NCBI RefSeq assembly: GCF_022045235.1
Contig: NW_027266330.1
Coordinates: forward strand, 31,682,001 to 31,746,000
Direction: 5' to 3'
DNA length: 64,000 nucleotides
Source of the DNA: Haliotis cracherodii
Lineage: Eukaryota
Each line of letters begins with the position of its first letter. Within the stretch, counting starts at the first letter, position 1. Of this stretch, positions 1-64,000 are shown piece by piece. The position numbers were made by a program, and so were the translations under genes. The notes beneath the pieces are model-generated. The model was not told the DNA's origin. It saw only the letters and a program-made list of their open reading frames with translations, and did not search any database.

Positions 1-137
1 GGCTTTTTTAATTGAAACTAAACGTTCAGAGAAGCATCAGACGATTTCCAATCTGATAGAAGTTTCTGTGACTTGGTTTCTGTGGATGCGAAAGTAACCA
101 CATCGGATTTTTAAGTAACACAATGTACTGCACCGTT

Positions 138-436
138 TGATCAATCCCGATTTAATCAATTAACAATGATTGATAATCCCTGCAGATAACAGGACTAGAT
201 TGGTTGAACTCTTCTCAGACCTGTCCCTTTATACGGAAACTTGTTTTGACAAGAAGTTGATTGGTTTCTCAAGTGGACAGTGAGATTCCTTTCGGATCAA
301 AGCCGAATGAAGTTGCAGTGTAGCTTTGATCTCGCCACTGGCTTCGAAAATGCTCTCTTTGATCTATAAATCTCTACTACTATGTTTATACTAAGGGTAA
401 GTATAAATGTTTTGCACGGACTGGAGTCCTTCACTT
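138..436 (+). promoter_or_regulatory. Putative Pol II promoter of the array gene (repeated in every unit except where deleted at 32387)
   Basis: Inverted CCAAT (ATTGG) at 199-203 and 260-264; TATAAA at 365-370 and 402-407; Inr-like TCACT at 431-435 with A433 31 nt from the T of the second TATA; no ATG between 433 and the start codon at 555. Confidence 0.7.
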
Positions 437-554
437 CATCTCAATCCGTGAGAACGAACACATCTACTTTCCAATTATCTAAATTTGGCGCTACTGAATT
501 CCTGTAGTATTACATCCGACTGCATTCTAGTGTTGTGTCCGAAGGCCCTAGAAC

Positions 555-1176
555 ATGGATCCAGTTCAAGTTGCCATCAAGCTGAGACGACTCCTTATTG
601 CCCACGACAATGCAGTGAAAGAGATCCTGACATTAGGTAAATATGAACTGTGCTCTTTTTCAGTTCCCTGCAAACATGGCAATATTGGTATCACACTGAA
701 TTTTAGAATTGAACAAAATAAAATGACATTGTTGGGAACACATTTACCGAGATTTCTAATTACCCGTTTTATTGTTTTCAGATACCCAAGTCTACCATCT
801 GATGCGGAAGATGACAGCTAACTCCTCCAACAACTGCATAATCCGAGGTGAACAGCTGATCCAGAGACGATGGGTGCTGGAAGGTGTCAAGGAGATGTTT
901 ACCATCTACAGACAACTCAAGTGGCAAGAGGTGCAAGCCTGTGTAAACGCCATCACCAAAGATGCTTCTGGAGAGAGTGATTCGGAGGCGGACTGGAATG
1001 CAGATACCTCTTTCAATGACGATGAAGCTTCCTTCACGGAACTCTTGTCCGACAGCTCATATAGTGAGGACGACGAAGACCAGGGAGACCTATACAGCAA
1101 CGACAGCAGCTACGATATGACGACTCTCAGTCGAGCTTTGTCTGTAGACGACAGTGCACTTCATAGAAACGCCTAA
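555..1176 (+). CDS. Array gene copy 1, uncharacterised 158-aa protein, join(555..636,782..1176)
   Basis: Donor TTAG|GTAAAT at 636/637, branch-like CTAAT at 756-760, acceptor TTGTTTTCAG| at 781; the phase-1 join G+AT=Asp fuses MDPVQ...EILTL in frame to DTQVY...LHRNA*. Confidence 0.85.
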
Positions 1177-1327
1177 GAGAAATCACAAGTCCCATCCACA
1201 TCAACTAGTGCTGCATTTACCTTGTTATTCATTTTTTGTTATTGTACACAAATGTTGCCTGACAGTGTGCAAAGGGCATCCTATTATATTGTAAACCACA
1301 TTTGTTTGTTGATGAATATGCTGAGGA

Positions 1328-1333
1328 AATAAA
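1328..1333 (+). terminator. Putative polyadenylation signal AATAAA (same position in each unit)
   Basis: AATAAA about 150 nt after the stop codon, in an AT-rich 3' UTR. Confidence 0.6.
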
Positions 1334-3072
1334 TAATGAAGTCGATATTATAATCTTGATCATTCACTGACACGCTCACGACATCTTGAAGACATCATTC
1401 GTATAGAGAGAGAGAAAAGGTTAATTTGAGATGGTATCTCACAATACCAAACCTTCGATCATTTTACTTGGTTCTGAGTAAGGCAATCATTCGCAGATAT
1501 CGTCCTTAATCTATTCTTTGAAATAGGAAAAAGATACAGACTAATCAATTGAAATGAAACACATTTGGACATTAGGTATTGATGGAGAAGAAGTGATTCC
1601 AATGTAATGGTTGCACAATAACATTAAATACAGTTTGGAGCGTTGCAATTCGTTTGCCCGTATCCATGCCGATCCTATAGCAAAAGGATTTAGACAGACG
1701 AACCACAACCCCATATGATATTGATCTTAGAGACATATATGTCAGGTTGTATTTCATATTATCAGAGCATTTAATTGTTTCTCTTTCCTTTTGCAATGTA
1801 CATACCCAAGTGCTTAAGGAGATAGTCATGCATGTTAAAAATTGTCAATGCACACAGCATGCAAGACAAAAGGAAATTGAAACATTGACATCAACACAGG
1901 CCAAATAACATTTCTGATCCAAGTCAGCACTTGATGAATACTATTCCCCTGAAAGCACGAAAAAGTAAAGATCAGAATATCCTGACATGAAACAGTGGGC
2001 ATCTTTCAAAAACAATGCTAAAACCGTGCTTATGTTTATCTAGCAACATACTCCAATTTACATCATGTGCTTTAACAGCATTCTGTATTCAAAGATATAA
2101 ATCATGACACCGTGCTTTGTAATTCTCCCAAACACATGACAGTTATACACTGAAGATGATGTCTCTAGATCATTTAACACACATAAACTTTATTGTACAT
2201 GCCTATTTATTTATTTATTTATATAGTAAGCTTTTAAGTACCCGACGTCCACCCAAAAGCTTTTAAGATGGTTAATATCCAGATACTTAAGCCAAATGAG
2301 CTGCTTCAATTATACCATGAGGATGGTATTCATCAAAAATAGTATTTGAAATGCTTCAAAACATACGTAAGACTGGTTGGGGAAATGGTCAGTTTAACAT
2401 AGCATTCACGACCTCAAACAGATGTGTACAATAAGTTCCAGATTTGACTGTACGTTTATTCACTTTGCCTTTGCCTACCACAGTAAGGATTTTTTAGGAT
2501 TGTGGACATGGTTTTCTGGGCTTTTTTAATTGAAACTAAACGTTCAGAGAAGCATCAGACGATTTCCAATCTGATAGAAGTTTCTGTGACTTGGTTTCTG
2601 TGGATGCGAAAGTAACCACATCGGATTTTTAAGTAACACAATGTACTGCACCGTTTGATCAATCCCGATTTAATCAATTAACAATGATTGATAATCCCTG
2701 CAGATAACAGGACTAGATTGGTTGAACTCTTCTCAGACCTCTCCCTTTATACGGAAACTTGTTTTGACAAGAAGTTGATTGGTTTCTCAAGTGGACAGTG
2801 AGATTCCTTTCGGATCAAAGCCGAATGAAGTTGCAGTGTAGCTTTGATCTCGCCACTGGCTTCGAAAATGCTCTCTTTGATCTATAAATCTCTACTACTA
2901 TGTTTATACTAAGGGTAAGTATAAATGTTTTGCACGGACTGGAGTCCTTCACTTCATCTCAATCCGTGAGAACGAACACATCTACTTTCCAATTATCTAA
3001 ATTTGGCGCTACTGAATTCCTGTAGTATTACATCCGACTGCATTCTAGTGTTGTGTCCGAAGGCCCTAGAAA

Positions 3073-3694
3073 ATGGATCCAGTTCAAGTTGCCATCAAGC
3101 TGAGACGACTCCTTATTGCCCACGACAATGCAGTGAAAGAGATCCTGACATTAGGTAAATATGAACTGTGCTCTTTTTCAGTCCCCTGCAAACATTGCAA
3201 TATCGGTATCACACTGAATTTTAGAATTGAACAAAATAAAATGATATTGTTGTGAACACATTTACCGAGATTTCTAATTACCCGTTTTATTGTTTTCAGA
3301 TACCCAAGTCTACCATCTGATGCAGAAGATGACAGCCAACTCCTCCAACAACTGCATAATCCGAGGTGAACAGCTGATCCAGAGACGATGGGTGCTGGAA
3401 GGTGTCAAGGAGATGTTTACCATCTACAGACAACTCAAGTGGCAAGAGGTGCAAGCCTGTGTAAACGCCATCACCAAAGATGCTTCTGGAGAGAGTGATT
3501 CGGAGGCGGACTGGAATGGAGATACCTCTTTCAATGACGATGAAGCTTCCTTCACGGAACTCTTGTCCGACAGCTCATATAGTGAGGACGACGAAGACCA
3601 GGGAGACCTATACAGCAACGACAGCAGCTACGATATGACGACTCTCAGTCGAGCTTTGTCTGTAGACGACAGTGCACTTCATAGAAACGCCTAA
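3073..3694 (+). CDS. Array gene copy 2, join(3073..3154,3300..3694)
   Basis: Same exon/intron structure as copy 1, intact frame. Confidence 0.85.
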
Positions 3695-5471
3695 GAGAAA
3701 TCACAAGTCCCATCCACATCAACTAGTGCTGCATTTACCTTGTTATTCATTTTTTGTTATTGTACACAAATGTTGCCTGACAGTGTGCAAAGGGCATCCT
3801 ATTATATTGTAAACCACATTTGTTTGTTGATGAATATGCTGAGGAAATAAATAATGAAGTCGATATTATAATCTTGATCATTTGCTGACACGCTCACGAC
3901 ATCTTGAAGACATCATTCGTATAGAAAGTTTGTGAGAGAGAGAAAAAAAGGTTAATTTGAGATGGTATCTCACAATACCAAGCCTTCGATCATTTTACTT
4001 GGTTCTGAGTATGGCAATCATTCGCAGATATCGTCCTTAATCTATTCTTTGAAATAGGAAAAGATACAGACTAATCAATTGAAATGAAACACATTAGGTA
4101 TTGATGGAGAAGAAGAGATTCCAAGGTAATGGTTGCACCATAACATTAAATACAGTTTGGAGTGTTGCAATTCGTTTGCCCGTATCCATGCCGATCCTAT
4201 AGCAAAAGGATTTAGACAGACGAACCACAACCCCATATGATATTCATCTGAGAGAGATATATGCCAGGTTGTATTTCATATTATCAGAGCATTTAATTGT
4301 TTCTCTTTCTTTTTGCAATGTACATGCCCAAGTGCTTAAGGAGAGAGTCATACATGTTAAAAAGTGTCAATGCACACAGCATGCAAAACAAAAGGAAATT
4401 GAAACATTGACATCAACACAGGCCAAATAACAGTTTTGATCCAAGTCAGCACTTGATGAATACTATTCCCCTGAAAGCACTAAAAAGTAAAGATCAGAAT
4501 ATCCTGACATGAAACAGTGGGCATCTTTCAAAAACAATGCTAACAACGTGCTTATGTTTATCTAGCAACATACTCCAATTTCCATCATGTGCTTTAACAG
4601 CATTCTGTATTCAAAGATATAAATCATGACACAGTGCTTTGTAATTCTCCCCAAAACATGACAGTTATACACTGAAGATGATGTCTCTAGATCATTTAAC
4701 ACACATAAACTTTATTGTACATGCCTATTTATTTATATAGTAACCTTTTAAGTACCCGACGTCCACCCAAAAGCTTCTAAGATGGTAAATATCCAGATAC
4801 TTAAGCCAAATGAGCTGCTTCAATTATACCATGATGATGGTATTCATCAAAAATAGTATTTGAAATGCTTCAAAACATACGTGCTGTATTTCGATCATGT
4901 AAGACGGGTTGGGAAAATGCTCAGATTAACATAGCATTTACGACCTCCAACAGATGTGTACAATAAGTTCCAGATTTGACTGTACATGTATTCACTTTGC
5001 CTTTGCCTACCTGATTAAGGATTTTTTAGGATTGTGGACATGGTTTTCTCGGCTTTTTTAATTGAAACTAAACGTTCAGAGAAGCATCAGGCGATTTCCA
5101 AGCTGATAGAAGTTACTGTGACTTGGTTTCTGTGGAAGCGACAGTAACCACATCGGATTTTTAAGTAATACAATGTACTGCACCGTTTGATCAATCCCGA
5201 TTTAATCAATTAACAATGATTGATAATCCCTGGAGATAACAGGACTAGATTGGTTGAACTCTTCTCAGACCTCTCCCTTTATACGGAAACTTGTTTTGAC
5301 AAGAAGTTGATTGGTTTCTCAAGTGGACAGTGAGATTCCTTTCGGATCAAAGCCGAATGAAGTTGCAGTGTAGCTTTGATCTCGCCACTGGCTTCGAAAA
5401 TGCTCTCTTTGATCTATAAATCTCTACTACTATGTTTATACTAAGGGTCAGTATAAATGTTTTGCAAGGAC

Positions 5472-5479
5472 TGGAGTCC
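5472..5479 (+). repeat. 5' TSD of LINE copy A, TGGAGTCC (partner 9243-9250)
   Basis: 8-bp direct repeat flanking the insertion; single copy in empty units. Confidence 0.92.
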
Positions 5480-8400
5480 AAATAACTGGCATCCAAATAA
5501 CTCTCAAAAACCAAAAAATAAACATCATTAACGTATACCACTGGGCAGAACAAAAAATTCAAGCTGAGGACCTAAACAAATTACTGCAAATAAGCAATAA
5601 ATCAACTATATTCCTAGGAGACTTTAACGCTCACCACCCCACCTGGAGCATAGATGAAAAAATAGATAATCATGGCAAACTAATCTCTGAATGGATAGAA
5701 ACAAATAACCTTGTACTCCTAAACAATAACCAACCAACTAGATACGATAAGAAAAACCATAAAATGTCGGCTATCGACCTAACCATATGCACCTCAGATC
5801 TGGCCCAAAGTACTCAATGGGAAGTTCACGACGCCCCATTAGGTAGTGACCACTTCCCTATAAACATTACCATAGGCAATACAAACGTTCCTACCCAAAC
5901 AGAAAACCTAGAACCAAAATTCAACTATAACCAAGCTAACTGGGACAAATTTCAGGATATCTGCAACCAAGCCAACCTAACCAAACTAGAAAATAAGGAC
6001 CCAGAAATCTACTGCAAAAACCTAACAGACTACATAATTAACGCAGCCAAAGCATCAATACCTTATAAAACAAATAACGTAGGCAAACCCTCGGTACCAT
6101 GGTGGAACGAGGAAATAGAACAAACTAGACGCAAACGTAAAACAGCCTTCAATAGAGCCAAACGCGACCATAACCATATAACGGTAGCTCACGAACTAAA
6201 CCACAAGGTCCAAAAACTAGTCAAAATAGCTAAAACCAAAGATTGGAAATTATTTTGTGAAGGAGTAAATAATCGCACAGATGCCAGAACAGTCTGGCGA
6301 AAAATCCACGCCATTAGAGGCTTAAAACGTCACAAAAAAACACCCAACATAAACAATTCAACCAACCCTACCGAAAAGGCAAATAACCTAGCAAACCACT
6401 TCTCGGCCATAAGCAGCAACAATAACTTCAGCGAAAAATTCCAACAAAAACTTAAAGCAGAAGCCAAACCTACTAAAGTACCAAATAATGATAACCTCGA
6501 AATAAACCAACCTTACTCAATGGAAGAACTCCAGTACGTACTCCAAAATAGGAAAAAGGGAACTGCCCCAGGACTAGACCTAACATCCTACCAAATAATC
6601 AAAAAACTCCCCCCCAACCTACTCCAGGCACTACTTAAACTATATAACCTAATCTATCAAAACGGACAGGTACCAACTCCCTGGAAACAGGCACTAGTCA
6701 TCCCTATCCCTAAACCCGATAAACCAACTAACCAGGCAAATTCTTATAGACCAATATCCCTAACCTCAAACCTATGTAAAGTAATGGAATCTATGGCCAA
6801 AAATAGACTACAACACTACTTAACTCAAAATAACATCATAAACACAGATCAAAGCGGTTTCACTCCTGGCCGCTCAACCTTAGATAATCTCGCCCGACTA
6901 GAACAGGACATAAAGACGGGACAACTCAACAAACAATACACAACAGGCATCTTTCTGGATTTCTCCAAAGCATTCGACATGGTTTGGCACAACGGGCTAA
7001 TACAAAAACTTAAAAAAATAGGACTAAAAGGACAAATAATAAACTACATTCAGGACTTTCTAAACGAACGTAAAATAACAGTGGGGATAGACCATACTCT
7101 ATCGGACCAGTGTCCCCTAGAAAATGGCACTCCCCAGGGCAGTATCCTCAGCCCCACACTCTTTAATATAATGATAAACGATCTCTTCGAGGGCCTATCC
7201 CCTAAAGTAAACACATCCAAATTCGCGGATGATGGAGCCCTTTGGATCCGCACAAAAAGTATTAATATGGCCCAAAATTTACTCCAAAAATCTCTTAATA
7301 AAATACAACAATGGGCTGACAAATGGGGCTTCTCCCTTAACTCAGAAAAAACAACAGGAATAGTATTCAAACATAAAAACATGAAACCCGCCTCCCCAAT
7401 TCTCCAGCTAAACAACCAAACAATCAAATTTCAAAAACAAACCAAATTCTTAGGACTTATCTTCGATCAACATCTCACCTGGGATGCTCACATCCAAAAC
7501 CTAACAACTAAATGCAGTAAAGACCTAAACACCCTAAGATGCCTCACTGGCTCAAACTGGGGAGCCTCCAAAGATACCCTCCTCTCACTCTACATATCAC
7601 TAATTAGATCAAAACTAGACTACGGCTGCGCCATATACAACACCCTAAACAACTCTCTATCTAAAAAACTTGACTCAATACAATATCAGGCTCTCAAACT
7701 AATTACACGCACCCAACATGGCACCTCCTACACTTCACTCCAGGCCTTAACAGGAGAAATGCCACTAAGTCTACGCAGGGAACAGCTAAGCTTAAATTTC
7801 TGGGCCGCATCCCAATCAAACCCTCTCATCCAAAACCTAATAAACCAAAATATCAGCCCCAAAAACCAAGCTCTAGCTCGTAAACACCCCTTACTTACCC
7901 CAATATCTCAAAGAATAACAAACTACCTAAATGAACACCAAATTAAAAATCTTAAACAAAACTGCAAACAATCAAATATCTTCACCCCTAAACTTAAAAT
8001 ACCCAAAATAGACACAACACTAGCTAGCCAAATAAATAAACAAACCGACCCAAACATAGCTAAAACCACCACACTAGCTTACATACACGAAAATTGGCCA
8101 AATTGGTGTCACATTTACACGGACGGATCTTCAGATCCGACCTCCAAACACACAGGTTTCGGAGTCCATACCACACAACCAACTAAAACTACACAATCCT
8201 TCCGACTCCCAAACAACCAATCAATATTCACGGCAGAACTAATGGGCATGGCCTCAGCCCTCCATAGTCAAGAATCCAAAAACCACAATAAAATCCTAAT
8301 ACTTACCGACTCCCTAAGTGGACTGCAAGCCCTCCAAAACAAAAATACCAAAAACCGACCTAAATTAATAAATCTAATACTTAAAAGCTCCAACGACCTA

Positions 8401-9242
8401 ACTAACGCAGGCAAACAAATAACTTTCTTGTGGATACCCGCCCACGTAGGAATATACGGTAATGAAAACGCCGATAAGGCAGCTAAACTATCCCTCAAAA
8501 TCCCAGAAATAAGCTTAAACTTACCCATCTCAAAATCAGAAATTAAAAGTGTAAATAAGCAAAAAATCACCAAAAAATGGCATAACCTATATCTAAACTC
8601 AAATAGCCAAATCAAAAAAGTACTCAGCAAACCACTAACCAAACCAAAAATTCACCATCCATCAAAAAAAATCGACAGAGTAATCACTAAACTCCAAACA
8701 GGACACACCAACCTAAATAACCACCTAAAAAAAATAAAAAAACATACTACAGGTAACTGCCCACACTGCAAACAACTAGAAAACCCAGAACACGCACTCA
8801 TCTACTGCACACACTACCTAACACATCGAACCGCATTACAAACCACCCTCAATCTAAACCAGGCTCTCACTCTAGAAGCAATACTAAACCCACAAAATAA
8901 ACTAGAAAACTTCAAGGCCTTAGGCGTATTCTTAATCAAAACGGAACTAATAAAACGCATCTAAAAACACTATAATCCACCAAATCAAAATTACATAAAC
9001 ACACAAAAATCCACCATACCCAGCTCCCTTAGTTCTCCTCCCTTACCCCATCGGCATCTATTCCAAATCTCAAAATTCCCAAATTCTATATAAGCAACCC
9101 CTAAAGCCCCCTCTTGGGTTGCACACACCACTTTCGCCCCTTTCGGAAACACATTAAATGGCCTGGCCGGGCCCGTGTGCGAAATACGCATCAGTCGGAA
9201 AGCGCACGTTAAATCTCCAAAGTAAGTAAGTAAGTAAGTAAG
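5480..9242 (+). mobile_element. I-group non-LTR retrotransposon copy A, 5'-truncated within the endonuclease domain, divergent subfamily
   Basis: Begins mid-APE domain (ITGIQITL...FLGDFNAHH); RT and RNase H ORF, 3' UTR, (AAGT)6 tail counting the shared T, 8-bp TSD. Confidence 0.96.
5482..8964 (+). CDS. Copy A ORF2, 5'-truncated: partial APE, RT, RNase H, C-terminal CCHC
   Basis: Frame is open upstream of the track's Met at 5764; motifs GDFNAHH, GSDHFPI, YRPISLTS, DFSKAFD, PQGSILSP, FADD, YTDGS, AEL, TDS, WIPAHVGIYGNENAD, CPHC..HALIYC. Confidence 0.93.
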   Translation: MTGIQITLKNQKINIINVYHWAEQKIQAEDLNKLLQISNKSTIFLGDFNAHHPTWSIDEKIDNHGKLISEWIETNNLVLLNNNQPTRYDKKNHKMSAIDLTICTSDLAQSTQWEVHDAPLGSDHFPINITIGNTNVPTQTENLEPKFNYNQANWDKFQDICNQANLTKLENKDPEIYCKNLTDYIINAAKASIPYKTNNVGKPSVPWWNEEIEQTRRKRKTAFNRAKRDHNHITVAHELNHKVQKLVKIAKTKDWKLFCEGVNNRTDARTVWRKIHAIRGLKRHKKTPNINNSTNPTEKANNLANHFSAISSNNNFSEKFQQKLKAEAKPTKVPNNDNLEINQPYSMEELQYVLQNRKKGTAPGLDLTSYQIIKKLPPNLLQALLKLYNLIYQNGQVPTPWKQALVIPIPKPDKPTNQANSYRPISLTSNLCKVMESMAKNRLQHYLTQNNIINTDQSGFTPGRSTLDNLARLEQDIKTGQLNKQYTTGIFLDFSKAFDMVWHNGLIQKLKKIGLKGQIINYIQDFLNERKITVGIDHTLSDQCPLENGTPQGSILSPTLFNIMINDLFEGLSPKVNTSKFADDGALWIRTKSINMAQNLLQKSLNKIQQWADKWGFSLNSEKTTGIVFKHKNMKPASPILQLNNQTIKFQKQTKFLGLIFDQHLTWDAHIQNLTTKCSKDLNTLRCLTGSNWGASKDTLLSLYISLIRSKLDYGCAIYNTLNNSLSKKLDSIQYQALKLITRTQHGTSYTSLQALTGEMPLSLRREQLSLNFWAASQSNPLIQNLINQNISPKNQALARKHPLLTPISQRITNYLNEHQIKNLKQNCKQSNIFTPKLKIPKIDTTLASQINKQTDPNIAKTTTLAYIHENWPNWCHIYTDGSSDPTSKHTGFGVHTTQPTKTTQSFRLPNNQSIFTAELMGMASALHSQESKNHNKILILTDSLSGLQALQNKNTKNRPKLINLILKSSNDLTNAGKQITFLWIPAHVGIYGNENADKAAKLSLKIPEISLNLPISKSEIKSVNKQKITKKWHNLYLNSNSQIKKVLSKPLTKPKIHHPSKKIDRVITKLQTGHTNLNNHLKKIKKHTTGNCPHCKQLENPEHALIYCTHYLTHRTALQTTLNLNQALTLEAILNPQNKLENFKALGVFLIKTELIKRI

Positions 9243-9375
9243 TGGAGTCCTTCACTGCATCTCAATCCGTGAGAACGAACACATCTACTTTCCAATTATC
9301 TAAATTTGGCGCTACTGAATTCCTGTAGTATTACATCCGACTGCATTCTAGTGTTGTGTCCGAAGGCCCTAGAAA

Positions 9376-9997
9376 ATGGATCCAGTTCAAGTTGCCATCA
9401 AGCTGAGACGACTCCTTATTGCCCACGACAATGCAGTGAAAGAGATCCTGACATTAGGTAAATATGAACTGTGCTCTTTTTCAGTCCCCTGCAAACATGG
9501 CAATATCGGTATCACACTGAATTTTAGAATTGAACAAAATAAAATGATATTGTTGTGAACACATTTACCGAGATTTCTAATTACCCGTTTTATTGTTTTC
9601 AGATACCCAAGTCTACTATCTGATGCGGAAGATGACAGCCAACTCCTCCAACAACTGCATAATCCGAGGTGAACAGCTGATCCAGAGACGATGGGTGCTG
9701 GAAGGTGTCAAGGAGATGTTTACCATCTACAGACAACTCAAGTGGCAAGAGGTGCAAGCCTGTGTAAACGCCATCACCAAAGATGCTCCTGGAGAGAGTG
9801 ATTTGGAGGCGGACTGGAATGCAGATACCTCTTTCAATGACGATGAAGCTTCCTTCACGGAACTCTTGTCCGACAGCTCATATAGTGAGGACGACGAAGA
9901 CCAGGGAGACCTATACAGCAACGACAGCAGCTACGATATGACGACTCTCAGTCGAGCTTTGTCTGTAGACGACAGTGCACTTCATAGAAACGCCTAA
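9376..9997 (+). CDS. Array gene copy 3 (separated from its TATA by LINE A), join(9376..9457,9603..9997)
   Basis: Intact frame; two private substitutions (S>P, S>L) in the acidic tail. Confidence 0.8.
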
Positions 9998-10216
9998 GGG
10001 AAATCACAAGTCCCATCCACATCAACTAGTGCTGCATTTACCTTGTTATTCATTTTTTGTTATTGTACACAAATGTTGCCTGACAGTGTGCAAAGGCATC
10101 CTATTATATTGTAAACCACATTTGTTTGTTGATGAATATCCTGAGGAAATAAATAATGAAGTCGATATTATAATCTTGATCATTTGCTGACACGCTCACG
10201 ACATCTTGAAGACATC

Positions 10217-10345
10217 NNNNNNNNNNNNNNNNNNNNNNNNNNNNNNNNNNNNNNNNNNNNNNNNNNNNNNNNNNNNNNNNNNNNNNNNNNNNNNNNNNNN
10301 NNNNNNNNNNNNNNNNNNNNNNNNNNNNNNNNNNNNNNNNNNNNN
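10217..10345. other. Assembly gap (N run)
   Basis: Ns at the position of the unit's (GA)n microsatellite. Confidence 0.99.
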
Positions 10346-11982
10346 ATCTCACAATACCAAGCCTTCGATCATTTTACTTGGTTCTGAGTATGGCAATCAT
10401 TCGCAGATATCGCCCTTAATCTATTCTTTGAAATAGGAAAAAGATACAGACTAATCAATTGAAATGAAACACATTTGGACATTAGGTATTGATGGAGAAG
10501 AAGTGATTCCAATGTAATGGTTGCACAATAACATTAAATACAGTTTGGAGCGTTGCAATTCGTTTGCCCGTATCCATGCCGATCCTATAGCAAAAGGATT
10601 TAGACAGACGAACCACAACCCCATATGATATTGATCTTAGAGACATATATGTCAGGTTGTATTTCATATTATCAGAGCATTTAATTGTTTCTCTTTCCTT
10701 TTGCAATGTACATACCCAAGTGCTTAAGGAGATAGTCATGCATGTTAAAAATTGTCAATGCACACAGCATGCAAGACAAAAGGAAATTGAAACATTGACA
10801 TCAACACAGGCCAAATAACATTTCTGATCCAAGTCAGCACTTGATGAATACTATTCCCCTGAAAGCACGAAAAAGTAAAGATCAGAATATCCTGACATGA
10901 AACAGTGGGCATCTTTCAAAAACAATGCTAAAACCGTGCTTATGTTTATCTAGCAACATACTCCAATTTACATCATGTGCTTTAACAGCATTCTGTATTC
11001 AAAGATATAAATCATGACACCGTGCTTTGTAATTCTCCCAAACACATGACAGTTATACACTGAAGATGATGTCTCTAGATCATTTAACACACATAAACTT
11101 TATTGTACATGCCTATTTATTTATTTATTTATATAGTAAGCTTTTAAGTACCCGACGTCCACCCAAAAGCTTTTAAGATGGTTAATATCCAGATACTTAA
11201 GCCAAATGAGCTGCTTCAATTATACCATGAGGATGGTATTCATCAAAAATAGTATTTGAAATGCTTCAAAACATACGTAAGACTGGTTGGGGAAATGGTC
11301 AGTTTAACATAGCATTCACGACCTCAAACAGATGTGTACAATAAGTTCTAGATTTGACTGTACATTTATTCACTTTGCCTTTGCCTACCACAGTAAGGAT
11401 TTTTTAGGATTGTGGACATGGTTTTCTGGGCTTTTTTAATTGAAACTAAACGTTCAGAGAAGCATCAGACGATTTCCAATCTGATAGAAGTTTCTGTGAC
11501 TTGGTTTCTGTGGATGCGAAAGTAACCACATCGGATTTTTAAGTAACACAATGTACTGCACCGTTTGATCAATCCCGATTTAATCAATTAACAATGATTG
11601 ATAATCCCTGCAGATAACAGGACTAGATTGGTTGAACTCTTCTCAGACCTCTCCCTTTATACGGAAACTTGTTTTGACAAGAAGTTGATTGGTTTCTCAA
11701 GTGGACAGTGAGATTCCTTTCGGATCAAAGCCGAATGAAGTTGCAGTGTAGCTTTGATCTCGCCACTGGCTTCGAAAATGCTCTCTTTGATCTATAAATC
11801 TCTACTACTATGTTTATACTAAGGGTAAGTATAAATGTTTTGCAAGGACTGGAGTCCTTCACTTCATCTCAATCCGTGAGAACGAACCCATCTACTTTCC
11901 AATTATCTAAATTTGGCGCTACTGAATTCCTGTAGTATTACATCCGACTGCATTCTAGTGTTGTGTCCGAAGGCCCTAGAAA

Positions 11983-12604
11983 ATGGATCCAGTTCAAGTT
12001 GCCATCAAGCTGAGACGACTCCTTATTGCCCACGACAATGCAGTGAAAGAGATCCTGACATTAGGTAAATATGAACTGTGCTCTTTTTCAGTCCCCTGCA
12101 AACATTGCAATATCGGTATCACACTGAATTTTAGAATTGAACAAAATAAAATGATATTGTTGTGAACACATTTACCGAGATTTCTAATTACCCGTTTTAT
12201 TGTTTTCAGATACCCAAGTCTACCATCTGATGCAGAAGATGACAGCTAACTCCTCCAACAACTGCATAATCCGAGGTGAACAGCTGATCCAGAGACGATG
12301 GGTGCTGGAAGGTGTCAAGGAGATGTTTACCATCTACAGACAACTCAAGTGGCAAGAGGTGCAAGCCTGTGTAAACGCCATCACCAAAGATGCTTCTGGA
12401 GAGAGTGATTCGGAGGCGGACTGGAATGCAGATACCTCTTTCAATGACGATGAAGCTTCCTTCACGGAACTCTTGTCCGACAGCTCATATAGTGAGGACG
12501 ACGAAGACCAGGGAGACCTATACAGCAACGACAGCAGCTACGATATGACGACTCTCAGTCGAGCTTTGTCTGTAGACGACAGTGCACTTCATAGAAACGC
12601 CTAA
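11983..12604 (+). CDS. Array gene copy 4, join(11983..12064,12210..12604)
   Basis: Same structure, intact. Confidence 0.85.
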
Positions 12605-14514
12605 GAGAAATCACAAGTCCCATCCACATCAACTAGTGCTGCATTTACCTTGTTATTCATTTTTTGTTATTGTACACAAATGTTGCCTGACAGTGTGCAA
12701 AGGGCATCCTATTATATTGTAAACCACATTTGTTTGTTGATGAATATGCTGAGGAAATAAATAATGAAGTCGATATTATAATCTTGATCATTTGCTGACA
12801 CGCTCACGACATCTTGAAGACATCATTCGTATAGAAAGTTTGTGAGAGAGAGAAAAAAAGGTTAATTTGAGATGGTATCTCACAATACCAAGCCTTCGAT
12901 CATTTTACTTGGTTCTGAGTATGGCAATCATTCGCAGATATCGTCCTTAATCTATTCTTTGAAATAGGAAAAGATACAGACTAATCAATTGAAATGAAAC
13001 ACATTAGGTATTGATGGAGAAGAAGAGATTCCAATGTAATGGTTGCACCATAACATTAAATACAGTTTGGAGTGTTGCAATTCGTTTGCCCGTATCCATG
13101 CCGATCCTATAGCAAAAGGATTTAGACAGACGAACCACAACCCCATATGATATTCATCTGAGAGAGATATATGCCAGGTTGTATTTCATATTATCAGAGC
13201 ATTTAATTGTTTCTCTTTCTTTTTGCAATGTACATGCCCAAGTGCTTAAGGAGAGAGTCATACATGTTAAAAAGTGTCAATGCACACAGCATGCAAAACA
13301 AAAGGAAATTGAAACATTGACATCAACACAGGCCAAATAACAGTTTTGATCCAAGTCAGCACTTGATGAATACTATTCCCCTGAAAGCACTAAAAAGTAA
13401 AGATCAGAATATCCTGACATGAAACAGTGGGCATCTTTCAAAAACAATGCTAACAACGTGCTTATGTTTATCTAGCAACATACTCCAATTTCCATCATGT
13501 GCTTTAACAGCATTCTGTATTCAAAGATATAAATCATGACACAGTGCTTTGTAATTCTCCCCAAAACATGACAGTTATACACTGAAGATGATGTCTCTAG
13601 ATCATTTAACACACATAAACTTTATTGTACATGCCTATTTATTTATATAGTAACCTTTTAAGTACCCGACGTCCACCCAAAAGCTTCTAAGATGGTAAAT
13701 ATCCAGATACTTAAGCCAAATGAGCTGCTTCAATTATACCATGATGATGGTATTCATCAAAAATAGTATTTGAAATGCTTCAAAACATACGTGCTGTATT
13801 TCGATCATTTAAGACGGGTTGGGAAAATGCTCAGATTAACATAGCATTTACGACCTCCAACAGATGTGTACAATAAGTTCCAGATTTGACTGTACATGTA
13901 TTCACTTTGCCTTTGCCTACCTGATTAAGGATTTTTTAGGATTGTGGACATGGTTTTCTCGGCTTTTTTAATTGAAACTAAACGTTCAGAGAAGCATCAG
14001 GCGATTTCCAAGCTGATAGAAGTTACTGTGACTTGGTTTCTGTGGAAGCGACAGTAACCACATCGGATTTTTAAGTAATACAATGTACTGCACCGTTTGA
14101 TCAATCACGATTTAATCAATTAACAATGATTGATAATCCCTGCAGATAACAGGACTAGATTGGTTGAACTCTTCTCAGACCTCTCCCTTTATACGGAAAC
14201 TTGTTTTGACAAGAAGTTGATTGGTTTCTCAAGTGGACAGTGAGATTCCTTTCGGATCAAAGCCGAATGAAGTTGCAGTGTAGCTTTGATCTCGCCACTG
14301 GCTTCGAAAATGCTCTCTTTGATCTATAAATCTCTACTACTATGTTTATACTAAGGGTCAGTATAAATGTTTTGCAAGGACTGGAGTCCTTCACTGCATC
14401 TCAATCCGTGAGAACGAACACATCTACTTTCCAATTATCTAAATTTGGCGCTACTGAATTCCTGTAGTATTACATCCGACTGCATTCTAGTGTTGTGTCC
14501 GAAGGCCCTAGAAA

Positions 14515-15136
14515 ATGGATCCAGTTCAAGTTGCCATCAAGCTGAGACGACTCCTTATTGCCCACGACAATGCAGTGAAAGAGATCCTGACATTAGGTAA
14601 ATATGAACTGTGCTCTTTTTCAGTCCCCTGCAAACATTGCAATATCGGTATCACACTGAATTTTAGAATTGAACAAAATAAAATGATATTGTTGTGAACA
14701 CATTTACCGAGATTTCTAATTACCCGTTTTATTGTTTTCAGATACCCAAGTCTACCATCTGATGCAGAAGATGACAGCCAACTCCTCCAACAACTGCATA
14801 ATCCGAGGTGAACAGCTGATCCAGAGACGATGGGTGCTGGAAGGTGTCAAGGAGATGTTTACCATCTACAGACAACTCAAGTGGCAAGAGGTGCAAGCCT
14901 GTGTAAACGCCATCACCAAAGATGCTTCTGGAGAGAGTGATTCGGAGGCGGACTGGAATGCAGATACCTCTTTCAATGACGATGAAGCTTCCTTCACGGA
15001 ACTCTTGTCCGACAGCTCATATAGTGAGGACGACGAAGACCAGGGAGACCTATACAGCAACGACAGCAGCTACGATATGACGACTCTCAGTCGAGCTTTG
15101 TCTGTAGACGACAGTGCACTTCATAGAAACGCCTAA
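14515..15136 (+). CDS. Array gene copy 5, join(14515..14596,14742..15136)
   Basis: Same structure, intact. Confidence 0.85.
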
Positions 15137-17046
15137 GAGAAATCACAAGTCCCATCCACATCAACTAGTGCTGCATTTACCTTGTTATTCATTTTTTGTT
15201 ATTGTACACAAATGTTGCCTGACAGTGTGCAAAGGGCATCCTATTATATTGTAAACCACATTTGTTTGTTGATGAATATGCTGAGGAAATAAATAATGAC
15301 GTCGATATTATAATCTTGATCATTTGCTGACACGCTCACGACATCTTGAAGACATCATTCGTATAGAAAGTTTGTGAGAGAGAGAAAAAAAGGTTAATTT
15401 GAGATGGTATCTCACAATACCAAGCCTTCGATCATTTTACTTGGTTCTGAGTATGGCAATCATTCGCAGATATCGTCCTTAATCTATTCTTTGAAATAGG
15501 AAAAGATACAGACTAATCAATTGAAATGAAACACATTAGGTATTGATGGAGAAGAAGAGATTCCAATGTAATGGTTGCACCATAACATTAAATACAGTTT
15601 GGAGTGTTGCAATTCGTTTGCCCGTATCCATGCCGATCCTATAGCAAAAGGATTTAGACAGACGAACCACAACCCCATATGATATTCATCTGAGAGAGAT
15701 ATATGCCAGGTTGTATTTCATATTATCAGAGCATTTAATTGTTTCTCTTTCTTTTTGCAATGTACATGCCCAAGTGCTTAAGGAGAGAGTCATGCATGTT
15801 AAAAAGTGTCAATGCACACAGCATGCAAAACAAAAGGAAATTGAAACATTGACATCAACACAGGCCAAATAACATTTTTGATCCAAGTCAGCACTTGATG
15901 AATACTATTCCCCTGAAAGCAATAAAAAGTAAAGATCAGAATATCCTGACATGAAACAGTGGGCATCTTTCAAAAACAATGCTAACAACGTGCTTATGTT
16001 TATCTAGCAACATACTCCAATTTCCATCATGTGCTTTAACAGCATTCTGTATTCAAAGATATAAATCATGACACAGTGCTTTGTAATTCTCCCCAAAACA
16101 TGACAGTTATACACTGAAGATGATGTCTCTAGATCATTTAACACACATAAACTTTATTGTACATGCCTATTTATTTATATAGTAACCTTTTAAGTACCCG
16201 ACGTCCACCCAAAAGCTTCTAAGATGGTAAATATCCAGATACTTAAGCCAAATGAGCTGCTTCAATTATACCATGATGATGGTATTCATCAAAAATAGTA
16301 TTTGAAATGCTTCAAAACATACGTGCTGTATTTCGATCATGTAAGACTGGTTGGGAAAATGCTCAGATTAACATAGCATTTACGACCTCCAACAGATGTG
16401 TACAATAAGTTCCAGATTTGACTGTACATGTATTCACTTTGCCTTTGCCTACCTGATTAAGGATTTTTTAGGATTGTGGACATGGTTTTCTCGGCTTTTT
16501 TAATTGAAACTAAACGTTCAGAGAAGCATCAGGCGATTTCCAAGCTGATAGAAGTTACTGTGACTTGGTTTCTGTGGAAGCGACAGTAACCACATCGGAT
16601 TTTTAAGTAATACAATGTACTGCACCGTTTGATCAATCCCGATTTAATCAATTAACAATGATTGATAATCCCTGGAGATAACAGGACTAGATTGGTTGAA
16701 CTCTTCTCAGACCTGTCCCTTTATACGGAAACTTGTTTTGACAAGAAGTTGATTGGTTTCTCAAGTGGACAGTGAGATTCCTTTCGGATCAAAGCCGAAT
16801 GAAGTTGCAGTGTAGCTTTGATCTCGCCACTGGCTTCGAAAATGCTCTCTTTGATCTATAAATCTCTACTACTATGTTTATACTAAGGGTAAGTATAAAT
16901 GTTTTGCACGGACTGGAGTCCTTCACTGCATCTCAATCCGTGAGAACGAACACATCTACTTTCCAATTATCTAAATTTGGCGCTACTGAATTCCTGTAGT
17001 ATTACATCCGACTGCATTCTAGTGTTGTGTCCGAAGGCCCTAGAAA

Positions 17047-17668
17047 ATGGATCCAGTTCAAGTTGCCATCAAGCTGAGACGACTCCTTATTGCCCACGAC
17101 AATGCAGTGAAAGAGATCCTGACATTAGGTAAATATGAACTGTGCTCTTTTTCAGTCCCCTGCAAACATGGCAATATCGGTATCACACTGAATTTTAGAA
17201 TTGAACAAAATAAAATGATATTGTTGTGAACACATTTACCGAGATTTCTAATTACCCGTTTTATTGTTTTCAGATACCCAAGTCTACTATCTGATGCGGA
17301 AGATGACAGCCAACTCCTCCAACAACTGCATAATCCGAGGTGAACAGCTGATCCAGAGACGATGGGTGCTGGAAGGTGTCAAGGAGATGTTTACCATCTA
17401 CAGACAACTCAAGTGGCAAGAGGTGCAAGCCTGTGTAAACGCCATCACCAAAGATGCTTCTGGAGAGAGTGACTCGGAGGCGGACTGGAATGCAGATACC
17501 TCTTTCAATGACGATGAAGCTTCCTTCACGGAACTCCTGTCCGACAGCTCATGTAGTGAGGACGACGAAGACCAGGGAGACCTATACAGCAACGACAGCA
17601 GCTACGATATGACGACTCTCAGTCGAGCTTTGTCTGTAGACGACAGTGCACTTCATAGAAACGCCTAA
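17047..17668 (+). CDS. Array gene copy 6, join(17047..17128,17274..17668)
   Basis: Same structure, intact. Confidence 0.85.
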
Positions 17669-19462
17669 GGGAAATCACAAGTCCCATCCACATCAACTAG
17701 TGCTGCATTTACCTTGTTATTCATTTTTTGTTATTGTACACAAATGTTGCCTGACAGTGTGCAAAGGGCATCCTATTATATTGTAAACCACATTTGTTTG
17801 TTGATGAATATGCTGAGGAAATAAATAATGAAGTCGATATTATAATCTTGATCATTTGCTGACACGCTCACGACATCTTGAAGACATCATTCGCATAGAA
17901 AGTTTGTGAGAGACAGAGAGAGAGAGAGAGAGAAAAGGTTAATTTGAGATGGTATCTCACAATACCAAGCCTTCCATCATTTTACTTGGTTCTGAGTATG
18001 GCAATCATTCGAAGATATCGTCCTTAATCTATTCTTTGAAATAGGAAAAGATACAGACTAATCAATTGAAATGAAACACATTAGGTATTGATGGAGAAGA
18101 AGAGATTCCAAGGTAATGGTTGCACCATAACATTAAATACAGTTTGGAGCGTTGCAATTCGTTTGCCCGTATCCATGCCGATCCTATAGCAAAAGGATTT
18201 AGACAGACGAACCACAACCCCATATGATATTCATCTGAGAGAGATATATGCCAGGTTGTATTTCATATTATCAGAGCATTTAATTGTTTCTCTTTCTTTT
18301 TGCAATGTACATGCCCAAGTGCTTAAGGAGAGAGTCATGCATGTTAAAAAGTGTCAATGCACACAACATGCAAAACAAAAGGAAATTGAAACATTGACAT
18401 CAACACAGGCCAAATAACATTTTTGATCCAAGTCAGCACTTGATGAATACTATTCCCCTGAAAGCACTAAAAAGTAAAGATCAGAATATCCTGACATGAA
18501 ACAGTGGGATTCTTTCAAAAACAATGCTAACAACGTGCTTATGTTTATCTAGCAACATACTCCAATTTCCATCATGTGCTTTAACAGCATTCTGTATTCA
18601 AAGATATAAATCATGACACAGTGCTTTGTAATTCTCCCCAAAACATGACAGTTATACACTGAAGATGATGTCTCTAGATCATTTAACACACATAAACTTT
18701 ATTGTACATGCCTATTTATTTATATAGTAACCTTTTAAGTACCCGACGTCCACCCAAAAGCTTCTAAGATGGTAAATATCCAGATACTTAAGCCAAATGA
18801 GCTGCTTCAATTATACCATGATGATGGTATTCATCAAAAATAGTATTTGAAATGCTTCAAAACATACGTGCTGTATTTCGATCATGTAAGACGGGTTGGG
18901 AAAATGCTCAGATTAACATAGCATTTACGACCTCCAACAGATGTGTACAATAAGTTCCAGATTTGACTGTACATGTATTCACTTTGCCTTTGCCTACCTG
19001 ATTAAGGATTTTTTAGGATTGTGGACATGGTTTTCTCGGCTTTTTTAATTGAAACTAAACGTTCAGAGAAGCATGCATCAGACGATTTCCAAGCTGATAG
19101 AAGTTTCTGTGACTTGGTTTCTGTGGAAGCGAAAGTAACCACATCGGATTTTTAAGTAATACAATGTACTGCACCGTTTGATCAATCCCGATTTAATCAA
19201 TTAACAATGATTGATAATCCCTGGAGATAACAGGACTAGATTGGTTGAACTCTTCTCAGACCTGTCCCTTTATACGGAAACTTGTTTTGACAAGAAGTTG
19301 ATTGGTTTCTCAAGTGGACAGTGAGATTCCTTTCGGATCAAAGCCGAATGAAGTTGCAGTGTAGCTTTGATCTCGCCACTGGCTTCGAAAATGCTCTCTT
19401 TGATCTATAAATCTCTACTACTATGTTTATACTAAGGGTAAGTATAAATGTTTTGCAAGGAC

Positions 19463-19473
19463 TGGAGTCCTTC
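19463..19473 (+). repeat. 5' TSD of LINE copy B, TGGAGTCCTTC (partner 25801-25811)
   Basis: 11-bp direct repeat flanking the element. Confidence 0.95.
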
Positions 19474-20099
19474 GCAGTTTGTACTCCCAGCGAGCAACAC
19501 TTCCCAAGCCAGCACAGAGCATTGCCTGATAGCCAGCCAAGGAAACTCCATCATCGGTAATTATCACGTTATCCTTATTCACATACTCTTAAAATCACTC
19601 TCACCGAATTAATCATAAAACCCCTAAATCCTTAAAAAACAACAACACTAAATAACCAACACCTTATCCTACCCAATCTCCCTAACACAGCTCGCACTCA
19701 TTTCTACTCACACCCACGCCCACCACTCAAATACACCCTTTGACCCAACTCCTAAAAGCAAAAAACACCTAATCCCCCCTTCTCCTAAACACAACGCTCG
19801 CTCTTTCCTACTCACCACCCACGCCCACCACTCACATACCTCCACTCCTTCGACTAAATATCTCTTAATCCCCGCTTTCCACTTGTCTCACCTTATCCCA
19901 GCCTTCCAGAATCAAACTTAATCTTCAATAAATAATCCATTTCCCAAACCCTCCTACTAAAACCAACAACAAATAACCACCGCAACCTCCTCCGCCTCCT
20001 AAACACAAATCACCAAGTAAAAACAACAAACCAACTCACCTCCCCAAAACCACCACCACTCACCACAACACACGCTCTCCAACACAACACCCAAACAAT

Positions 20100-21725
20100 A
20101 TGACTGACACCCGCAACGCCACACTCGCAGACATTCCAGCTCCTTACTCACCCACGCCTGCGGAAGCGCACAACACTTCTGGGAGGTCACTCGAAAACAT
20201 CGTCCCGACCGAGTATGGCGAAAACACGACATACACCACCCCAACCAAACCAGCTAACTCGCCACCACAAAACACCAAAAAACGCAAACTCGACACATCC
20301 ACTCCACCTCCATCGCCAACACCCTCCCCGGCCGCCTTCCTCACCACCTTCGCCCTCTACTTCTTCTCAGCAGGCTCAGGCACCACTCTCTCACTAGAAC
20401 TTTCGGCAGACAAAATAGGACTTTGGTTCAAAAGACAAAAAATAAATTACAACAATATTAAAAAAGCCAACAAAGGATACCAGATAATCTTTCCTAACCG
20501 AGAATCTTACAACGCAGCAAATAAAATAACTCAAATATTCCACGTCACGGTAATCAAACAAACACCTAATTGGCAACAATATACACGAGGCGTAATAAGG
20601 GTTAACCCAAGGGAAACAACTGAGGACTTACAATTATACTCTCTAGAAGCTAACATAAACCAAGACCAAAACCCTCAACCCCTAATCACCAGCACGCGCA
20701 GAATAACCTCAACTAGAAACGGAAAAACGGTCCCAACCTCCATTGTCATAATCTACTTTAAAAAAACCGCTAAATTCCCTGAAGCCCCCAAACACATATC
20801 CTTCGGAGCCCACACAAACTTAGAAGTCAAACCCTATATAAAGCAGGTTAAGCAATGTTCAAAGTGCCTCAAATACAACCACACTGCTTCCCAATGCACC
20901 TACCCTAAAACTAAATGTAAAAAATGCGCACAAACAGACTGCCCAGGCACATGCACACCCTGGTGCATCCACTGCAAATCCACCCAACACACTTCACTTT
21001 CAAACCAATGCCCACACAGACACACACTCACCCAGCAGGCCAACAAACACATAAACATAGAAACGGCTAAAATCCAAACACGAAAATTTGCTACACCTGC
21101 ATCTAAACCACTCCTCCCTACACCACACCCAAACACCATCCCACAAACAAACAGCACACCCATAACCGACAGCTCTGTCTGGGACCCCTACCGAGAAACC
21201 GCACCCACCTCACACACACAAGCAGCCACTCAACCAACCACGAACCCTCCCAAAACATCAACCCCCGCATGCAAAACAAACCTCAAAATGACCACCACAA
21301 CACGACCCTCATCCAAGCACCCTACAGCCCATATGGCAACAACGCTCTCCCACAAGCAAGCACAACAACAAAACACAAACACTAAGAAAACATCAGCTAC
21401 ACCCATCCCGCCAACACCTTCACAACCCTCCACATCACATGCCTCCCCCATGGAAACTCAACCAGCTAAACCTAATCCAACCCATGACGAAGATTTCTCC
21501 ACTACTGAGGAAACAATAGACACTACTCCAACTAAAACAAACCAAACTTCCCAACCAGCCAACACCCCAAACCTAAATAACCTCACCTTACTCCTAGCAT
21601 ATATGCATAGTCAAAACTCACCAAAAGCTAGTATGGAATCCTTCCACAAAGTAGCTTTCAATCTAAAATTAACCGATCTTCCCTTCTTCCTCTTTAACCT
21701 CCATCTAAAAGAACTCACCGAATAA
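20100..21725 (+). CDS. Copy B ORF1, gag-like nucleic-acid-binding protein (541 aa)
   Basis: Zinc-knuckle cluster CSKCLKYNHTASQC / CKKC..DCPGTC / CIHCKSTQHTSLSNQC preceded by VKPYI; KKRK NLS-like motif; T/P/S-rich tail. Confidence 0.9.
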   Translation: MTDTRNATLADIPAPYSPTPAEAHNTSGRSLENIVPTEYGENTTYTTPTKPANSPPQNTKKRKLDTSTPPPSPTPSPAAFLTTFALYFFSAGSGTTLSLELSADKIGLWFKRQKINYNNIKKANKGYQIIFPNRESYNAANKITQIFHVTVIKQTPNWQQYTRGVIRVNPRETTEDLQLYSLEANINQDQNPQPLITSTRRITSTRNGKTVPTSIVIIYFKKTAKFPEAPKHISFGAHTNLEVKPYIKQVKQCSKCLKYNHTASQCTYPKTKCKKCAQTDCPGTCTPWCIHCKSTQHTSLSNQCPHRHTLTQQANKHINIETAKIQTRKFATPASKPLLPTPHPNTIPQTNSTPITDSSVWDPYRETAPTSHTQAATQPTTNPPKTSTPACKTNLKMTTTTRPSSKHPTAHMATTLSHKQAQQQNTNTKKTSATPIPPTPSQPSTSHASPMETQPAKPNPTHDEDFSTTEETIDTTPTKTNQTSQPANTPNLNNLTLLLAYMHSQNSPKASMESFHKVAFNLKLTDLPFFLFNLHLKELTE

Positions 21726-21744
21726 AATAAAAACTAAAAACTAA

Positions 21745-24700
21745 ATCACCAATCACCCGAACCCAATATTCGAAGGACTAAATATTTTTCAGTGGAACGC
21801 CAACGGACTCACCTCCCACGGCCATGAACTAAAAACTAAATTTAAACTAAATAAAGGCCCTCACATTGCTTGTATACAGGAAACCAAATTCTCAAAAAAA
21901 TCGAAATTCACACTACCTAACTACAACTCAGTTAGAACTGACAGAGCTAAACCGAAAACAAGAAGAGCCGCAGGAGGACTAATCATATTTATCAGGGAAG
22001 ATATAAATTACGAAGAAATAAAAATAGACACGCCAAACCTAGAAGCCAACGGCATTAAAATCACATTAAATAACCGAAACATAAACATCATAAATATTTA
22101 CCACTGGGCGGAACAAAAAGTCCAACCTGAGGATCTAAACAAACTACTCAAAATAAGCGATAAATCTACTATATTCCTAGGAGACTTTAACGCTCACCAT
22201 CCTACATGGAGCATAGATGATAAAATAGATACTCATGGCAAATTAATCTCCGAATGGATAGAAACAAACGACCTAGTACTCCTTAATAGCAACCAACCCA
22301 CGAGGTACGATAAGATAAACCAAAAAATGTCGGCTATCGACCTAACCATATGCACCGCAGATCTAGCCCAAAGCACTCAATGGGAAGTGCACGACGTCCC
22401 GCTAGGTAGCGACCACTTCCCCATAAACATAACCATAGGAAATACAAACGTACCAATCCAAACAGAAAACCAAGAACCAAAATTCCATTACAACAAAGCT
22501 AACTGGGACCAATTCCAAGATATCTGCAACGAAGCTAACTTAAACGAAATAGAAAATAATGATCCAGAAACCTATTGTAAAAACCTAACAGACTATATAA
22601 TAAACGCAGCCAAAACCTCCATCCCCTTCAAAGTATCTAAGACAGGCAAACCGACGGTACCATGGTGGAATGAGGAAATAGAACAGACTAGACGAAAACG
22701 TAAATCAGCCTTCAATAAAGCAAAACGCGACTACAAATATTTAAACATAGCCCACGAACTAAACCACCAGGTTCAAAAACTAGTCCAAATAGCCAAAAGT
22801 AGAGACTGGAAAAAATTCTGCGAAGGTATAAATAACCGTACAGATGCCAGAACGGTCTGGCGCAAAATCCACGCCATTAGAGGCTTAAAACGACATAAAA
22901 AAAACCCTAACATTAACAACTCAACCAACCCCGCCCAAAAAGCAAATAATCTCGCCAACCACTTTTCGGCCGTTAGCAGTAACAGCAACTTCAGCCAAAA
23001 ATTCCAAGATAAACTTAAAACAGAAAACAAACCCACAAAAGAACCAAACAATAACAATCTAGAAATAAATCAACCCTACACAATGGAGGAGCTCCTCTAC
23101 GTAATCCAAAACAGGAAAAAGGGCACAGCCCCAGGATTAGACCTAACCTCTTACCAAATAATTAAAAAACTCCCCCTAAAACTGCTCCAGGCACTACTCA
23201 AGCTATACAATCTCATCTACCTAAACGGACAGGTTCCTACACCCTGGAAACAGGCCCTAGTCATACCAATCCCTAAACCTAATAAACCAGCTAATCAAGC
23301 TAACTCATATAGACCAATATCCCTAACTTCAAACTTATGTAAAGTAATGGAATCAATGGCTAAAAATAGATTACAACATTACTTAACCCAAAATAACACC
23401 ATAAACCCAGATCAAAGCGGTTTCACTCCTGGCCGCTCAACCCTAGATAACCTCGCCCGACTAGAACAAGATATTAAGACAGGACAACTAAATAAACAAT
23501 ATACCACAGGCATCTTCTTAGACTTCTCTAAAGCTTTCGACATGGTATGGCACGATGGGCTAATACAAAAACTTAAAAAAATAGGACTCAAAGGTCAGAT
23601 AATAAACTACATCCAGGACTTCCTAAACAATCGTAAAATAACCGTGTGTATAGACCAAACTCTATCGGACCAATGTCCCCTAGAAAATGGCACTCCACAG
23701 GGCAGTATCCTCAGCCCCACCCTCTTCAATATAATGATAAACGATCTATTCGAGGGTCTATCCCCTAAAGTAAACACATCAAAATTCGCGGATGATGGAG
23801 CCATCTGGATCCGCACTAAAAGCATGAAAATGGCCACAAATCTACTCCAAAAATCTCTTAATAAAATACAACAATGGGCTGACAAATGGGGCTTCTCCCT
23901 TAACTCAGAAAAAACAACAGGAATAGTATTCAAACATAAAAACATGAAACCCGCCTCCCCAATCCTCCAGCTAAACAACCAAACAATCAAATTTCAAAAA
24001 CAAACCAAATTCTTAGGACTTATTTTCGATGAACATCTCACCTGGGATGCTCACATCCAAAACCTAACAACTAAATGCAGTAAAGACCTAAACACCCTAA
24101 GATGCCTAACTGGCTCTAACTGGGGAGCCTCCAAAGATACTCTCCTCTCTCTCTACATATCCCTAATTAGATCAAAACTAGACTACGGCTGCGCCATATA
24201 CAACACCCTAAACAACTCTCTATCCAAAAAACTTGACTCAATACAATATCAGGCTCTCAAACTCATTACACGCACCCAACATGGCACCTCCTACACCTCA
24301 CTTCAGGCCTTAACAGGAGAAATGCCACTAAGTCTACGCAGGGAACAGCTAAGCTTAAATTTCTGGGCCGCGTCCCAATCAAACCCTCTCATCCAAAACT
24401 TAATAAACCAAAACATCAGCCCTAAAAACCAAGCTCTAGCTCGTAAACACCCCTTACTTACCCCAATATCCCAAAGAATAACAAACTACCTAAATGAACA
24501 CCAAATTAAAAATCTTAAACAAAACTGCAAACAATCAAATATCTTCACCCCTAAACTTAAAATACCCAAAATAGACACAACACTAGCTAGCCAAATAAAT
24601 AAACAAACCGACCCAAACATAGCTAAAACTACCACACTAGCATACATACACAAAAATTGGCCAAATTGGTGTCACATTTACACGGACGGATCCTCAGATC

Positions 24701-25527
24701 CGACCTCCAAACACACGGGTTTCGGAGTCCATACCACACAACCAACTAAAACCACACAATCCTTCCGACTCCCAAATAACCAATCAATATTCACGGCCGA
24801 ACTAATGGGCATGGCCTCAGCCCTCCACAATCAAGAATCCAAAAACAACCAAAAAATCCTAATACTTACTGACTCCCTAAGTGGACTACAAGCCCTCCAA
24901 AACAAAAATACCAAAAACCGACCTAAATTAATAAATCAAATACTTAAAAGCTCCAACGACCTAACAAAAGCAGGCAAACAAATAACCTTCTTGTGGATAC
25001 CCGCCCACGTAGGAATATACGGTAATGAAAACGCCGATAAAGCAGCTAAACTATCCCTCAAAATCCCAGAAATAAGCTTAAACTTACCCATCTCAAAAAC
25101 AGAAATTAAAAGTGTAAACAAACAAAAAATCACAAAAAAATGGCATAACCTATATCTAAACTCAAATAGCAAAATCAAAAGAGTGCTCAGCAAACCACTA
25201 ACCAAACCAAAAATTCTCCATCCATCAAAAAAAATCGACAGAGTAATCACTAAACTGCAAACAGGACACACCAACCTAAATAACCACCTAAAAAATTTTA
25301 AAAAACACACTACAGGTAACTGCCCACACTGCAAACAACCAGAAACCCCAGAACACGCACTCATCCACTGCACACACTACCTAACACATCGAACCGCATT
25401 ACAAACCACCCTCAATCTAAACAAGGCTCTCACTCTAGAAGCAATACTAAACCCACAAAATAAACTAGAAAACTTCAAGGCCTTAGGCGTATTCTTAATA
25501 AAAACGGAACTAATAAAACGCATCTAA
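21745..25527 (+). CDS. Copy B ORF2 (APE-RT-RNase H-CCHC), lacking an AUG at the expected start
   Basis: Frame is open from the TAA at 21742-21744; TTC at 21769 replaces the ATG seen in copy C; complete APE (QWNANG, IQET, GDFNAHH, SDH) lies largely upstream of the track's Met at 22327. Confidence 0.9.
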   Translation: MTNHPNPIFEGLNIFQWNANGLTSHGHELKTKFKLNKGPHIACIQETKFSKKSKFTLPNYNSVRTDRAKPKTRRAAGGLIIFIREDINYEEIKIDTPNLEANGIKITLNNRNINIINIYHWAEQKVQPEDLNKLLKISDKSTIFLGDFNAHHPTWSIDDKIDTHGKLISEWIETNDLVLLNSNQPTRYDKINQKMSAIDLTICTADLAQSTQWEVHDVPLGSDHFPINITIGNTNVPIQTENQEPKFHYNKANWDQFQDICNEANLNEIENNDPETYCKNLTDYIINAAKTSIPFKVSKTGKPTVPWWNEEIEQTRRKRKSAFNKAKRDYKYLNIAHELNHQVQKLVQIAKSRDWKKFCEGINNRTDARTVWRKIHAIRGLKRHKKNPNINNSTNPAQKANNLANHFSAVSSNSNFSQKFQDKLKTENKPTKEPNNNNLEINQPYTMEELLYVIQNRKKGTAPGLDLTSYQIIKKLPLKLLQALLKLYNLIYLNGQVPTPWKQALVIPIPKPNKPANQANSYRPISLTSNLCKVMESMAKNRLQHYLTQNNTINPDQSGFTPGRSTLDNLARLEQDIKTGQLNKQYTTGIFLDFSKAFDMVWHDGLIQKLKKIGLKGQIINYIQDFLNNRKITVCIDQTLSDQCPLENGTPQGSILSPTLFNIMINDLFEGLSPKVNTSKFADDGAIWIRTKSMKMATNLLQKSLNKIQQWADKWGFSLNSEKTTGIVFKHKNMKPASPILQLNNQTIKFQKQTKFLGLIFDEHLTWDAHIQNLTTKCSKDLNTLRCLTGSNWGASKDTLLSLYISLIRSKLDYGCAIYNTLNNSLSKKLDSIQYQALKLITRTQHGTSYTSLQALTGEMPLSLRREQLSLNFWAASQSNPLIQNLINQNISPKNQALARKHPLLTPISQRITNYLNEHQIKNLKQNCKQSNIFTPKLKIPKIDTTLASQINKQTDPNIAKTTTLAYIHKNWPNWCHIYTDGSSDPTSKHTGFGVHTTQPTKTTQSFRLPNNQSIFTAELMGMASALHNQESKNNQKILILTDSLSGLQALQNKNTKNRPKLINQILKSSNDLTKAGKQITFLWIPAHVGIYGNENADKAAKLSLKIPEISLNLPISKTEIKSVNKQKITKKWHNLYLNSNSKIKRVLSKPLTKPKILHPSKKIDRVITKLQTGHTNLNNHLKNFKKHTTGNCPHCKQPETPEHALIHCTHYLTHRTALQTTLNLNKALTLEAILNPQNKLENFKALGVFLIKTELIKRI

Positions 25528-25933
25528 AACCATAATAACCTACCAAATCAAAATCACATAAACAAACAATCATCCACCATACCCAGCTCCCTTAGTTCTC
25601 CTCCCCAACCCCATCAGCATCTATTCCAAATCTCAAAATTCCCAAATTCTATATAAGCAACCCCTAAAGCCCCCTCTTGGGTTGCACAGACCACCCTCGC
25701 CCCTTTCGGAAACACATTAAATGGCCTGGCCGGCCCGTGTGCGAAATACGCATCAGTCGGAAAGCGCACGTTAAATCTCCAAAGTAAGTAAGTAAGTAAG
25801 TGGAGTCCTTCACTGCATCTCAATCCGTGAGAACGAACACATCTACTTTCCAATTATCTAAATTTGGCGCTACTGAATTCCTGTAGTATTACATCCGACT
25901 GCATTCTAGTGTTGTGTCCGAAGGCCCTAGAAA

Positions 25934-26555
25934 ATGGATCCAGTTCAAGTTGCCATCAAGCTGAGACGACTCCTTATTGCCCACGACAATGCAGTGAAAG
26001 AGATCCTGACATTAGGTAAATATGAACTGTGCTCTTTTTCAGTCCCCTGCAAGCATTGCAATATCGGTATCACACTGAATTTTAGAATTGAACAAAATAA
26101 AATGATATTGTTGTGAACACATTTACCGAGATTTCTAATTACCCGTTTTATTGTTTTCAGATACCCAAGTCTACTATCTGATGCGGAAGATGACAGCCAA
26201 CTCCTCCAACAACTGCATAATCCGAGGTGAACAGCTGATCCAGAGACGATGGGTGCTGGAAGGTGTCAAGGAGATGTTTACCATCTACAGACAACTCAAG
26301 TGGCAAGAGGTGCAAGCCTGTGTAAACGCCATCACCAAAGATGCTTCTGGAGAGAGTGATTCGGAGGCGGACGGGAATGCAGATACCTCTTTCAATGACG
26401 ATGAAGCTTCCTTCACGGAACTCCTGTCCGACAGCTCATATAGTGAGGACGACGAAGACCAGGGAGACCTATACAGCAACGACAGCAGCTACGATATGAC
26501 GACTCTCAGTCGAGCTTTGTCTGTAGACGACAGTGCACTTCATAGAAACGCCTAA
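25934..26555 (+). CDS. Array gene copy 7 (separated from its TATA by LINE B), join(25934..26015,26161..26555)
   Basis: Intact frame. Confidence 0.8.
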
Positions 26556-26795
26556 GGGAAATCACAAGTCCCATCCACATCAACTAGTGCTGCATTTACC
26601 TTGTTATTCATTTTTTGTTATTGTACACAAATGTTGCCTGACAGTGTGCAAAGGGCATCCTATTATATTGTAAACCACATTTGTTTGTTGATGAATATGC
26701 TGAGGAAATAAATAATGAAGTCGATATTATAATCTTGATCATTTGCTGACACGCTCACGACATCTTGGAGACATCATTCGCATAGAAAGTTTGTG

Positions 26796-26836
<41 letters not shown>

Positions 26837-28492
26837 TAATTTGAGATGGTATCTCACAATACCAAGCCTTCCATCATTTTACTTGGTTCTGAGTATGGCA
26901 ATCATTCGAAGATATCGTCCTTAATCTATTCTTTGAAATAGGAAAAGATACAGACTAATCAATTGAAATGAAACACATTAGGTATTGATGGAGAAGAAGA
27001 GATTCCAAGGTAATGGTTGCACCATAACATTAAATACAGTTTGGAGCGTTGCAATTCGTTTGCCCGTATCCATGCCGATCCTATAGCAAAAGGATTTAGA
27101 CAGACGAACCACAACCCCATATGATATTCATCTGAGAGAGATATATGCCAGGTTGTATTTCATATTATCAGAGCATTTAATTGTTTCTCTTTCTTTTTGC
27201 AATGTACATGCCCAAGTGCTTAAGGAGAGAGTCATGCATGTTAAAAAGTGTCAATGCACACAACATGCAAAACAAAAGGAAATTGAAACATTGACATCAA
27301 CACAGGCCAAATAACATTTTTGATCCAAGTCAGCACTTGATGAATACTATTCCCCTGAAAGCACTAAAAAGTAAAGATCAGAATATCCTGACATGAAACA
27401 GTGGGATTCTTTCAAAAACAATGCTAACAACGTGCTTATGTTTATCTAGCAACATACTCCAATTTCCATCATGTGCTTTAACAGCATTCTGTATTCAAAG
27501 ATATAAATCATGACACAGTGCTTTGTAATTCTCCCCAAAACATGACAGTTATACACTGAAGATGATGTCTCTAGATCATTTAACACACATAAACTTTATT
27601 GTACATGCCTATTTATTTATATAGTAACCTTTTAAGTACCCGACGTCCACCCAAAAGCTTCTAAGATGGTAAATATCCAGATACTTAAGCCAAATGAGCT
27701 GCTTCAATTATACCATGATGATGGTATTCATCAAAAATAGTATTTGAAATGCTTCAAAACATACGTGCTGTATTTCGATCATGTAAGACGGGTTGGGAAA
27801 ATGCTCAGATTAACATAGCATTTACGACCTCCAACAGATGTGTACAATAAGTTCCAGATTTGACTGTACATGTATTCACTTTGCCTTTGCCTACCTGATT
27901 AAGGATTTTTTAGGATTGTGGACATGGTTTTCTCGGCTTTTTTAATTGAAACTAAACGTTCAGAGAAGCATGCATCAGACGATTTCCAAGCTGATAGAAG
28001 TTTCTGTGACTTGGTTTCTGTGGAAGCGAAAGTAACCACATCGGATTTTTAAGTAATACAATGTACTGCACCGTTTGATCAATCCCGATTTAATCAATTA
28101 ACAATGATTGATAATCCCTGGAGATAACAGGACTAGATTGGTTGAACTCTTCTCAGACCTGTCCCTTTATACGGAAACTTGTTTTGACAAGAAGTTGATT
28201 GGTTTCTCAAGTGGACAGTGAGATTCCTTTCGGATCAAAGCCGAATGAAGTTGCAGTGTAGCTTTGATCTCGCCACTGGCTTCGAAAATGCTCTCTTTGA
28301 TCTATAAATCTCTACTACTATGTTTATACTAAGGGTAAGTATAAATGTTTTGCAAGGACTGGAGTCCTTCACTGCATCTCAATCCGTGAAAACGAACACA
28401 TCTACTTTCCAATTATCTAAATTTGGCGCTACTGAATTCCTGTAGTATTACATCCGACTGCATTCTAGTGTTGTGTCCGAAGGCCCTAGAAA

Positions 28493-29114
28493 ATGGATCC
28501 AGTTCAAGTTGCCATCAAGCTGAGACGACTCCTTATTGCCCACGACAATGCAGTGAAAGAGATCCTGACATTAGGTAAATATGAACTGTGCTCTTTTTCA
28601 GTCCCCTGCAAGCATTGCAATATCAGTATCACACTGAATTTTAGAATTGAACAAAATAAAATGATATTGTTGTGAACACATTTACCGAGATTTCTAATTA
28701 CCCGTTTTATTGTTTTCAGATACCCAAGTCTACTATCTGATGCGGAAGATGACAGCCAACTCCTCCAACAACTGCATAATCCGAGGTGAACAGCTGATCC
28801 AGAGACGATGGGTGCTGGAAGGTGTCAAGGAGATGTTTACCATCTACAGACAACTCAAGTGGCAAGAGGTGCAAGCCTGTGTAAACGCCATCACCAAAGA
28901 TGCTTCTGGAGAGAGTGATTCGGAGGCGGACGGGAATGCAGATACCTCTTTCAATGACGATGAAGCTTCCTTCACGGAACTCCTGTCCGACAGCTCATAT
29001 AGTGAGGACGACGAAGACCAGGGAGACCTATACAGCAACGACAGCAGCTACGATATGACGACTCTCAGTCGAGCTTTGTCTGTAGACGACAGTGCACTTC
29101 ATAGAAACGCCTAA
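28493..29114 (+). CDS. Array gene copy 8, join(28493..28574,28720..29114)
   Basis: Same structure, intact. Confidence 0.85.
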
Positions 29115-31040
29115 GGGAAATCACAAGTCCCATCCACATCAACTAGTGCTGCATTTACCTTGTTATTCATTTTTTGTTATTGTACACAAATGTTGCCTGA
29201 CAGTGTGCAAAGGGCATCCTATTATATTGTAAACCACATTTGTTTGTTGATGAATATGCTGAGGAAATAAATAATGAAGTCGATATTATAATCTTGATCA
29301 TTTGCTGACACGCTCACGACATCTTGAAGACATCATTCGCATAGAAAGTTTGTGAGAGACAGAGAGAGAGAGAGAGAGAAAAGGTTAATTTGAGATGGTA
29401 TCTCACAATACCAAGCCTTCCATCATTTTACTTGGTTCTGAGTATGGCAATCATTCGAAGATATCGTCCTTAATCTATTCTTTGAAATAGGAAAAGATAC
29501 AGACTAATCAATTGAAATGAAACACATTAGGTATTGATGGAGAAGAAGAGATTCCAAGGTAATGGTTGCACCATAACATTAAATACAGTTTGGAGCGTTG
29601 CAATTCGTTTGCCCGTATCCATGCCGATCCTATAGCAAAAGGATTTAGACAGACGAACCACAACCCCATATGATATTCATCTGAGAGGATATATGCCAGG
29701 TTGTATTTCATATTATCAGAGCATTTAATTGTTTCTCTTTCTTTTTGCAATGTACATGCCCAAGTGCTTAAGGAGAGAGTCATGCATGTTAAAAAGTGTC
29801 AATGCACACAGCATGCAAAACAAAAGGAAATTGAAACATTGACATCAACACAGGCCAAATAACATTTTTGATCCAAGTCAGCACTTGATGAATACTATTC
29901 CCCTGAAAGCACTAAAAAGTAAAGATCAGAATATCCTGACATGAAACAGTGGGCATCTTTCAAAAACAATGCTAACAACGTGCTTATGTTTATCTAGCAA
30001 CATACTCCAATTTCCATCATGTGCTTTAACAGCATTCTGTATTCAAAGATATAAATCATGACACAGTGCTTTGTAATTCTCCCCAAAACATGACAGTTAT
30101 ACACTGAAGATGATGTCTCTAGATCATTTAACACACATAAACTTTATTGTACATGCCTATTTATTTATATAGTAACCTTTTAAGTACCCGACGTCCACCC
30201 AAAAGCTTCTAAGATGGTAAATATCCAGATACTTAAGCCAAATGAGCTGCTTCAATTATACCATGATGATGGTATTCATCAAAAATAGTATTTGAAATGC
30301 TTCAAAACATACGTGCTGTATTTCGATCATGTAAGACGGGTTGGGAAAATGCTCAGATTAACATAGCATTTACGACCTCCAACAGATGTGTACAATAAGT
30401 TCCAGATTTGACTGTACATGTATTCACTTTGCCTTTGCCTACCTGATTAAGGATTTTTTAGGATTGTGGACATGGTTTTCTCGGCTTTTTTAATTGAAAC
30501 TAAACGTTCAGAGAAGCATGCATCAGACGATTTCCAAGCTGATAGAAGTTTCTGTGACTTGGTTTCTGTGGAAGCGAAAGTAACCACATCGGATTTTTAA
30601 GTAATACAATGTACTGCACCGTTTGATCAATCACGATTTAATCAATTAACAATGATTGATAATCCCTGGAGATAAAAGGACTAGATTGGTTGAACTCTTC
30701 TCAGATCTCTCCCTTTATACGGAAACTTGTTTTGACAAGAAGTTGATTGGTTTCTCAAGTGGACAGTGAGATTCCTTTCGGATCAAAGCCGAATGAAGTT
30801 GCAGTGTAGCTTTGATCTCGCCACTGGCTTCGAAAATGCTCTCTTTGATCTATAAATCTCTACTACTATGTTTATACTAAGGGTAAGTATAAATGTTTTG
30901 CACGGACTGGAGTCCTTCACTGCATCTCAATCCGTGAGAACGAACACATCTACTTTCCAATTATCTAAATTTGGCGCTACTGAATTCCTGTAGTATTACA
31001 TCCGACTGCATTCTAGTGTTGTGTCCGAAGGCCCTAGAAA

Positions 31041-31662
31041 ATGGATCCAGTTCAAGTTGCCATCAAGCTGAGACGACTCCTTATTGCCCACGACAATGCA
31101 GTGAAAGAGATCCTGACATTAGGTAAATATGAACTGTGCTCTTTTTCAGTCCCCTGCAAACATGGCAATATCGGTATCACACTGAATTTTAGAATTGAAC
31201 AAAATAAAATGATATTGTTGTGAACACATTTACCGAGATTTCTAATTACCCGTTTTATTGTTTTCAGATACCCAAGTCTACTATCTGATGCGGAAGATGA
31301 CAGCCAACTCCTCCAACAACTGCATAATCCGAGGTGAACAGCTGATCCAGAGACGATGGGTGCTGGAAGTTGTCAAGGAGATGTTTACCATCTATAGACA
31401 ACTCAAGTGGCAAGAGGTGCAAGCCTGTGTAAACGCCATCACCAAAGATGCTTCTGGAGAGAGTGATTCGGGGGCGGACGGGAATGCAGATACCTCTTTC
31501 AATGACGATGAAGCTTCCTTCACGGAACTCTTGTCCGACAGCTCATATAGTGAGGACGACGAAGACCAGGGAGACCTATACAGCAACGACAGCAGCTACG
31601 ATATGACGACTCTCAGTCGAGCTTTGTCTGTAGACGACAGTGCACTTCATAGAAACGCCTAA
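31041..31662 (+). CDS. Array gene copy 9, join(31041..31122,31268..31662)
   Basis: Same structure, intact; private G>V and E>G. Confidence 0.85.
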
Positions 31663-32386
31663 GGGAAATCACAAGTCCCATCCACATCAACTAGTGCTGC
31701 ATTTACCTTGTTATTCATTTTTTTGTTATTGTACACAAATGTTGCCTGACAGTGTGCAAAGGGCATCCTATTATATTGTAAACCACATTTGTTTGTTGAT
31801 GAATATGCTGAGGAAATAAATAATGAAGTCGATATTATAATCTTGATCATTTGCTGACACGCTCACGACATCTTGAAGACATCATTCGTATAGAAAGTTT
31901 GTGAGAGAGAGAGAGAGAGAGAAAAGGTTCATTTGAGATGGTATCTCACAATACCAAGCCTTCCATCATTTTACTTGGTTCTGAGTATGGCAATCATTCG
32001 AAGATATCGTCCTTAATCTATTCTTAGGAAAAGATACAGACTAATCAATTGAAATGAAACACATTAGGTATTGATGGAGAAGAAGAGATTCCAAGGTAAT
32101 GGTTGCAACATAACATTAAATACAGTTTGGAGCGTTGCAATTCTTTTGCCCGTATCCATGCCGATCCTATAGCAAAAGGATTTAGACAGACGAACCACAA
32201 CCCCATATGATATTCATCTGAGAGAGATATATGCCAGGTTGTATTTCATATTATCAGAGCATTTAATTGTTTCTCTTTCTTTTTGCAATGTACATGCCCA
32301 AGTGCTTAAGGAGAGAGTCATGCATGTTAAAAAGTGTCAATGCACACAGCATGCAAAACAAAAGGAAATTGAAACATTGACATCAA

Positions 32387-33346
32387 ACCGCTAAATTCCC
32401 TGAAGCCCCCAAACACATATCCTTCGGAGCCCACACCAACTTAGAAGTCAAACCCTATATAAAGCAGGTTAAGCAATGTTCAAAGTGCCTCAAATACAAC
32501 CACACTGCTTCCCAATGCACCTACCCTAAAACTAAATGTAAAAAATGCGCACAAACAGACTGCCCAGGCACATGCACACCCTGGTGCATCCACTGCAAAT
32601 CCACCCAACACACCTCACTTTCAAACCAATGCCCACACAGACACACACTCACCCAGCAGGCCAACAAACACATAAACATAGAAACGGCTAAAATCCAAAC
32701 ACGAAAATTTGCTACACCTGCATCTAAACCACTCCTCCCTACACCACACCCAAACACCATCCCACAAACAAACACCACACCCATAACCCACAGCTCTGTC
32801 TGGGACCCCTACCTAGAAACCGCAACCACCTCACACACACAAGCAGCCACTCAACCAACCACGAACCCTCCCAAAACATCAACCCCCGCATGCAAAACAA
32901 ACCTCAAAATGACCACCACAACACGACCCTCATCCAAGCACCCTACAGCCCATATGGCAACAACGCTCTCCCACAAGCAAGCACAACAACAAAACACAAA
33001 CACTAAGAAAACATCAGCTACACCCATCCCGCCAACACCTTCACAACCCTCCACATCACATGCCTCCCCCATGGAAACTCAACCAGCTAAACCTAATCCA
33101 ACCCATGACGAAGATTTCTCCACTACTGAGGAAACAATAGACACTACTCCAACTAAAACAAACCAAACTTCCCAACCAGCCAACACCCCAAACCTAAATA
33201 ACCTCACCTTACTCCTAGCATATATGCATAGTCAAAACTCACCAAAAGCTAGTATGGAATCCTTCCACAAAGTAGCTTTCAATCTAAAATTAACCGATCT
33301 TCCCTTCTTCCTCTTTAACCTCCATCTAAAAGAACTCACCGAATAA
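32387..33346 (+). pseudogene. Copy C ORF1 C-terminal fragment
   Basis: Matches ORF1 of copies B/D from TAKFPEAP onward, including the zinc knuckles. Confidence 0.88.
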
Positions 33347-33389
33347 AATAAAAACTAAAAACTAAATCACCAATCACCCGAAACCAATA

Positions 33390-36300
33390 ATGGAAGGACT
33401 AAATATTTTTCAGTGGAACGCCAACGGACTCACCTCCCACGGCCATGAACTAAAAACTAAATTTAAACTAAATAAAGGCCCTCACATTGCTTGTATACAG
33501 GAAACCAAATTCTCAAAAAAATCGAAATTCACACTACCTAACTACAACTCAGTTAGAACTGACAGAGCTAAACCGAAAACAAGAAGAGCCGCAGGAGGAC
33601 TAATCATATTTATCAGGGAAGATATAAATTACGAAGAAATAAAAATAGACACGCCAAACCTAGAAGCCAACGGCATTAAAATCACATTAAATAACCGAAA
33701 CATAAACATCATAAATATTTACCACTGGGCGGAACAAAAAGTCCAACCTGAGGATCTAAACAAACTACTCAAAATAAGCGATAAATCTACTATATTCCTA
33801 GGAGACTTTAACGCTCACCATCCTACATGGAGCATAGATGATAAAATAGATAATCATGGCAAATTAATCTCCGAATGGATAGAAACAAACGACCTAGTAC
33901 TCCTTAATAGCAACCAACCCACGAGGTACGATAAGATAAACCAAAAAATGTCGGCTATCGACCTAACCATATGCACCGCAGATCTAGCCCAAAGCACTCA
34001 ATGGGAAGTGCACGACGTCCCGCTAGGTAGCGACCACTTCCCCATAAACATAACCATAGGAAATACAAACGTACCAATCCAAACAGAAAACCAAGAACCA
34101 AAATTCCATTACAACAAAGCTAACTGGGACCAATTCCAAGATATCTGCAACGAAGCTAACTTAAACGAAATAGAAAATAATGATCCAGAAACCTATTGTA
34201 AAAACCTAACAGACTATATAATAAACGCAGCCAAAACCTCCATCCCCTTCAAAACATCTAAGACAGGCAAACCGACGGTACCATGGTGGAATGAGGAAAT
34301 AGAACAGACTAGACGAAAACGTAAATCAGCCTTCAATAAAGCAAAACGCGACTACAAATATTTAAACATAGCCCACGAACTAAACCACCAGGTTCAAAAA
34401 CTAGTCCAAATAGCCAAAAGTAGAGACTGGAAAAAATTCTGCGAAGGTATAAATAACCGTACAGATGCCAGAACGGTCTGGCGCAAAATCCACGCCATTA
34501 GAGGCTTAAAACGACATAAAAAAACCCCTAACATTAACAACTCAACCAACCCCGCCCAAAAAGCAAATAATCTCGCCAACCACTTTTCGGCCGTTAGCAG
34601 TAACAGCAACTTCAGCCAAAAATTCCAAGATAAACTTAAAACAGAAAACAAACCCACAAAAGAACCAAACAATAACAATCTAGAAATAAATCAACCCTAC
34701 ACAATGGAGGAGCTCCTCTACGTAATCCAAAACAGGAAAAAGGGCACAGCCCCAGGATTAGACCTAACCTCTTACCAAATAATTAAAAAACTCCCCCTAA
34801 AACTGCTCCAGGCACTACTCAAACTATACAATCTCATCTACCTAAACGGACAGGTTCCTACTCCCTGGAAACAGGCCCTAGTCATACCAATCCCTAAACC
34901 TAATAAACCAGCTAATCAAGCTAACTCATATAGACCAATATCCCTAACTTCAAACTTATGTAAAGTAATGGAATCAATGGCTAAAAATAGATTACAACAT
35001 CACTTAACCCAAAATAACACCATAAACCCAGATCAAAGCGGTTTCACTCCTGGCCGCTCAACCCTAGATAACCTCGCCCGACTAGAACAAGATATTAAGA
35101 CAGGACAAATAAATAAACAATATACCACAGGCATCTTCTTAGACTTCTCTAAAGCTTTCGACATGGTATGGCACGATGGGCTAATACAAAAACTTAAAAA
35201 AATAGGACTCAAAGGTCAGATAATAAACTACATCCAGGACTTCCTAAACAATCGTAAAATAACCGTGTGTATAGACCAAACTCTATCGGACCAATGTCCC
35301 CTAGAAAATGGCACTCCACAGGGCAGTATCCTCAGCCCCACCCTCTTCAATATAATGATAAACGATCTATTCGAGGGCCTATCCCCTAAAGTAAACACAT
35401 CAAAATTCGCGGATGATGGAGCCATCTGGATCCGCACTAAAAGCATGAAAATGGCCCAAAATTTACTCCAAAAATCTCTTAATAAAATACAACAATGGGC
35501 TGACAAATGGGGCTTCTCCCTTAACTCAGAAAAAACAACAGGAATAGTATTCAAACATAAAAACATGAAACCCGCCTCCCCAATCCTCCAGCTAAACAAT
35601 CAAACAATCAAATTTCAAAAACAAACCAAATTCTTAGGACTTATTTTCGATGAACATCTCACCTGGGATGCTCACATCCAAAACCTAACAACTAAATGCA
35701 GTAAAGACCTAAACACCCTAAGATGCCTAACTGGCTCTAACTGGGGAGCCTCCAAAGATACTCTCCTCTCTCTCTACATATCCCTAATTAGATCAAAACT
35801 AGACTACGGCTGCGCCATATACAACACCCTAAACAACTCTCTATCTAAAAAACTTGACTCAATACAATATCAGGCTCTCAAACTCATTACACGCACCCAA
35901 CATGGCACCTCCTACACCTCACTTCAGGCCTTAACAGGAGAAATGCCACTAAGTCTACGCAGGGAACAGCTAAGCTTAAATTTCTGGGCCGCGTCCCAAT
36001 CAAACCCTCTCATCCAAAACTTAATAAACCAAAACATCAGCCCTAAAAACCAAGCCCTAGCTCGTAAACACCCCTTACTTACCCCAATATCCCAAAGAAT
36101 AACAAACTACCTAAATGAACACCAAATTAAAAATCTTAAACAAAACTGCAAACAATCAAATATCTTCACCCCTAAACTTAAAATACCCAAAATAGACACA
36201 ACACTAGCTAGCCAAATAAATAAACAAACCGACCCAAACATAGCTAAAACTACCACACTAGCATACATACACAAAAATTGGCCAAATTGGTGTCACATTT

Positions 36301-37148
36301 ACACGGACGGATCCTCAGATCCGACCTCCAAACACACGGGTTTCGGAGTCCATACCACACAACCAACTAAAACCACACAATCCTTCCGACTCCCAAATAA
36401 CCAATCAATATTCACGGCCGAACTAATGGGCATGGCCTCAGCCCTCCACAATCAAGAATCAAAAAACAACCAAAAAATCCTAATACTTACTGACTCCCTA
36501 AGTGGACTGCAAGCCCTCCAAAACAAAAATACCAAAAACCGACCTAAATTAATAAATCAAATACTTAAAAGCTCCAACGACCTAACAAAAGCAGGCAAAC
36601 AAATAACCTTCTTGTGGATACCCGCCCACGTAGGAATATACGGTAATGAAAACGCCGATAAAGCAGCTAAACTATCCCTCAAAATCCCAGAAATAAGCTT
36701 AAACTTACCCATCTCAAAATCAGAAATTAAAAGTGTAAACAAACAAAAAATCACAAAAAAATGGCATAACCTATATCTAAACTCAAATAGCCAAATCAAA
36801 AGAGTGCTCAGCAAACCACTAACCAAACCAAAAATTCTCCATCCATCCAAAAAAATCGACAGAGTAATCACTAAACTCCAAACAGGACACACCAACCTAA
36901 ATAACCACCTAAAAAAAATTAAAAAACACACTACAGGTAACTGCCCACACTGCAAACAACCAGAAACCCCAGAACACGCACTCATCCACTGCACACACTA
37001 CCTAACACATCGAACCGCATTACAAACCACCCTCAATCTAAACAAGGCTCTCACTCTAGAAGCAATACTAAACCCACAAAATAAACTAGAAAACTTCAAG
37101 GCCTTAGGCGTATTCTTAATCAAAACGGAACTAATAAAACGCATCTAA
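33390..37148 (+). CDS. Copy C ORF2, complete 1252 aa APE-RT-RNase H-CCHC
   Basis: ATG-initiated MEGLNIFQWNANG; all catalytic motifs present. Confidence 0.96.
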   Translation: MEGLNIFQWNANGLTSHGHELKTKFKLNKGPHIACIQETKFSKKSKFTLPNYNSVRTDRAKPKTRRAAGGLIIFIREDINYEEIKIDTPNLEANGIKITLNNRNINIINIYHWAEQKVQPEDLNKLLKISDKSTIFLGDFNAHHPTWSIDDKIDNHGKLISEWIETNDLVLLNSNQPTRYDKINQKMSAIDLTICTADLAQSTQWEVHDVPLGSDHFPINITIGNTNVPIQTENQEPKFHYNKANWDQFQDICNEANLNEIENNDPETYCKNLTDYIINAAKTSIPFKTSKTGKPTVPWWNEEIEQTRRKRKSAFNKAKRDYKYLNIAHELNHQVQKLVQIAKSRDWKKFCEGINNRTDARTVWRKIHAIRGLKRHKKTPNINNSTNPAQKANNLANHFSAVSSNSNFSQKFQDKLKTENKPTKEPNNNNLEINQPYTMEELLYVIQNRKKGTAPGLDLTSYQIIKKLPLKLLQALLKLYNLIYLNGQVPTPWKQALVIPIPKPNKPANQANSYRPISLTSNLCKVMESMAKNRLQHHLTQNNTINPDQSGFTPGRSTLDNLARLEQDIKTGQINKQYTTGIFLDFSKAFDMVWHDGLIQKLKKIGLKGQIINYIQDFLNNRKITVCIDQTLSDQCPLENGTPQGSILSPTLFNIMINDLFEGLSPKVNTSKFADDGAIWIRTKSMKMAQNLLQKSLNKIQQWADKWGFSLNSEKTTGIVFKHKNMKPASPILQLNNQTIKFQKQTKFLGLIFDEHLTWDAHIQNLTTKCSKDLNTLRCLTGSNWGASKDTLLSLYISLIRSKLDYGCAIYNTLNNSLSKKLDSIQYQALKLITRTQHGTSYTSLQALTGEMPLSLRREQLSLNFWAASQSNPLIQNLINQNISPKNQALARKHPLLTPISQRITNYLNEHQIKNLKQNCKQSNIFTPKLKIPKIDTTLASQINKQTDPNIAKTTTLAYIHKNWPNWCHIYTDGSSDPTSKHTGFGVHTTQPTKTTQSFRLPNNQSIFTAELMGMASALHNQESKNNQKILILTDSLSGLQALQNKNTKNRPKLINQILKSSNDLTKAGKQITFLWIPAHVGIYGNENADKAAKLSLKIPEISLNLPISKSEIKSVNKQKITKKWHNLYLNSNSQIKRVLSKPLTKPKILHPSKKIDRVITKLQTGHTNLNNHLKKIKKHTTGNCPHCKQPETPEHALIHCTHYLTHRTALQTTLNLNKALTLEAILNPQNKLENFKALGVFLIKTELIKRI

Positions 37149-37437
37149 AACCATAATAACCTACCAAATCAAAATCACAAAAACAAACAATCATCCACCA
37201 TACCCAGCTCCCTTAGTTCTCCTCCCCAACCCCATCGGCATCTATTCCAAATCTCAAAATTCCCAAATTCTATATAAGCAACCCCTAAAGCCCCCTCTTG
37301 GGTTGCACAGACCACCCTCGCCCCTTTCGGAAACACAATAAATGGCCTGGCCGGGCCCGTGTGCGAAATACGCATCAGTCGGAAAGCGCACGTTAAATCT
37401 CCAAAGTAAGTAAGTAAGTAAGTAAGTGGAGTCCTTC

Positions 37438-37584
37438 CAGTTGCAGTTTGTACCCCAAGCGAGCAACACCTCCCAAGCCAGCACAGAGCATTGCCTGATA
37501 GCCAGCCAAGGAGAACTCCAACATCGGTAATTATCACGTCATCCTTTCAGCCTTATTCACATACTCTTACAATCACTCTCACCG
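37438..37584 (+). mobile_element. 147-bp 5'-end fragment of a variant subfamily of the same LINE
   Basis: Aligns to 37673-37810 with several substitutions and an ~8-bp insertion (CCTTTCAGCCTTATTC vs CCTTATTC). Confidence 0.9.
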
Positions 37585-37672
37585 TTTGTTTGTTTGTTGT
37601 TTAACGCCGAACCTAGCAGTGTTCCAGCTACAGGACAGCGGTTTGAAAATAAACGAGTCTTGGCCAGACAAT
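37585..37672 (-). mobile_element. Probable SINE 3'-end fragment, antisense
   Basis: Minus strand ends ...GGCGTTAAACAACAAACAAACAAA (CGTTAAA plus microsatellite tail); resembles, from memory, gastropod (abalone-type) SINE 3' ends; not found elsewhere in the window. Confidence 0.6.
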
Positions 37673-38303
37673 CAGTTGCAGTTTGTACTCCCAGCGAGCA
37701 ACACTTCCCAAGCCAGCACAGAGCATTGCCTGATAGCCAGCCAAGGAAACTCCATCATCGGTAATTATCACGTTATCCTTATTCACATACTCTTAAAATC
37801 ACTCTCACCGAATTAATCATAAAACCCCTAAATCCTTAAAAAACAACAACACTAAATAACCAACACCTTATCCTACCCAATCTCCCTAACACAGCTCGCA
37901 CTCATTTCTACTCACACCCACGCCCACCACTCAAACACACCCTTTGACCCAACTCCTAAAAGCAAAAAACACCTAATCCCCCCTTCTCCTAAACACAACG
38001 CTCGCTCTTTCCTACTCACCACCCACGCCCACCACTCACATACCTCCACTCCTTCGACTAAATATCTCTTAATCCCCGCTTTCCACTTGTCTCACCTTAT
38101 CCCAGCCTTCCAGAATCAAACTTAATCTTCAATAAATAATCCATTTCCCAAACCCTCCTACTAAAACCAACAACAAATAACCACCGCAACCTCCTCCGCC
38201 TCCTAAACACAAATCACCAAGTAAAAACAACAAACCAACTCACCTCCCCAAAACCACCACCACTCACCACAACACACGCTCTCCAACACAACACCCAAAC
38301 AAT

Positions 38304-39929
38304 ATGACTGACACCCGCAACGCCACACTCGCAGACATTCCAGCTCCTTACTCACCCACGCCTGCGGAAGCGCACAACACTTCTGGGAGGTCACTCGAAA
38401 ACATCGTCCCGACCGAGTATGGCGAAAACACGACATACACCACCCCAACCAAACCAGCTAACTCGCCACCACAAAACACCAAAAAACGCAAACTCGACAC
38501 ATCCACTCCACCTCCATCGCCAACACCCTCCCCGGCCGCCTTCCTCACCACCTTCGCCCTCTACTTCTTCTCAGCAGGCTCAGGCACCACTCTCTCACTA
38601 GAACTTTCGGCAGACAAAATAGGACTTTGGTTCAAAAGACAAAAAATAAATTACAACAATATTAAAAAAGCCAACAAAGGATACCAGATAATCTTTCCTA
38701 ACCGAGAATCTTACAACGCAGCAAATAAAATAACTCAAATATTCCACGTCACGGTAATCAAACAAACACCTAATTGGCAACAATATACCCGAGGCGTAAT
38801 AAGGGTTAACCCAAGGGAAACAACTGAGGACTTACAATTATACTCTCTAGAAGCTAACATAAACCAAGACCAAAACCCTCAACCCCTAATCACCAGCACG
38901 CGCAGAATAACCTCAACTAGAAACGGAAAAACGGTCCCAACCTCCATTGTCATAATCAACTTTAAAAAAACCGCTAAATTCCCTGAAGCCCCCAAACACA
39001 TATCCTTCGGAGCCCACACAAACTTAGAAGTCAAACCCTATATAAAGCAGGTTAAGCAATGTTCAAAGTGCCTCAAATACAACCACACTGCTTCCCAATG
39101 CACCTACCCTAAAACTAAATGTAAAAAATGCGCACAAACAGACTGCCCAGGCACATGCACACCCTGGTGCATCCACTGCAAATCCACCCAACACACTTCA
39201 CTTTCAAACCAATGCCCACACAGACACACACTCACCCAGCAGGCCAACAAACACATAAACATAGAAACGGCTAAAATCCAAACACGAAAATTTGCTACAC
39301 CTGCATCTAAACCACTCCTCCCTACACCACACCCAAACACCATCCCACAAACAAACACCACACCCATAACCGACAGCTCTGTCTGGGACCCCTACCGAGA
39401 AACCGCACCCACCTCACACACACAAGCAGCCACTCAACCAACCACGAACCCTCCCAAAACATCAACCCCCGCATGCAAAACAAACCTCAAAATGACCACC
39501 ACAACACGACCCTCATCCAAGCACCCTACAGCCCATATGGCAACAACGCTCTCCCACAAGCAAGCACAACAACAAAACACAAACACTAAGAAAACATCAG
39601 CTACACCCATCCCGCCAACACCTTCACAACCCTCCACATCACATGCCTCCCCCATGGAAACTCAACCAGCTAAACCTAATCCAACCCATGACGAAGATTT
39701 CTCCACTACTGAGGAAACAATAGACACTACTCCAACTAAAACAAACCAAACTTCCCAACCAGCCAACACCCCAAACCTAAATAACCTCACCTTACTCCTA
39801 GCATATATGCATAGTCAAAACTCACCAAAAGCTAGTATGGAATCCTTCCACAAAGTAGCTTTCAATCTAAAATTAACCGATCTTCCCTTCTTCCTCTTTA
39901 ACCTCCATCTAAAAGAACTCACCGAATAA
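38304..39929 (+). CDS. Copy D ORF1 (541 aa)
   Basis: Nearly identical to copy B ORF1. Confidence 0.9.
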   Translation: MTDTRNATLADIPAPYSPTPAEAHNTSGRSLENIVPTEYGENTTYTTPTKPANSPPQNTKKRKLDTSTPPPSPTPSPAAFLTTFALYFFSAGSGTTLSLELSADKIGLWFKRQKINYNNIKKANKGYQIIFPNRESYNAANKITQIFHVTVIKQTPNWQQYTRGVIRVNPRETTEDLQLYSLEANINQDQNPQPLITSTRRITSTRNGKTVPTSIVIINFKKTAKFPEAPKHISFGAHTNLEVKPYIKQVKQCSKCLKYNHTASQCTYPKTKCKKCAQTDCPGTCTPWCIHCKSTQHTSLSNQCPHRHTLTQQANKHINIETAKIQTRKFATPASKPLLPTPHPNTIPQTNTTPITDSSVWDPYRETAPTSHTQAATQPTTNPPKTSTPACKTNLKMTTTTRPSSKHPTAHMATTLSHKQAQQQNTNTKKTSATPIPPTPSQPSTSHASPMETQPAKPNPTHDEDFSTTEETIDTTPTKTNQTSQPANTPNLNNLTLLLAYMHSQNSPKASMESFHKVAFNLKLTDLPFFLFNLHLKELTE

Positions 39930-39948
39930 AATAAAAACTAAAAACTAA

Positions 39949-42900
39949 ATCACCAATCACCCGAACCCAATATTCGAAGGACTAAATATTTTTCAGTGGA
40001 ACGCCAACGGACTCACCTCCCACGGCCATGAACTAAAAACTAAATTTAAACTAAATAAAGGCCCTCACATTGCTTGTATACAGGAAACCAAATTCTCAAA
40101 AAAATCGAAATTCACACTACCTAACTACAACTCAGTTAGAACTGACAGAGCTAAACCGAAAACAAGAAGAGCCGCAGGAGGACTAATCATATTTATCAGG
40201 GAAGATATAAATTACGAAGAAATAAAAATAGACACGCCAAACCTAGAAGCCAACGGCATTAAAATCACATTAAATAACCGAAACATAAACATCATAAATA
40301 TTTACCACTGGGCGGAACAAAAAGTCCAACCTGAGGATCTAAACAAACTACTCAAAATAAGCGATAAATCTACTATATTCCTAGGAGACTTTAACGCTCA
40401 CCATCCTACATGGAGCATAGATGATAAAATAGATACTCATGGCAAATTAATCTCCGAATGGATAGAAACAAACGACCTAGTACTCCTTAATAGCAACCAA
40501 CCCACGAGGTACGATAAGATAAACCAAAAAATGTCGGCTATCGACCTAACCATATGCACCGCAGATCTAGCCCAAAGCACTCAATGGGAAGTGCACGACG
40601 TCCCGCTAGGTAGCGACCACTTCCCCATAAACATAACCATAGGAAATACAAACGTACCAATCCAAACAGAAAACCAAGAACCAAAATTCCATTACAACAA
40701 AGCTAACTGGGACCAATTCCAAGATATCTGCAACGAAGCTAACTTAAACGAAATAGAAAATAATGATCCAGAAACCTATTGTAAAAACCTAACAGACTAT
40801 ATAATAAACGCAGCCAAAACCTCCATCCCCTTCAAAGTATCTAAGACAGGCAAACCGACGGTACCATGGTGGAATGAGGAAATAGAACAGACTAGACGAA
40901 AACGTAAATCAGCCTTCAATAAAGCAAAACGCGACTACAAATATTTAAACATAGCCCACGAACTAAACCACCAGGTTCAAAAACTAGTCCAAATAGCCAA
41001 AAGTAGAGACTGGAAAAAATTCTGCGAAGGTATAAATAACCGTACAGATGCCAGAACGGTCTGGCGCAAAATCCACGCCATTAGAGGCTTAAAACGACAT
41101 AACAAAACCCCTAACATTAACAACTCAACCAACCCCGCCCAAAAAGCAAATAATCTCGCCAACCACTTTTCGGCCGTTAGCAGTAACAGCAACTTCAGCC
41201 AAAAATTCCAAGATAAACTTAAAACAGAAAACAAACCCACAAAAGAACCAAACAATAACAATCTAGAAATAAATCAACCCTACACAATGGAGGAGCTCCT
41301 CTACGTAATCCAAAACAGGAAAAAGGGCACAGCCCCAGGATTAGACCTAACCTCTTACCAAATAATTAAAAAACTCCCCCTAAAACTGCTCCAGGCACTA
41401 CTCAAACTATACAATCTCATCTACCTAAACGGACAGGTTCCTACACCCTGGAAACAGGCCCTAGTCATACCAATCCCTAAACCTAATAAACCAGCTAATC
41501 AAGCTAACTCATATAGACCAATATCCCTAACTTCAAACTTATGTAAAGTAATGGAATCAATGGCTAAAAATAGATTACAACATTACTTAACCCAAAATAA
41601 CACCATAAACCCAGATCAAAGCGGTTTCACTCCTGGCCGCTCAACCCTAGATAACCTCGCCCGACTAGAACAAGATATTAAGACAGGACAACTAAATAAA
41701 CAATATACCACAGGCATCTTCTTAGACTTCTCTAAAGCTTTCGACATGGTATGGCACGATGGGCTAATACAAAAACTTAAAAAAATAGGACTCAAAGGTC
41801 AGATAATAAACTACATCCAGGACTTCCTAAACAATCGTAAAATAACCGTGTGTATAGACCAAACTCTATCGGACCAATGTCCCCTAGAAAATGGCACTCC
41901 ACAGGGCAGTATCCTCAGCCCCACCCTCTTCAATATAATGATAAACGATCTATTCGAGGGTCTATCCCCTAAAGTAAACACATCAAAATTCGCGGATGAT
42001 GGAGCCATCTGGATCCGCACTAAAAGCATGAAAATGGCCACAAATCTACTCCAAAAATCTCTTAATAAAATACAACAATGGGCTGACAAATGGGGCTTCT
42101 CCCTTAACTCAGAAAAAACAACAGGAATAGTATTCAAACATAAAAACATGAAACCCGCCTCCCCAATCCTCCAGCTAAACAACCAAACAATCAAATTTCA
42201 AAAACAAACCAAATTCTTAGGACTTATTTTCGATGAACATCTCACCTGGGATGCTCACATCCAAAACCTAACAACTAAATGCAGTAAAGACCTAAACACC
42301 CTAAGATGCCTAACTGGCTCTAACTGGGGAGCCTCCAAAGATACTCTCCTCTCTCTCTACATATCCCTAATTAGATCAAAACTAGACTACGGCTGCGCCA
42401 TATACAACACCCTAAACAACTCTCTATCCAAAAAACTTGACTCAATACAATATCAGGCTCTCAAACTCATTACACGCACCCAACATGGCACCTCCTACAC
42501 CTCACTTCAGGCCTTAACAGGAGAAATGCCACTAAGTCTACGCAGGGAACAGCTAAGCTTAAATTTCTGGGCCGCGTCCCAATCAAACCCTCTCATCCAA
42601 AACTTAATAAACCAAAACATCAGCCCTAAAAACCAAGCTCTAGCTCGTAAACACCCCTTACTTACCCCAATATCCCAAAGAATAACAAACTACCTAAATG
42701 AACACCAAATTAAAAATCTTAAACAAAACTGCAAACAATCAAATATCTTCACCCCTAAACTTAAAATACCCAAAATAGACACAACACTAGCTAGCCAAAT
42801 AAATAAACAAACCGACCCAAACATAGCTAAAACTACCACACTAGCATACATACACAAAAATTGGCCAAATTGGTGTCACATTTACACGGACGGATCCTCA

Positions 42901-43731
42901 GATCCGACCTCCAAACACACGGGTTTCGGAGTCCATACCACACAACCAACTAAAACCACACAATCCTTCCGACTCCCAAATAACCAATCAATATTCACGG
43001 CCGAACTAATGGGCATGGCCTCAGCCCTCCACAATCAAGAATCCAAAAACAACCAAAAAATCCTAATACTTACTGACTCCCTAAGTGGACTACAAGCCCT
43101 CCAAAACAAAAATACCAAAAACCGACCTAAATTAATAAATCAAATACTTAAAAGCTCCAACGACCTAACAAAAGCAGGCAAACAAATAACCTTCTTGTGG
43201 ATACCCGCCCACGTAGGAATATACGGTAATGAAAACGCCGATAAAGCAGCTAAACTATCCCTTAAAATCCCAGAAATAAGCTTAAACTTACCCATCTCAA
43301 AATCAGAAATTAAAAGTGTAAACAAACAAAAAATCACAAAAAAATGGCATAACCTATATCTAAACTCAAATAGCCAAATCAAAAGAGTGCTCAGCAAACC
43401 ACTAACCAAACCAAAAATTCTCCATCCATCAAAAAAAATCGACAGAGTAATCACTAAACTCCAAACAGGACACACCAACCTAAATAACCACCTAAAAAAA
43501 TTTAAAAAACACACTACAGGTAACTGCCCACACTGCAAACAACCAGAAACCCCAGAACACGCACTCATCCACTGCACACACTACCTAACACATCGAACCG
43601 CATTACAAACCACCCTCAATCTAAACAAGGCTCTCACTCTAGAAGCAATACTAAACCCACAAAATAAACTAGAAAACTTCAAGGCCTTAGGCGTATTCTT
43701 AATAAAAACGGAACTAATAAAACGCATCTAA
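39949..43731 (+). CDS. Copy D ORF2, AUG-less start (TTC at 39973)
   Basis: Same configuration as copy B; open through the APE domain into the track's 40531 ORF. Confidence 0.9.
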   Translation: MTNHPNPIFEGLNIFQWNANGLTSHGHELKTKFKLNKGPHIACIQETKFSKKSKFTLPNYNSVRTDRAKPKTRRAAGGLIIFIREDINYEEIKIDTPNLEANGIKITLNNRNINIINIYHWAEQKVQPEDLNKLLKISDKSTIFLGDFNAHHPTWSIDDKIDTHGKLISEWIETNDLVLLNSNQPTRYDKINQKMSAIDLTICTADLAQSTQWEVHDVPLGSDHFPINITIGNTNVPIQTENQEPKFHYNKANWDQFQDICNEANLNEIENNDPETYCKNLTDYIINAAKTSIPFKVSKTGKPTVPWWNEEIEQTRRKRKSAFNKAKRDYKYLNIAHELNHQVQKLVQIAKSRDWKKFCEGINNRTDARTVWRKIHAIRGLKRHNKTPNINNSTNPAQKANNLANHFSAVSSNSNFSQKFQDKLKTENKPTKEPNNNNLEINQPYTMEELLYVIQNRKKGTAPGLDLTSYQIIKKLPLKLLQALLKLYNLIYLNGQVPTPWKQALVIPIPKPNKPANQANSYRPISLTSNLCKVMESMAKNRLQHYLTQNNTINPDQSGFTPGRSTLDNLARLEQDIKTGQLNKQYTTGIFLDFSKAFDMVWHDGLIQKLKKIGLKGQIINYIQDFLNNRKITVCIDQTLSDQCPLENGTPQGSILSPTLFNIMINDLFEGLSPKVNTSKFADDGAIWIRTKSMKMATNLLQKSLNKIQQWADKWGFSLNSEKTTGIVFKHKNMKPASPILQLNNQTIKFQKQTKFLGLIFDEHLTWDAHIQNLTTKCSKDLNTLRCLTGSNWGASKDTLLSLYISLIRSKLDYGCAIYNTLNNSLSKKLDSIQYQALKLITRTQHGTSYTSLQALTGEMPLSLRREQLSLNFWAASQSNPLIQNLINQNISPKNQALARKHPLLTPISQRITNYLNEHQIKNLKQNCKQSNIFTPKLKIPKIDTTLASQINKQTDPNIAKTTTLAYIHKNWPNWCHIYTDGSSDPTSKHTGFGVHTTQPTKTTQSFRLPNNQSIFTAELMGMASALHNQESKNNQKILILTDSLSGLQALQNKNTKNRPKLINQILKSSNDLTKAGKQITFLWIPAHVGIYGNENADKAAKLSLKIPEISLNLPISKSEIKSVNKQKITKKWHNLYLNSNSQIKRVLSKPLTKPKILHPSKKIDRVITKLQTGHTNLNNHLKKFKKHTTGNCPHCKQPETPEHALIHCTHYLTHRTALQTTLNLNKALTLEAILNPQNKLENFKALGVFLIKTELIKRI

Positions 43732-44138
43732 AACCATAATAACCTACCAAATCAAAATCACATAAACAAACAATCATCCACCATACCCAGCTCCCTTAGT
43801 TCTCCTCCCCAACCCCATCAGCATCTATTCCAAATCTCAAAATTCCCAAATTCTATATAAGCAACCCCTAAAGCCCCCTCTTGGGTTGCACAGACCACCC
43901 TCGCCCCTTTCGGAAACACATTAAATGGCCTGGCCGGGCCCGTGTGCGAAATACGCATCAGTCGGAAAGCGCACGTTAAATCTCCAAAGTAAGTAAGTAA
44001 GTAAGTGGAGTCCTTCACTGCATCTCAATCCGTGAGAACGAACACATCTACTTTCCAATTATCTAAATTTGGCGCTACTGAATTCCTGTAGTATTACATC
44101 CGACTGCATTCTAGTGTTGTGTCCGAAGGCCCTAGAAA

Positions 44139-44760
44139 ATGGATCCAGTTCAAGTTGCCATCAAGCTGAGACGACTCCTTATTGCCCACGACAATGCAGT
44201 GAAAGAGATCCTGACATTAGGTAAATATGAACTGTGCTCTTTTTCAGTCCCCTGCAAGCATTGCAATATCGGTATCACACTGAATTTTAGAATTGAACAA
44301 AATAAAATGATATTGTTGTGAACACATTTACCGAGATTTCTAATTACCCGTTTTATTGTTTTCAGATACCCAAGTCTACTATCTGATGCGGAAGATGACA
44401 GCCAACTCCTCCAACAACTGCATAATCCGAGGTGAACAGCTGATCCAGAGACGATGGGTGCTGGAAGGTGTCAAGGAGATGTTTACCATCTACAGACAAC
44501 TCAAGTGGCAAGAGGTGCAAGCCTGTGTAAACGCCATCACCAAAGATGCTTCTGGAGAGAGTGATTCGGAGGCGGACTGGAATGCAGATACCTCTTTCAA
44601 TGACGATGAAGCTTCCTTCACGGAACTCCTGTCCGACAGCTCATATAGTGAGGACGACGAAGACCAGGGAGACCTATACAGCAACGACAGCAGCTACGAT
44701 ATGACGACTCTCAGTCGAGCTTTGTCTGTAGACGACAGTGCACTTCATAGAAACGCCTAA
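44139..44760 (+). CDS. Array gene copy 10 (downstream of LINE D, own promoter deleted), join(44139..44220,44366..44760)
   Basis: Intact frame. Confidence 0.8.
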
Positions 44761-45000
44761 GGGAAATCACAAGTCCCATCCACATCAACTAGTGCTGCAT
44801 TTACCTTGTTATTCATTTTTTGTTATTGTACACAAATGTTGCCTGACAGTGTGCAAAGGGCATCCTATTATATTGTAAACCACATTTGTTTGTTGATGAA
44901 TATGCTGAGGAAATAAATAATGAAGTCGATATTATAATCTTGATCATTTGCTGACACGCTCACGACATCTTGGAGACATCATTCGCATAGAAAGTTTGTG

Positions 45001-45001
<1 letters not shown>

Positions 45002-45045
<44 letters not shown>
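45002..45045 (+). repeat. (GA)n microsatellite; present with variable length in every unit
   Basis: Short in left units (e.g. ~1405-1415), long in right units; a major source of unit-length variation. Confidence 0.95.
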
Positions 45046-45051
<6 letters not shown>

Positions 45052-46707
45052 TAATTTGAGATGGTATCTCACAATACCAAGCCTTCCATCATTTTACTTG
45101 GTTCTGAGTATGGCAATCATTCGAAGATATCGTCCTTAATCTATTCTTTGAAATAGGAAAAGATACAGACTAATCAATTGAAATGAAACACATTAGGTAT
45201 TGATGGAGAAGAAGAGATTCCAAGGTAATGGTTGCACCATAACATTAAATACAGTTTGGAGCGTTGCAATTCGTTTGCCCGTATCCATGCCGATCCTATA
45301 GCAAAAGGATTTAGACAGACGAACCACAACCCCATATGATATTCATCTGAGAGAGATATATGCCAGGTTGTATTTCATATTATCAGAGCATTTAATTGTT
45401 TCTCTTTCTTTTTGCAATGTACATGCCCAAGTGCTTAAGGAGAGAGTCATGCATGTTAAAAAGTGTCAATGCACACAACATGCAAAACAAAAGGAAATTG
45501 AAACATTGACATCAACACAGGCCAAATAACATTTTTGATCCAAGTCAGCACTTGATGAATACTATTCCCCTGAAAGCACTAAAAAGTAAAGATCAGAATA
45601 TCCTGACATGAAACAGTGGGATTCTTTCAAAAACAATGCTAACAACGTGCTTATGTTTATCTAGCAACATACTCCAATTTCCATCATGTGCTTTAACAGC
45701 ATTCTGTATTCAAAGATATAAATCATGACACAGTGCTTTGTAATTCTCCCCAAAACATGACAGTTATACACTGAAGATGATGTCTCTAGATCATTTAACA
45801 CACATAAACTTTATTGTACATGCCTATTTATTTATATAGTAACCTTTTAAGTACCCGACGTCCACCCAAAAGCTTCTAAGATGGTAAATATCCAGATACT
45901 TAAGCCAAATGAGCTGCTTCAATTATACCATGATGATGGTATTCATCAAAAATAGTATTTGAAATGCTTCAAAACATACGTGCTGTATTTCGATCATGTA
46001 AGACGGGTTGGGAAAATGCTCAGATTAACATAGCATTTACGACCTCCAACAGATGTGTACAATAAGTTCCAGATTTGACTGTACATGTATTCACTTTGCC
46101 TTTGCCTACCTGATTAAGGATTTTTTAGGATTGTGGACATGGTTTTCTCGGCTTTTTTAATTGAAACTAAACGTTCAGAGAAGCATGCATCAGACGATTT
46201 CCAAGCTGATAGAAGTTTCTGTGACTTGGTTTCTGTGGAAGCGAAAGTAACCACATCGGATTTTTAAGTAATACAATGTACTGCACCGTTTGATCAATCC
46301 CGATTTAATCAATTAACAATGATTGATAATCCCTGGAGATAACAGGACTAGATTGGTTGAACTCTTCTCAGACCTGTCCCTTTATACGGAAACTTGTTTT
46401 GACAAGAAGTTGATTGGTTTCTCAAGTGGACAGTGAGATTCCTTTCGGATCAAAGCCGAATGAAGTTGCAGTGTAGCTTTGATCTCGCCACTGGCTTCGA
46501 AAATGCTCTCTTTGATCTATAAATCTCTACTACTATGTTTATACTAAGGGTAAGTATAAATGTTTTGCAAGGACTGGAGTCCTTCACTGCATCTCAATCC
46601 GTGAGAACGAACACATCTACTTTCCAATTATCTAAATTTGGCGCTACTGAATTCCTGTAGTATTACATCCGACTGCATTCTAGTGTTGTGTCCGAAGGCC
46701 CTAGAAA

Positions 46708-47329
46708 ATGGATCCAGTTCAAGTTGCCATCAAGCTGAGACGACTCCTTATTGCCCACGACAATGCAGTGAAAGAGATCCTGACATTAGGTAAATATGAA
46801 CTGTGCTCTTTTTCAGTCCCCTGCAAGCATTGCAATATCGGTATCACACTGAATTTTAGAATTGAACAAAATAAAATGATATTGTTGTGAACACATTTAC
46901 CGAGATTTCTAATTACCCGTTTTATTGTTTTCAGATACCCAAGTCTACTATCTGATGCGGAAGATGACAGCCAACTCCTCCAACAACTGCATAATCCGAG
47001 GTGAACAGCTGATCCAGAGACGATGGGTGCTGGAAGGTGTCAAGGAGATGTTTACCATCTACAGACAACTCAAGTGGCAAGAGGTGCAAGCCTGTGTAAA
47101 CGCCATCACCAAAGATGCTTCTGGAGAGAGTGATTCGGAGGCGGACTGGAATGCAGATACCTCTTTCAATGACGATGAAGCTTCCTTCACGGAACTCCTG
47201 TCCGACAGCTCATATAGTGAGGACGACGAAGACCAGGGAGACCTATACAGCAACGACAGCAGCTACGATATGACGACTCTCAGTCGAGCTTTGTCTGTAG
47301 ACGACAGTGCACTTCATAGAAACGCCTAA
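46708..47329 (+). CDS. Array gene copy 11, join(46708..46789,46935..47329)
   Basis: Same structure, intact. Confidence 0.85.
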
Positions 47330-47569
47330 GGGAAATCACAAGTCCCATCCACATCAACTAGTGCTGCATTTACCTTGTTATTCATTTTTTGTTATTGTAC
47401 ACAAATGTTGCCTGACAGTGTGCAAAGGGCATCCTATTATATTGTAAACCACATTTGTTTGTTGATGAATATGCTGAGGAAATAAATAATGAAGTCGATA
47501 TTATAATCTTGATCATTTGCTGACACGCTCACGACATCTTGGAGACATCATTCGCATAGAAAGTTTGTG

Positions 47570-47612
<43 letters not shown>

Positions 47613-49268
47613 TAATTTGAGATGGTATCTCACAATACCAAGCCTTCCATCATTTTACTTGGTTCTGAGTATGGCAATCATTCGAAGATATCGTCCTTAA
47701 TCTATTCTTTGAAATAGGAAAAGATACAGACTAATCAATTGAAATGAAACACATTAGGTATTGATGGAGAAGAAGAGATTCCAAGGTAATGGTTGCACCA
47801 TAACATTAAATACAGTTTGGAGCGTTGCAATTCGTTTGCCCGTATCCATGCCGATCCTATAGCAAAAGGATTTAGACAGACGAACCACAACCCCATATGA
47901 TATTCATCTGAGAGAGATATATGCCAGGTTGTATTTCATATTATCAGAGCATTTAATTGTTTCTCTTTCTTTTTGCAATGTACATGCCCAAGTGCTTAAG
48001 GAGAGAGTCATGCATGTTAAAAAGTGTCAATGCACACAACATGCAAAACAAAAGGAAATTGAAACATTGACATCAACACAGGCCAAATAACATTTTTGAT
48101 CCAAGTCAGCACTTGATGAATACTATTCCCCTGAAAGCACTAAAAAGTAAAGATCAGAATATCCTGACATGAAACAGTGGGATTCTTTCAAAAACAATGC
48201 TAACAACGTGCTTATGTTTATCTAGCAACATACTCCAATTTCCATCATGTGCTTTAACAGCATTCTGTATTCAAAGATATAAATCATGACACAGTGCTTT
48301 GTAATTCTCCCCAAAACATGACAGTTATACACTGAAGATGATGTCTCTAGATCATTTAACACACATAAACTTTATTGTACATGCCTATTTATTTATATAG
48401 TAACCTTTTAAGTACCCGACGTCCACCCAAAAGCTTCTAAGATGGTAAATATCCAGATACTTAAGCCAAATGAGCTGCTTCAATTATACCATGATGATGG
48501 TATTCATCAAAAATAGTATTTGAAATGCTTCAAAACATACGTGCTGTATTTCGATCATGTAAGACGGGTTGGGAAAATGCTCAGATTAACATAGCATTTA
48601 CGACCTCCAACAGATGTGTACAATAAGTTCCAGATTTGACTGTACATGTATTCACTTTGCCTTTGCCTACCTGATTAAGGATTTTTTAGGATTGTGGACA
48701 TGGTTTTCTCGGCTTTTTTAATTGAAACTAAACGTTCAGAGAAGCATGCATCAGACGATTTCCAAGCTGATAGAAGTTTCTGTGACTTGGTTTCTGTGGA
48801 AGCGAAAGTAACCACATCGGATTTTTAAGTAATACAATGTACTGCACCGTTTGATCAATCCCGATTTAATCAATTAACAATGATTGATAATCCCTGGAGA
48901 TAACAGGACTAGATTGGTTGAACTCTTCTCAGACCTGTCCCTTTATACGGAAACTTGTTTTGACAAGAAGTTGATTGGTTTCTCAAGTGGACAGTGAGAT
49001 TCCTTTCGGATCAAAGCCGAATGAAGTTGCAGTGTAGCTTTGATCTCGCCACTGGCTTCGAAAATGCTCTCTTTGATCTATAAATCTCTACTACTATGTT
49101 TATACTAAGGGTAAGTATAAATGTTTTGCAAGGACTGGAGTCCTTCACTGCATCTCAATCCGTGAGAACGAACACATCTACTTTCCAATTATCTAAATTT
49201 GGCGCTACTGAATTCCTGTAGTATTACATCCGACTGCATTCTAGTGTTGTGTCCGAAGGCCCTAGAAA

Positions 49269-49890
49269 ATGGATCCAGTTCAAGTTGCCATCAAGCTGAG
49301 ACGACTCCTTATTGCCCACGACAATGCAGTGAAAGAGATCCTGACATTAGGTAAATATGAACTGTGCTCTTTTTCAGTCCCCTGCAAGCATTGCAATATC
49401 GGTATCACACTGAATTTTAGAATTGAACAAAATAAAATGATATTGTTGTGAACACATTTACCGAGATTTCTAATTACCCGTTTTATTGTTTTCAGATACC
49501 CAAGTCTACTATCTGATGCGGAAGATGACAGCCAACTCCTCCAACAACTGCATAATCCGAGGTGAACAGCTGATCCAGAGACGATGGGTGCTGGAAGGTG
49601 TCAAGGAGATGTTTACCATCTACAGACAACTCAAGTGGCAAGAGGTGCAAGCCTGTGTAAACGCCATCACCAAAGATGCTTCTGGAGAGAGTGATTCGGA
49701 GGCGGACTGGAATGCAGATACCTCTTTCAATGACGATGAAGCTTCCTTCACGGAACTCCTGTCCGACAGCTCATATAGTGAGGACGACGAAGACCAGGGA
49801 GACCTATACAGCAACGACAGCAGCTACGATATGACGACTCTCAGTCGAGCTTTGTCTGTAGACGACAGTGCACTTCATAGAAACGCCTAA
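49269..49890 (+). CDS. Array gene copy 12, join(49269..49350,49496..49890)
   Basis: Same structure, intact. Confidence 0.85.
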
Positions 49891-50130
49891 GGGAAATCAC
49901 AAGTCCCATCCACATCAACTAGTGCTGCATTTACCTTGTTATTCATTTTTTGTTATTGTACACAAATGTTGCCTGACAGTGTGCAAAGGGCATCCTATTA
50001 TATTGTAAACCACATTTGTTTGTTGATGAATATGCTGAGGAAATAAATAATGAAGTCGATATTATAATCTTGATCATTTGCTGACACGCTCACGACATCT
50101 TGGAGACATCATTCGCATAGAAAGTTTGTG

Positions 50131-50181
<51 letters not shown>

Positions 50182-51837
50182 TAATTTGAGATGGTATCTC
50201 ACAATACCAAGCCTTCCATCATTTTACTTGGTTCTGAGTATGGCAATCATTCGAAGATATCGTCCTTAATCTATTCTTTGAAATAGGAAAAGATACAGAC
50301 TAATCAATTGAAATGAAACACATTAGGTATTGATGGAGAAGAAGAGATTCCAAGGTAATGGTTGCACCATAACATTAAATACAGTTTGGAGCGTTGCAAT
50401 TCGTTTGCCCGTATCCATGCCGATCCTATAGCAAAAGGATTTAGACAGACGAACCACAACCCCATATGATATTCATCTGAGAGAGATATATGCCAGGTTG
50501 TATTTCATATTATCAGAGCATTTAATTGTTTCTCTTTCTTTTTGCAATGTACATGCCCAAGTGCTTAAGGAGAGAGTCATGCATGTTAAAAAGTGTCAAT
50601 GCACACAACATGCAAAACAAAAGGAAATTGAAACATTGACATCAACACAGGCCAAATAACATTTTTGATCCAAGTCAGCACTTGATGAATACTATTCCCC
50701 TGAAAGCACTAAAAAGTAAAGATCAGAATATCCTGACATGAAACAGTGGGATTCTTTCAAAAACAATGCTAACAACGTGCTTATGTTTATCTAGCAACAT
50801 ACTCCAATTTCCATCATGTGCTTTAACAGCATTCTGTATTCAAAGATATAAATCATGACACAGTGCTTTGTAATTCTCCCCAAAACATGACAGTTATACA
50901 CTGAAGATGATGTCTCTAGATCATTTAACACACATAAACTTTATTGTACATGCCTATTTATTTATATAGTAACCTTTTAAGTACCCGACGTCCACCCAAA
51001 AGCTTCTAAGATGGTAAATATCCAGATACTTAAGCCAAATGAGCTGCTTCAATTATACCATGATGATGGTATTCATCAAAAATAGTATTTGAAATGCTTC
51101 AAAACATACGTGCTGTATTTCGATCATGTAAGACGGGTTGGGAAAATGCTCAGATTAACATAGCATTTACGACCTCCAACAGATGTGTACAATAAGTTCC
51201 AGATTTGACTGTACATGTATTCACTTTGCCTTTGCCTACCTGATTAAGGATTTTTTAGGATTGTGGACATGGTTTTCTCGGCTTTTTTAATTGAAACTAA
51301 ACGTTCAGAGAAGCATGCATCAGACGATTTCCAAGCTGATAGAAGTTTCTGTGACTTGGTTTCTGTGGAAGCGAAAGTAACCACATCGGATTTTTAAGTA
51401 ATACAATGTACTGCACCGTTTGATCAATCCCGATTTAATCAATTAACAATGATTGATAATCCCTGGAGATAACAGGACTAGATTGGTTGAACTCTTCTCA
51501 GACCTGTCCCTTTATACGGAAACTTGTTTTGACAAGAAGTTGATTGGTTTCTCAAGTGGACAGTGAGATTCCTTTCGGATCAAAGCCGAATGAAGTTGCA
51601 GTGTAGCTTTGATCTCGCCACTGGCTTCGAAAATGCTCTCTTTGATCTATAAATCTCTACTACTATGTTTATACTAAGGGTAAGTATAAATGTTTTGCAA
51701 GGACTGGAGTCCTTCACTGCATCTCAATCCGTGAAAACGAACACATCTACTTTCCAATTATCTAAATTTGGCGCTACTGAATTCCTGTAGTATTACATCC
51801 GACTGCATTCTAGTGTTGTGTCCGAAGGCCCTAGAAA

Positions 51838-52459
51838 ATGGATCCAGTTCAAGTTGCCATCAAGCTGAGACGACTCCTTATTGCCCACGACAATGCAGTG
51901 AAAGAGATCCTGACATTAGGTAAATATGAACTGTGCTCTTTTTCAGTCCCCTGCAAGCATTGCAATATCAGTATCACACTGAATTTTAGAATTGAACAAA
52001 ATAAAATGATATTGTTGTGAACACATTTACCGAGATTTCTAATTACCCGTTTTATTGTTTTCAGATACCCAAGTCTACTATCTGATGCGGAAGATGACAG
52101 CCAACTCCTCCAACAACTGCATAATCCGAGGTGAACAGCTGATCCAGAGACGATGGGTGCTGGAAGGTGTCAAGGAGATGTTTACCATCTACAGACAACT
52201 CAAGTGGCAAGAGGTGCAAGCCTGTGTAAACGCCATCACCAAAGATGCTTCTGGAGAGAGTGATTCGGAGGCGGACGGGAATGCAGATACCTCTTTCAAT
52301 GACGATGAAGCTTCCTTCACGGAACTCCTGTCCGACAGCTCATATAGTGAGGACGACGAAGACCAGGGAGACCTATACAGCAACGACAGCAGCTACGATA
52401 TGACGACTCTCAGTCGAGCTTTGTCTGTAGACGACAGTGCACTTCATAGAAACGCCTAA
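51838..52459 (+). CDS. Array gene copy 13, join(51838..51919,52065..52459)
   Basis: Same structure, intact. Confidence 0.85.
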
Positions 52460-52692
52460 GGGAAATCACAAGTCCCATCCACATCAACTAGTGCTGCATT
52501 TACCTTGTTATTCATTTTTTGTTATTGTACACAAATGTTGCCTGACAGTGTGCAAAGGGCATCCTATTATATTGTAAACCACATTTGTTTGTTGATGAAT
52601 ATGCTGAGGAAATAAATAATGAAGTCGATATTATAATCTTGATCATTTGCTGACACGCTCACGACATCTTGAAGACATCATTCGCATAGAAA

Positions 52693-52736
<44 letters not shown>

Positions 52737-54392
52737 TAATTTGAGATGGTATCTCACAATACCAAGCCTTCCATCATTTTACTTGGTTCTGAGTATGGCA
52801 ATCATTCGAAGATATCGTCCTTAATCTATTCTTTGAAATAGGAAAAGATACAGACTAATCAATTGAAATGAAACACATTAGGTATTGATGGAGAAGAAGA
52901 GATTCCAAGGTAATGGTTGCACCATAACATTAAATACAGTTTGGAGCGTTGCAATTCGTTTGCCCGTATCCATGCCGATCCTATAGCAAAAGGATTTAGA
53001 CAGACGAACCACAACCCCATATGATAGTCATCTGAGAGAGATATATGCCAGGTTGTATTTCATATTATCAGAGCATTTAATTGTTTCTCTTTCTTTTTGC
53101 AATGTACATGCCCAAGTGCTTAAGGAGAGAGTCATGCATGTTAAAAAGTGTCAATGCACACAGCATGCAAAACAAAAGGAAATTGAAACATTGACATCAA
53201 CACAGGCCAAATAACATTTTTGATCCAAGTCAGCACTTGATGAATACTATTCCCCTGAAAGCACTAAAAAGTAAAGATCAGAATATCCTGACATGAAACA
53301 GTGGGCATCTTTCAAAAACAATGCTAACAACGTGCTTATGTTTATCTAGCAACATACTCCAATTTCCATCATGTGCTTTAACAGCATTCTGTATTCAAAG
53401 ATATAAATCATGACACAGTGCTTTGTAATTCTCCCCAAAACATGACAGTTATACACTGAAGATGATGTCTCTAGATCATTTAACACACATAAACTTTATT
53501 GTACATGCCTATTTATTTATATAGTAACCTTTTAAGTACCCGACGTCCACCCAAAAGCTTCTAAGATGGTAAATATCCAGATACTTAAGCCAAATGAGCT
53601 GCTTCAATTATACCATGATGATGGTATTCATCAAAAATAGTATTTGAAATGCTTCAAAACATACGTGCTGTATTTCGATCATGTAAGACTGGTTGGGAAA
53701 ATGCTCAGATTAACATAGCATTTACGACCTCCAACAGATGTGTACAATAAGTTCCAGATTTGACTGTACATGTATTCACTTTGCCTTTGCCTACCTGATT
53801 AAGGATTTTTTAGGATTGTGGACATGGTTTTCTCGGCTTTTTTAATTGAAACTAAACGTTCAGAGAAGCATGCATCAGACGATTTCCAAGCTGATAGAAG
53901 TTTCTGTGACTTGGTTTCTGTGGAAGCGAAAGTAACCACATCGGATTTTTAAGTAATACAATGTACTGCACCGTTTGATCAATCCCGATTTAATCAATTA
54001 ACAATGATTGATAATCCCTGGAGATAACAGGACTAGATTGGTTGAACTCTTCTCAGACCTGTCCCTTTATACGGAAACTTGTTTTGACAAGAAGTTGATT
54101 GGTTTCTCAAGTGGACAGTGAGATTCCTTTCGGATCAAAGCCGAATGAAGTTGCAGTGTAGCTTTGATCTCGCCACTGGCTTCGAAAATGCTCTCTTTGA
54201 TCTATAAATCTCTACTACTATGTTTATACTAAGGGTAAGTATAAATGTTTTGCACGGACTGGAGTCCTTCACTGCATCTCAATCCGTGAGAACGAACACA
54301 TCTACTTTCCAATTATCTAAATTTGGCGCTACTGAATTCCTGTAGTATTACATCCGACTGCATTCTAGTGTTGTGTCCGAAGGCCCTAGAAA

Positions 54393-55014
54393 ATGGATCC
54401 AGTTCAAGTTGCCATCAAGCTGAGACGACTCCTTATTGCCCACGACAATGCAGTGAAAGAGATCCTGACATTAGGTAGATATGAACTGTGCTCTTTTTCA
54501 GTCCCCTGCAAACATGGCAATATCGGTATCACACTGAATTTTAGAATTGAACAAAATAAAATGATATTGTTGTGAACACATTTACCGAGATTTCTAATTA
54601 CCCGTTTTATTGTTTTCAGATACCCAAGTCTACTATCTGATGCGGAAGATGACAGCCAACTCCTCCAACAACTGCATAATCCGAGGTGAACAGCTGATCC
54701 AGAGACGATGGGTGCTGGAAGGTGTCAAGGAGATGTTTACCATCTACAGACAACTCAAGTGGCAAGAGGTGCAAGCCTGTGTAAACGCCATCACCAAAGA
54801 TGCTTCTGGAGAGAGTGACTCGGAGGCGGACTGGAATGCAGATACCTCTTTCAATGACGATGAAGCTTCCTTCACGGAACTCCTGTCCGACAGCTCATGT
54901 AGTGAGGACGACGAAGACCAGGGAGACCTATACAGCAACGACAGCAGCTACGATATGACGACTCTCAGTCGAGCTTTGTCTGTAGACGACAGTGCACTTC
55001 ATAGAAACGCCTAA
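54393..55014 (+). CDS. Array gene copy 14, join(54393..54474,54620..55014)
   Basis: Same structure; donor variant GTAGAT. Confidence 0.83.
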
Positions 55015-56941
55015 GGGAAATCACAAGTCCCATCCACATCAACTAGTGCTGCATTTACCTTGTTATTCATTTTTTGTTATTGTACACAAATGTTGCCTGA
55101 CAGTGTGCAAAGGGCATCCTATTATATTGTAAACCACATTTGTTTGTTGATGAATATGCTGAGGAAATAAATAATGAAGTCGATATTATAATCTTGATCA
55201 TTTGCTGACACGCTCACGACATCTTGAAGACATCATTCGCATAGAAAGTTTGTGAGAGACAGAGAGAGAGAGAGAGAGAAAAGGTTAATTTGAGATGGTA
55301 TCTCACAATACCAAGCCTTCCATCATTTTACTTGGTTCTGAGTATGGCAATCATTCGAAGATATCGTCCTTAATCTATTCTTTGAAATAGGAAAAGATAC
55401 AGACTAATCAATTGAAATGAAACACATTAGGTATTGATGGAGAAGAAGAGATTCCAAGGTAATGGTTGCACCATAACATTAAATACAGTTTGGAGCGTTG
55501 CAATTCGTTTGCCCGTATCCATGCCGATCCTATAGCAAAAGGATTTAGACAGACGAACCACAACCCCATATGATATTCATCTGAGAGAGATATATGCCAG
55601 GTTGTATTTCATATTATCAGAGCATTTAATTGTTTCTCTTTCTTTTTGCAATGTACATGCCCAAGTGCTTAAGGAGAGAGTCATGCATGTTAAAAAGTGT
55701 CAATGCACACAGCATGCAAAACAAAAGGAAATTGAAACATTGACATCAACACAGGCCAAATAACATTTTTGATCCAAGTCAGCACTTGATGAATACTATT
55801 CCCCTGAAAGCACTAAAAAGTAAAGATCAGAATATCCTGACATGAAACAGTGGGCATCTTTCAAAAACAATGCTAACAACGTGCTTATGTTTATCTAGCA
55901 ACATACTCCAATTTCCATCATGTGCTTTAACAGCATTCTGTATTCAAAGATATAAATCATGACACAGTGCTTTGTAATTCTCCCCAAAACATGACAGTTA
56001 TACACTGAAGATGATGTCTCTAGATCATTTAACACACATAAACTTTATTGTACATGCCTATTTATTTATATAGTAACCTTTTAAGTACCCGACGTCCACC
56101 CAAAAGCTTCTAAGATGGTAAATATCCAGATACTTAAGCCAAATGAGCTGCTTCAATTATACCATGATGATGGTATTCATCAAAAATAGTATTTGAAATG
56201 CTTCAAAACATACGTGCTGTATTTCGATCATGTAAGACTGGTTGGGAAAATGCTCAGATTAACATAGCATTTACGACCTCCAACAGATGTGTACAATAAG
56301 TTCCAGATTTGACTGTACATGTATTCACTTTGCCTTTGCCTACCTGATTAAGGATTTTTTAGGATTGTGGACATGGTTTTCTCGGCTTTTTTAATTGAAA
56401 CTAAACGTTCAGAGAAGCATGCATCAGACGATTTCCAAGCTGATAGAAGTTTCTGTGACTTGGTTTCTGTGGAAGCGAAAGTAACCACATCGGATTTTTA
56501 AGTAATACAATGTACTGCACCGTTTGATCAATCCCGATTTAATCAATTAACAATGATTGATAATCCCTGGAGATAACAGGACTAGATTGGTTGAACTCTT
56601 CTCAGACCTGTCCCTTTATACGGAAACTTGTTTTGACAAGAAGTTGATTGGTTTCTCAAGTGGACAGTGAGATTCCTTTCGGATCAAAGCCGAATGAAGT
56701 TGCAGTGTAGCTTTGATCTCGCCACTGGCTTCGAAAATGCTCTCTTTGATCTATAAATCTCTACTACTATGTTTATACTAAGGGTAAGTATAAATGTTTT
56801 GCACGGACTGGAGTCCTTCACTGCATCTCAATCCGTGAGAACGAACACATCTACTTTCCAATTATCTAAATTTGGCGCTACTGAATTCCTGTAGTATTAC
56901 ATCCGACTGCATTCTAGTGTTGTGTCCGAAGGCCCTAGAAA

Positions 56942-57563
56942 ATGGATCCAGTTCAAGTTGCCATCAAGCTGAGACGACTCCTTATTGCCCACGACAATGC
57001 AGTGAAAGAGATCCTGACATTAGGTAAATATGAACTGTGCTCTTTTTCAGTCCCCTGCAAACATGGCAATATCGGTATCACACTGAATTTTAGAATTGAA
57101 CAAAATAAAATGATATTGTTGTGAACACATTTACCGAGATTTCTAATTACCCGTTTTATTGTTTTCAGATACCCAAGTCTACTATCTGATGCGGAAGATG
57201 ACAGCCAACTCCTCCAACAACTGCATAATCCGAGGTGAACAGCTGATCCAGAGACGATGGGTGCTGGAAGGTGTCAAGGAGATGTTTACCATCTACAGAC
57301 AACTCAAGTGGCAAGAGGTGCAAGCCTGTGTAAACGCCATCACCAAAGATGCTTCTGGAGAGAGTGACTCGGAGGCGGACTGGAATGCAGATACCTCTTT
57401 CAATGACGATGAAGCTTCCTTCACGGAACTCCTGTCCGACAGCTCATGTAGTGAGGACGACGAAGACCAGGGAGACCTATACAGCAACGACAGCAGCTAC
57501 GATATGACGACTCTCAGTCGAGCTTTGTCTGTAGACGACAGTGCACTTCATAGAAACGCCTAA
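56942..57563 (+). CDS. Array gene copy 15, join(56942..57023,57169..57563)
   Basis: Same structure, intact. Confidence 0.85.
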
Positions 57564-59490
57564 GGGAAATCACAAGTCCCATCCACATCAACTAGTGCTG
57601 CATTTACCTTGTTATTCATTTTTTGTTATTGTACACAAATGTTGCCTGACAGTGTGCAAAGGGCATCCTATTATATTGTAAACCACATTTGTTTGTTGAT
57701 GAATATGCTGAGGAAATAAATAATGAAGTCGATATTATAATCTTGATCATTTGCTGACACGCTCACGACATCTTGAAGACATCATTCGCATAGAAAGTTT
57801 GTGAGAGACAGAGAGAGACAGAGAGAGAAAAGGTTAATTTGAGATGGTATCTCACAATACCAAGCCTTCCATCATTTTACTTGGTTCTGAGTATGGCAAT
57901 CATTCGAAGATATCGTCCTTAATCTATTCTTTGAAATAGGAAAAGATACAGACTAATCAATTGAAATGAAACACATTAGGTATTGATGGAGAAGAAGAGA
58001 TTCCAAGGTAATGGTTGCACCATAACATTAAATACAGTTTGGAGCGTTGCAATTCGTTTGCCCGTATCCATGCCGATCCTATAGCAAAAGGATTTAGACA
58101 GACGAACCACAACCCCATATGATATTCATCTGAGAGAGATATATGCCAGGTTGTATTTCATATTATCAGAGCATTTAATTGTTTCTCTTTCTTTTTGCAA
58201 TGTACATGCCCAAGTGCTTAAGGAGAGAGTCATGCATGTTAAAAAGTGTCAATGCACACAACATGCAAAACAAAAGGAAATTGAAACATTGACATCAACA
58301 CAGGCCAAATAACATTTTTGATCCAAGTCAGCACTTGATGAATACTATTCCCCTGAAAGCACTAAAAAGTAAAGATCAGAATATCCTGACATGAAACAGT
58401 GGGATTCTTTCAAAAACAATGCTAACAACGTGCTTATGTTTATCTAGCAACATACTCCAATTTCCATCATGTGCTTTAACAGCATTCTGTATTCAAAGAT
58501 ATAAATCATGACACAGTGCTTTGTAATTCTCCCCAAAACATGACAGTTATACACTGAAGATGATGTCTCTAGATCATTTAACACACATAAACTTTATTGT
58601 ACATGCCTATTTATTTATATAGTAACCTTTTAAGTACCCGACGTCCACCCAAAAGCTTCTAAGATGGTAAATATCCAGATACTTAAGCCAAATGAGCTGC
58701 TTCAATTATACCATGATGATGGTATTCATCAAAAATAGTATTTGAAATGCTTCAAAACATACGTGCTGTATTTCGATCATGTAAGACGGGTTGGGAAAAT
58801 GCTCAGATTAACATAGCATTTACGACCTCCAACAGATGTGTACAATAAGTTCCAGATTTGACTGTACATGTATTCACTTTGCCTTTGCCTACCTGATTAA
58901 GGATTTTTTAGGATTGTGGACATGGTTTTCTCGGCTTTTTTAATTGAAACTAAACGTTCAGAGAAGCATGCATCAGACGATTTCCAAGCTGATAGAAGTT
59001 TCTGTGACTTGGTTTCTGTGGAAGCGAAAGTAACCACATCGGATTTTTAAGTAATACAATGTACTGCACCGTTTGATCAATCCCGATTTAATCAATTAAC
59101 AATGATTGATAATCCCTGGAGATAACAGGACTAGATTGGTTGAACTCTTCTCAGACCTGTCCCTTTATACGGAAACTTGTTTTGACAAGAAGTTGATTGG
59201 TTTCTCAAGTGGACAGTGAGATTCCTTTCGGATCAAAGCCGAATGAAGTTGCAGTGTAGCTTTGATCTCGCCACTGGCTTCGAAAATGCTCTCTTTGATC
59301 TATAAATCTCTACTACTATGTTTATACTAAGGGTAAGTATAAATGTTTTGCAAGGACTGGAGTCCTTCACTGCATCTCAATCCGTGAGAACGAACACATC
59401 TACTTTCCAATTATCTAAATTTGGCGCTACTGAATTCCTGTAGTATTACATCCGACTGCATTCTAGTGTTGTGTCCGAAGGCCCTAGAAA

Positions 59491-60112
59491 ATGGATCCAG
59501 TTCAAGTTGCCATCAAGCTGAGACGACTCCTTATTGCCCACGACAATGCAGTGAAAGAGATCCTGACATTAGGTAAATATGAACTGTGCTCTTTTTCAGT
59601 CCCCTGCAAGCATTGCAATATCGGTATCACACTGAATTTTAGAATTGAACAAAATAAAATGATATTGTTGTGAACACATTTACCGAGATTTCTAATTACC
59701 CGTTTTATTGTTTTCAGATACCCAAGTCTACTATCTGATGCGGAAGATGACAGCCAACTCCTCCAACAACTGCATAATCCGAGGTGAACAGCTGATCCAG
59801 AGACGATGGGTGCTGGAAGGTGTCAAGGAGATGTTTACCATCTACAGACAACTCAAGTGGCAAGAGGTGCAAGCCTGTGTAAACGCCATCACCAAAGATG
59901 CTTCTGGAGAGAGTGACTCGGAGGCGGACTGGAATGCAGATACCTCTTTCAATGACGATGAAGCTTCCTTCACGGAACTCCTGTCCGACAGCTCATATAG
60001 TGAGGACGACGAAGACCAGGGAGACCTATACAGCAACGACAGCAGCTACGATATGACGACTCTCAGTCGAGCTTTGTCTGTAGACGACAGTGCACTTCAT
60101 AGAAACGCCTAA
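59491..60112 (+). CDS. Array gene copy 16, join(59491..59572,59718..60112)
   Basis: Same structure, intact. Confidence 0.85.
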
Positions 60113-60352
60113 GGGAAATCACAAGTCCCATCCACATCAACTAGTGCTGCATTTACCTTGTTATTCATTTTTTGTTATTGTACACAAATGTTGCCTGACA
60201 GTGTGCAAAGGGCATCCTATTATATTGTAAACCACATTTGTTTGTTGATGAATATGCTGAGGAAATAAATAATGAAGTCGATATTATAATCTTGATCATT
60301 TGCTGACACGCTCACGACATCTTGGAGACATCATTCGCATAGAAAGTTTGTG

Positions 60353-60393
<41 letters not shown>

Positions 60394-62049
60394 TAATTTG
60401 AGATGGTATCTCACAATACCAAGCCTTCCATCATTTTACTTGGTTCTGAGTATGGCAATCATTCGAAGATATCGTCCTTAATCTATTCTTTGAAATAGGA
60501 AAAGATACAGACTAATCAATTGAAATGAAACACATTAGGTATTGATGGAGAAGAAGAGATTCCAAGGTAATGGTTGCACCATAACATTAAATACAGTTTG
60601 GAGCGTTGCAATTCGTTTGCCCGTATCCATGCCGATCCTATAGCAAAAGGATTTAGACAGACGAACCACAACCCCATATGATATTCATCTGAGAGAGATA
60701 TATGCCAGGTTGTATTTCATATTATCAGAGCATTTAATTGTTTCTCTTTCTTTTTGCAATGTACATGCCCAAGTGCTTAAGGAGAGAGTCATGCATGTTA
60801 AAAAGTGTCAATGCACACAACATGCAAAACAAAAGGAAATTGAAACATTGACATCAACACAGGCCAAATAACATTTTTGATCCAAGTCAGCACTTGATGA
60901 ATACTATTCCCCTGAAAGCACTAAAAAGTAAAGATCAGAATATCCTGACATGAAACAGTGGGATTCTTTCAAAAACAATGCTAACAACGTGCTTATGTTT
61001 ATCTAGCAACATACTCCAATTTCCATCATGTGCTTTAACAGCATTCTGTATTCAAAGATATAAATCATGACACAGTGCTTTGTAATTCTCCCCAAAACAT
61101 GACAGTTATACACTGAAGATGATGTCTCTAGATCATTTAACACACATAAACTTTATTGTACATGCCTATTTATTTATATAGTAACCTTTTAAGTACCCGA
61201 CGTCCACCCAAAAGCTTCTAAGATGGTAAATATCCAGATACTTAAGCCAAATGAGCTGCTTCAATTATACCATGATGATGGTATTCATCAAAAATAGTAT
61301 TTGAAATGCTTCAAAACATACGTGCTGTATTTCGATCATGTAAGACGGGTTGGGAAAATGCTCAGATTAACATAGCATTTACGACCTCCAACAGATGTGT
61401 ACAATAAGTTCCAGATTTGACTGTACATGTATTCACTTTGCCTTTGCCTACCTGATTAAGGATTTTTTAGGATTGTGGACATGGTTTTCTCGGCTTTTTT
61501 AATTGAAACTAAACGTTCAGAGAAGCATGCATCAGACGATTTCCAAGCTGATAGAAGTTTCTGTGACTTGGTTTCTGTGGAAGCGAAAGTAACCACATCG
61601 GATTTTTAAGTAATACAATGTACTGCACCGTTTGATCAATCCCGATTTAATCAATTAACAATGATTGATAATCCCTGGAGATAACAGGACTAGATTGGTT
61701 GAACTCTTCTCAGACCTGTCCCTTTATACGGAAACTTGTTTTGACAAGAAGTTGATTGGTTTCTCAAGTGGACAGTGAGATTCCTTTCGGATCAAAGCCG
61801 AATGAAGTTGCAGTGTAGCTTTGATCTCGCCACTGGCTTCGAAAATGCTCTCTTTGATCTATAAATCTCTACTACTATGTTTATACTAAGGGTAAGTATA
61901 AATGTTTTGCAAGGACTGGAGTCCTTCACTGCATCTCAATCCGTGAGAACGAACACATCTACTTTCCAATTATCTAAATTTGGCGCTACTGAATTCCTGT
62001 AGTATTACATCCGACTGCATTCTAGTGTTGTGTCCGAAGGCCCTAGAAA

Positions 62050-62671
62050 ATGGATCCAGTTCAAGTTGCCATCAAGCTGAGACGACTCCTTATTGCCCAC
62101 GACAATGCAGTGAAAGAGATCCTGACATTAGGTAAATATGAACTGTGCTCTTTTTCAGTCCCCTGCAAGCATTGCAATATCGGTATCACACTGAATTTTA
62201 GAATTGAACAAAATAAAATGATATTGTTGTGAACACATTTACCGAGATTTCTAATTACCCGTTTTATTGTTTTCAGATACCCAAGTCTACTATCTGATGC
62301 GGAAGATGACAGCCAACTCCTCCAACAACTGCATAATCCGAGGTGAACAGCTGATCCAGAGACGATGGGTGCTGGAAGGTGTCAAGGAGATGTTTACCAT
62401 CTACAGACAACTCAAGTGGCAAGAGGTGCAAGCCTGTGTAAACGCCATCACCAAAGATGCTTCTGGAGAGAGTGATTCGGAGGCGGACTGGAATGCAGAT
62501 ACCTCTTTCAATGACGATGAAGCTTCCTTCACGGAACTCCTGTCCGACAGCTCATATAGTGAGGACGACGAAGACCAGGGAGACCTATACAGCAACGACA
62601 GCAGCTACGATATGACGACTCTCAGTCGAGCTTTGTCTGTAGACGACAGTGCACTTCATAGAAACGCCTAA
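62050..62671 (+). CDS. Array gene copy 17, join(62050..62131,62277..62671)
   Basis: Same structure, intact. Confidence 0.85.
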
Positions 62672-62911
62672 GGGAAATCACAAGTCCCATCCACATCAAC
62701 TAGTGCTGCATTTACCTTGTTATTCATTTTTTGTTATTGTACACAAATGTTGCCTGACAGTGTGCAAAGGGCATCCTATTATATTGTAAACCACATTTGT
62801 TTGTTGATGAATATGCTGAGGAAATAAATAATGAAGTCGATATTATAATCTTGATCATTTGCTGACACGCTCACGACATCTTGGAGACATCATTCGCATA
62901 GAAAGTTTGTG

Positions 62912-62956
<45 letters not shown>

Positions 62957-64000
62957 TAATTTGAGATGGTATCTCACAATACCAAGCCTTCCATCATTTT
63001 ACTTGGTTCTGAGTATGGCAATCATTCGAAGATATCGTCCTTAATCTATTCTTTGAAATAGGAAAAGATACAGACTAATCAATTGAAATGAAACACATTA
63101 GGTATTGATGGAGAAGAAGAGATTCCAAGGTAATGGTTGCACCATAACATTAAATACAGTTTGGAGCGTTGCAATTCGTTTGCCCGTATCCATGCCGATC
63201 CTATAGCAAAAGGATTTAGACAGACGAACCACAACCCCATATGATATTCATCTGAGAGAGATATATGCCAGGTTGTATTTCATATTATCAGAGCATTTAA
63301 TTGTTTCTCTTTCTTTTTGCAATGTACATGCCCAAGTGCTTAAGGAGAGAGTCATGCATGTTAAAAAGTGTCAATGCACACAACATGCAAAACAAAAGGA
63401 AATTGAAACATTGACATCAACACAGGCCAAATAACATTTTTGATCCAAGTCAGCACTTGATGAATACTATTCCCCTGAAAGCACTAAAAAGTAAAGATCA
63501 GAATATCCTGACATGAAACAGTGGGATTCTTTCAAAAACAATGCTAACAACGTGCTTATGTTTATCTAGCAACATACTCCAATTTCCATCATGTGCTTTA
63601 ACAGCATTCTGTATTCAAAGATATAAATCATGACACAGTGCTTTGTAATTCTCCCCAAAACATGACAGTTATACACTGAAGATGATGTCTCTAGATCATT
63701 TAACACACATAAACTTTATTGTACATGCCTATTTATTTATATAGTAACCTTTTAAGTACCCGACGTCCACCCAAAAGCTTCTAAGATGGTAAATATCCAG
63801 ATACTTAAGCCAAATGAGCTGCTTCAATTATACCATGATGATGGTATTCATCAAAAATAGTATTTGAAATGCTTCAAAACATACGTGCTGTATTTCGATC
63901 ATGTAAGACGGGTTGGGAAAATGCTCAGATTAACATAGCATTTACGACCTCCAACAGATGTGTACAATAAGTTCCAGATTTGACTGTACATGTATTCACT

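Follow-up and report, generated by a model that had tools for sequence, protein, structure and literature searches.

A probably TATA-guided LINE has repeatedly inserted at one base of a tandem gene array in Haliotis cracherodii

The tandem array and its LINE copies

The analysed window is a 64,000-nucleotide stretch of the Haliotis cracherodii genome, located on a contig that we call C67. The whole window (1-64000, + strand) is occupied by a tandem array of a unit of about 2.55 kb, of which about 22 copies lie in the window and about 47 in the complete array at C67:31.61-31.765 Mb. The units are 98-99.9% identical to each other, and the array is clearly homogenised. Each unit contains two TATA boxes, a predicted transcription start site (TSS), and an orphan two-exon ORF, for which searches identified no Pfam family and only weak Atlas neighbours. 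In a reference empty unit, the proximal TATA box (TATAAA) is at 49116-49121 (+), and its first T lies 20 nt before the insertion nick. The distal TATA box (TATAAA) is at 49079-49084 (+), 37 bp upstream of the proximal one. The insertion target, TGGAGTCCTTC, is at 49136-49146 (+), with the bottom-strand nick before 49136 and the top-strand nick after 49146. The predicted host +1 is the A at 49147 (TCA+1CTG), 31 nt from the first T of the TATA, as inferred from the TATA spacing. A genome-wide search identified 41 empty and 6 occupied target sites, all of them in this one locus, with a 10.9-kb interval between the empty sites at C67:31644084-31654954. A pattern search for the junction of an antisense LINE reported 2.3 kb before the window found no match.

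Four LINE copies, E1-E4, constitute all the non-unit DNA in the window. Their 3' ends (9242, 25800, 37426 and 44005) end in (AAGT)n tails and abut TGGAGTCCTTC at unit position 1, 133 nt before the ATG, on the + strand. E1 (5480-9242, +) is truncated at element position ~2815, has an 8-bp target site duplication (TSD; TGGAGTCC, 5472-5479 and 9243-9250), and belongs to an older or diverged subfamily. E2 (19474-25800, +) starts at the inner 5' monomer (GCAGTTTG) and has an 11-bp TSD (19463-19473 and 25801-25811) and a host TATA at 19443-19448 (C67:31701443). ORF1 of E2 is at 20100-21725, and its ORF2, listed from the ATG at 22327, ends at 25527; the start of this frame near 21745 is extrapolated from E4. 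E3 (32387-37426, +) is truncated at element position ~1533 and joined upstream to unit position 1502, so that about 1.06 kb of the unit, including its TATA, is missing. E4 (37438-44005, +) is a full-length copy with two 5' monomers of ~235 bp, that is, an extra 5' monomer of ~240 bp, and an initiator-like 5' end (CAGTTGCAGTTTG). Its right TSD is at 44006-44016. E4 follows E3 head to tail, and the only spacer between the tail of E3 and the 5' end of E4 is the 11-bp target copy at 37427-37437 (+). An assembly gap at 10217-10345 lies within a unit, 975 bp downstream of the 3' junction of E1. The unit alignment stops at unit position 975 on the left of the gap and resumes at 1053 on its right, collinear and in the same orientation. 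Therefore, 129 N stand where about 77 bp (unit positions ~976-1052) are expected, and the gap touches no junction.

The element has the architecture of the I group of non-LTR retrotransposons (Ingi, I, Nimb, Loa, R1, Tad1, Loner, Outcast). ORF2 of E4 (39949-43731, +) is open for 1,260 codons, without an ATG before the APE domain. It contains APE (aa 16-227), RT (509-760) and RNase H (977-1103) domains and a C-terminal zinc motif. Pfam profiles Exo_endo_phos/Exo_endo_phos_2, RVT_1 and RNase_H matched above their cut-offs, and RNase H is listed as an I-group trait (PMC4640811). ORF1 of E4 (38304-39929, +; 541 aa) has no Pfam hit, but inspection by eye showed three Cys/His motifs near the C-terminal half, two CX2CX4HX4C knuckles and a variant. 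All 120 best homologues are unnamed or generically named; the group assignment rests on domain content. In a comparison with PDB structures using the APE domain as a query, the TRAS1 endonuclease matched partially with E = 1e-4, the L1 endonuclease with E = 3e-5, and the R1Bm endonuclease was not found at E <= 1. L1-group elements such as the Tx1 clade generally lack RNase H, which PMC4640811 lists in the L1 group only for plant L1 and Proto1. The presence of RNase H and of Cys/His zinc motifs in ORF1 speaks against the Tx1 clade, although only indirectly.

The initial annotation described four LINE 3' ends at the same base of the unit, in one orientation, with different 5' junctions and TSDs of 8 or 11 bp, and this observation is confirmed. 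Chance is excluded, since all four elements lie at one of about 2,550 possible positions. The accompanying statement that the copies have clearly different sequences is only partly right. E1 is 91.4% identical to E4, but E2 and E3 are 99.8% and 99.4% identical to E4, although they carry different diagnostic variants.

Independent insertions of a dispersed element

The high identity of E2, E3 and E4 (99.4-99.8% to one another) and the homogenisation of the array could indicate that one or two ancestral insertions were multiplied by unequal crossing-over or gene conversion and that their 5' junctions were later altered by deletions. However, the whole family is that young, and dispersed copies are equally similar. 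TSD lengths in the array are 0-1 (the array copy L036), 8 and 11 bp, and there are five different 5' ends among the copies whose 5' junction was seen. E2 lacks both the CAGTT prefix and the outer monomer of E4, which a simple deletion does not produce. Counting of variants showed that E2, E3, E4 and L031, an array copy upstream of the window, each have 1-8 differences per 1,417 bp from copies on other chromosomes but 4-15 from each other, that each is closer to copies on other chromosomes than to its array neighbours, and that no variant is private to the array. We therefore regard the six array copies as independent insertions, as the initial annotation had proposed, and consider multiplication within the array very unlikely.

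The 3' end with its tail occurs 1,628 times across the genome as an exact match, on many contigs. Only 6 of these ends (0.4%) abut TGGAGTCCTTC, and all 6 lie in this array. The flanks of 60 dispersed loci are unrelated to the array target. The tail followed by TGGAGTCCTTC, or even by GGAGT, was found nowhere outside the array, so the downstream sequence is not what is recognised. No nick-proximal consensus was seen among the dispersed sites. Homing or 3' transduction by read-through RNA from array-resident copies was rejected, because no dispersed copy carries array sequence after its tail and the array copies do not form a lineage. The initial annotation interpreted the element as an apparently undescribed site-specific lineage that uses the redundant gene array as a safe harbour. 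Such an element, with an endonuclease that recognises the array sequence, would be like R1 or R2 in rDNA, and six precise insertions at the same base and in the same orientation would fit this reading. Nevertheless, the initial annotation had itself named a majority of 3' junctions in unrelated flanks as a refuting outcome, and this is what we found. The interpretation is partly supported: the independence of the insertions, the non-random choice of target and the I-group architecture hold, whereas a lineage specific for this array or for TGGAGTCCTTC is not supported and is very improbable.

A TATA motif upstream of the nick

The array site and the dispersed sites share an upstream landmark. 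Among 18 5'-truncated dispersed copies with a TSD of at least 8 bp, a strict sense-oriented TATA(A/T)A (TATAWA) starts at -18 to -21 relative to the TSD in 11 and a relaxed motif in 14. The background is 1.6% and 3.9% per 11-nt window, respectively, giving P = 5e-16 and 4e-17, and almost no motif occurs elsewhere between -60 and -1. The sample with resolved TSDs is small, and 4 of the 18 sites lack a clear TATA. Full-length copies confirm the association genome-wide. In full-length copies, of which 271 monomer starts represent about 195 elements, a search for TATAWA within 10-40 nt of the 5' monomer start gave 79 matches at about 59 sites, so only about 30% of full-length 5' ends have a strict TATAWA in range. 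The distance from the first T of the TATA to GCAG is 31-39 nt in 44 of the 59 sites. The first base of the element is therefore at about 27-34 nt where the 5-nt CAGTT prefix is present, and at 31 nt in E2, which lacks it. A control with a shifted gap of 41-71 nt gave 15 matches, mostly from a repeat family that carries a second TATA, and an antisense control (TTTATA) gave 9 matches, nearly all overlapping a sense TATA. The motif is thus found at a fixed distance and in sense orientation relative to the nick. A total of 24 head-to-tail junctions, including that of E3 and E4, were identified genome-wide, with spacers of about 5-16 bp, most of them of TSD length. They include a triple tandem with an identical spacer, and spacers equal to the TSDs of known TATA-directed repeat targets.

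Based on these observations, we conclude with fair confidence that the element is a young, high-copy, dispersed non-LTR retrotransposon of I-group architecture whose integration is guided by a TATA-box-like motif and not by the array sequence. The sequence data show that the bottom-strand nick, which primes reverse transcription on the (AAGU)n tail, falls 20 +/- 1 nt downstream of the first T of a sense-oriented TATA(A/T)A, and that the top-strand nick falls about 11 nt further on, giving TSDs mostly of 10-13 bp. They also show that every array unit carries GTATAAATG at exactly this distance from TGGAGTCCTTC, and each independent hit therefore lands on the same base. The consequences for the element are inferred. 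With an 11-bp TSD, a full-length copy would place its initiator-like first bases (CAGTT) about 31 nt from a host TATA, the canonical TSS position, and thereby rebuild a canonical TATA-Inr Pol II core promoter for the element ('promoter capture'). This benefit is deduced from geometry only, and the element also has its own 5' monomers. Because the TATA and the regenerated TSD stay intact upstream of a new copy, the same landmark may be hit again, which would yield head-to-tail tandems separated by one TSD.

It is possible that the TATA association arises after insertion, because only copies that landed behind a TATA are expressed, amplified or retained, and a captured TATA could favour further amplification of full-length copies. 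However, the strongest signal comes from 5'-truncated, non-autonomous copies (0.06-1.5 kb) that cannot propagate, and the sequences between TATA and TSD are all different, so the TATA is not co-mobilised. We consider this explanation very unlikely. Alternatively, the array hotspot may be set by local sequence or structure at the nick, which lies inside a 7+7 inverted repeat (AAGGACT-GG-AGTCCTT), with the nearby TATA being incidental. All 3 occupied sites with a readable upstream flank carry the A allele that lengthens the repeat, compared to 15 of 41 empty sites (P about 0.05), and the distal TATA is unused. Nevertheless, the sample is only 3 sites, and the dispersed sites share no such repeat but do share the TATA at a fixed distance and orientation. 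This alternative is therefore also unlikely.

The motif may be read by a host factor or directly by an element-encoded protein, and dependence on either is conjecture from sequence. We marginally favour docking on an accessible TATA bound by TBP/TFIID, although this preference is tentative. The motif alone cannot explain why the proximal TATA of the array was hit 6 times in about 47 units, whereas an average genomic TATAWA was hit in only about 0.03-0.05% of cases, a roughly 250-400-fold excess. Nor can it explain why the distal TATA was never used: the two boxes in each unit are near-identical TATAAAT sequences, yet no tail junction lies 20 nt downstream of the distal one anywhere in the genome. 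Almost as plausible is direct reading of the motif by ORF2p outside the APE active site, or by ORF1p, which would position the nick two helical turns downstream without a host factor. Many dispersed targets look like incidental TATA strings in repeats or microsatellite-like DNA rather than promoters, and 61-78% of sites carry the motif, more than expected if TATA-less pre-initiation complexes were also targets. Binding by the LINE protein has been proposed for RTE-clade elements (PMC6007223). However, the preference for the proximal box and the excess of hits in the array are not explained by this reading, and no recognisable DNA-binding domain besides APE and the zinc motifs was found. We speculate, more doubtfully, that a LINE ribonucleoprotein docks on TBP-bound TATA boxes of accessible Pol II promoters, nicks the template strand where promoter melting begins, about 20 nt after the TATA, and nicks the other strand at the TSS, so that each full-length copy is born with a complete TATA-Inr promoter. 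It would be the first Pol II core-promoter-directed non-LTR retrotransposon, and it would turn TATA-driven tandem gene arrays and other repeats into recurrent landing pads and tandem-copy nurseries.

LINEs lose any upstream promoter each time they move, and the known solutions are internal promoters or co-transcription with a specific host gene. A LINE that measures its nick from a TATA box, so that its first base lands at the TATA-defined start site, would be a third solution. The rule explains same-base hotspots in multi-copy TATA promoters, frequent head-to-tail LINE tandems, and a mutational bias against TATA-containing promoters, since the insertion splits the TATA from the TSS. It also offers a simple rule for guided insertion (motif, +20, +31). 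For annotation, it warns that repeated same-base LINE insertions in an array need not mean a dedicated site-specific lineage.

Comparison with known systems

Full-text literature searches identified no LINE described as TATA-guided and none with an (AAGT)n tail and this target, although absence from the literature searched is not proof of novelty. Among related elements on metagenome contigs (L067-L083), which were too short to hold flanks, no TSD was found for L071 or L075. The non-LTR element TRE5-A of Dictyostelium and the LTR element Ty3 of yeast integrate at a fixed distance from Pol III genes through TFIIIB/TFIIIC (PMC3159450, PMC6101501). As in the element described here, the position of integration is set by distance and orientation from a promoter landmark rather than by the sequence at the nick, and multi-copy targets are hit repeatedly. 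Here, however, the landmark is a Pol II-type TATA motif with the nick 20 nt downstream, and the element may be a Pol II counterpart of such Pol III-directed targeting. The insertion sits between the TATA and the TSS, so it would disrupt the host gene rather than spare it and would supply a promoter to the element. R1, R2, Tx1-clade and other sequence-specific non-LTR elements (Kojima and Jurka 2015, PMC4640811) also have same-nucleotide junctions in a tandem multigene array and head-to-tail tandems in the target. In those families nearly all copies lie in one target sequence, whereas here 0.4% do, and the sequence at the junction is not conserved between targets.

The TSDs of RTE-clade elements start about 10 nt downstream of a T-stretch (Nishiyama and Ohshima 2018, PMC6007223). 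Both are LINEs whose cleavage site is measured from an upstream A/T-type motif, with microhomology between the 3' microsatellite and the first TSD bases. The motif (an oriented TATA(A/T)A rather than a T run), the distance (20 nt rather than about 10) and the clade (RNase H-bearing I group rather than RTE) differ, and no promoter geometry was proposed for RTE. The I factor and other insect LINEs with an initiator-type internal promoter have an APE-RT-RNase H ORF2, an ORF1 with Cys/His zinc motifs, a short-repeat 3' tail, and a 5' end beginning with CAGT, as does the element described here, but TATA-guided target choice is not known to have been reported for them. The Drosophila LTR elements 17.6, 297 and Tom also use TATA-type sequences as targets, a subject touched on in PMC3276498. 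Their integrases cut within the TATAT string itself, whereas here the cut is two helical turns downstream, by an APE-type nickase with target-primed reverse transcription.

Insertions in the tandem array and structure of the element

The window is a tandem array of a unit of about 2.55 kb, which is interrupted only by four copies of one LINE. Each copy is on the + strand and ends in (AAGT)n directly before TGGAGTCCTTC, which is position 1 of the unit and lies 133 nt before the ATG of the unit. The 5' sides of the four copies differ. Copy E1 (5480-9242) is truncated at element position ~2815, is flanked by an 8-bp TSD, and is 91.4% identical to E4. Copy E2 (19474-25800) begins at GCAGTTTG, has an 11-bp TSD, and is 99.8% identical to E4. 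Copy E3 (32387-37426) is truncated at ~1533 and joined to unit position 1502, so that about 1.06 kb of the unit is lost; it retains only the right-hand TSD copy, which is shared with E4, and is 99.4% identical to E4. Copy E4 (37438-44005) has an additional 5' monomer of ~240 bp and an 11-bp TSD, and follows E3 after only the 11-bp target. The assembly gap (10217-10345), which was left unfilled, is located inside a unit 975 bp beyond E1, is flanked collinearly by unit positions 975 and 1053, and touches no junction. The observation of the initial annotation, that four LINE 3' ends abut the same base of the unit in the same orientation, is therefore confirmed.

The array units fall into two similarity groups. 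Those in window positions 1-16913 are about 94-98% identical to the reference unit at 46575-49135, whereas those in positions 25801-64000 are at least 99% identical to it, which indicates sub-blocks of homogenisation within the array. The predicted ORFs present in every unit (44139-44760 in one of them), comprising 60 residues from the ATG and then a 134-residue frame with an acidic, Ser/Asp-rich tail, match no Pfam family and have only weak Atlas neighbours. The unit also contains a (GA)n-type stretch that reads as ERERER in the ORF at 44948-45139. Outside the window, consecutive empty target sites on the same contig (C67) are separated by 10.9 kb at C67:31644084-31654954, which is not a multiple of the unit, and an insertion or rearranged units may lie there. 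Another interval, at C67:31672710-31679883, measures 7.2 kb, a length that would fit an antisense LINE insertion of 4.65 kb.

The 541-residue ORF1 of the LINE contains three Cys/His motifs, two CX2CX4HX4C knuckles and a variant, which were identified by visual inspection of the translation, whereas a Pfam search found nothing in ORF1. ORF2 is open for 1,260 codons and encodes APE, RT, and RNase H domains and a C-terminal zinc motif. ORF2 has no ATG between the ORF1 stop and the middle of the APE domain (39929-40531). The frame is open from 39949, 20 nt after the ORF1 stop, so translation must start unconventionally, by reinitiation or at a non-AUG codon. The domain architecture is that of the I group as listed by Kojima and Jurka (PMC4640811), a group that also contains R1. 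Comparisons with PDB entries were uninformative as to the clade, and the best homologues, which are 40-58% identical, are unnamed. Some of the homologues come from contigs deposited as symbiont MAGs of lucinid clams, which hints at molluscan relatives. Related elements with 38-46% ORF2 identity on metagenome contigs (L071:6950-6993, L072:2810-2847, and L075:5680-5709) end in a similar GTTAAAC/CGTAAAA/CGTTAAA-type motif followed by a short family-specific microsatellite, (AAG)5, (ACT)4, and (ACG)6, respectively. The 5' UTR of the LINE is built of ~235-bp monomers, each starting with GCAGTTTGTAC, and many copies have two. E4 has an outer and an inner monomer that are about 89% alike (37438-37920), and E2 starts exactly at the inner type (19474-19610), which suggests that each monomer can act as a start site.

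Genome-wide distribution and independence of the array copies

The window corresponds to C67:31682001-31746000. The last 30 nt of the element together with the tail occur 1,628 times in the genome, on many contigs. The junction of the tail with TGGAGTCCTTC occurs six times, four times in the window, once about 55 kb upstream (the copy L031), and once about 14 kb downstream (the copy L036), all within this array. Even the tail followed by GGAGT occurs only at those six sites, and the 41 empty target sites are again all in this array. The flanks of 60 sampled dispersed copies are unrelated to the array target. The initial annotation had interpreted the insertions as evidence for a site-specific lineage that targets the array, and had itself named a majority of 3' junctions in unrelated flanks as the result that would refute this reading. 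Its interpretation is supported only in part, because array specificity is refuted, whereas the copies in the array are indeed independent insertions.

The TSDs of the array copies are 0-1 bp (L036), 8 bp, and 11 bp long, and five different 5' ends were seen among the copies other than L031. In the last 1,417 bp, E4 is one difference away from copies on contigs C25, C18, and C7, L031 is one difference from a copy on C11, E2 is four differences from that same C11 copy, and E3 is eight differences from a copy on C1. In contrast, the array copies differ from one another by 4-15 positions, and no variant is private to the array.

A TATA motif upstream of the insertion sites

Empty sites were reconstructed for dispersed 5'-truncated copies whose TSDs could be found. 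In the 18 sites with a TSD of at least 8 bp, a strict TATA(A/T)A starts 18-21 nt upstream of the TSD start in 11 sites, and a relaxed motif does so in 14. The motif is always in the sense orientation of the element. The background in the flanks of the loci is 1.6% and 3.9% per 11-nt window, which gives P = 5e-16 and 4e-17, respectively. When 1-4 nt of microhomology between tail and target are allowed for, the spacing is 20 +/- 1. The array has TATAAA at -20 to -15.

Full-length copies confirm the rule independently. About 195 elements have a 5' monomer start, and a search for TATAWA within 10-40 nt upstream of this start gave 79 matches at about 59 sites. The distance from the first T of the TATA to GCAG is 31-39 nt in 44 of the 59 sites. 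Most copies carry a 5-nt CAGTT prefix, so the first base of the element lies about 27-34 nt from the TATA, and in E2, which lacks the prefix, this distance is 31 nt. A shifted window of 41-71 nt gave 15 matches, mostly from one repeat family that has a second TATA, and the antisense motif gave nine matches, nearly all overlapping a sense TATA. On the minus strand of the window, a TATAAA (48947 to 48942) lies about 15-20 nt from GAACTC (48920-48925). If an antisense LINE insertion lies near this position (-220) in another unit, that insertion also obeys the TATA rule, in the opposite orientation. At least four dispersed repeat families, each with its own TATATA string, are hit repeatedly by the LINE at equivalent positions (for example at the dispersed loci L039, L045, L049, L001, L017, and L023), so the array is one of several multi-copy TATA targets. 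One of these families carries two TATA motifs 24 bp apart and is hit only behind the proximal one, as in the array. The array-specific reading is replaced by a better-supported and more general one, that of a dispersed LINE guided by TATA motifs, for which the array is a recurrent target.

The bottom-strand nick at +20 from the first T of the TATA, together with an 11-bp stagger, puts the top-strand nick at +31. In the array unit, this is exactly before an A in TCACTG, the position where a TATA box of a metazoan core promoter would place +1. In E2, the first base of the element takes that place. The 5' end of the element (CAGTT) resembles an initiator. Whereas the distance and orientation of the insertions relative to the TATA are established from the sites themselves, we only infer from this geometry that insertion rebuilds a TATA-Inr promoter in front of each full-length copy. 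The genome-wide rule shows that such inferred promoter capture is a property of the integration step, because dead-on-arrival truncated copies obey it too. In this view, the TATA and a regenerated target remain upstream after an insertion, so that the landmark can be used again, which predicts head-to-tail copies separated by one TSD. There are 24 such junctions genome-wide, about 12% of full-length 5' ends. They include E3-TSD-E4 and spacers identical to the TSDs of TATA-directed repeat targets. They also include two successive junctions 6.5 kb apart on contig C5 (C5:30599400 and C5:30605897; locus L030, C5:30604435-30607740), which imply three copies in tandem with nearly the same spacers (CTCCGTATACA and a shorter CCGTATACA reading).

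Determinants beyond the hexamer and comparison with known elements

With about 3.4 million TATAWA sites, as estimated from the background frequency, and roughly 1,000 motif-linked insertions, an average site is occupied at about 0.03-0.05%. The proximal TATA of the array is occupied at 6 of about 47 sites, and its near-identical distal TATA at 0. Therefore, something beyond the hexamer matters. We tentatively favour occupancy by TBP or the pre-initiation complex, or open chromatin in the germ line, although this is inferred from hit rates alone, and an extended sequence preference of an element protein is only slightly less likely. The third candidate is the 7+7 inverted repeat in which the nick lies (AAGGACT GG AGTCCTT; 49128-49143 and equivalents). 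An A/C polymorphism at -6 shortens this repeat to 5+5. The longer A allele is present at all three occupied sites whose upstream flank is readable, whereas the 41 empty sites comprise 15 with A and 26 with C.

Literature searches found no TATA-guided LINE, and since the collection searched is incomplete, the novelty of this targeting is probable but not certain. Target-specific non-LTR elements are reported from the RLE clades, Tx1, and R1 (PMC4640811), and the element described here fails their census criterion. The nearest analogues in logic are TRE5-A and Ty3, which integrate at a fixed distance from Pol III promoter complexes, and the RTE insertion signature, in which the TSD starts about 10 nt after a T-stretch (PMC6007223).

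Follow-up and report, generated by a model that had tools for sequence, protein, structure and literature searches.

Copy B of a LINE, at 19474..25801 of the window (the whole stretch of 64,000 nucleotides of Haliotis cracherodii DNA that was analysed), begins at the nucleotide where transcription of a host gene is predicted to begin. The locus raises the question of what placed the element there and whether the captured promoter would serve it. The interrupted gene belongs to a tandem array of about 46 units that carries six LINE insertions, all at one nucleotide. In the reference unit the gene occupies 555..1176, has two exons encoding 158 amino acids and has its ATG 122 nt past the predicted +1. 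A homology search with exon 2 alone gave its product as an uncharacterised, Haliotis-restricted protein. This gene and all other features placed by coordinates below lie on the forward strand.

The empty target is found in the reference unit at 402..439, where the TATA box TATAAATG (402-409) is followed after 23 nt by the insertion point C432/A433 within an initiator-like TCACT. The first T of the box stands at -31 relative to A433 (TTC-A-CT), which confirms the spacing of 402 to 433 in the sequence-only reading of this DNA. The initiator-like variants at this target are TCACTTC and TCACTGC, and 40 array units carry the exact 34-nt empty-target pattern. A TATA-dependent Pol II start is expected about 30-38 nt after the first T of the box. 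In the unit struck by copy B, the proximal box TATAAATG (19443..19450; PWM score 9.9) has its first T 31 nt before the element's first base, the final host base being C 19473 and the first element base G 19474, at +31. These coordinates hold as originally read, and the 5' end of the element lies where a TATA box 31 nt upstream would place the predicted Pol II start. The TSD, (T)GGAGTCCTTC, measures 10-11 bp and its last base is host -1, as had been claimed. Its upstream copy at 19464..19473 covers host -10 to -1, and its downstream copy at 25802..25811 stands directly 3' of the (TAAG)n tail with host ACTGC next. The insertion physically separates this gene copy from its promoter, the disconnection that the same reading had proposed.

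The reference point itself can be questioned. If the host start lay further upstream, AAGG/GTAAGTAT would be a splice donor, the target would belong to a longer leader or to an intron of the 5' UTR, and TATAAATG would be only a cryptic TATA rather than the host promoter. The splice-donor-like GGTAAGTAT does overlap the proximal box, there are plausible acceptors (cctgtag and ttctag) before the ATG, and another TATAAAT precedes the proximal box by 37 nt, with its TATAAA at 19406..19411. A start from that distal box, however, would leave an exon of at most 3 nt before the donor. Moreover, a canonical initiator-like TCACT exactly +31 of the proximal box is kept in all 40 empty units, and it is the proximal box that forms the reference point of all six LINE insertions, while the distal one was used by none. 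An upstream start is thus decidedly improbable in our estimation.

The element is best described from its full-length copy, which spans 37438..44006 (6569 bp), starts with CAGTTGCAGTTTGTACC, has an 866-nt 5' UTR and ends in a (TAAG)n tail, with ORF1 at 38304-39929 and the end of ORF2 at 43731. Copy B corresponds to full-length positions 241-6569 at 99.8% identity. It is without the first 240 nt of the 5' UTR and begins where the second 5' UTR repeat begins, the first repeat being absent; the expectation that a transcript from the host promoter would be an essentially unit-length element RNA does not hold for a copy that is 240 nt short. Its ORF1 (20100..21725) encodes 541 amino acids of a gag-like protein with CCHC zinc knuckles, for which the nearest protein atlas clusters are generic gag-like CCHC and PRE_C2HC proteins. 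The ORF2 frame (21769..25527) consists of 1252 open codons, the first of them TTC rather than ATG, and is followed by the tail at 25784..25801. Pfam places PF14529 and PF03372 at ORF2 residues 8-219, PF00078 at 501-752 and PF00075 (RNase H) at 969-1095, and residues 5-752 align with human L1 ORF2p at E = 1e-32. The apurinic-type endonuclease at the N-terminus, ahead of a reverse transcriptase, identifies an APE-type LINE, and an RNase H C-terminal to the RT together with a gag-like CCHC ORF1 are features of the I superfamily. RNase H-bearing clades of this superfamily, Nimbus and Ingi, have been reported from gastropods (PMC11203168). At permissive thresholds, Pfam returned nothing on the ORF2 linker or ORF1 and only a weak zf-RVT match at the ORF2 C-terminus. 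Variable 5' truncation (at 241, 1531 and 2815 within the window and at many other points elsewhere in the genome), TSDs of 8-13 bp and a simple-repeat tail are the hallmarks of target-primed reverse transcription. Three copies have ORF1 and the 1252-codon ORF2 frame both open, so the element is likely to be active.

The other insertions in the array bear on whether this LINE is dedicated to the host gene. Copy A (5484..9242; TSD TGGAGTCC) is 5'-truncated, comprising full-length positions 2815-6569, and used the same nick site as copy B; at only 91% identity, it belongs to an older subfamily. A double insertion begins with a 5'-truncated element at 32385..37427 (positions 1531-6569, 99.4% identity), whose 5' junction lies at host unit position 1494, with about 1.05 kb of host DNA, including the TATA box, deleted. 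A TSD-sized spacer, GGAGTCCTTC at 37428..37437, separates it from the head-to-tail full-length copy, and the downstream TSD copy follows at 44007..44016. The full-length copy, which opens with CAGTTGCAGTT, does start right after GGAGTCCTTC, as the composite at 37438 had been read, but it has no captured TATA because the host box is deleted there. About 10% of the family's copies are head-to-tail tandems of this kind, with a TSD-sized spacer.

Taken alone, the array could suggest a LINE of the R2 or SLACS type that reads the local palindromic GGACTGGAGTCC and lives off one promoter. The six insertions represent at least two subfamilies with an identical nick position, and the target site holds the inverted repeat GGACT-GG-AGTCC. 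Such dedication, which the sequence-only reading implied by treating the element as R2-like, is already contradicted by the distribution of the family and seems to us very improbable. At least 157 5' ends (counted by a 5' end pattern) and about 1,250 3' ends (1252 first-look candidates) are dispersed over many contigs of the 1.18 Gb genome, and the 5' end recurs at 99-100% identity in at least 40 loci on many contigs. The exact 3' junction to the array target occurs only five times genome-wide, always inside the array, and no TSD found elsewhere resembles GGAGTCCTTC. Of that earlier interpretation, the start-site position, the initiator, the lack of any ribozyme match and the disconnected host copy stand, while single-gene dedication and unit length do not.

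The known tandem-gene specialists share part of this picture. Like R2 and R1, the abalone LINE has insertions tolerated in a multicopy tandem host gene, and R2 and R1 rely on the host promoter for expression; they differ in having a single conserved target, Pol I co-transcription and, in R2, a 5' ribozyme, whereas the abalone LINE has no conserved target and no ribozyme was found in it. SLACS, CZAR and CRE insert a few nucleotides past the start of the trypanosomatid spliced-leader gene, which is tandemly repeated and transcribed by Pol II, and the RNA of SLACS begins at +1 of the SL RNA gene that it interrupts, an arrangement that would itself amount to promoter capture. These elements, however, use a restriction-like endonuclease and one sequence-defined target gene, in contrast to the many unrelated targets, sharing only a TATA box, of the abalone LINE.

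What the dispersed copies share is a TATA box at a set distance. A TATAWA whose first base falls between -40 and -24 is present at 20 of the 37 distinct junctions of full-length, non-tandem copies, against a background of 1.25 of 37 (binomial P ~3e-20; maximum of 4 in 64 control windows). With a TATA PWM score of at least 6, the count is 22 of 37 against 1.7 expected; the matrix was a hand-written one, and the plain TATAWA count agrees with it. The peak does not extend beyond -21 to -40, the boxes are forward TATAAA rather than reverse TTTATA in a ratio of 10 to 1, and their strong, oriented consensus is of the type TATAWAWR, trailed by a G. The flanks themselves show no single conserved target sequence of the kind that defines a sequence-specific LINE such as R1, R2, Tx1, SLACS or NeSL: they are mostly unrelated, and the 37 fall into about 32 unrelated groups once two repeat families are collapsed. 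Eight sites combine a TSD with a good TATA box; counted from the first T of that box, their first nick, on the bottom (template) strand, lies at 18-23 nt and their 5' junction at 30-38 nt, both downstream. Insertion thus occurs at a set distance from an oriented TATA box, an element bound by TBP-containing factors. The association is seen in several subfamilies and, by inspection, in 7 of 13 truncated copies (L036, L038, L044, L045 and L054 among them). About 15% of the full-length insertions lie without a nearby TATA-like sequence and about 25% have only degenerate ones, and all of these figures come from a flank sample of about 50 insertions in one genome.

Targets outside the array include promoters of other transposons, and one repeat family has been struck five to six times at slightly differing offsets. 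At locus L055, the element lies 415 nt 5' of a 338-aa ORF in the same sense that encodes a TALE homeobox domain (PF05920, E = 2e-11). Nested insertions 3' of the element's own 3' UTR TATATAAG were not seen, their expected number being very low.

An artefact could in principle imitate this association, whether through an AT-rich endonuclease preference, selection after insertion or flanks carried over from the donor by 5' transduction. A preference for AT-rich sites is common among LINE endonucleases, and the AT content of the flanks reaches 74% in the -21 to -30 bin. However, 18-23 nt separate the nick from the box, and the TSDs, which are 8-13 bp long, show neither AT-richness nor a sequence consensus and exclude the box, so that nicking inside the TATA box was rejected. 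The peak is also narrow and strand-specific, and copies that are 99-100% identical leave little time for selection. Transduced flanks were rejected in turn, since the TSD adjoins the element's first base in the paired junctions L005/L039, L029/L042, L023/L048, L010/L049 and L006/L040. The last of these pairs has no clear TATA box, and 2-4 filler nucleotides occur at the 5' junction in three of the five. Altogether, an artefactual origin deserves very little credence.

These results make it probable that the LINE, a young and abundant family, homes to a set distance past forward TATA boxes and not to this gene, and that it entered the array independently at least six times, once as copy B. The position of copy B is far from chance, because the same nick position was used six times in the array and the same distance from TATA recurs across the genome. 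Under this explanation, the family would integrate downstream of forward TATA boxes wherever these drive transcription, and the ruler would be not naked DNA but a host complex seated on the TATA box, either TBP/TFIID or the pre-initiation complex.

The obvious competitor for the ruler is a protein of the element that reads the TATA sequence or DNA shape itself, without a host factor, in which case landing at the start site would be a by-product and an internal promoter would transcribe the element. Several observations suit such direct reading, namely the strength and orientation of the consensus at the targets, a 5' end that stays constant at CAGTTGCAGTT at any TATA offset, and a 5' UTR in which a second CAGTT motif lies downstream of an internal TATA-like box. 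The array speaks against it. If any of the approximately 4.7 million TATAWA sites were equally usable, as the calculation assumes, the motif alone would yield about 0.02 array insertions (about 0.01-0.06), compared with six observed, and the distal TATAAAT of the same promoter, 37 nt upstream, was not used in any of the six. An extra DNA-binding domain that could read the box was not detected either. Direct reading is on balance unlikely, if somewhat less so than an upstream host start. Against a host complex, in turn, domain searches of ORF1 and ORF2 found no domain able to bind TBP, or DNA at a distance.

A host complex as the ruler would resemble the way in which Ty3 and TRE5-A read TFIIIB. 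Among elements of other kinds, Tf1, MLV, the P element and piggyBac favour Pol II promoter regions; they do so within windows of hundreds of base pairs and by means of integrases or transposases, whereas the abalone LINE keeps its TATA offset within a few nucleotides. Ty3, an LTR retrotransposon of Saccharomyces cerevisiae, integrates at the start site, its position being set by TFIIIB, and requires TBP and Brf1 in vitro (PMC5911963). The abalone LINE would likewise insert at a start site, at a position set from an upstream element bound by a TBP-containing complex. Ty3, however, uses an integrase at Pol III genes, while the abalone LINE uses target-primed reverse transcription at Pol II-type TATA promoters, belonging to protein-coding genes and transposons, and its insertion, unlike that of Ty3, parts a gene from its promoter. 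The ORF1 protein of the Dictyostelium element TRE5-A binds TBP, Brf1 and Bdp1, and the promoter module of this element works better beside a target gene (PMC5911963). TRE5-A is also an APE-type LINE inserting at a set distance from a promoter or transcription complex; it differs in targeting tRNA genes, about 44-54 bp upstream of them and in the opposite orientation, and in lacking RNase H. In full-text literature searches, no LINE described as targeting TATA boxes came up.

The pay-off for the element would be promoter capture, each insertion bringing a TATA box to working distance of an end, CAGTTGCAGTT, that has no TATA box upstream of it within the element. The host cost would be one disconnected gene copy per insertion. 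The Inr-like motifs attributed to the element end are present as CAGTT; no canonical DPE was matched at +28 to +32, and Rfam detected no ribozyme in the first 1.1 kb, both in agreement with the sequence-only reading. The Drosophila elements I factor, jockey, Doc and F encode a CCHC ORF1 together with APE and RT, the I factor also having RNase H, and their 5' ends carry a CAGT-type initiator. The abalone LINE has the same protein layout and 5'-terminal initiator, but the Drosophila elements rely on downstream promoter elements, where in the abalone LINE no DPE was found and the target supplies the TATA box. We know of no tendency of these Drosophila elements to aim at TATA boxes.

Promoter capture is on this evidence plausible as a putative property of the LINE, with a qualification as to what fixes the start. 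Most full-length copies begin at the same C despite TATA offsets of -24 to -38, which suggests that the start is set not by the captured TATA but by the initiator of the element itself or by an internal promoter. Also against the captured box is the element's own TATA-like box for a second start site. In the full-length copy this region spans 37646..37683, with the box, AAAATAAA, at 37646 and the second CAGTTGCAGTT 27 nt later at 37673, so the element would not rely wholly on the promoter of the host. Position 37678, which corresponds to copy B's first base, lies 32 nt past this internal box. The second nick, viewed at ten sites, shows sequences suggestive of an initiator in several (TCACT, TCAGT and TCATTC), though ten are too few to define a consensus.

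Taken one step further, the lineage may home to Pol II core promoters through the TATA-bound complex, cut the template strand about two helical turns downstream and have its 5' end joined at the start site; we put this forward tentatively, as somewhat short of an even chance. If true, each insertion would pair a host TATA box with the element's own initiator, and the lineage would correspond at Pol II promoters to what Ty3 is at Pol III genes, with target-primed reverse transcription as its mechanism. Insertions would then be concentrated in genes driven by TATA boxes, tandem arrays and TALE homeobox genes among them.

To our knowledge, the position-specific retrotransposons described so far are guided either by a fixed DNA sequence (rDNA, snRNA or SL genes, telomeres, microsatellites) or by the machinery of Pol III. 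If true, insertion measured by a LINE from the TATA boxes of Pol II promoters would represent a new mode of target choice and a natural probe of TBP/TFIID-bound promoters in the germline. Retroelement-based gene insertion currently depends on the rDNA-specific R2 (PMC11371274), and a TATA-homing LINE would be of interest to this branch of genome engineering. For the family itself, TATA homing could account for the recovery of a working promoter at each new site by a LINE that has no upstream TATA box of its own. For the host, the predicted consequence is a specific mutational pressure on genes driven by TATA boxes, and with it a reason for redundant arrays and gene families.

Across this whole LINE family, TATA boxes are shown to stand in an oriented, narrowly spaced relation to both target nicks. 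At the host promoter, every empty unit, that is, one without an insertion, carries TATAAATG, 23 nt and then TTC-A-CT, so that 31 nt separate the first T (402 in unit 1) from the A downstream (433). The empty target, TCACTTC or TCACTGC, is initiator-like. In copy B the box lies at 19443, the C at 19473 is the final host base, and the element runs from 19474; the host T precedes the element's first base by 31 nt and the A of GCAGTT by 33 nt. Since GGAGTCCTTC appears again at 25802, directly after the (TAAG)n tail, the TSD of copy B measures 10-11 bp and has its last base at host -1; the copy at 37438 likewise begins directly after GGAGTCCTTC. A DPE was sought at +28 to +32 without a match. A sequence-only reading had placed the element's first base at the host's predicted +1 and taken this for promoter capture, and all that it described is present. 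Its geometry holds; its scope is too narrow, as the family is dispersed and is not specific to the host gene. Sequence 99-100% identical to the opening 427 nt of copy B occurs at 40 places, spread over many contigs, a 37-nt pattern from the 5' end has 157 matches genome-wide, and the 3' end has 1252 first-look candidates.

The proximal of the two host TATA boxes overlaps a near-perfect splice-donor consensus, AAGG/GTAAGTAT, at 396-409 and in every unit, so that the target could instead lie in a 5' UTR intron with the predicted host +1 elsewhere. This is unlikely because transcription starting from the distal box would give an exon no longer than 3 nt. The host units, 2.52-2.57 kb in length, fill the window and form a head-to-tail array of ~151 kb in contig C67 of the 1.18 Gb genome, and pattern searches locate the exact empty promoter in 40 of them. 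The unit gene has two exons and encodes a 158-aa protein. When exon 2 alone, not the joined two-exon model, was used as the query, the only matches were 'uncharacterized protein' entries from Haliotis (98-99% identity in Haliotis rufescens, 88% in H. asinina); the genome is therefore that of an abalone, and the host gene a lineage-restricted orphan. An inverted repeat, GGACT-GG-AGTCC, lies within the target at 417-428, and units are of two types, marked by a C/A polymorphism just upstream (GCAMGG) and by T/G at +4 (ACTT/ACTG). Some units have a (GA)n microsatellite of variable length near unit position 1007 (26797, 45002, 47571, 50132, 52701, 60354 and 62913) and others have none. A run of 129 N inside one unit (10217-10345) is an assembly gap or a masked stretch. 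The array has two more gaps flanked by empty units, each 7-11 kb long (C67:31644078-31654948 and C67:31672704-31679877); they do not end in a standard 3' junction and probably hold other insertions.

The array has been hit repeatedly. Copy A (5484-9242) is 5'-truncated, beginning at full-length position 2815, and its identity to the others of only 91% marks it as an older subfamily. Copy B (19474-25801), 99.8% identical to full-length positions 241-6569, starts where the second 5' UTR repeat begins and so lacks 240 nt of the full length. The composite consists of a copy truncated from position 1531 (32385-37427) and, after a TSD-sized spacer, a full-length copy (37438-44006). The 5' junction of the element at 32385 is displaced ~1.05 kb upstream from the usual site, to host unit position 1494. 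The composite therefore lacks ~1.05 kb of host sequence, the remainder of that unit together with the next TATA box, and this deletion goes with the 5' junction. As the four window elements have four different 5' ends, they represent four independent events; together with two further 3' junctions to the same target elsewhere in the array, this makes six events at one nucleotide among ~46 units.

Turning to the dispersed loci, those fetched were oriented and cleared of duplicates and head-to-tail cases, leaving 37 distinct full-length 5' junctions, whose flanks are mostly unrelated (7 belong to two repeat families). TATAWA starts 24-40 nt upstream in 20 of the 37 (binomial P ~3e-20), while 64 control windows of equal width farther upstream gave a mean of 1.25 and a maximum of 4. 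Scored by a hand-entered TATA weight matrix, 22 of the 37 junctions reach >=6, against 1.7 expected. The signal is limited to -21 to -40, with a mode at -29 to -34, and is strand-specific (10 forward TATAAA, 1 reverse TTTATA). Many target boxes read TATAWAWR followed by a G; roughly one site in four offers degenerate boxes only, and ~15% have none. TSDs are 8-13 bp, lack a consensus and exclude the TATA box. Eight sites combine a clear TSD with a good box, and at these the bottom strand, which is nicked first, is cut 18-23 nt after the first T, while the 5' junction falls 30-38 nt after it. Among the paired junctions, L005/L039, L029/L042, L023/L048 and L010/L049 have clear TATA boxes and L006/L040 has no clear box; three of the five carry 2-4 filler nucleotides at the 5' junction. 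Transduced donor flanks were considered as a source of the pattern and rejected, because the TSD adjoins the element's first base wherever both junctions are known. By inspection, an upstream box is present in 7 of 13 copies truncated near the 3' end, so the rule is independent of a complete 5' end, and subfamilies only 89-91% identical (copy A and loci L061 and L067) follow it too. Since most copies are 99-100% identical, selection has had little time to shape the pattern. The TATA association is target choice and not an artefact.

The motif alone is insufficient to explain the targeting. TATAWA occurs in the flanks at ~0.002 per nt per strand, equivalent to ~4.7 million sites genome-wide, and by itself predicts ~0.01-0.06 hits in the array versus the six found (P below 1e-10). 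None of the array insertions used the distal box of the host promoter, a TATAAAT 37 nt farther upstream. A single repeat family (L007, L010, L061, L067, L074, L049 and L053) took five or six hits, whose offsets vary by a few nt; the family has TGTATATATACTTG and then AATAAA ~90 nt on, and so looks like an LTR or another mobile-element promoter. L053 is a copy with a mutated box, TGTATACATG, and an insertion farther downstream. About 10% of copies are head-to-tail tandems with a TSD-sized spacer, the arrangement that a second hit on one promoter should produce. At L055, a 338-aa intronless ORF encoding a TALE homeobox domain (PF05920, E = 2e-11; L055:47-1060, minus strand) lies 415 nt downstream of the LINE 3' junction in the element's orientation, and some flanks at other loci belong to different LINEs, either to their 5' regions or to their bodies. 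From this recurrence and these neighbors, the targets look like working promoters rather than arbitrary motifs.

The element belongs to the APE-type LINEs and, within them, to the I superfamily that bears RNase H, whose clades reported from gastropods are Nimbus and Ingi (PMC11203168). It has an 866-nt 5' UTR, an ORF1 of 541 aa with CCHC knuckles, an ORF2 frame of 1252 codons encoding APE, RT and RNase H, and a (TAAG)n tail. Three window copies keep the ORF2 frame open; its first codon is ATG in one (33390) and TTC in two (39973 and 21769), which suggests that ORF2 translation is independent of that ATG. Most full-length copies start with CAGTTGCAGTTTGTACC, and the 5' UTR holds two repeats (37438-37810), ~89% alike across roughly 140 nt and each beginning CAGTTGCAGTTTGTAC. 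At the end of the first repeat a TATA-like AAAATAAA precedes the start of the second by 27 nt, and the pair could be the trace of an element inserting 3' of such a box in a relative's 5' UTR. Truncated copies lie antisense within the first ~100 nt of related LINEs' 5' UTRs at L034, L043, L052 and L031, the last in an inverted copy of the same family beside its TATAAATAC-flanked start. A canonical TATATAAG occurs in the 3' UTR ~150 nt before the tail (43852-43859, and in the 25646 and 9084 regions); by analogy with HeT-A, it could drive transcription into the downstream copy of head-to-tail tandems. No nested insertions were seen 3' of this box. At L046 and L037 the element's final 60-110 nt are partly duplicated beyond the tail, which may reflect template switching at the 3' end.

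The transcription machinery probably guides the family to its targets. A host complex bound at the TATA box, either TBP/TFIID or the pre-initiation complex, would position the ORF2 protein, with the template strand cut about two helical turns downstream of the box and the second strand near +1. Domain searches of ORF1 and ORF2 revealed no domain to explain interaction with a TATA-bound complex. The nearest known systems are Ty3, TRE5-A, SLACS/CZAR, R1/R2 and the Drosophila elements I, jockey and Doc, the last three with internal promoters of the initiator type. SLACS/CZAR have one target gene and a sequence-specific endonuclease; use of the target gene's promoter would be the point of likeness. 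A full-text literature search found no LINE reported as aiming at TATA boxes or Pol II start sites. Ty3 requires TBP and Brf1 for integration at Pol III start sites, and the TRE5-A ORF1 protein binds TFIIIB subunits (PMC5911963); both resemble the mode proposed for the abalone LINE but use Pol III machinery.

The larger finding is that the family homes to predicted TATA-directed start sites. Promoter capture could follow, as each insertion would supply a TATA box at a working distance from the element's 5' end, which itself resembles an initiator (CAGTTGCAGTT) and is preceded by no TATA box of the element's own. An Rfam search of the first kilobase found no ribozyme. However far away the TATA box lies, most full-length copies begin at one and the same C, which points to the element's own initiator and against dependence on a captured TATA box. 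The internal AAAATAAA, at 37646, lies 27 nt before the second CAGTTGCAGTT and 32 nt before the start base of copy B, a match to a 5-nt window in a 6.6-kb element. Judged by this spacing, copy B may descend from an RNA started there. If so, the same TATA-to-start rule would be acting on the element itself.
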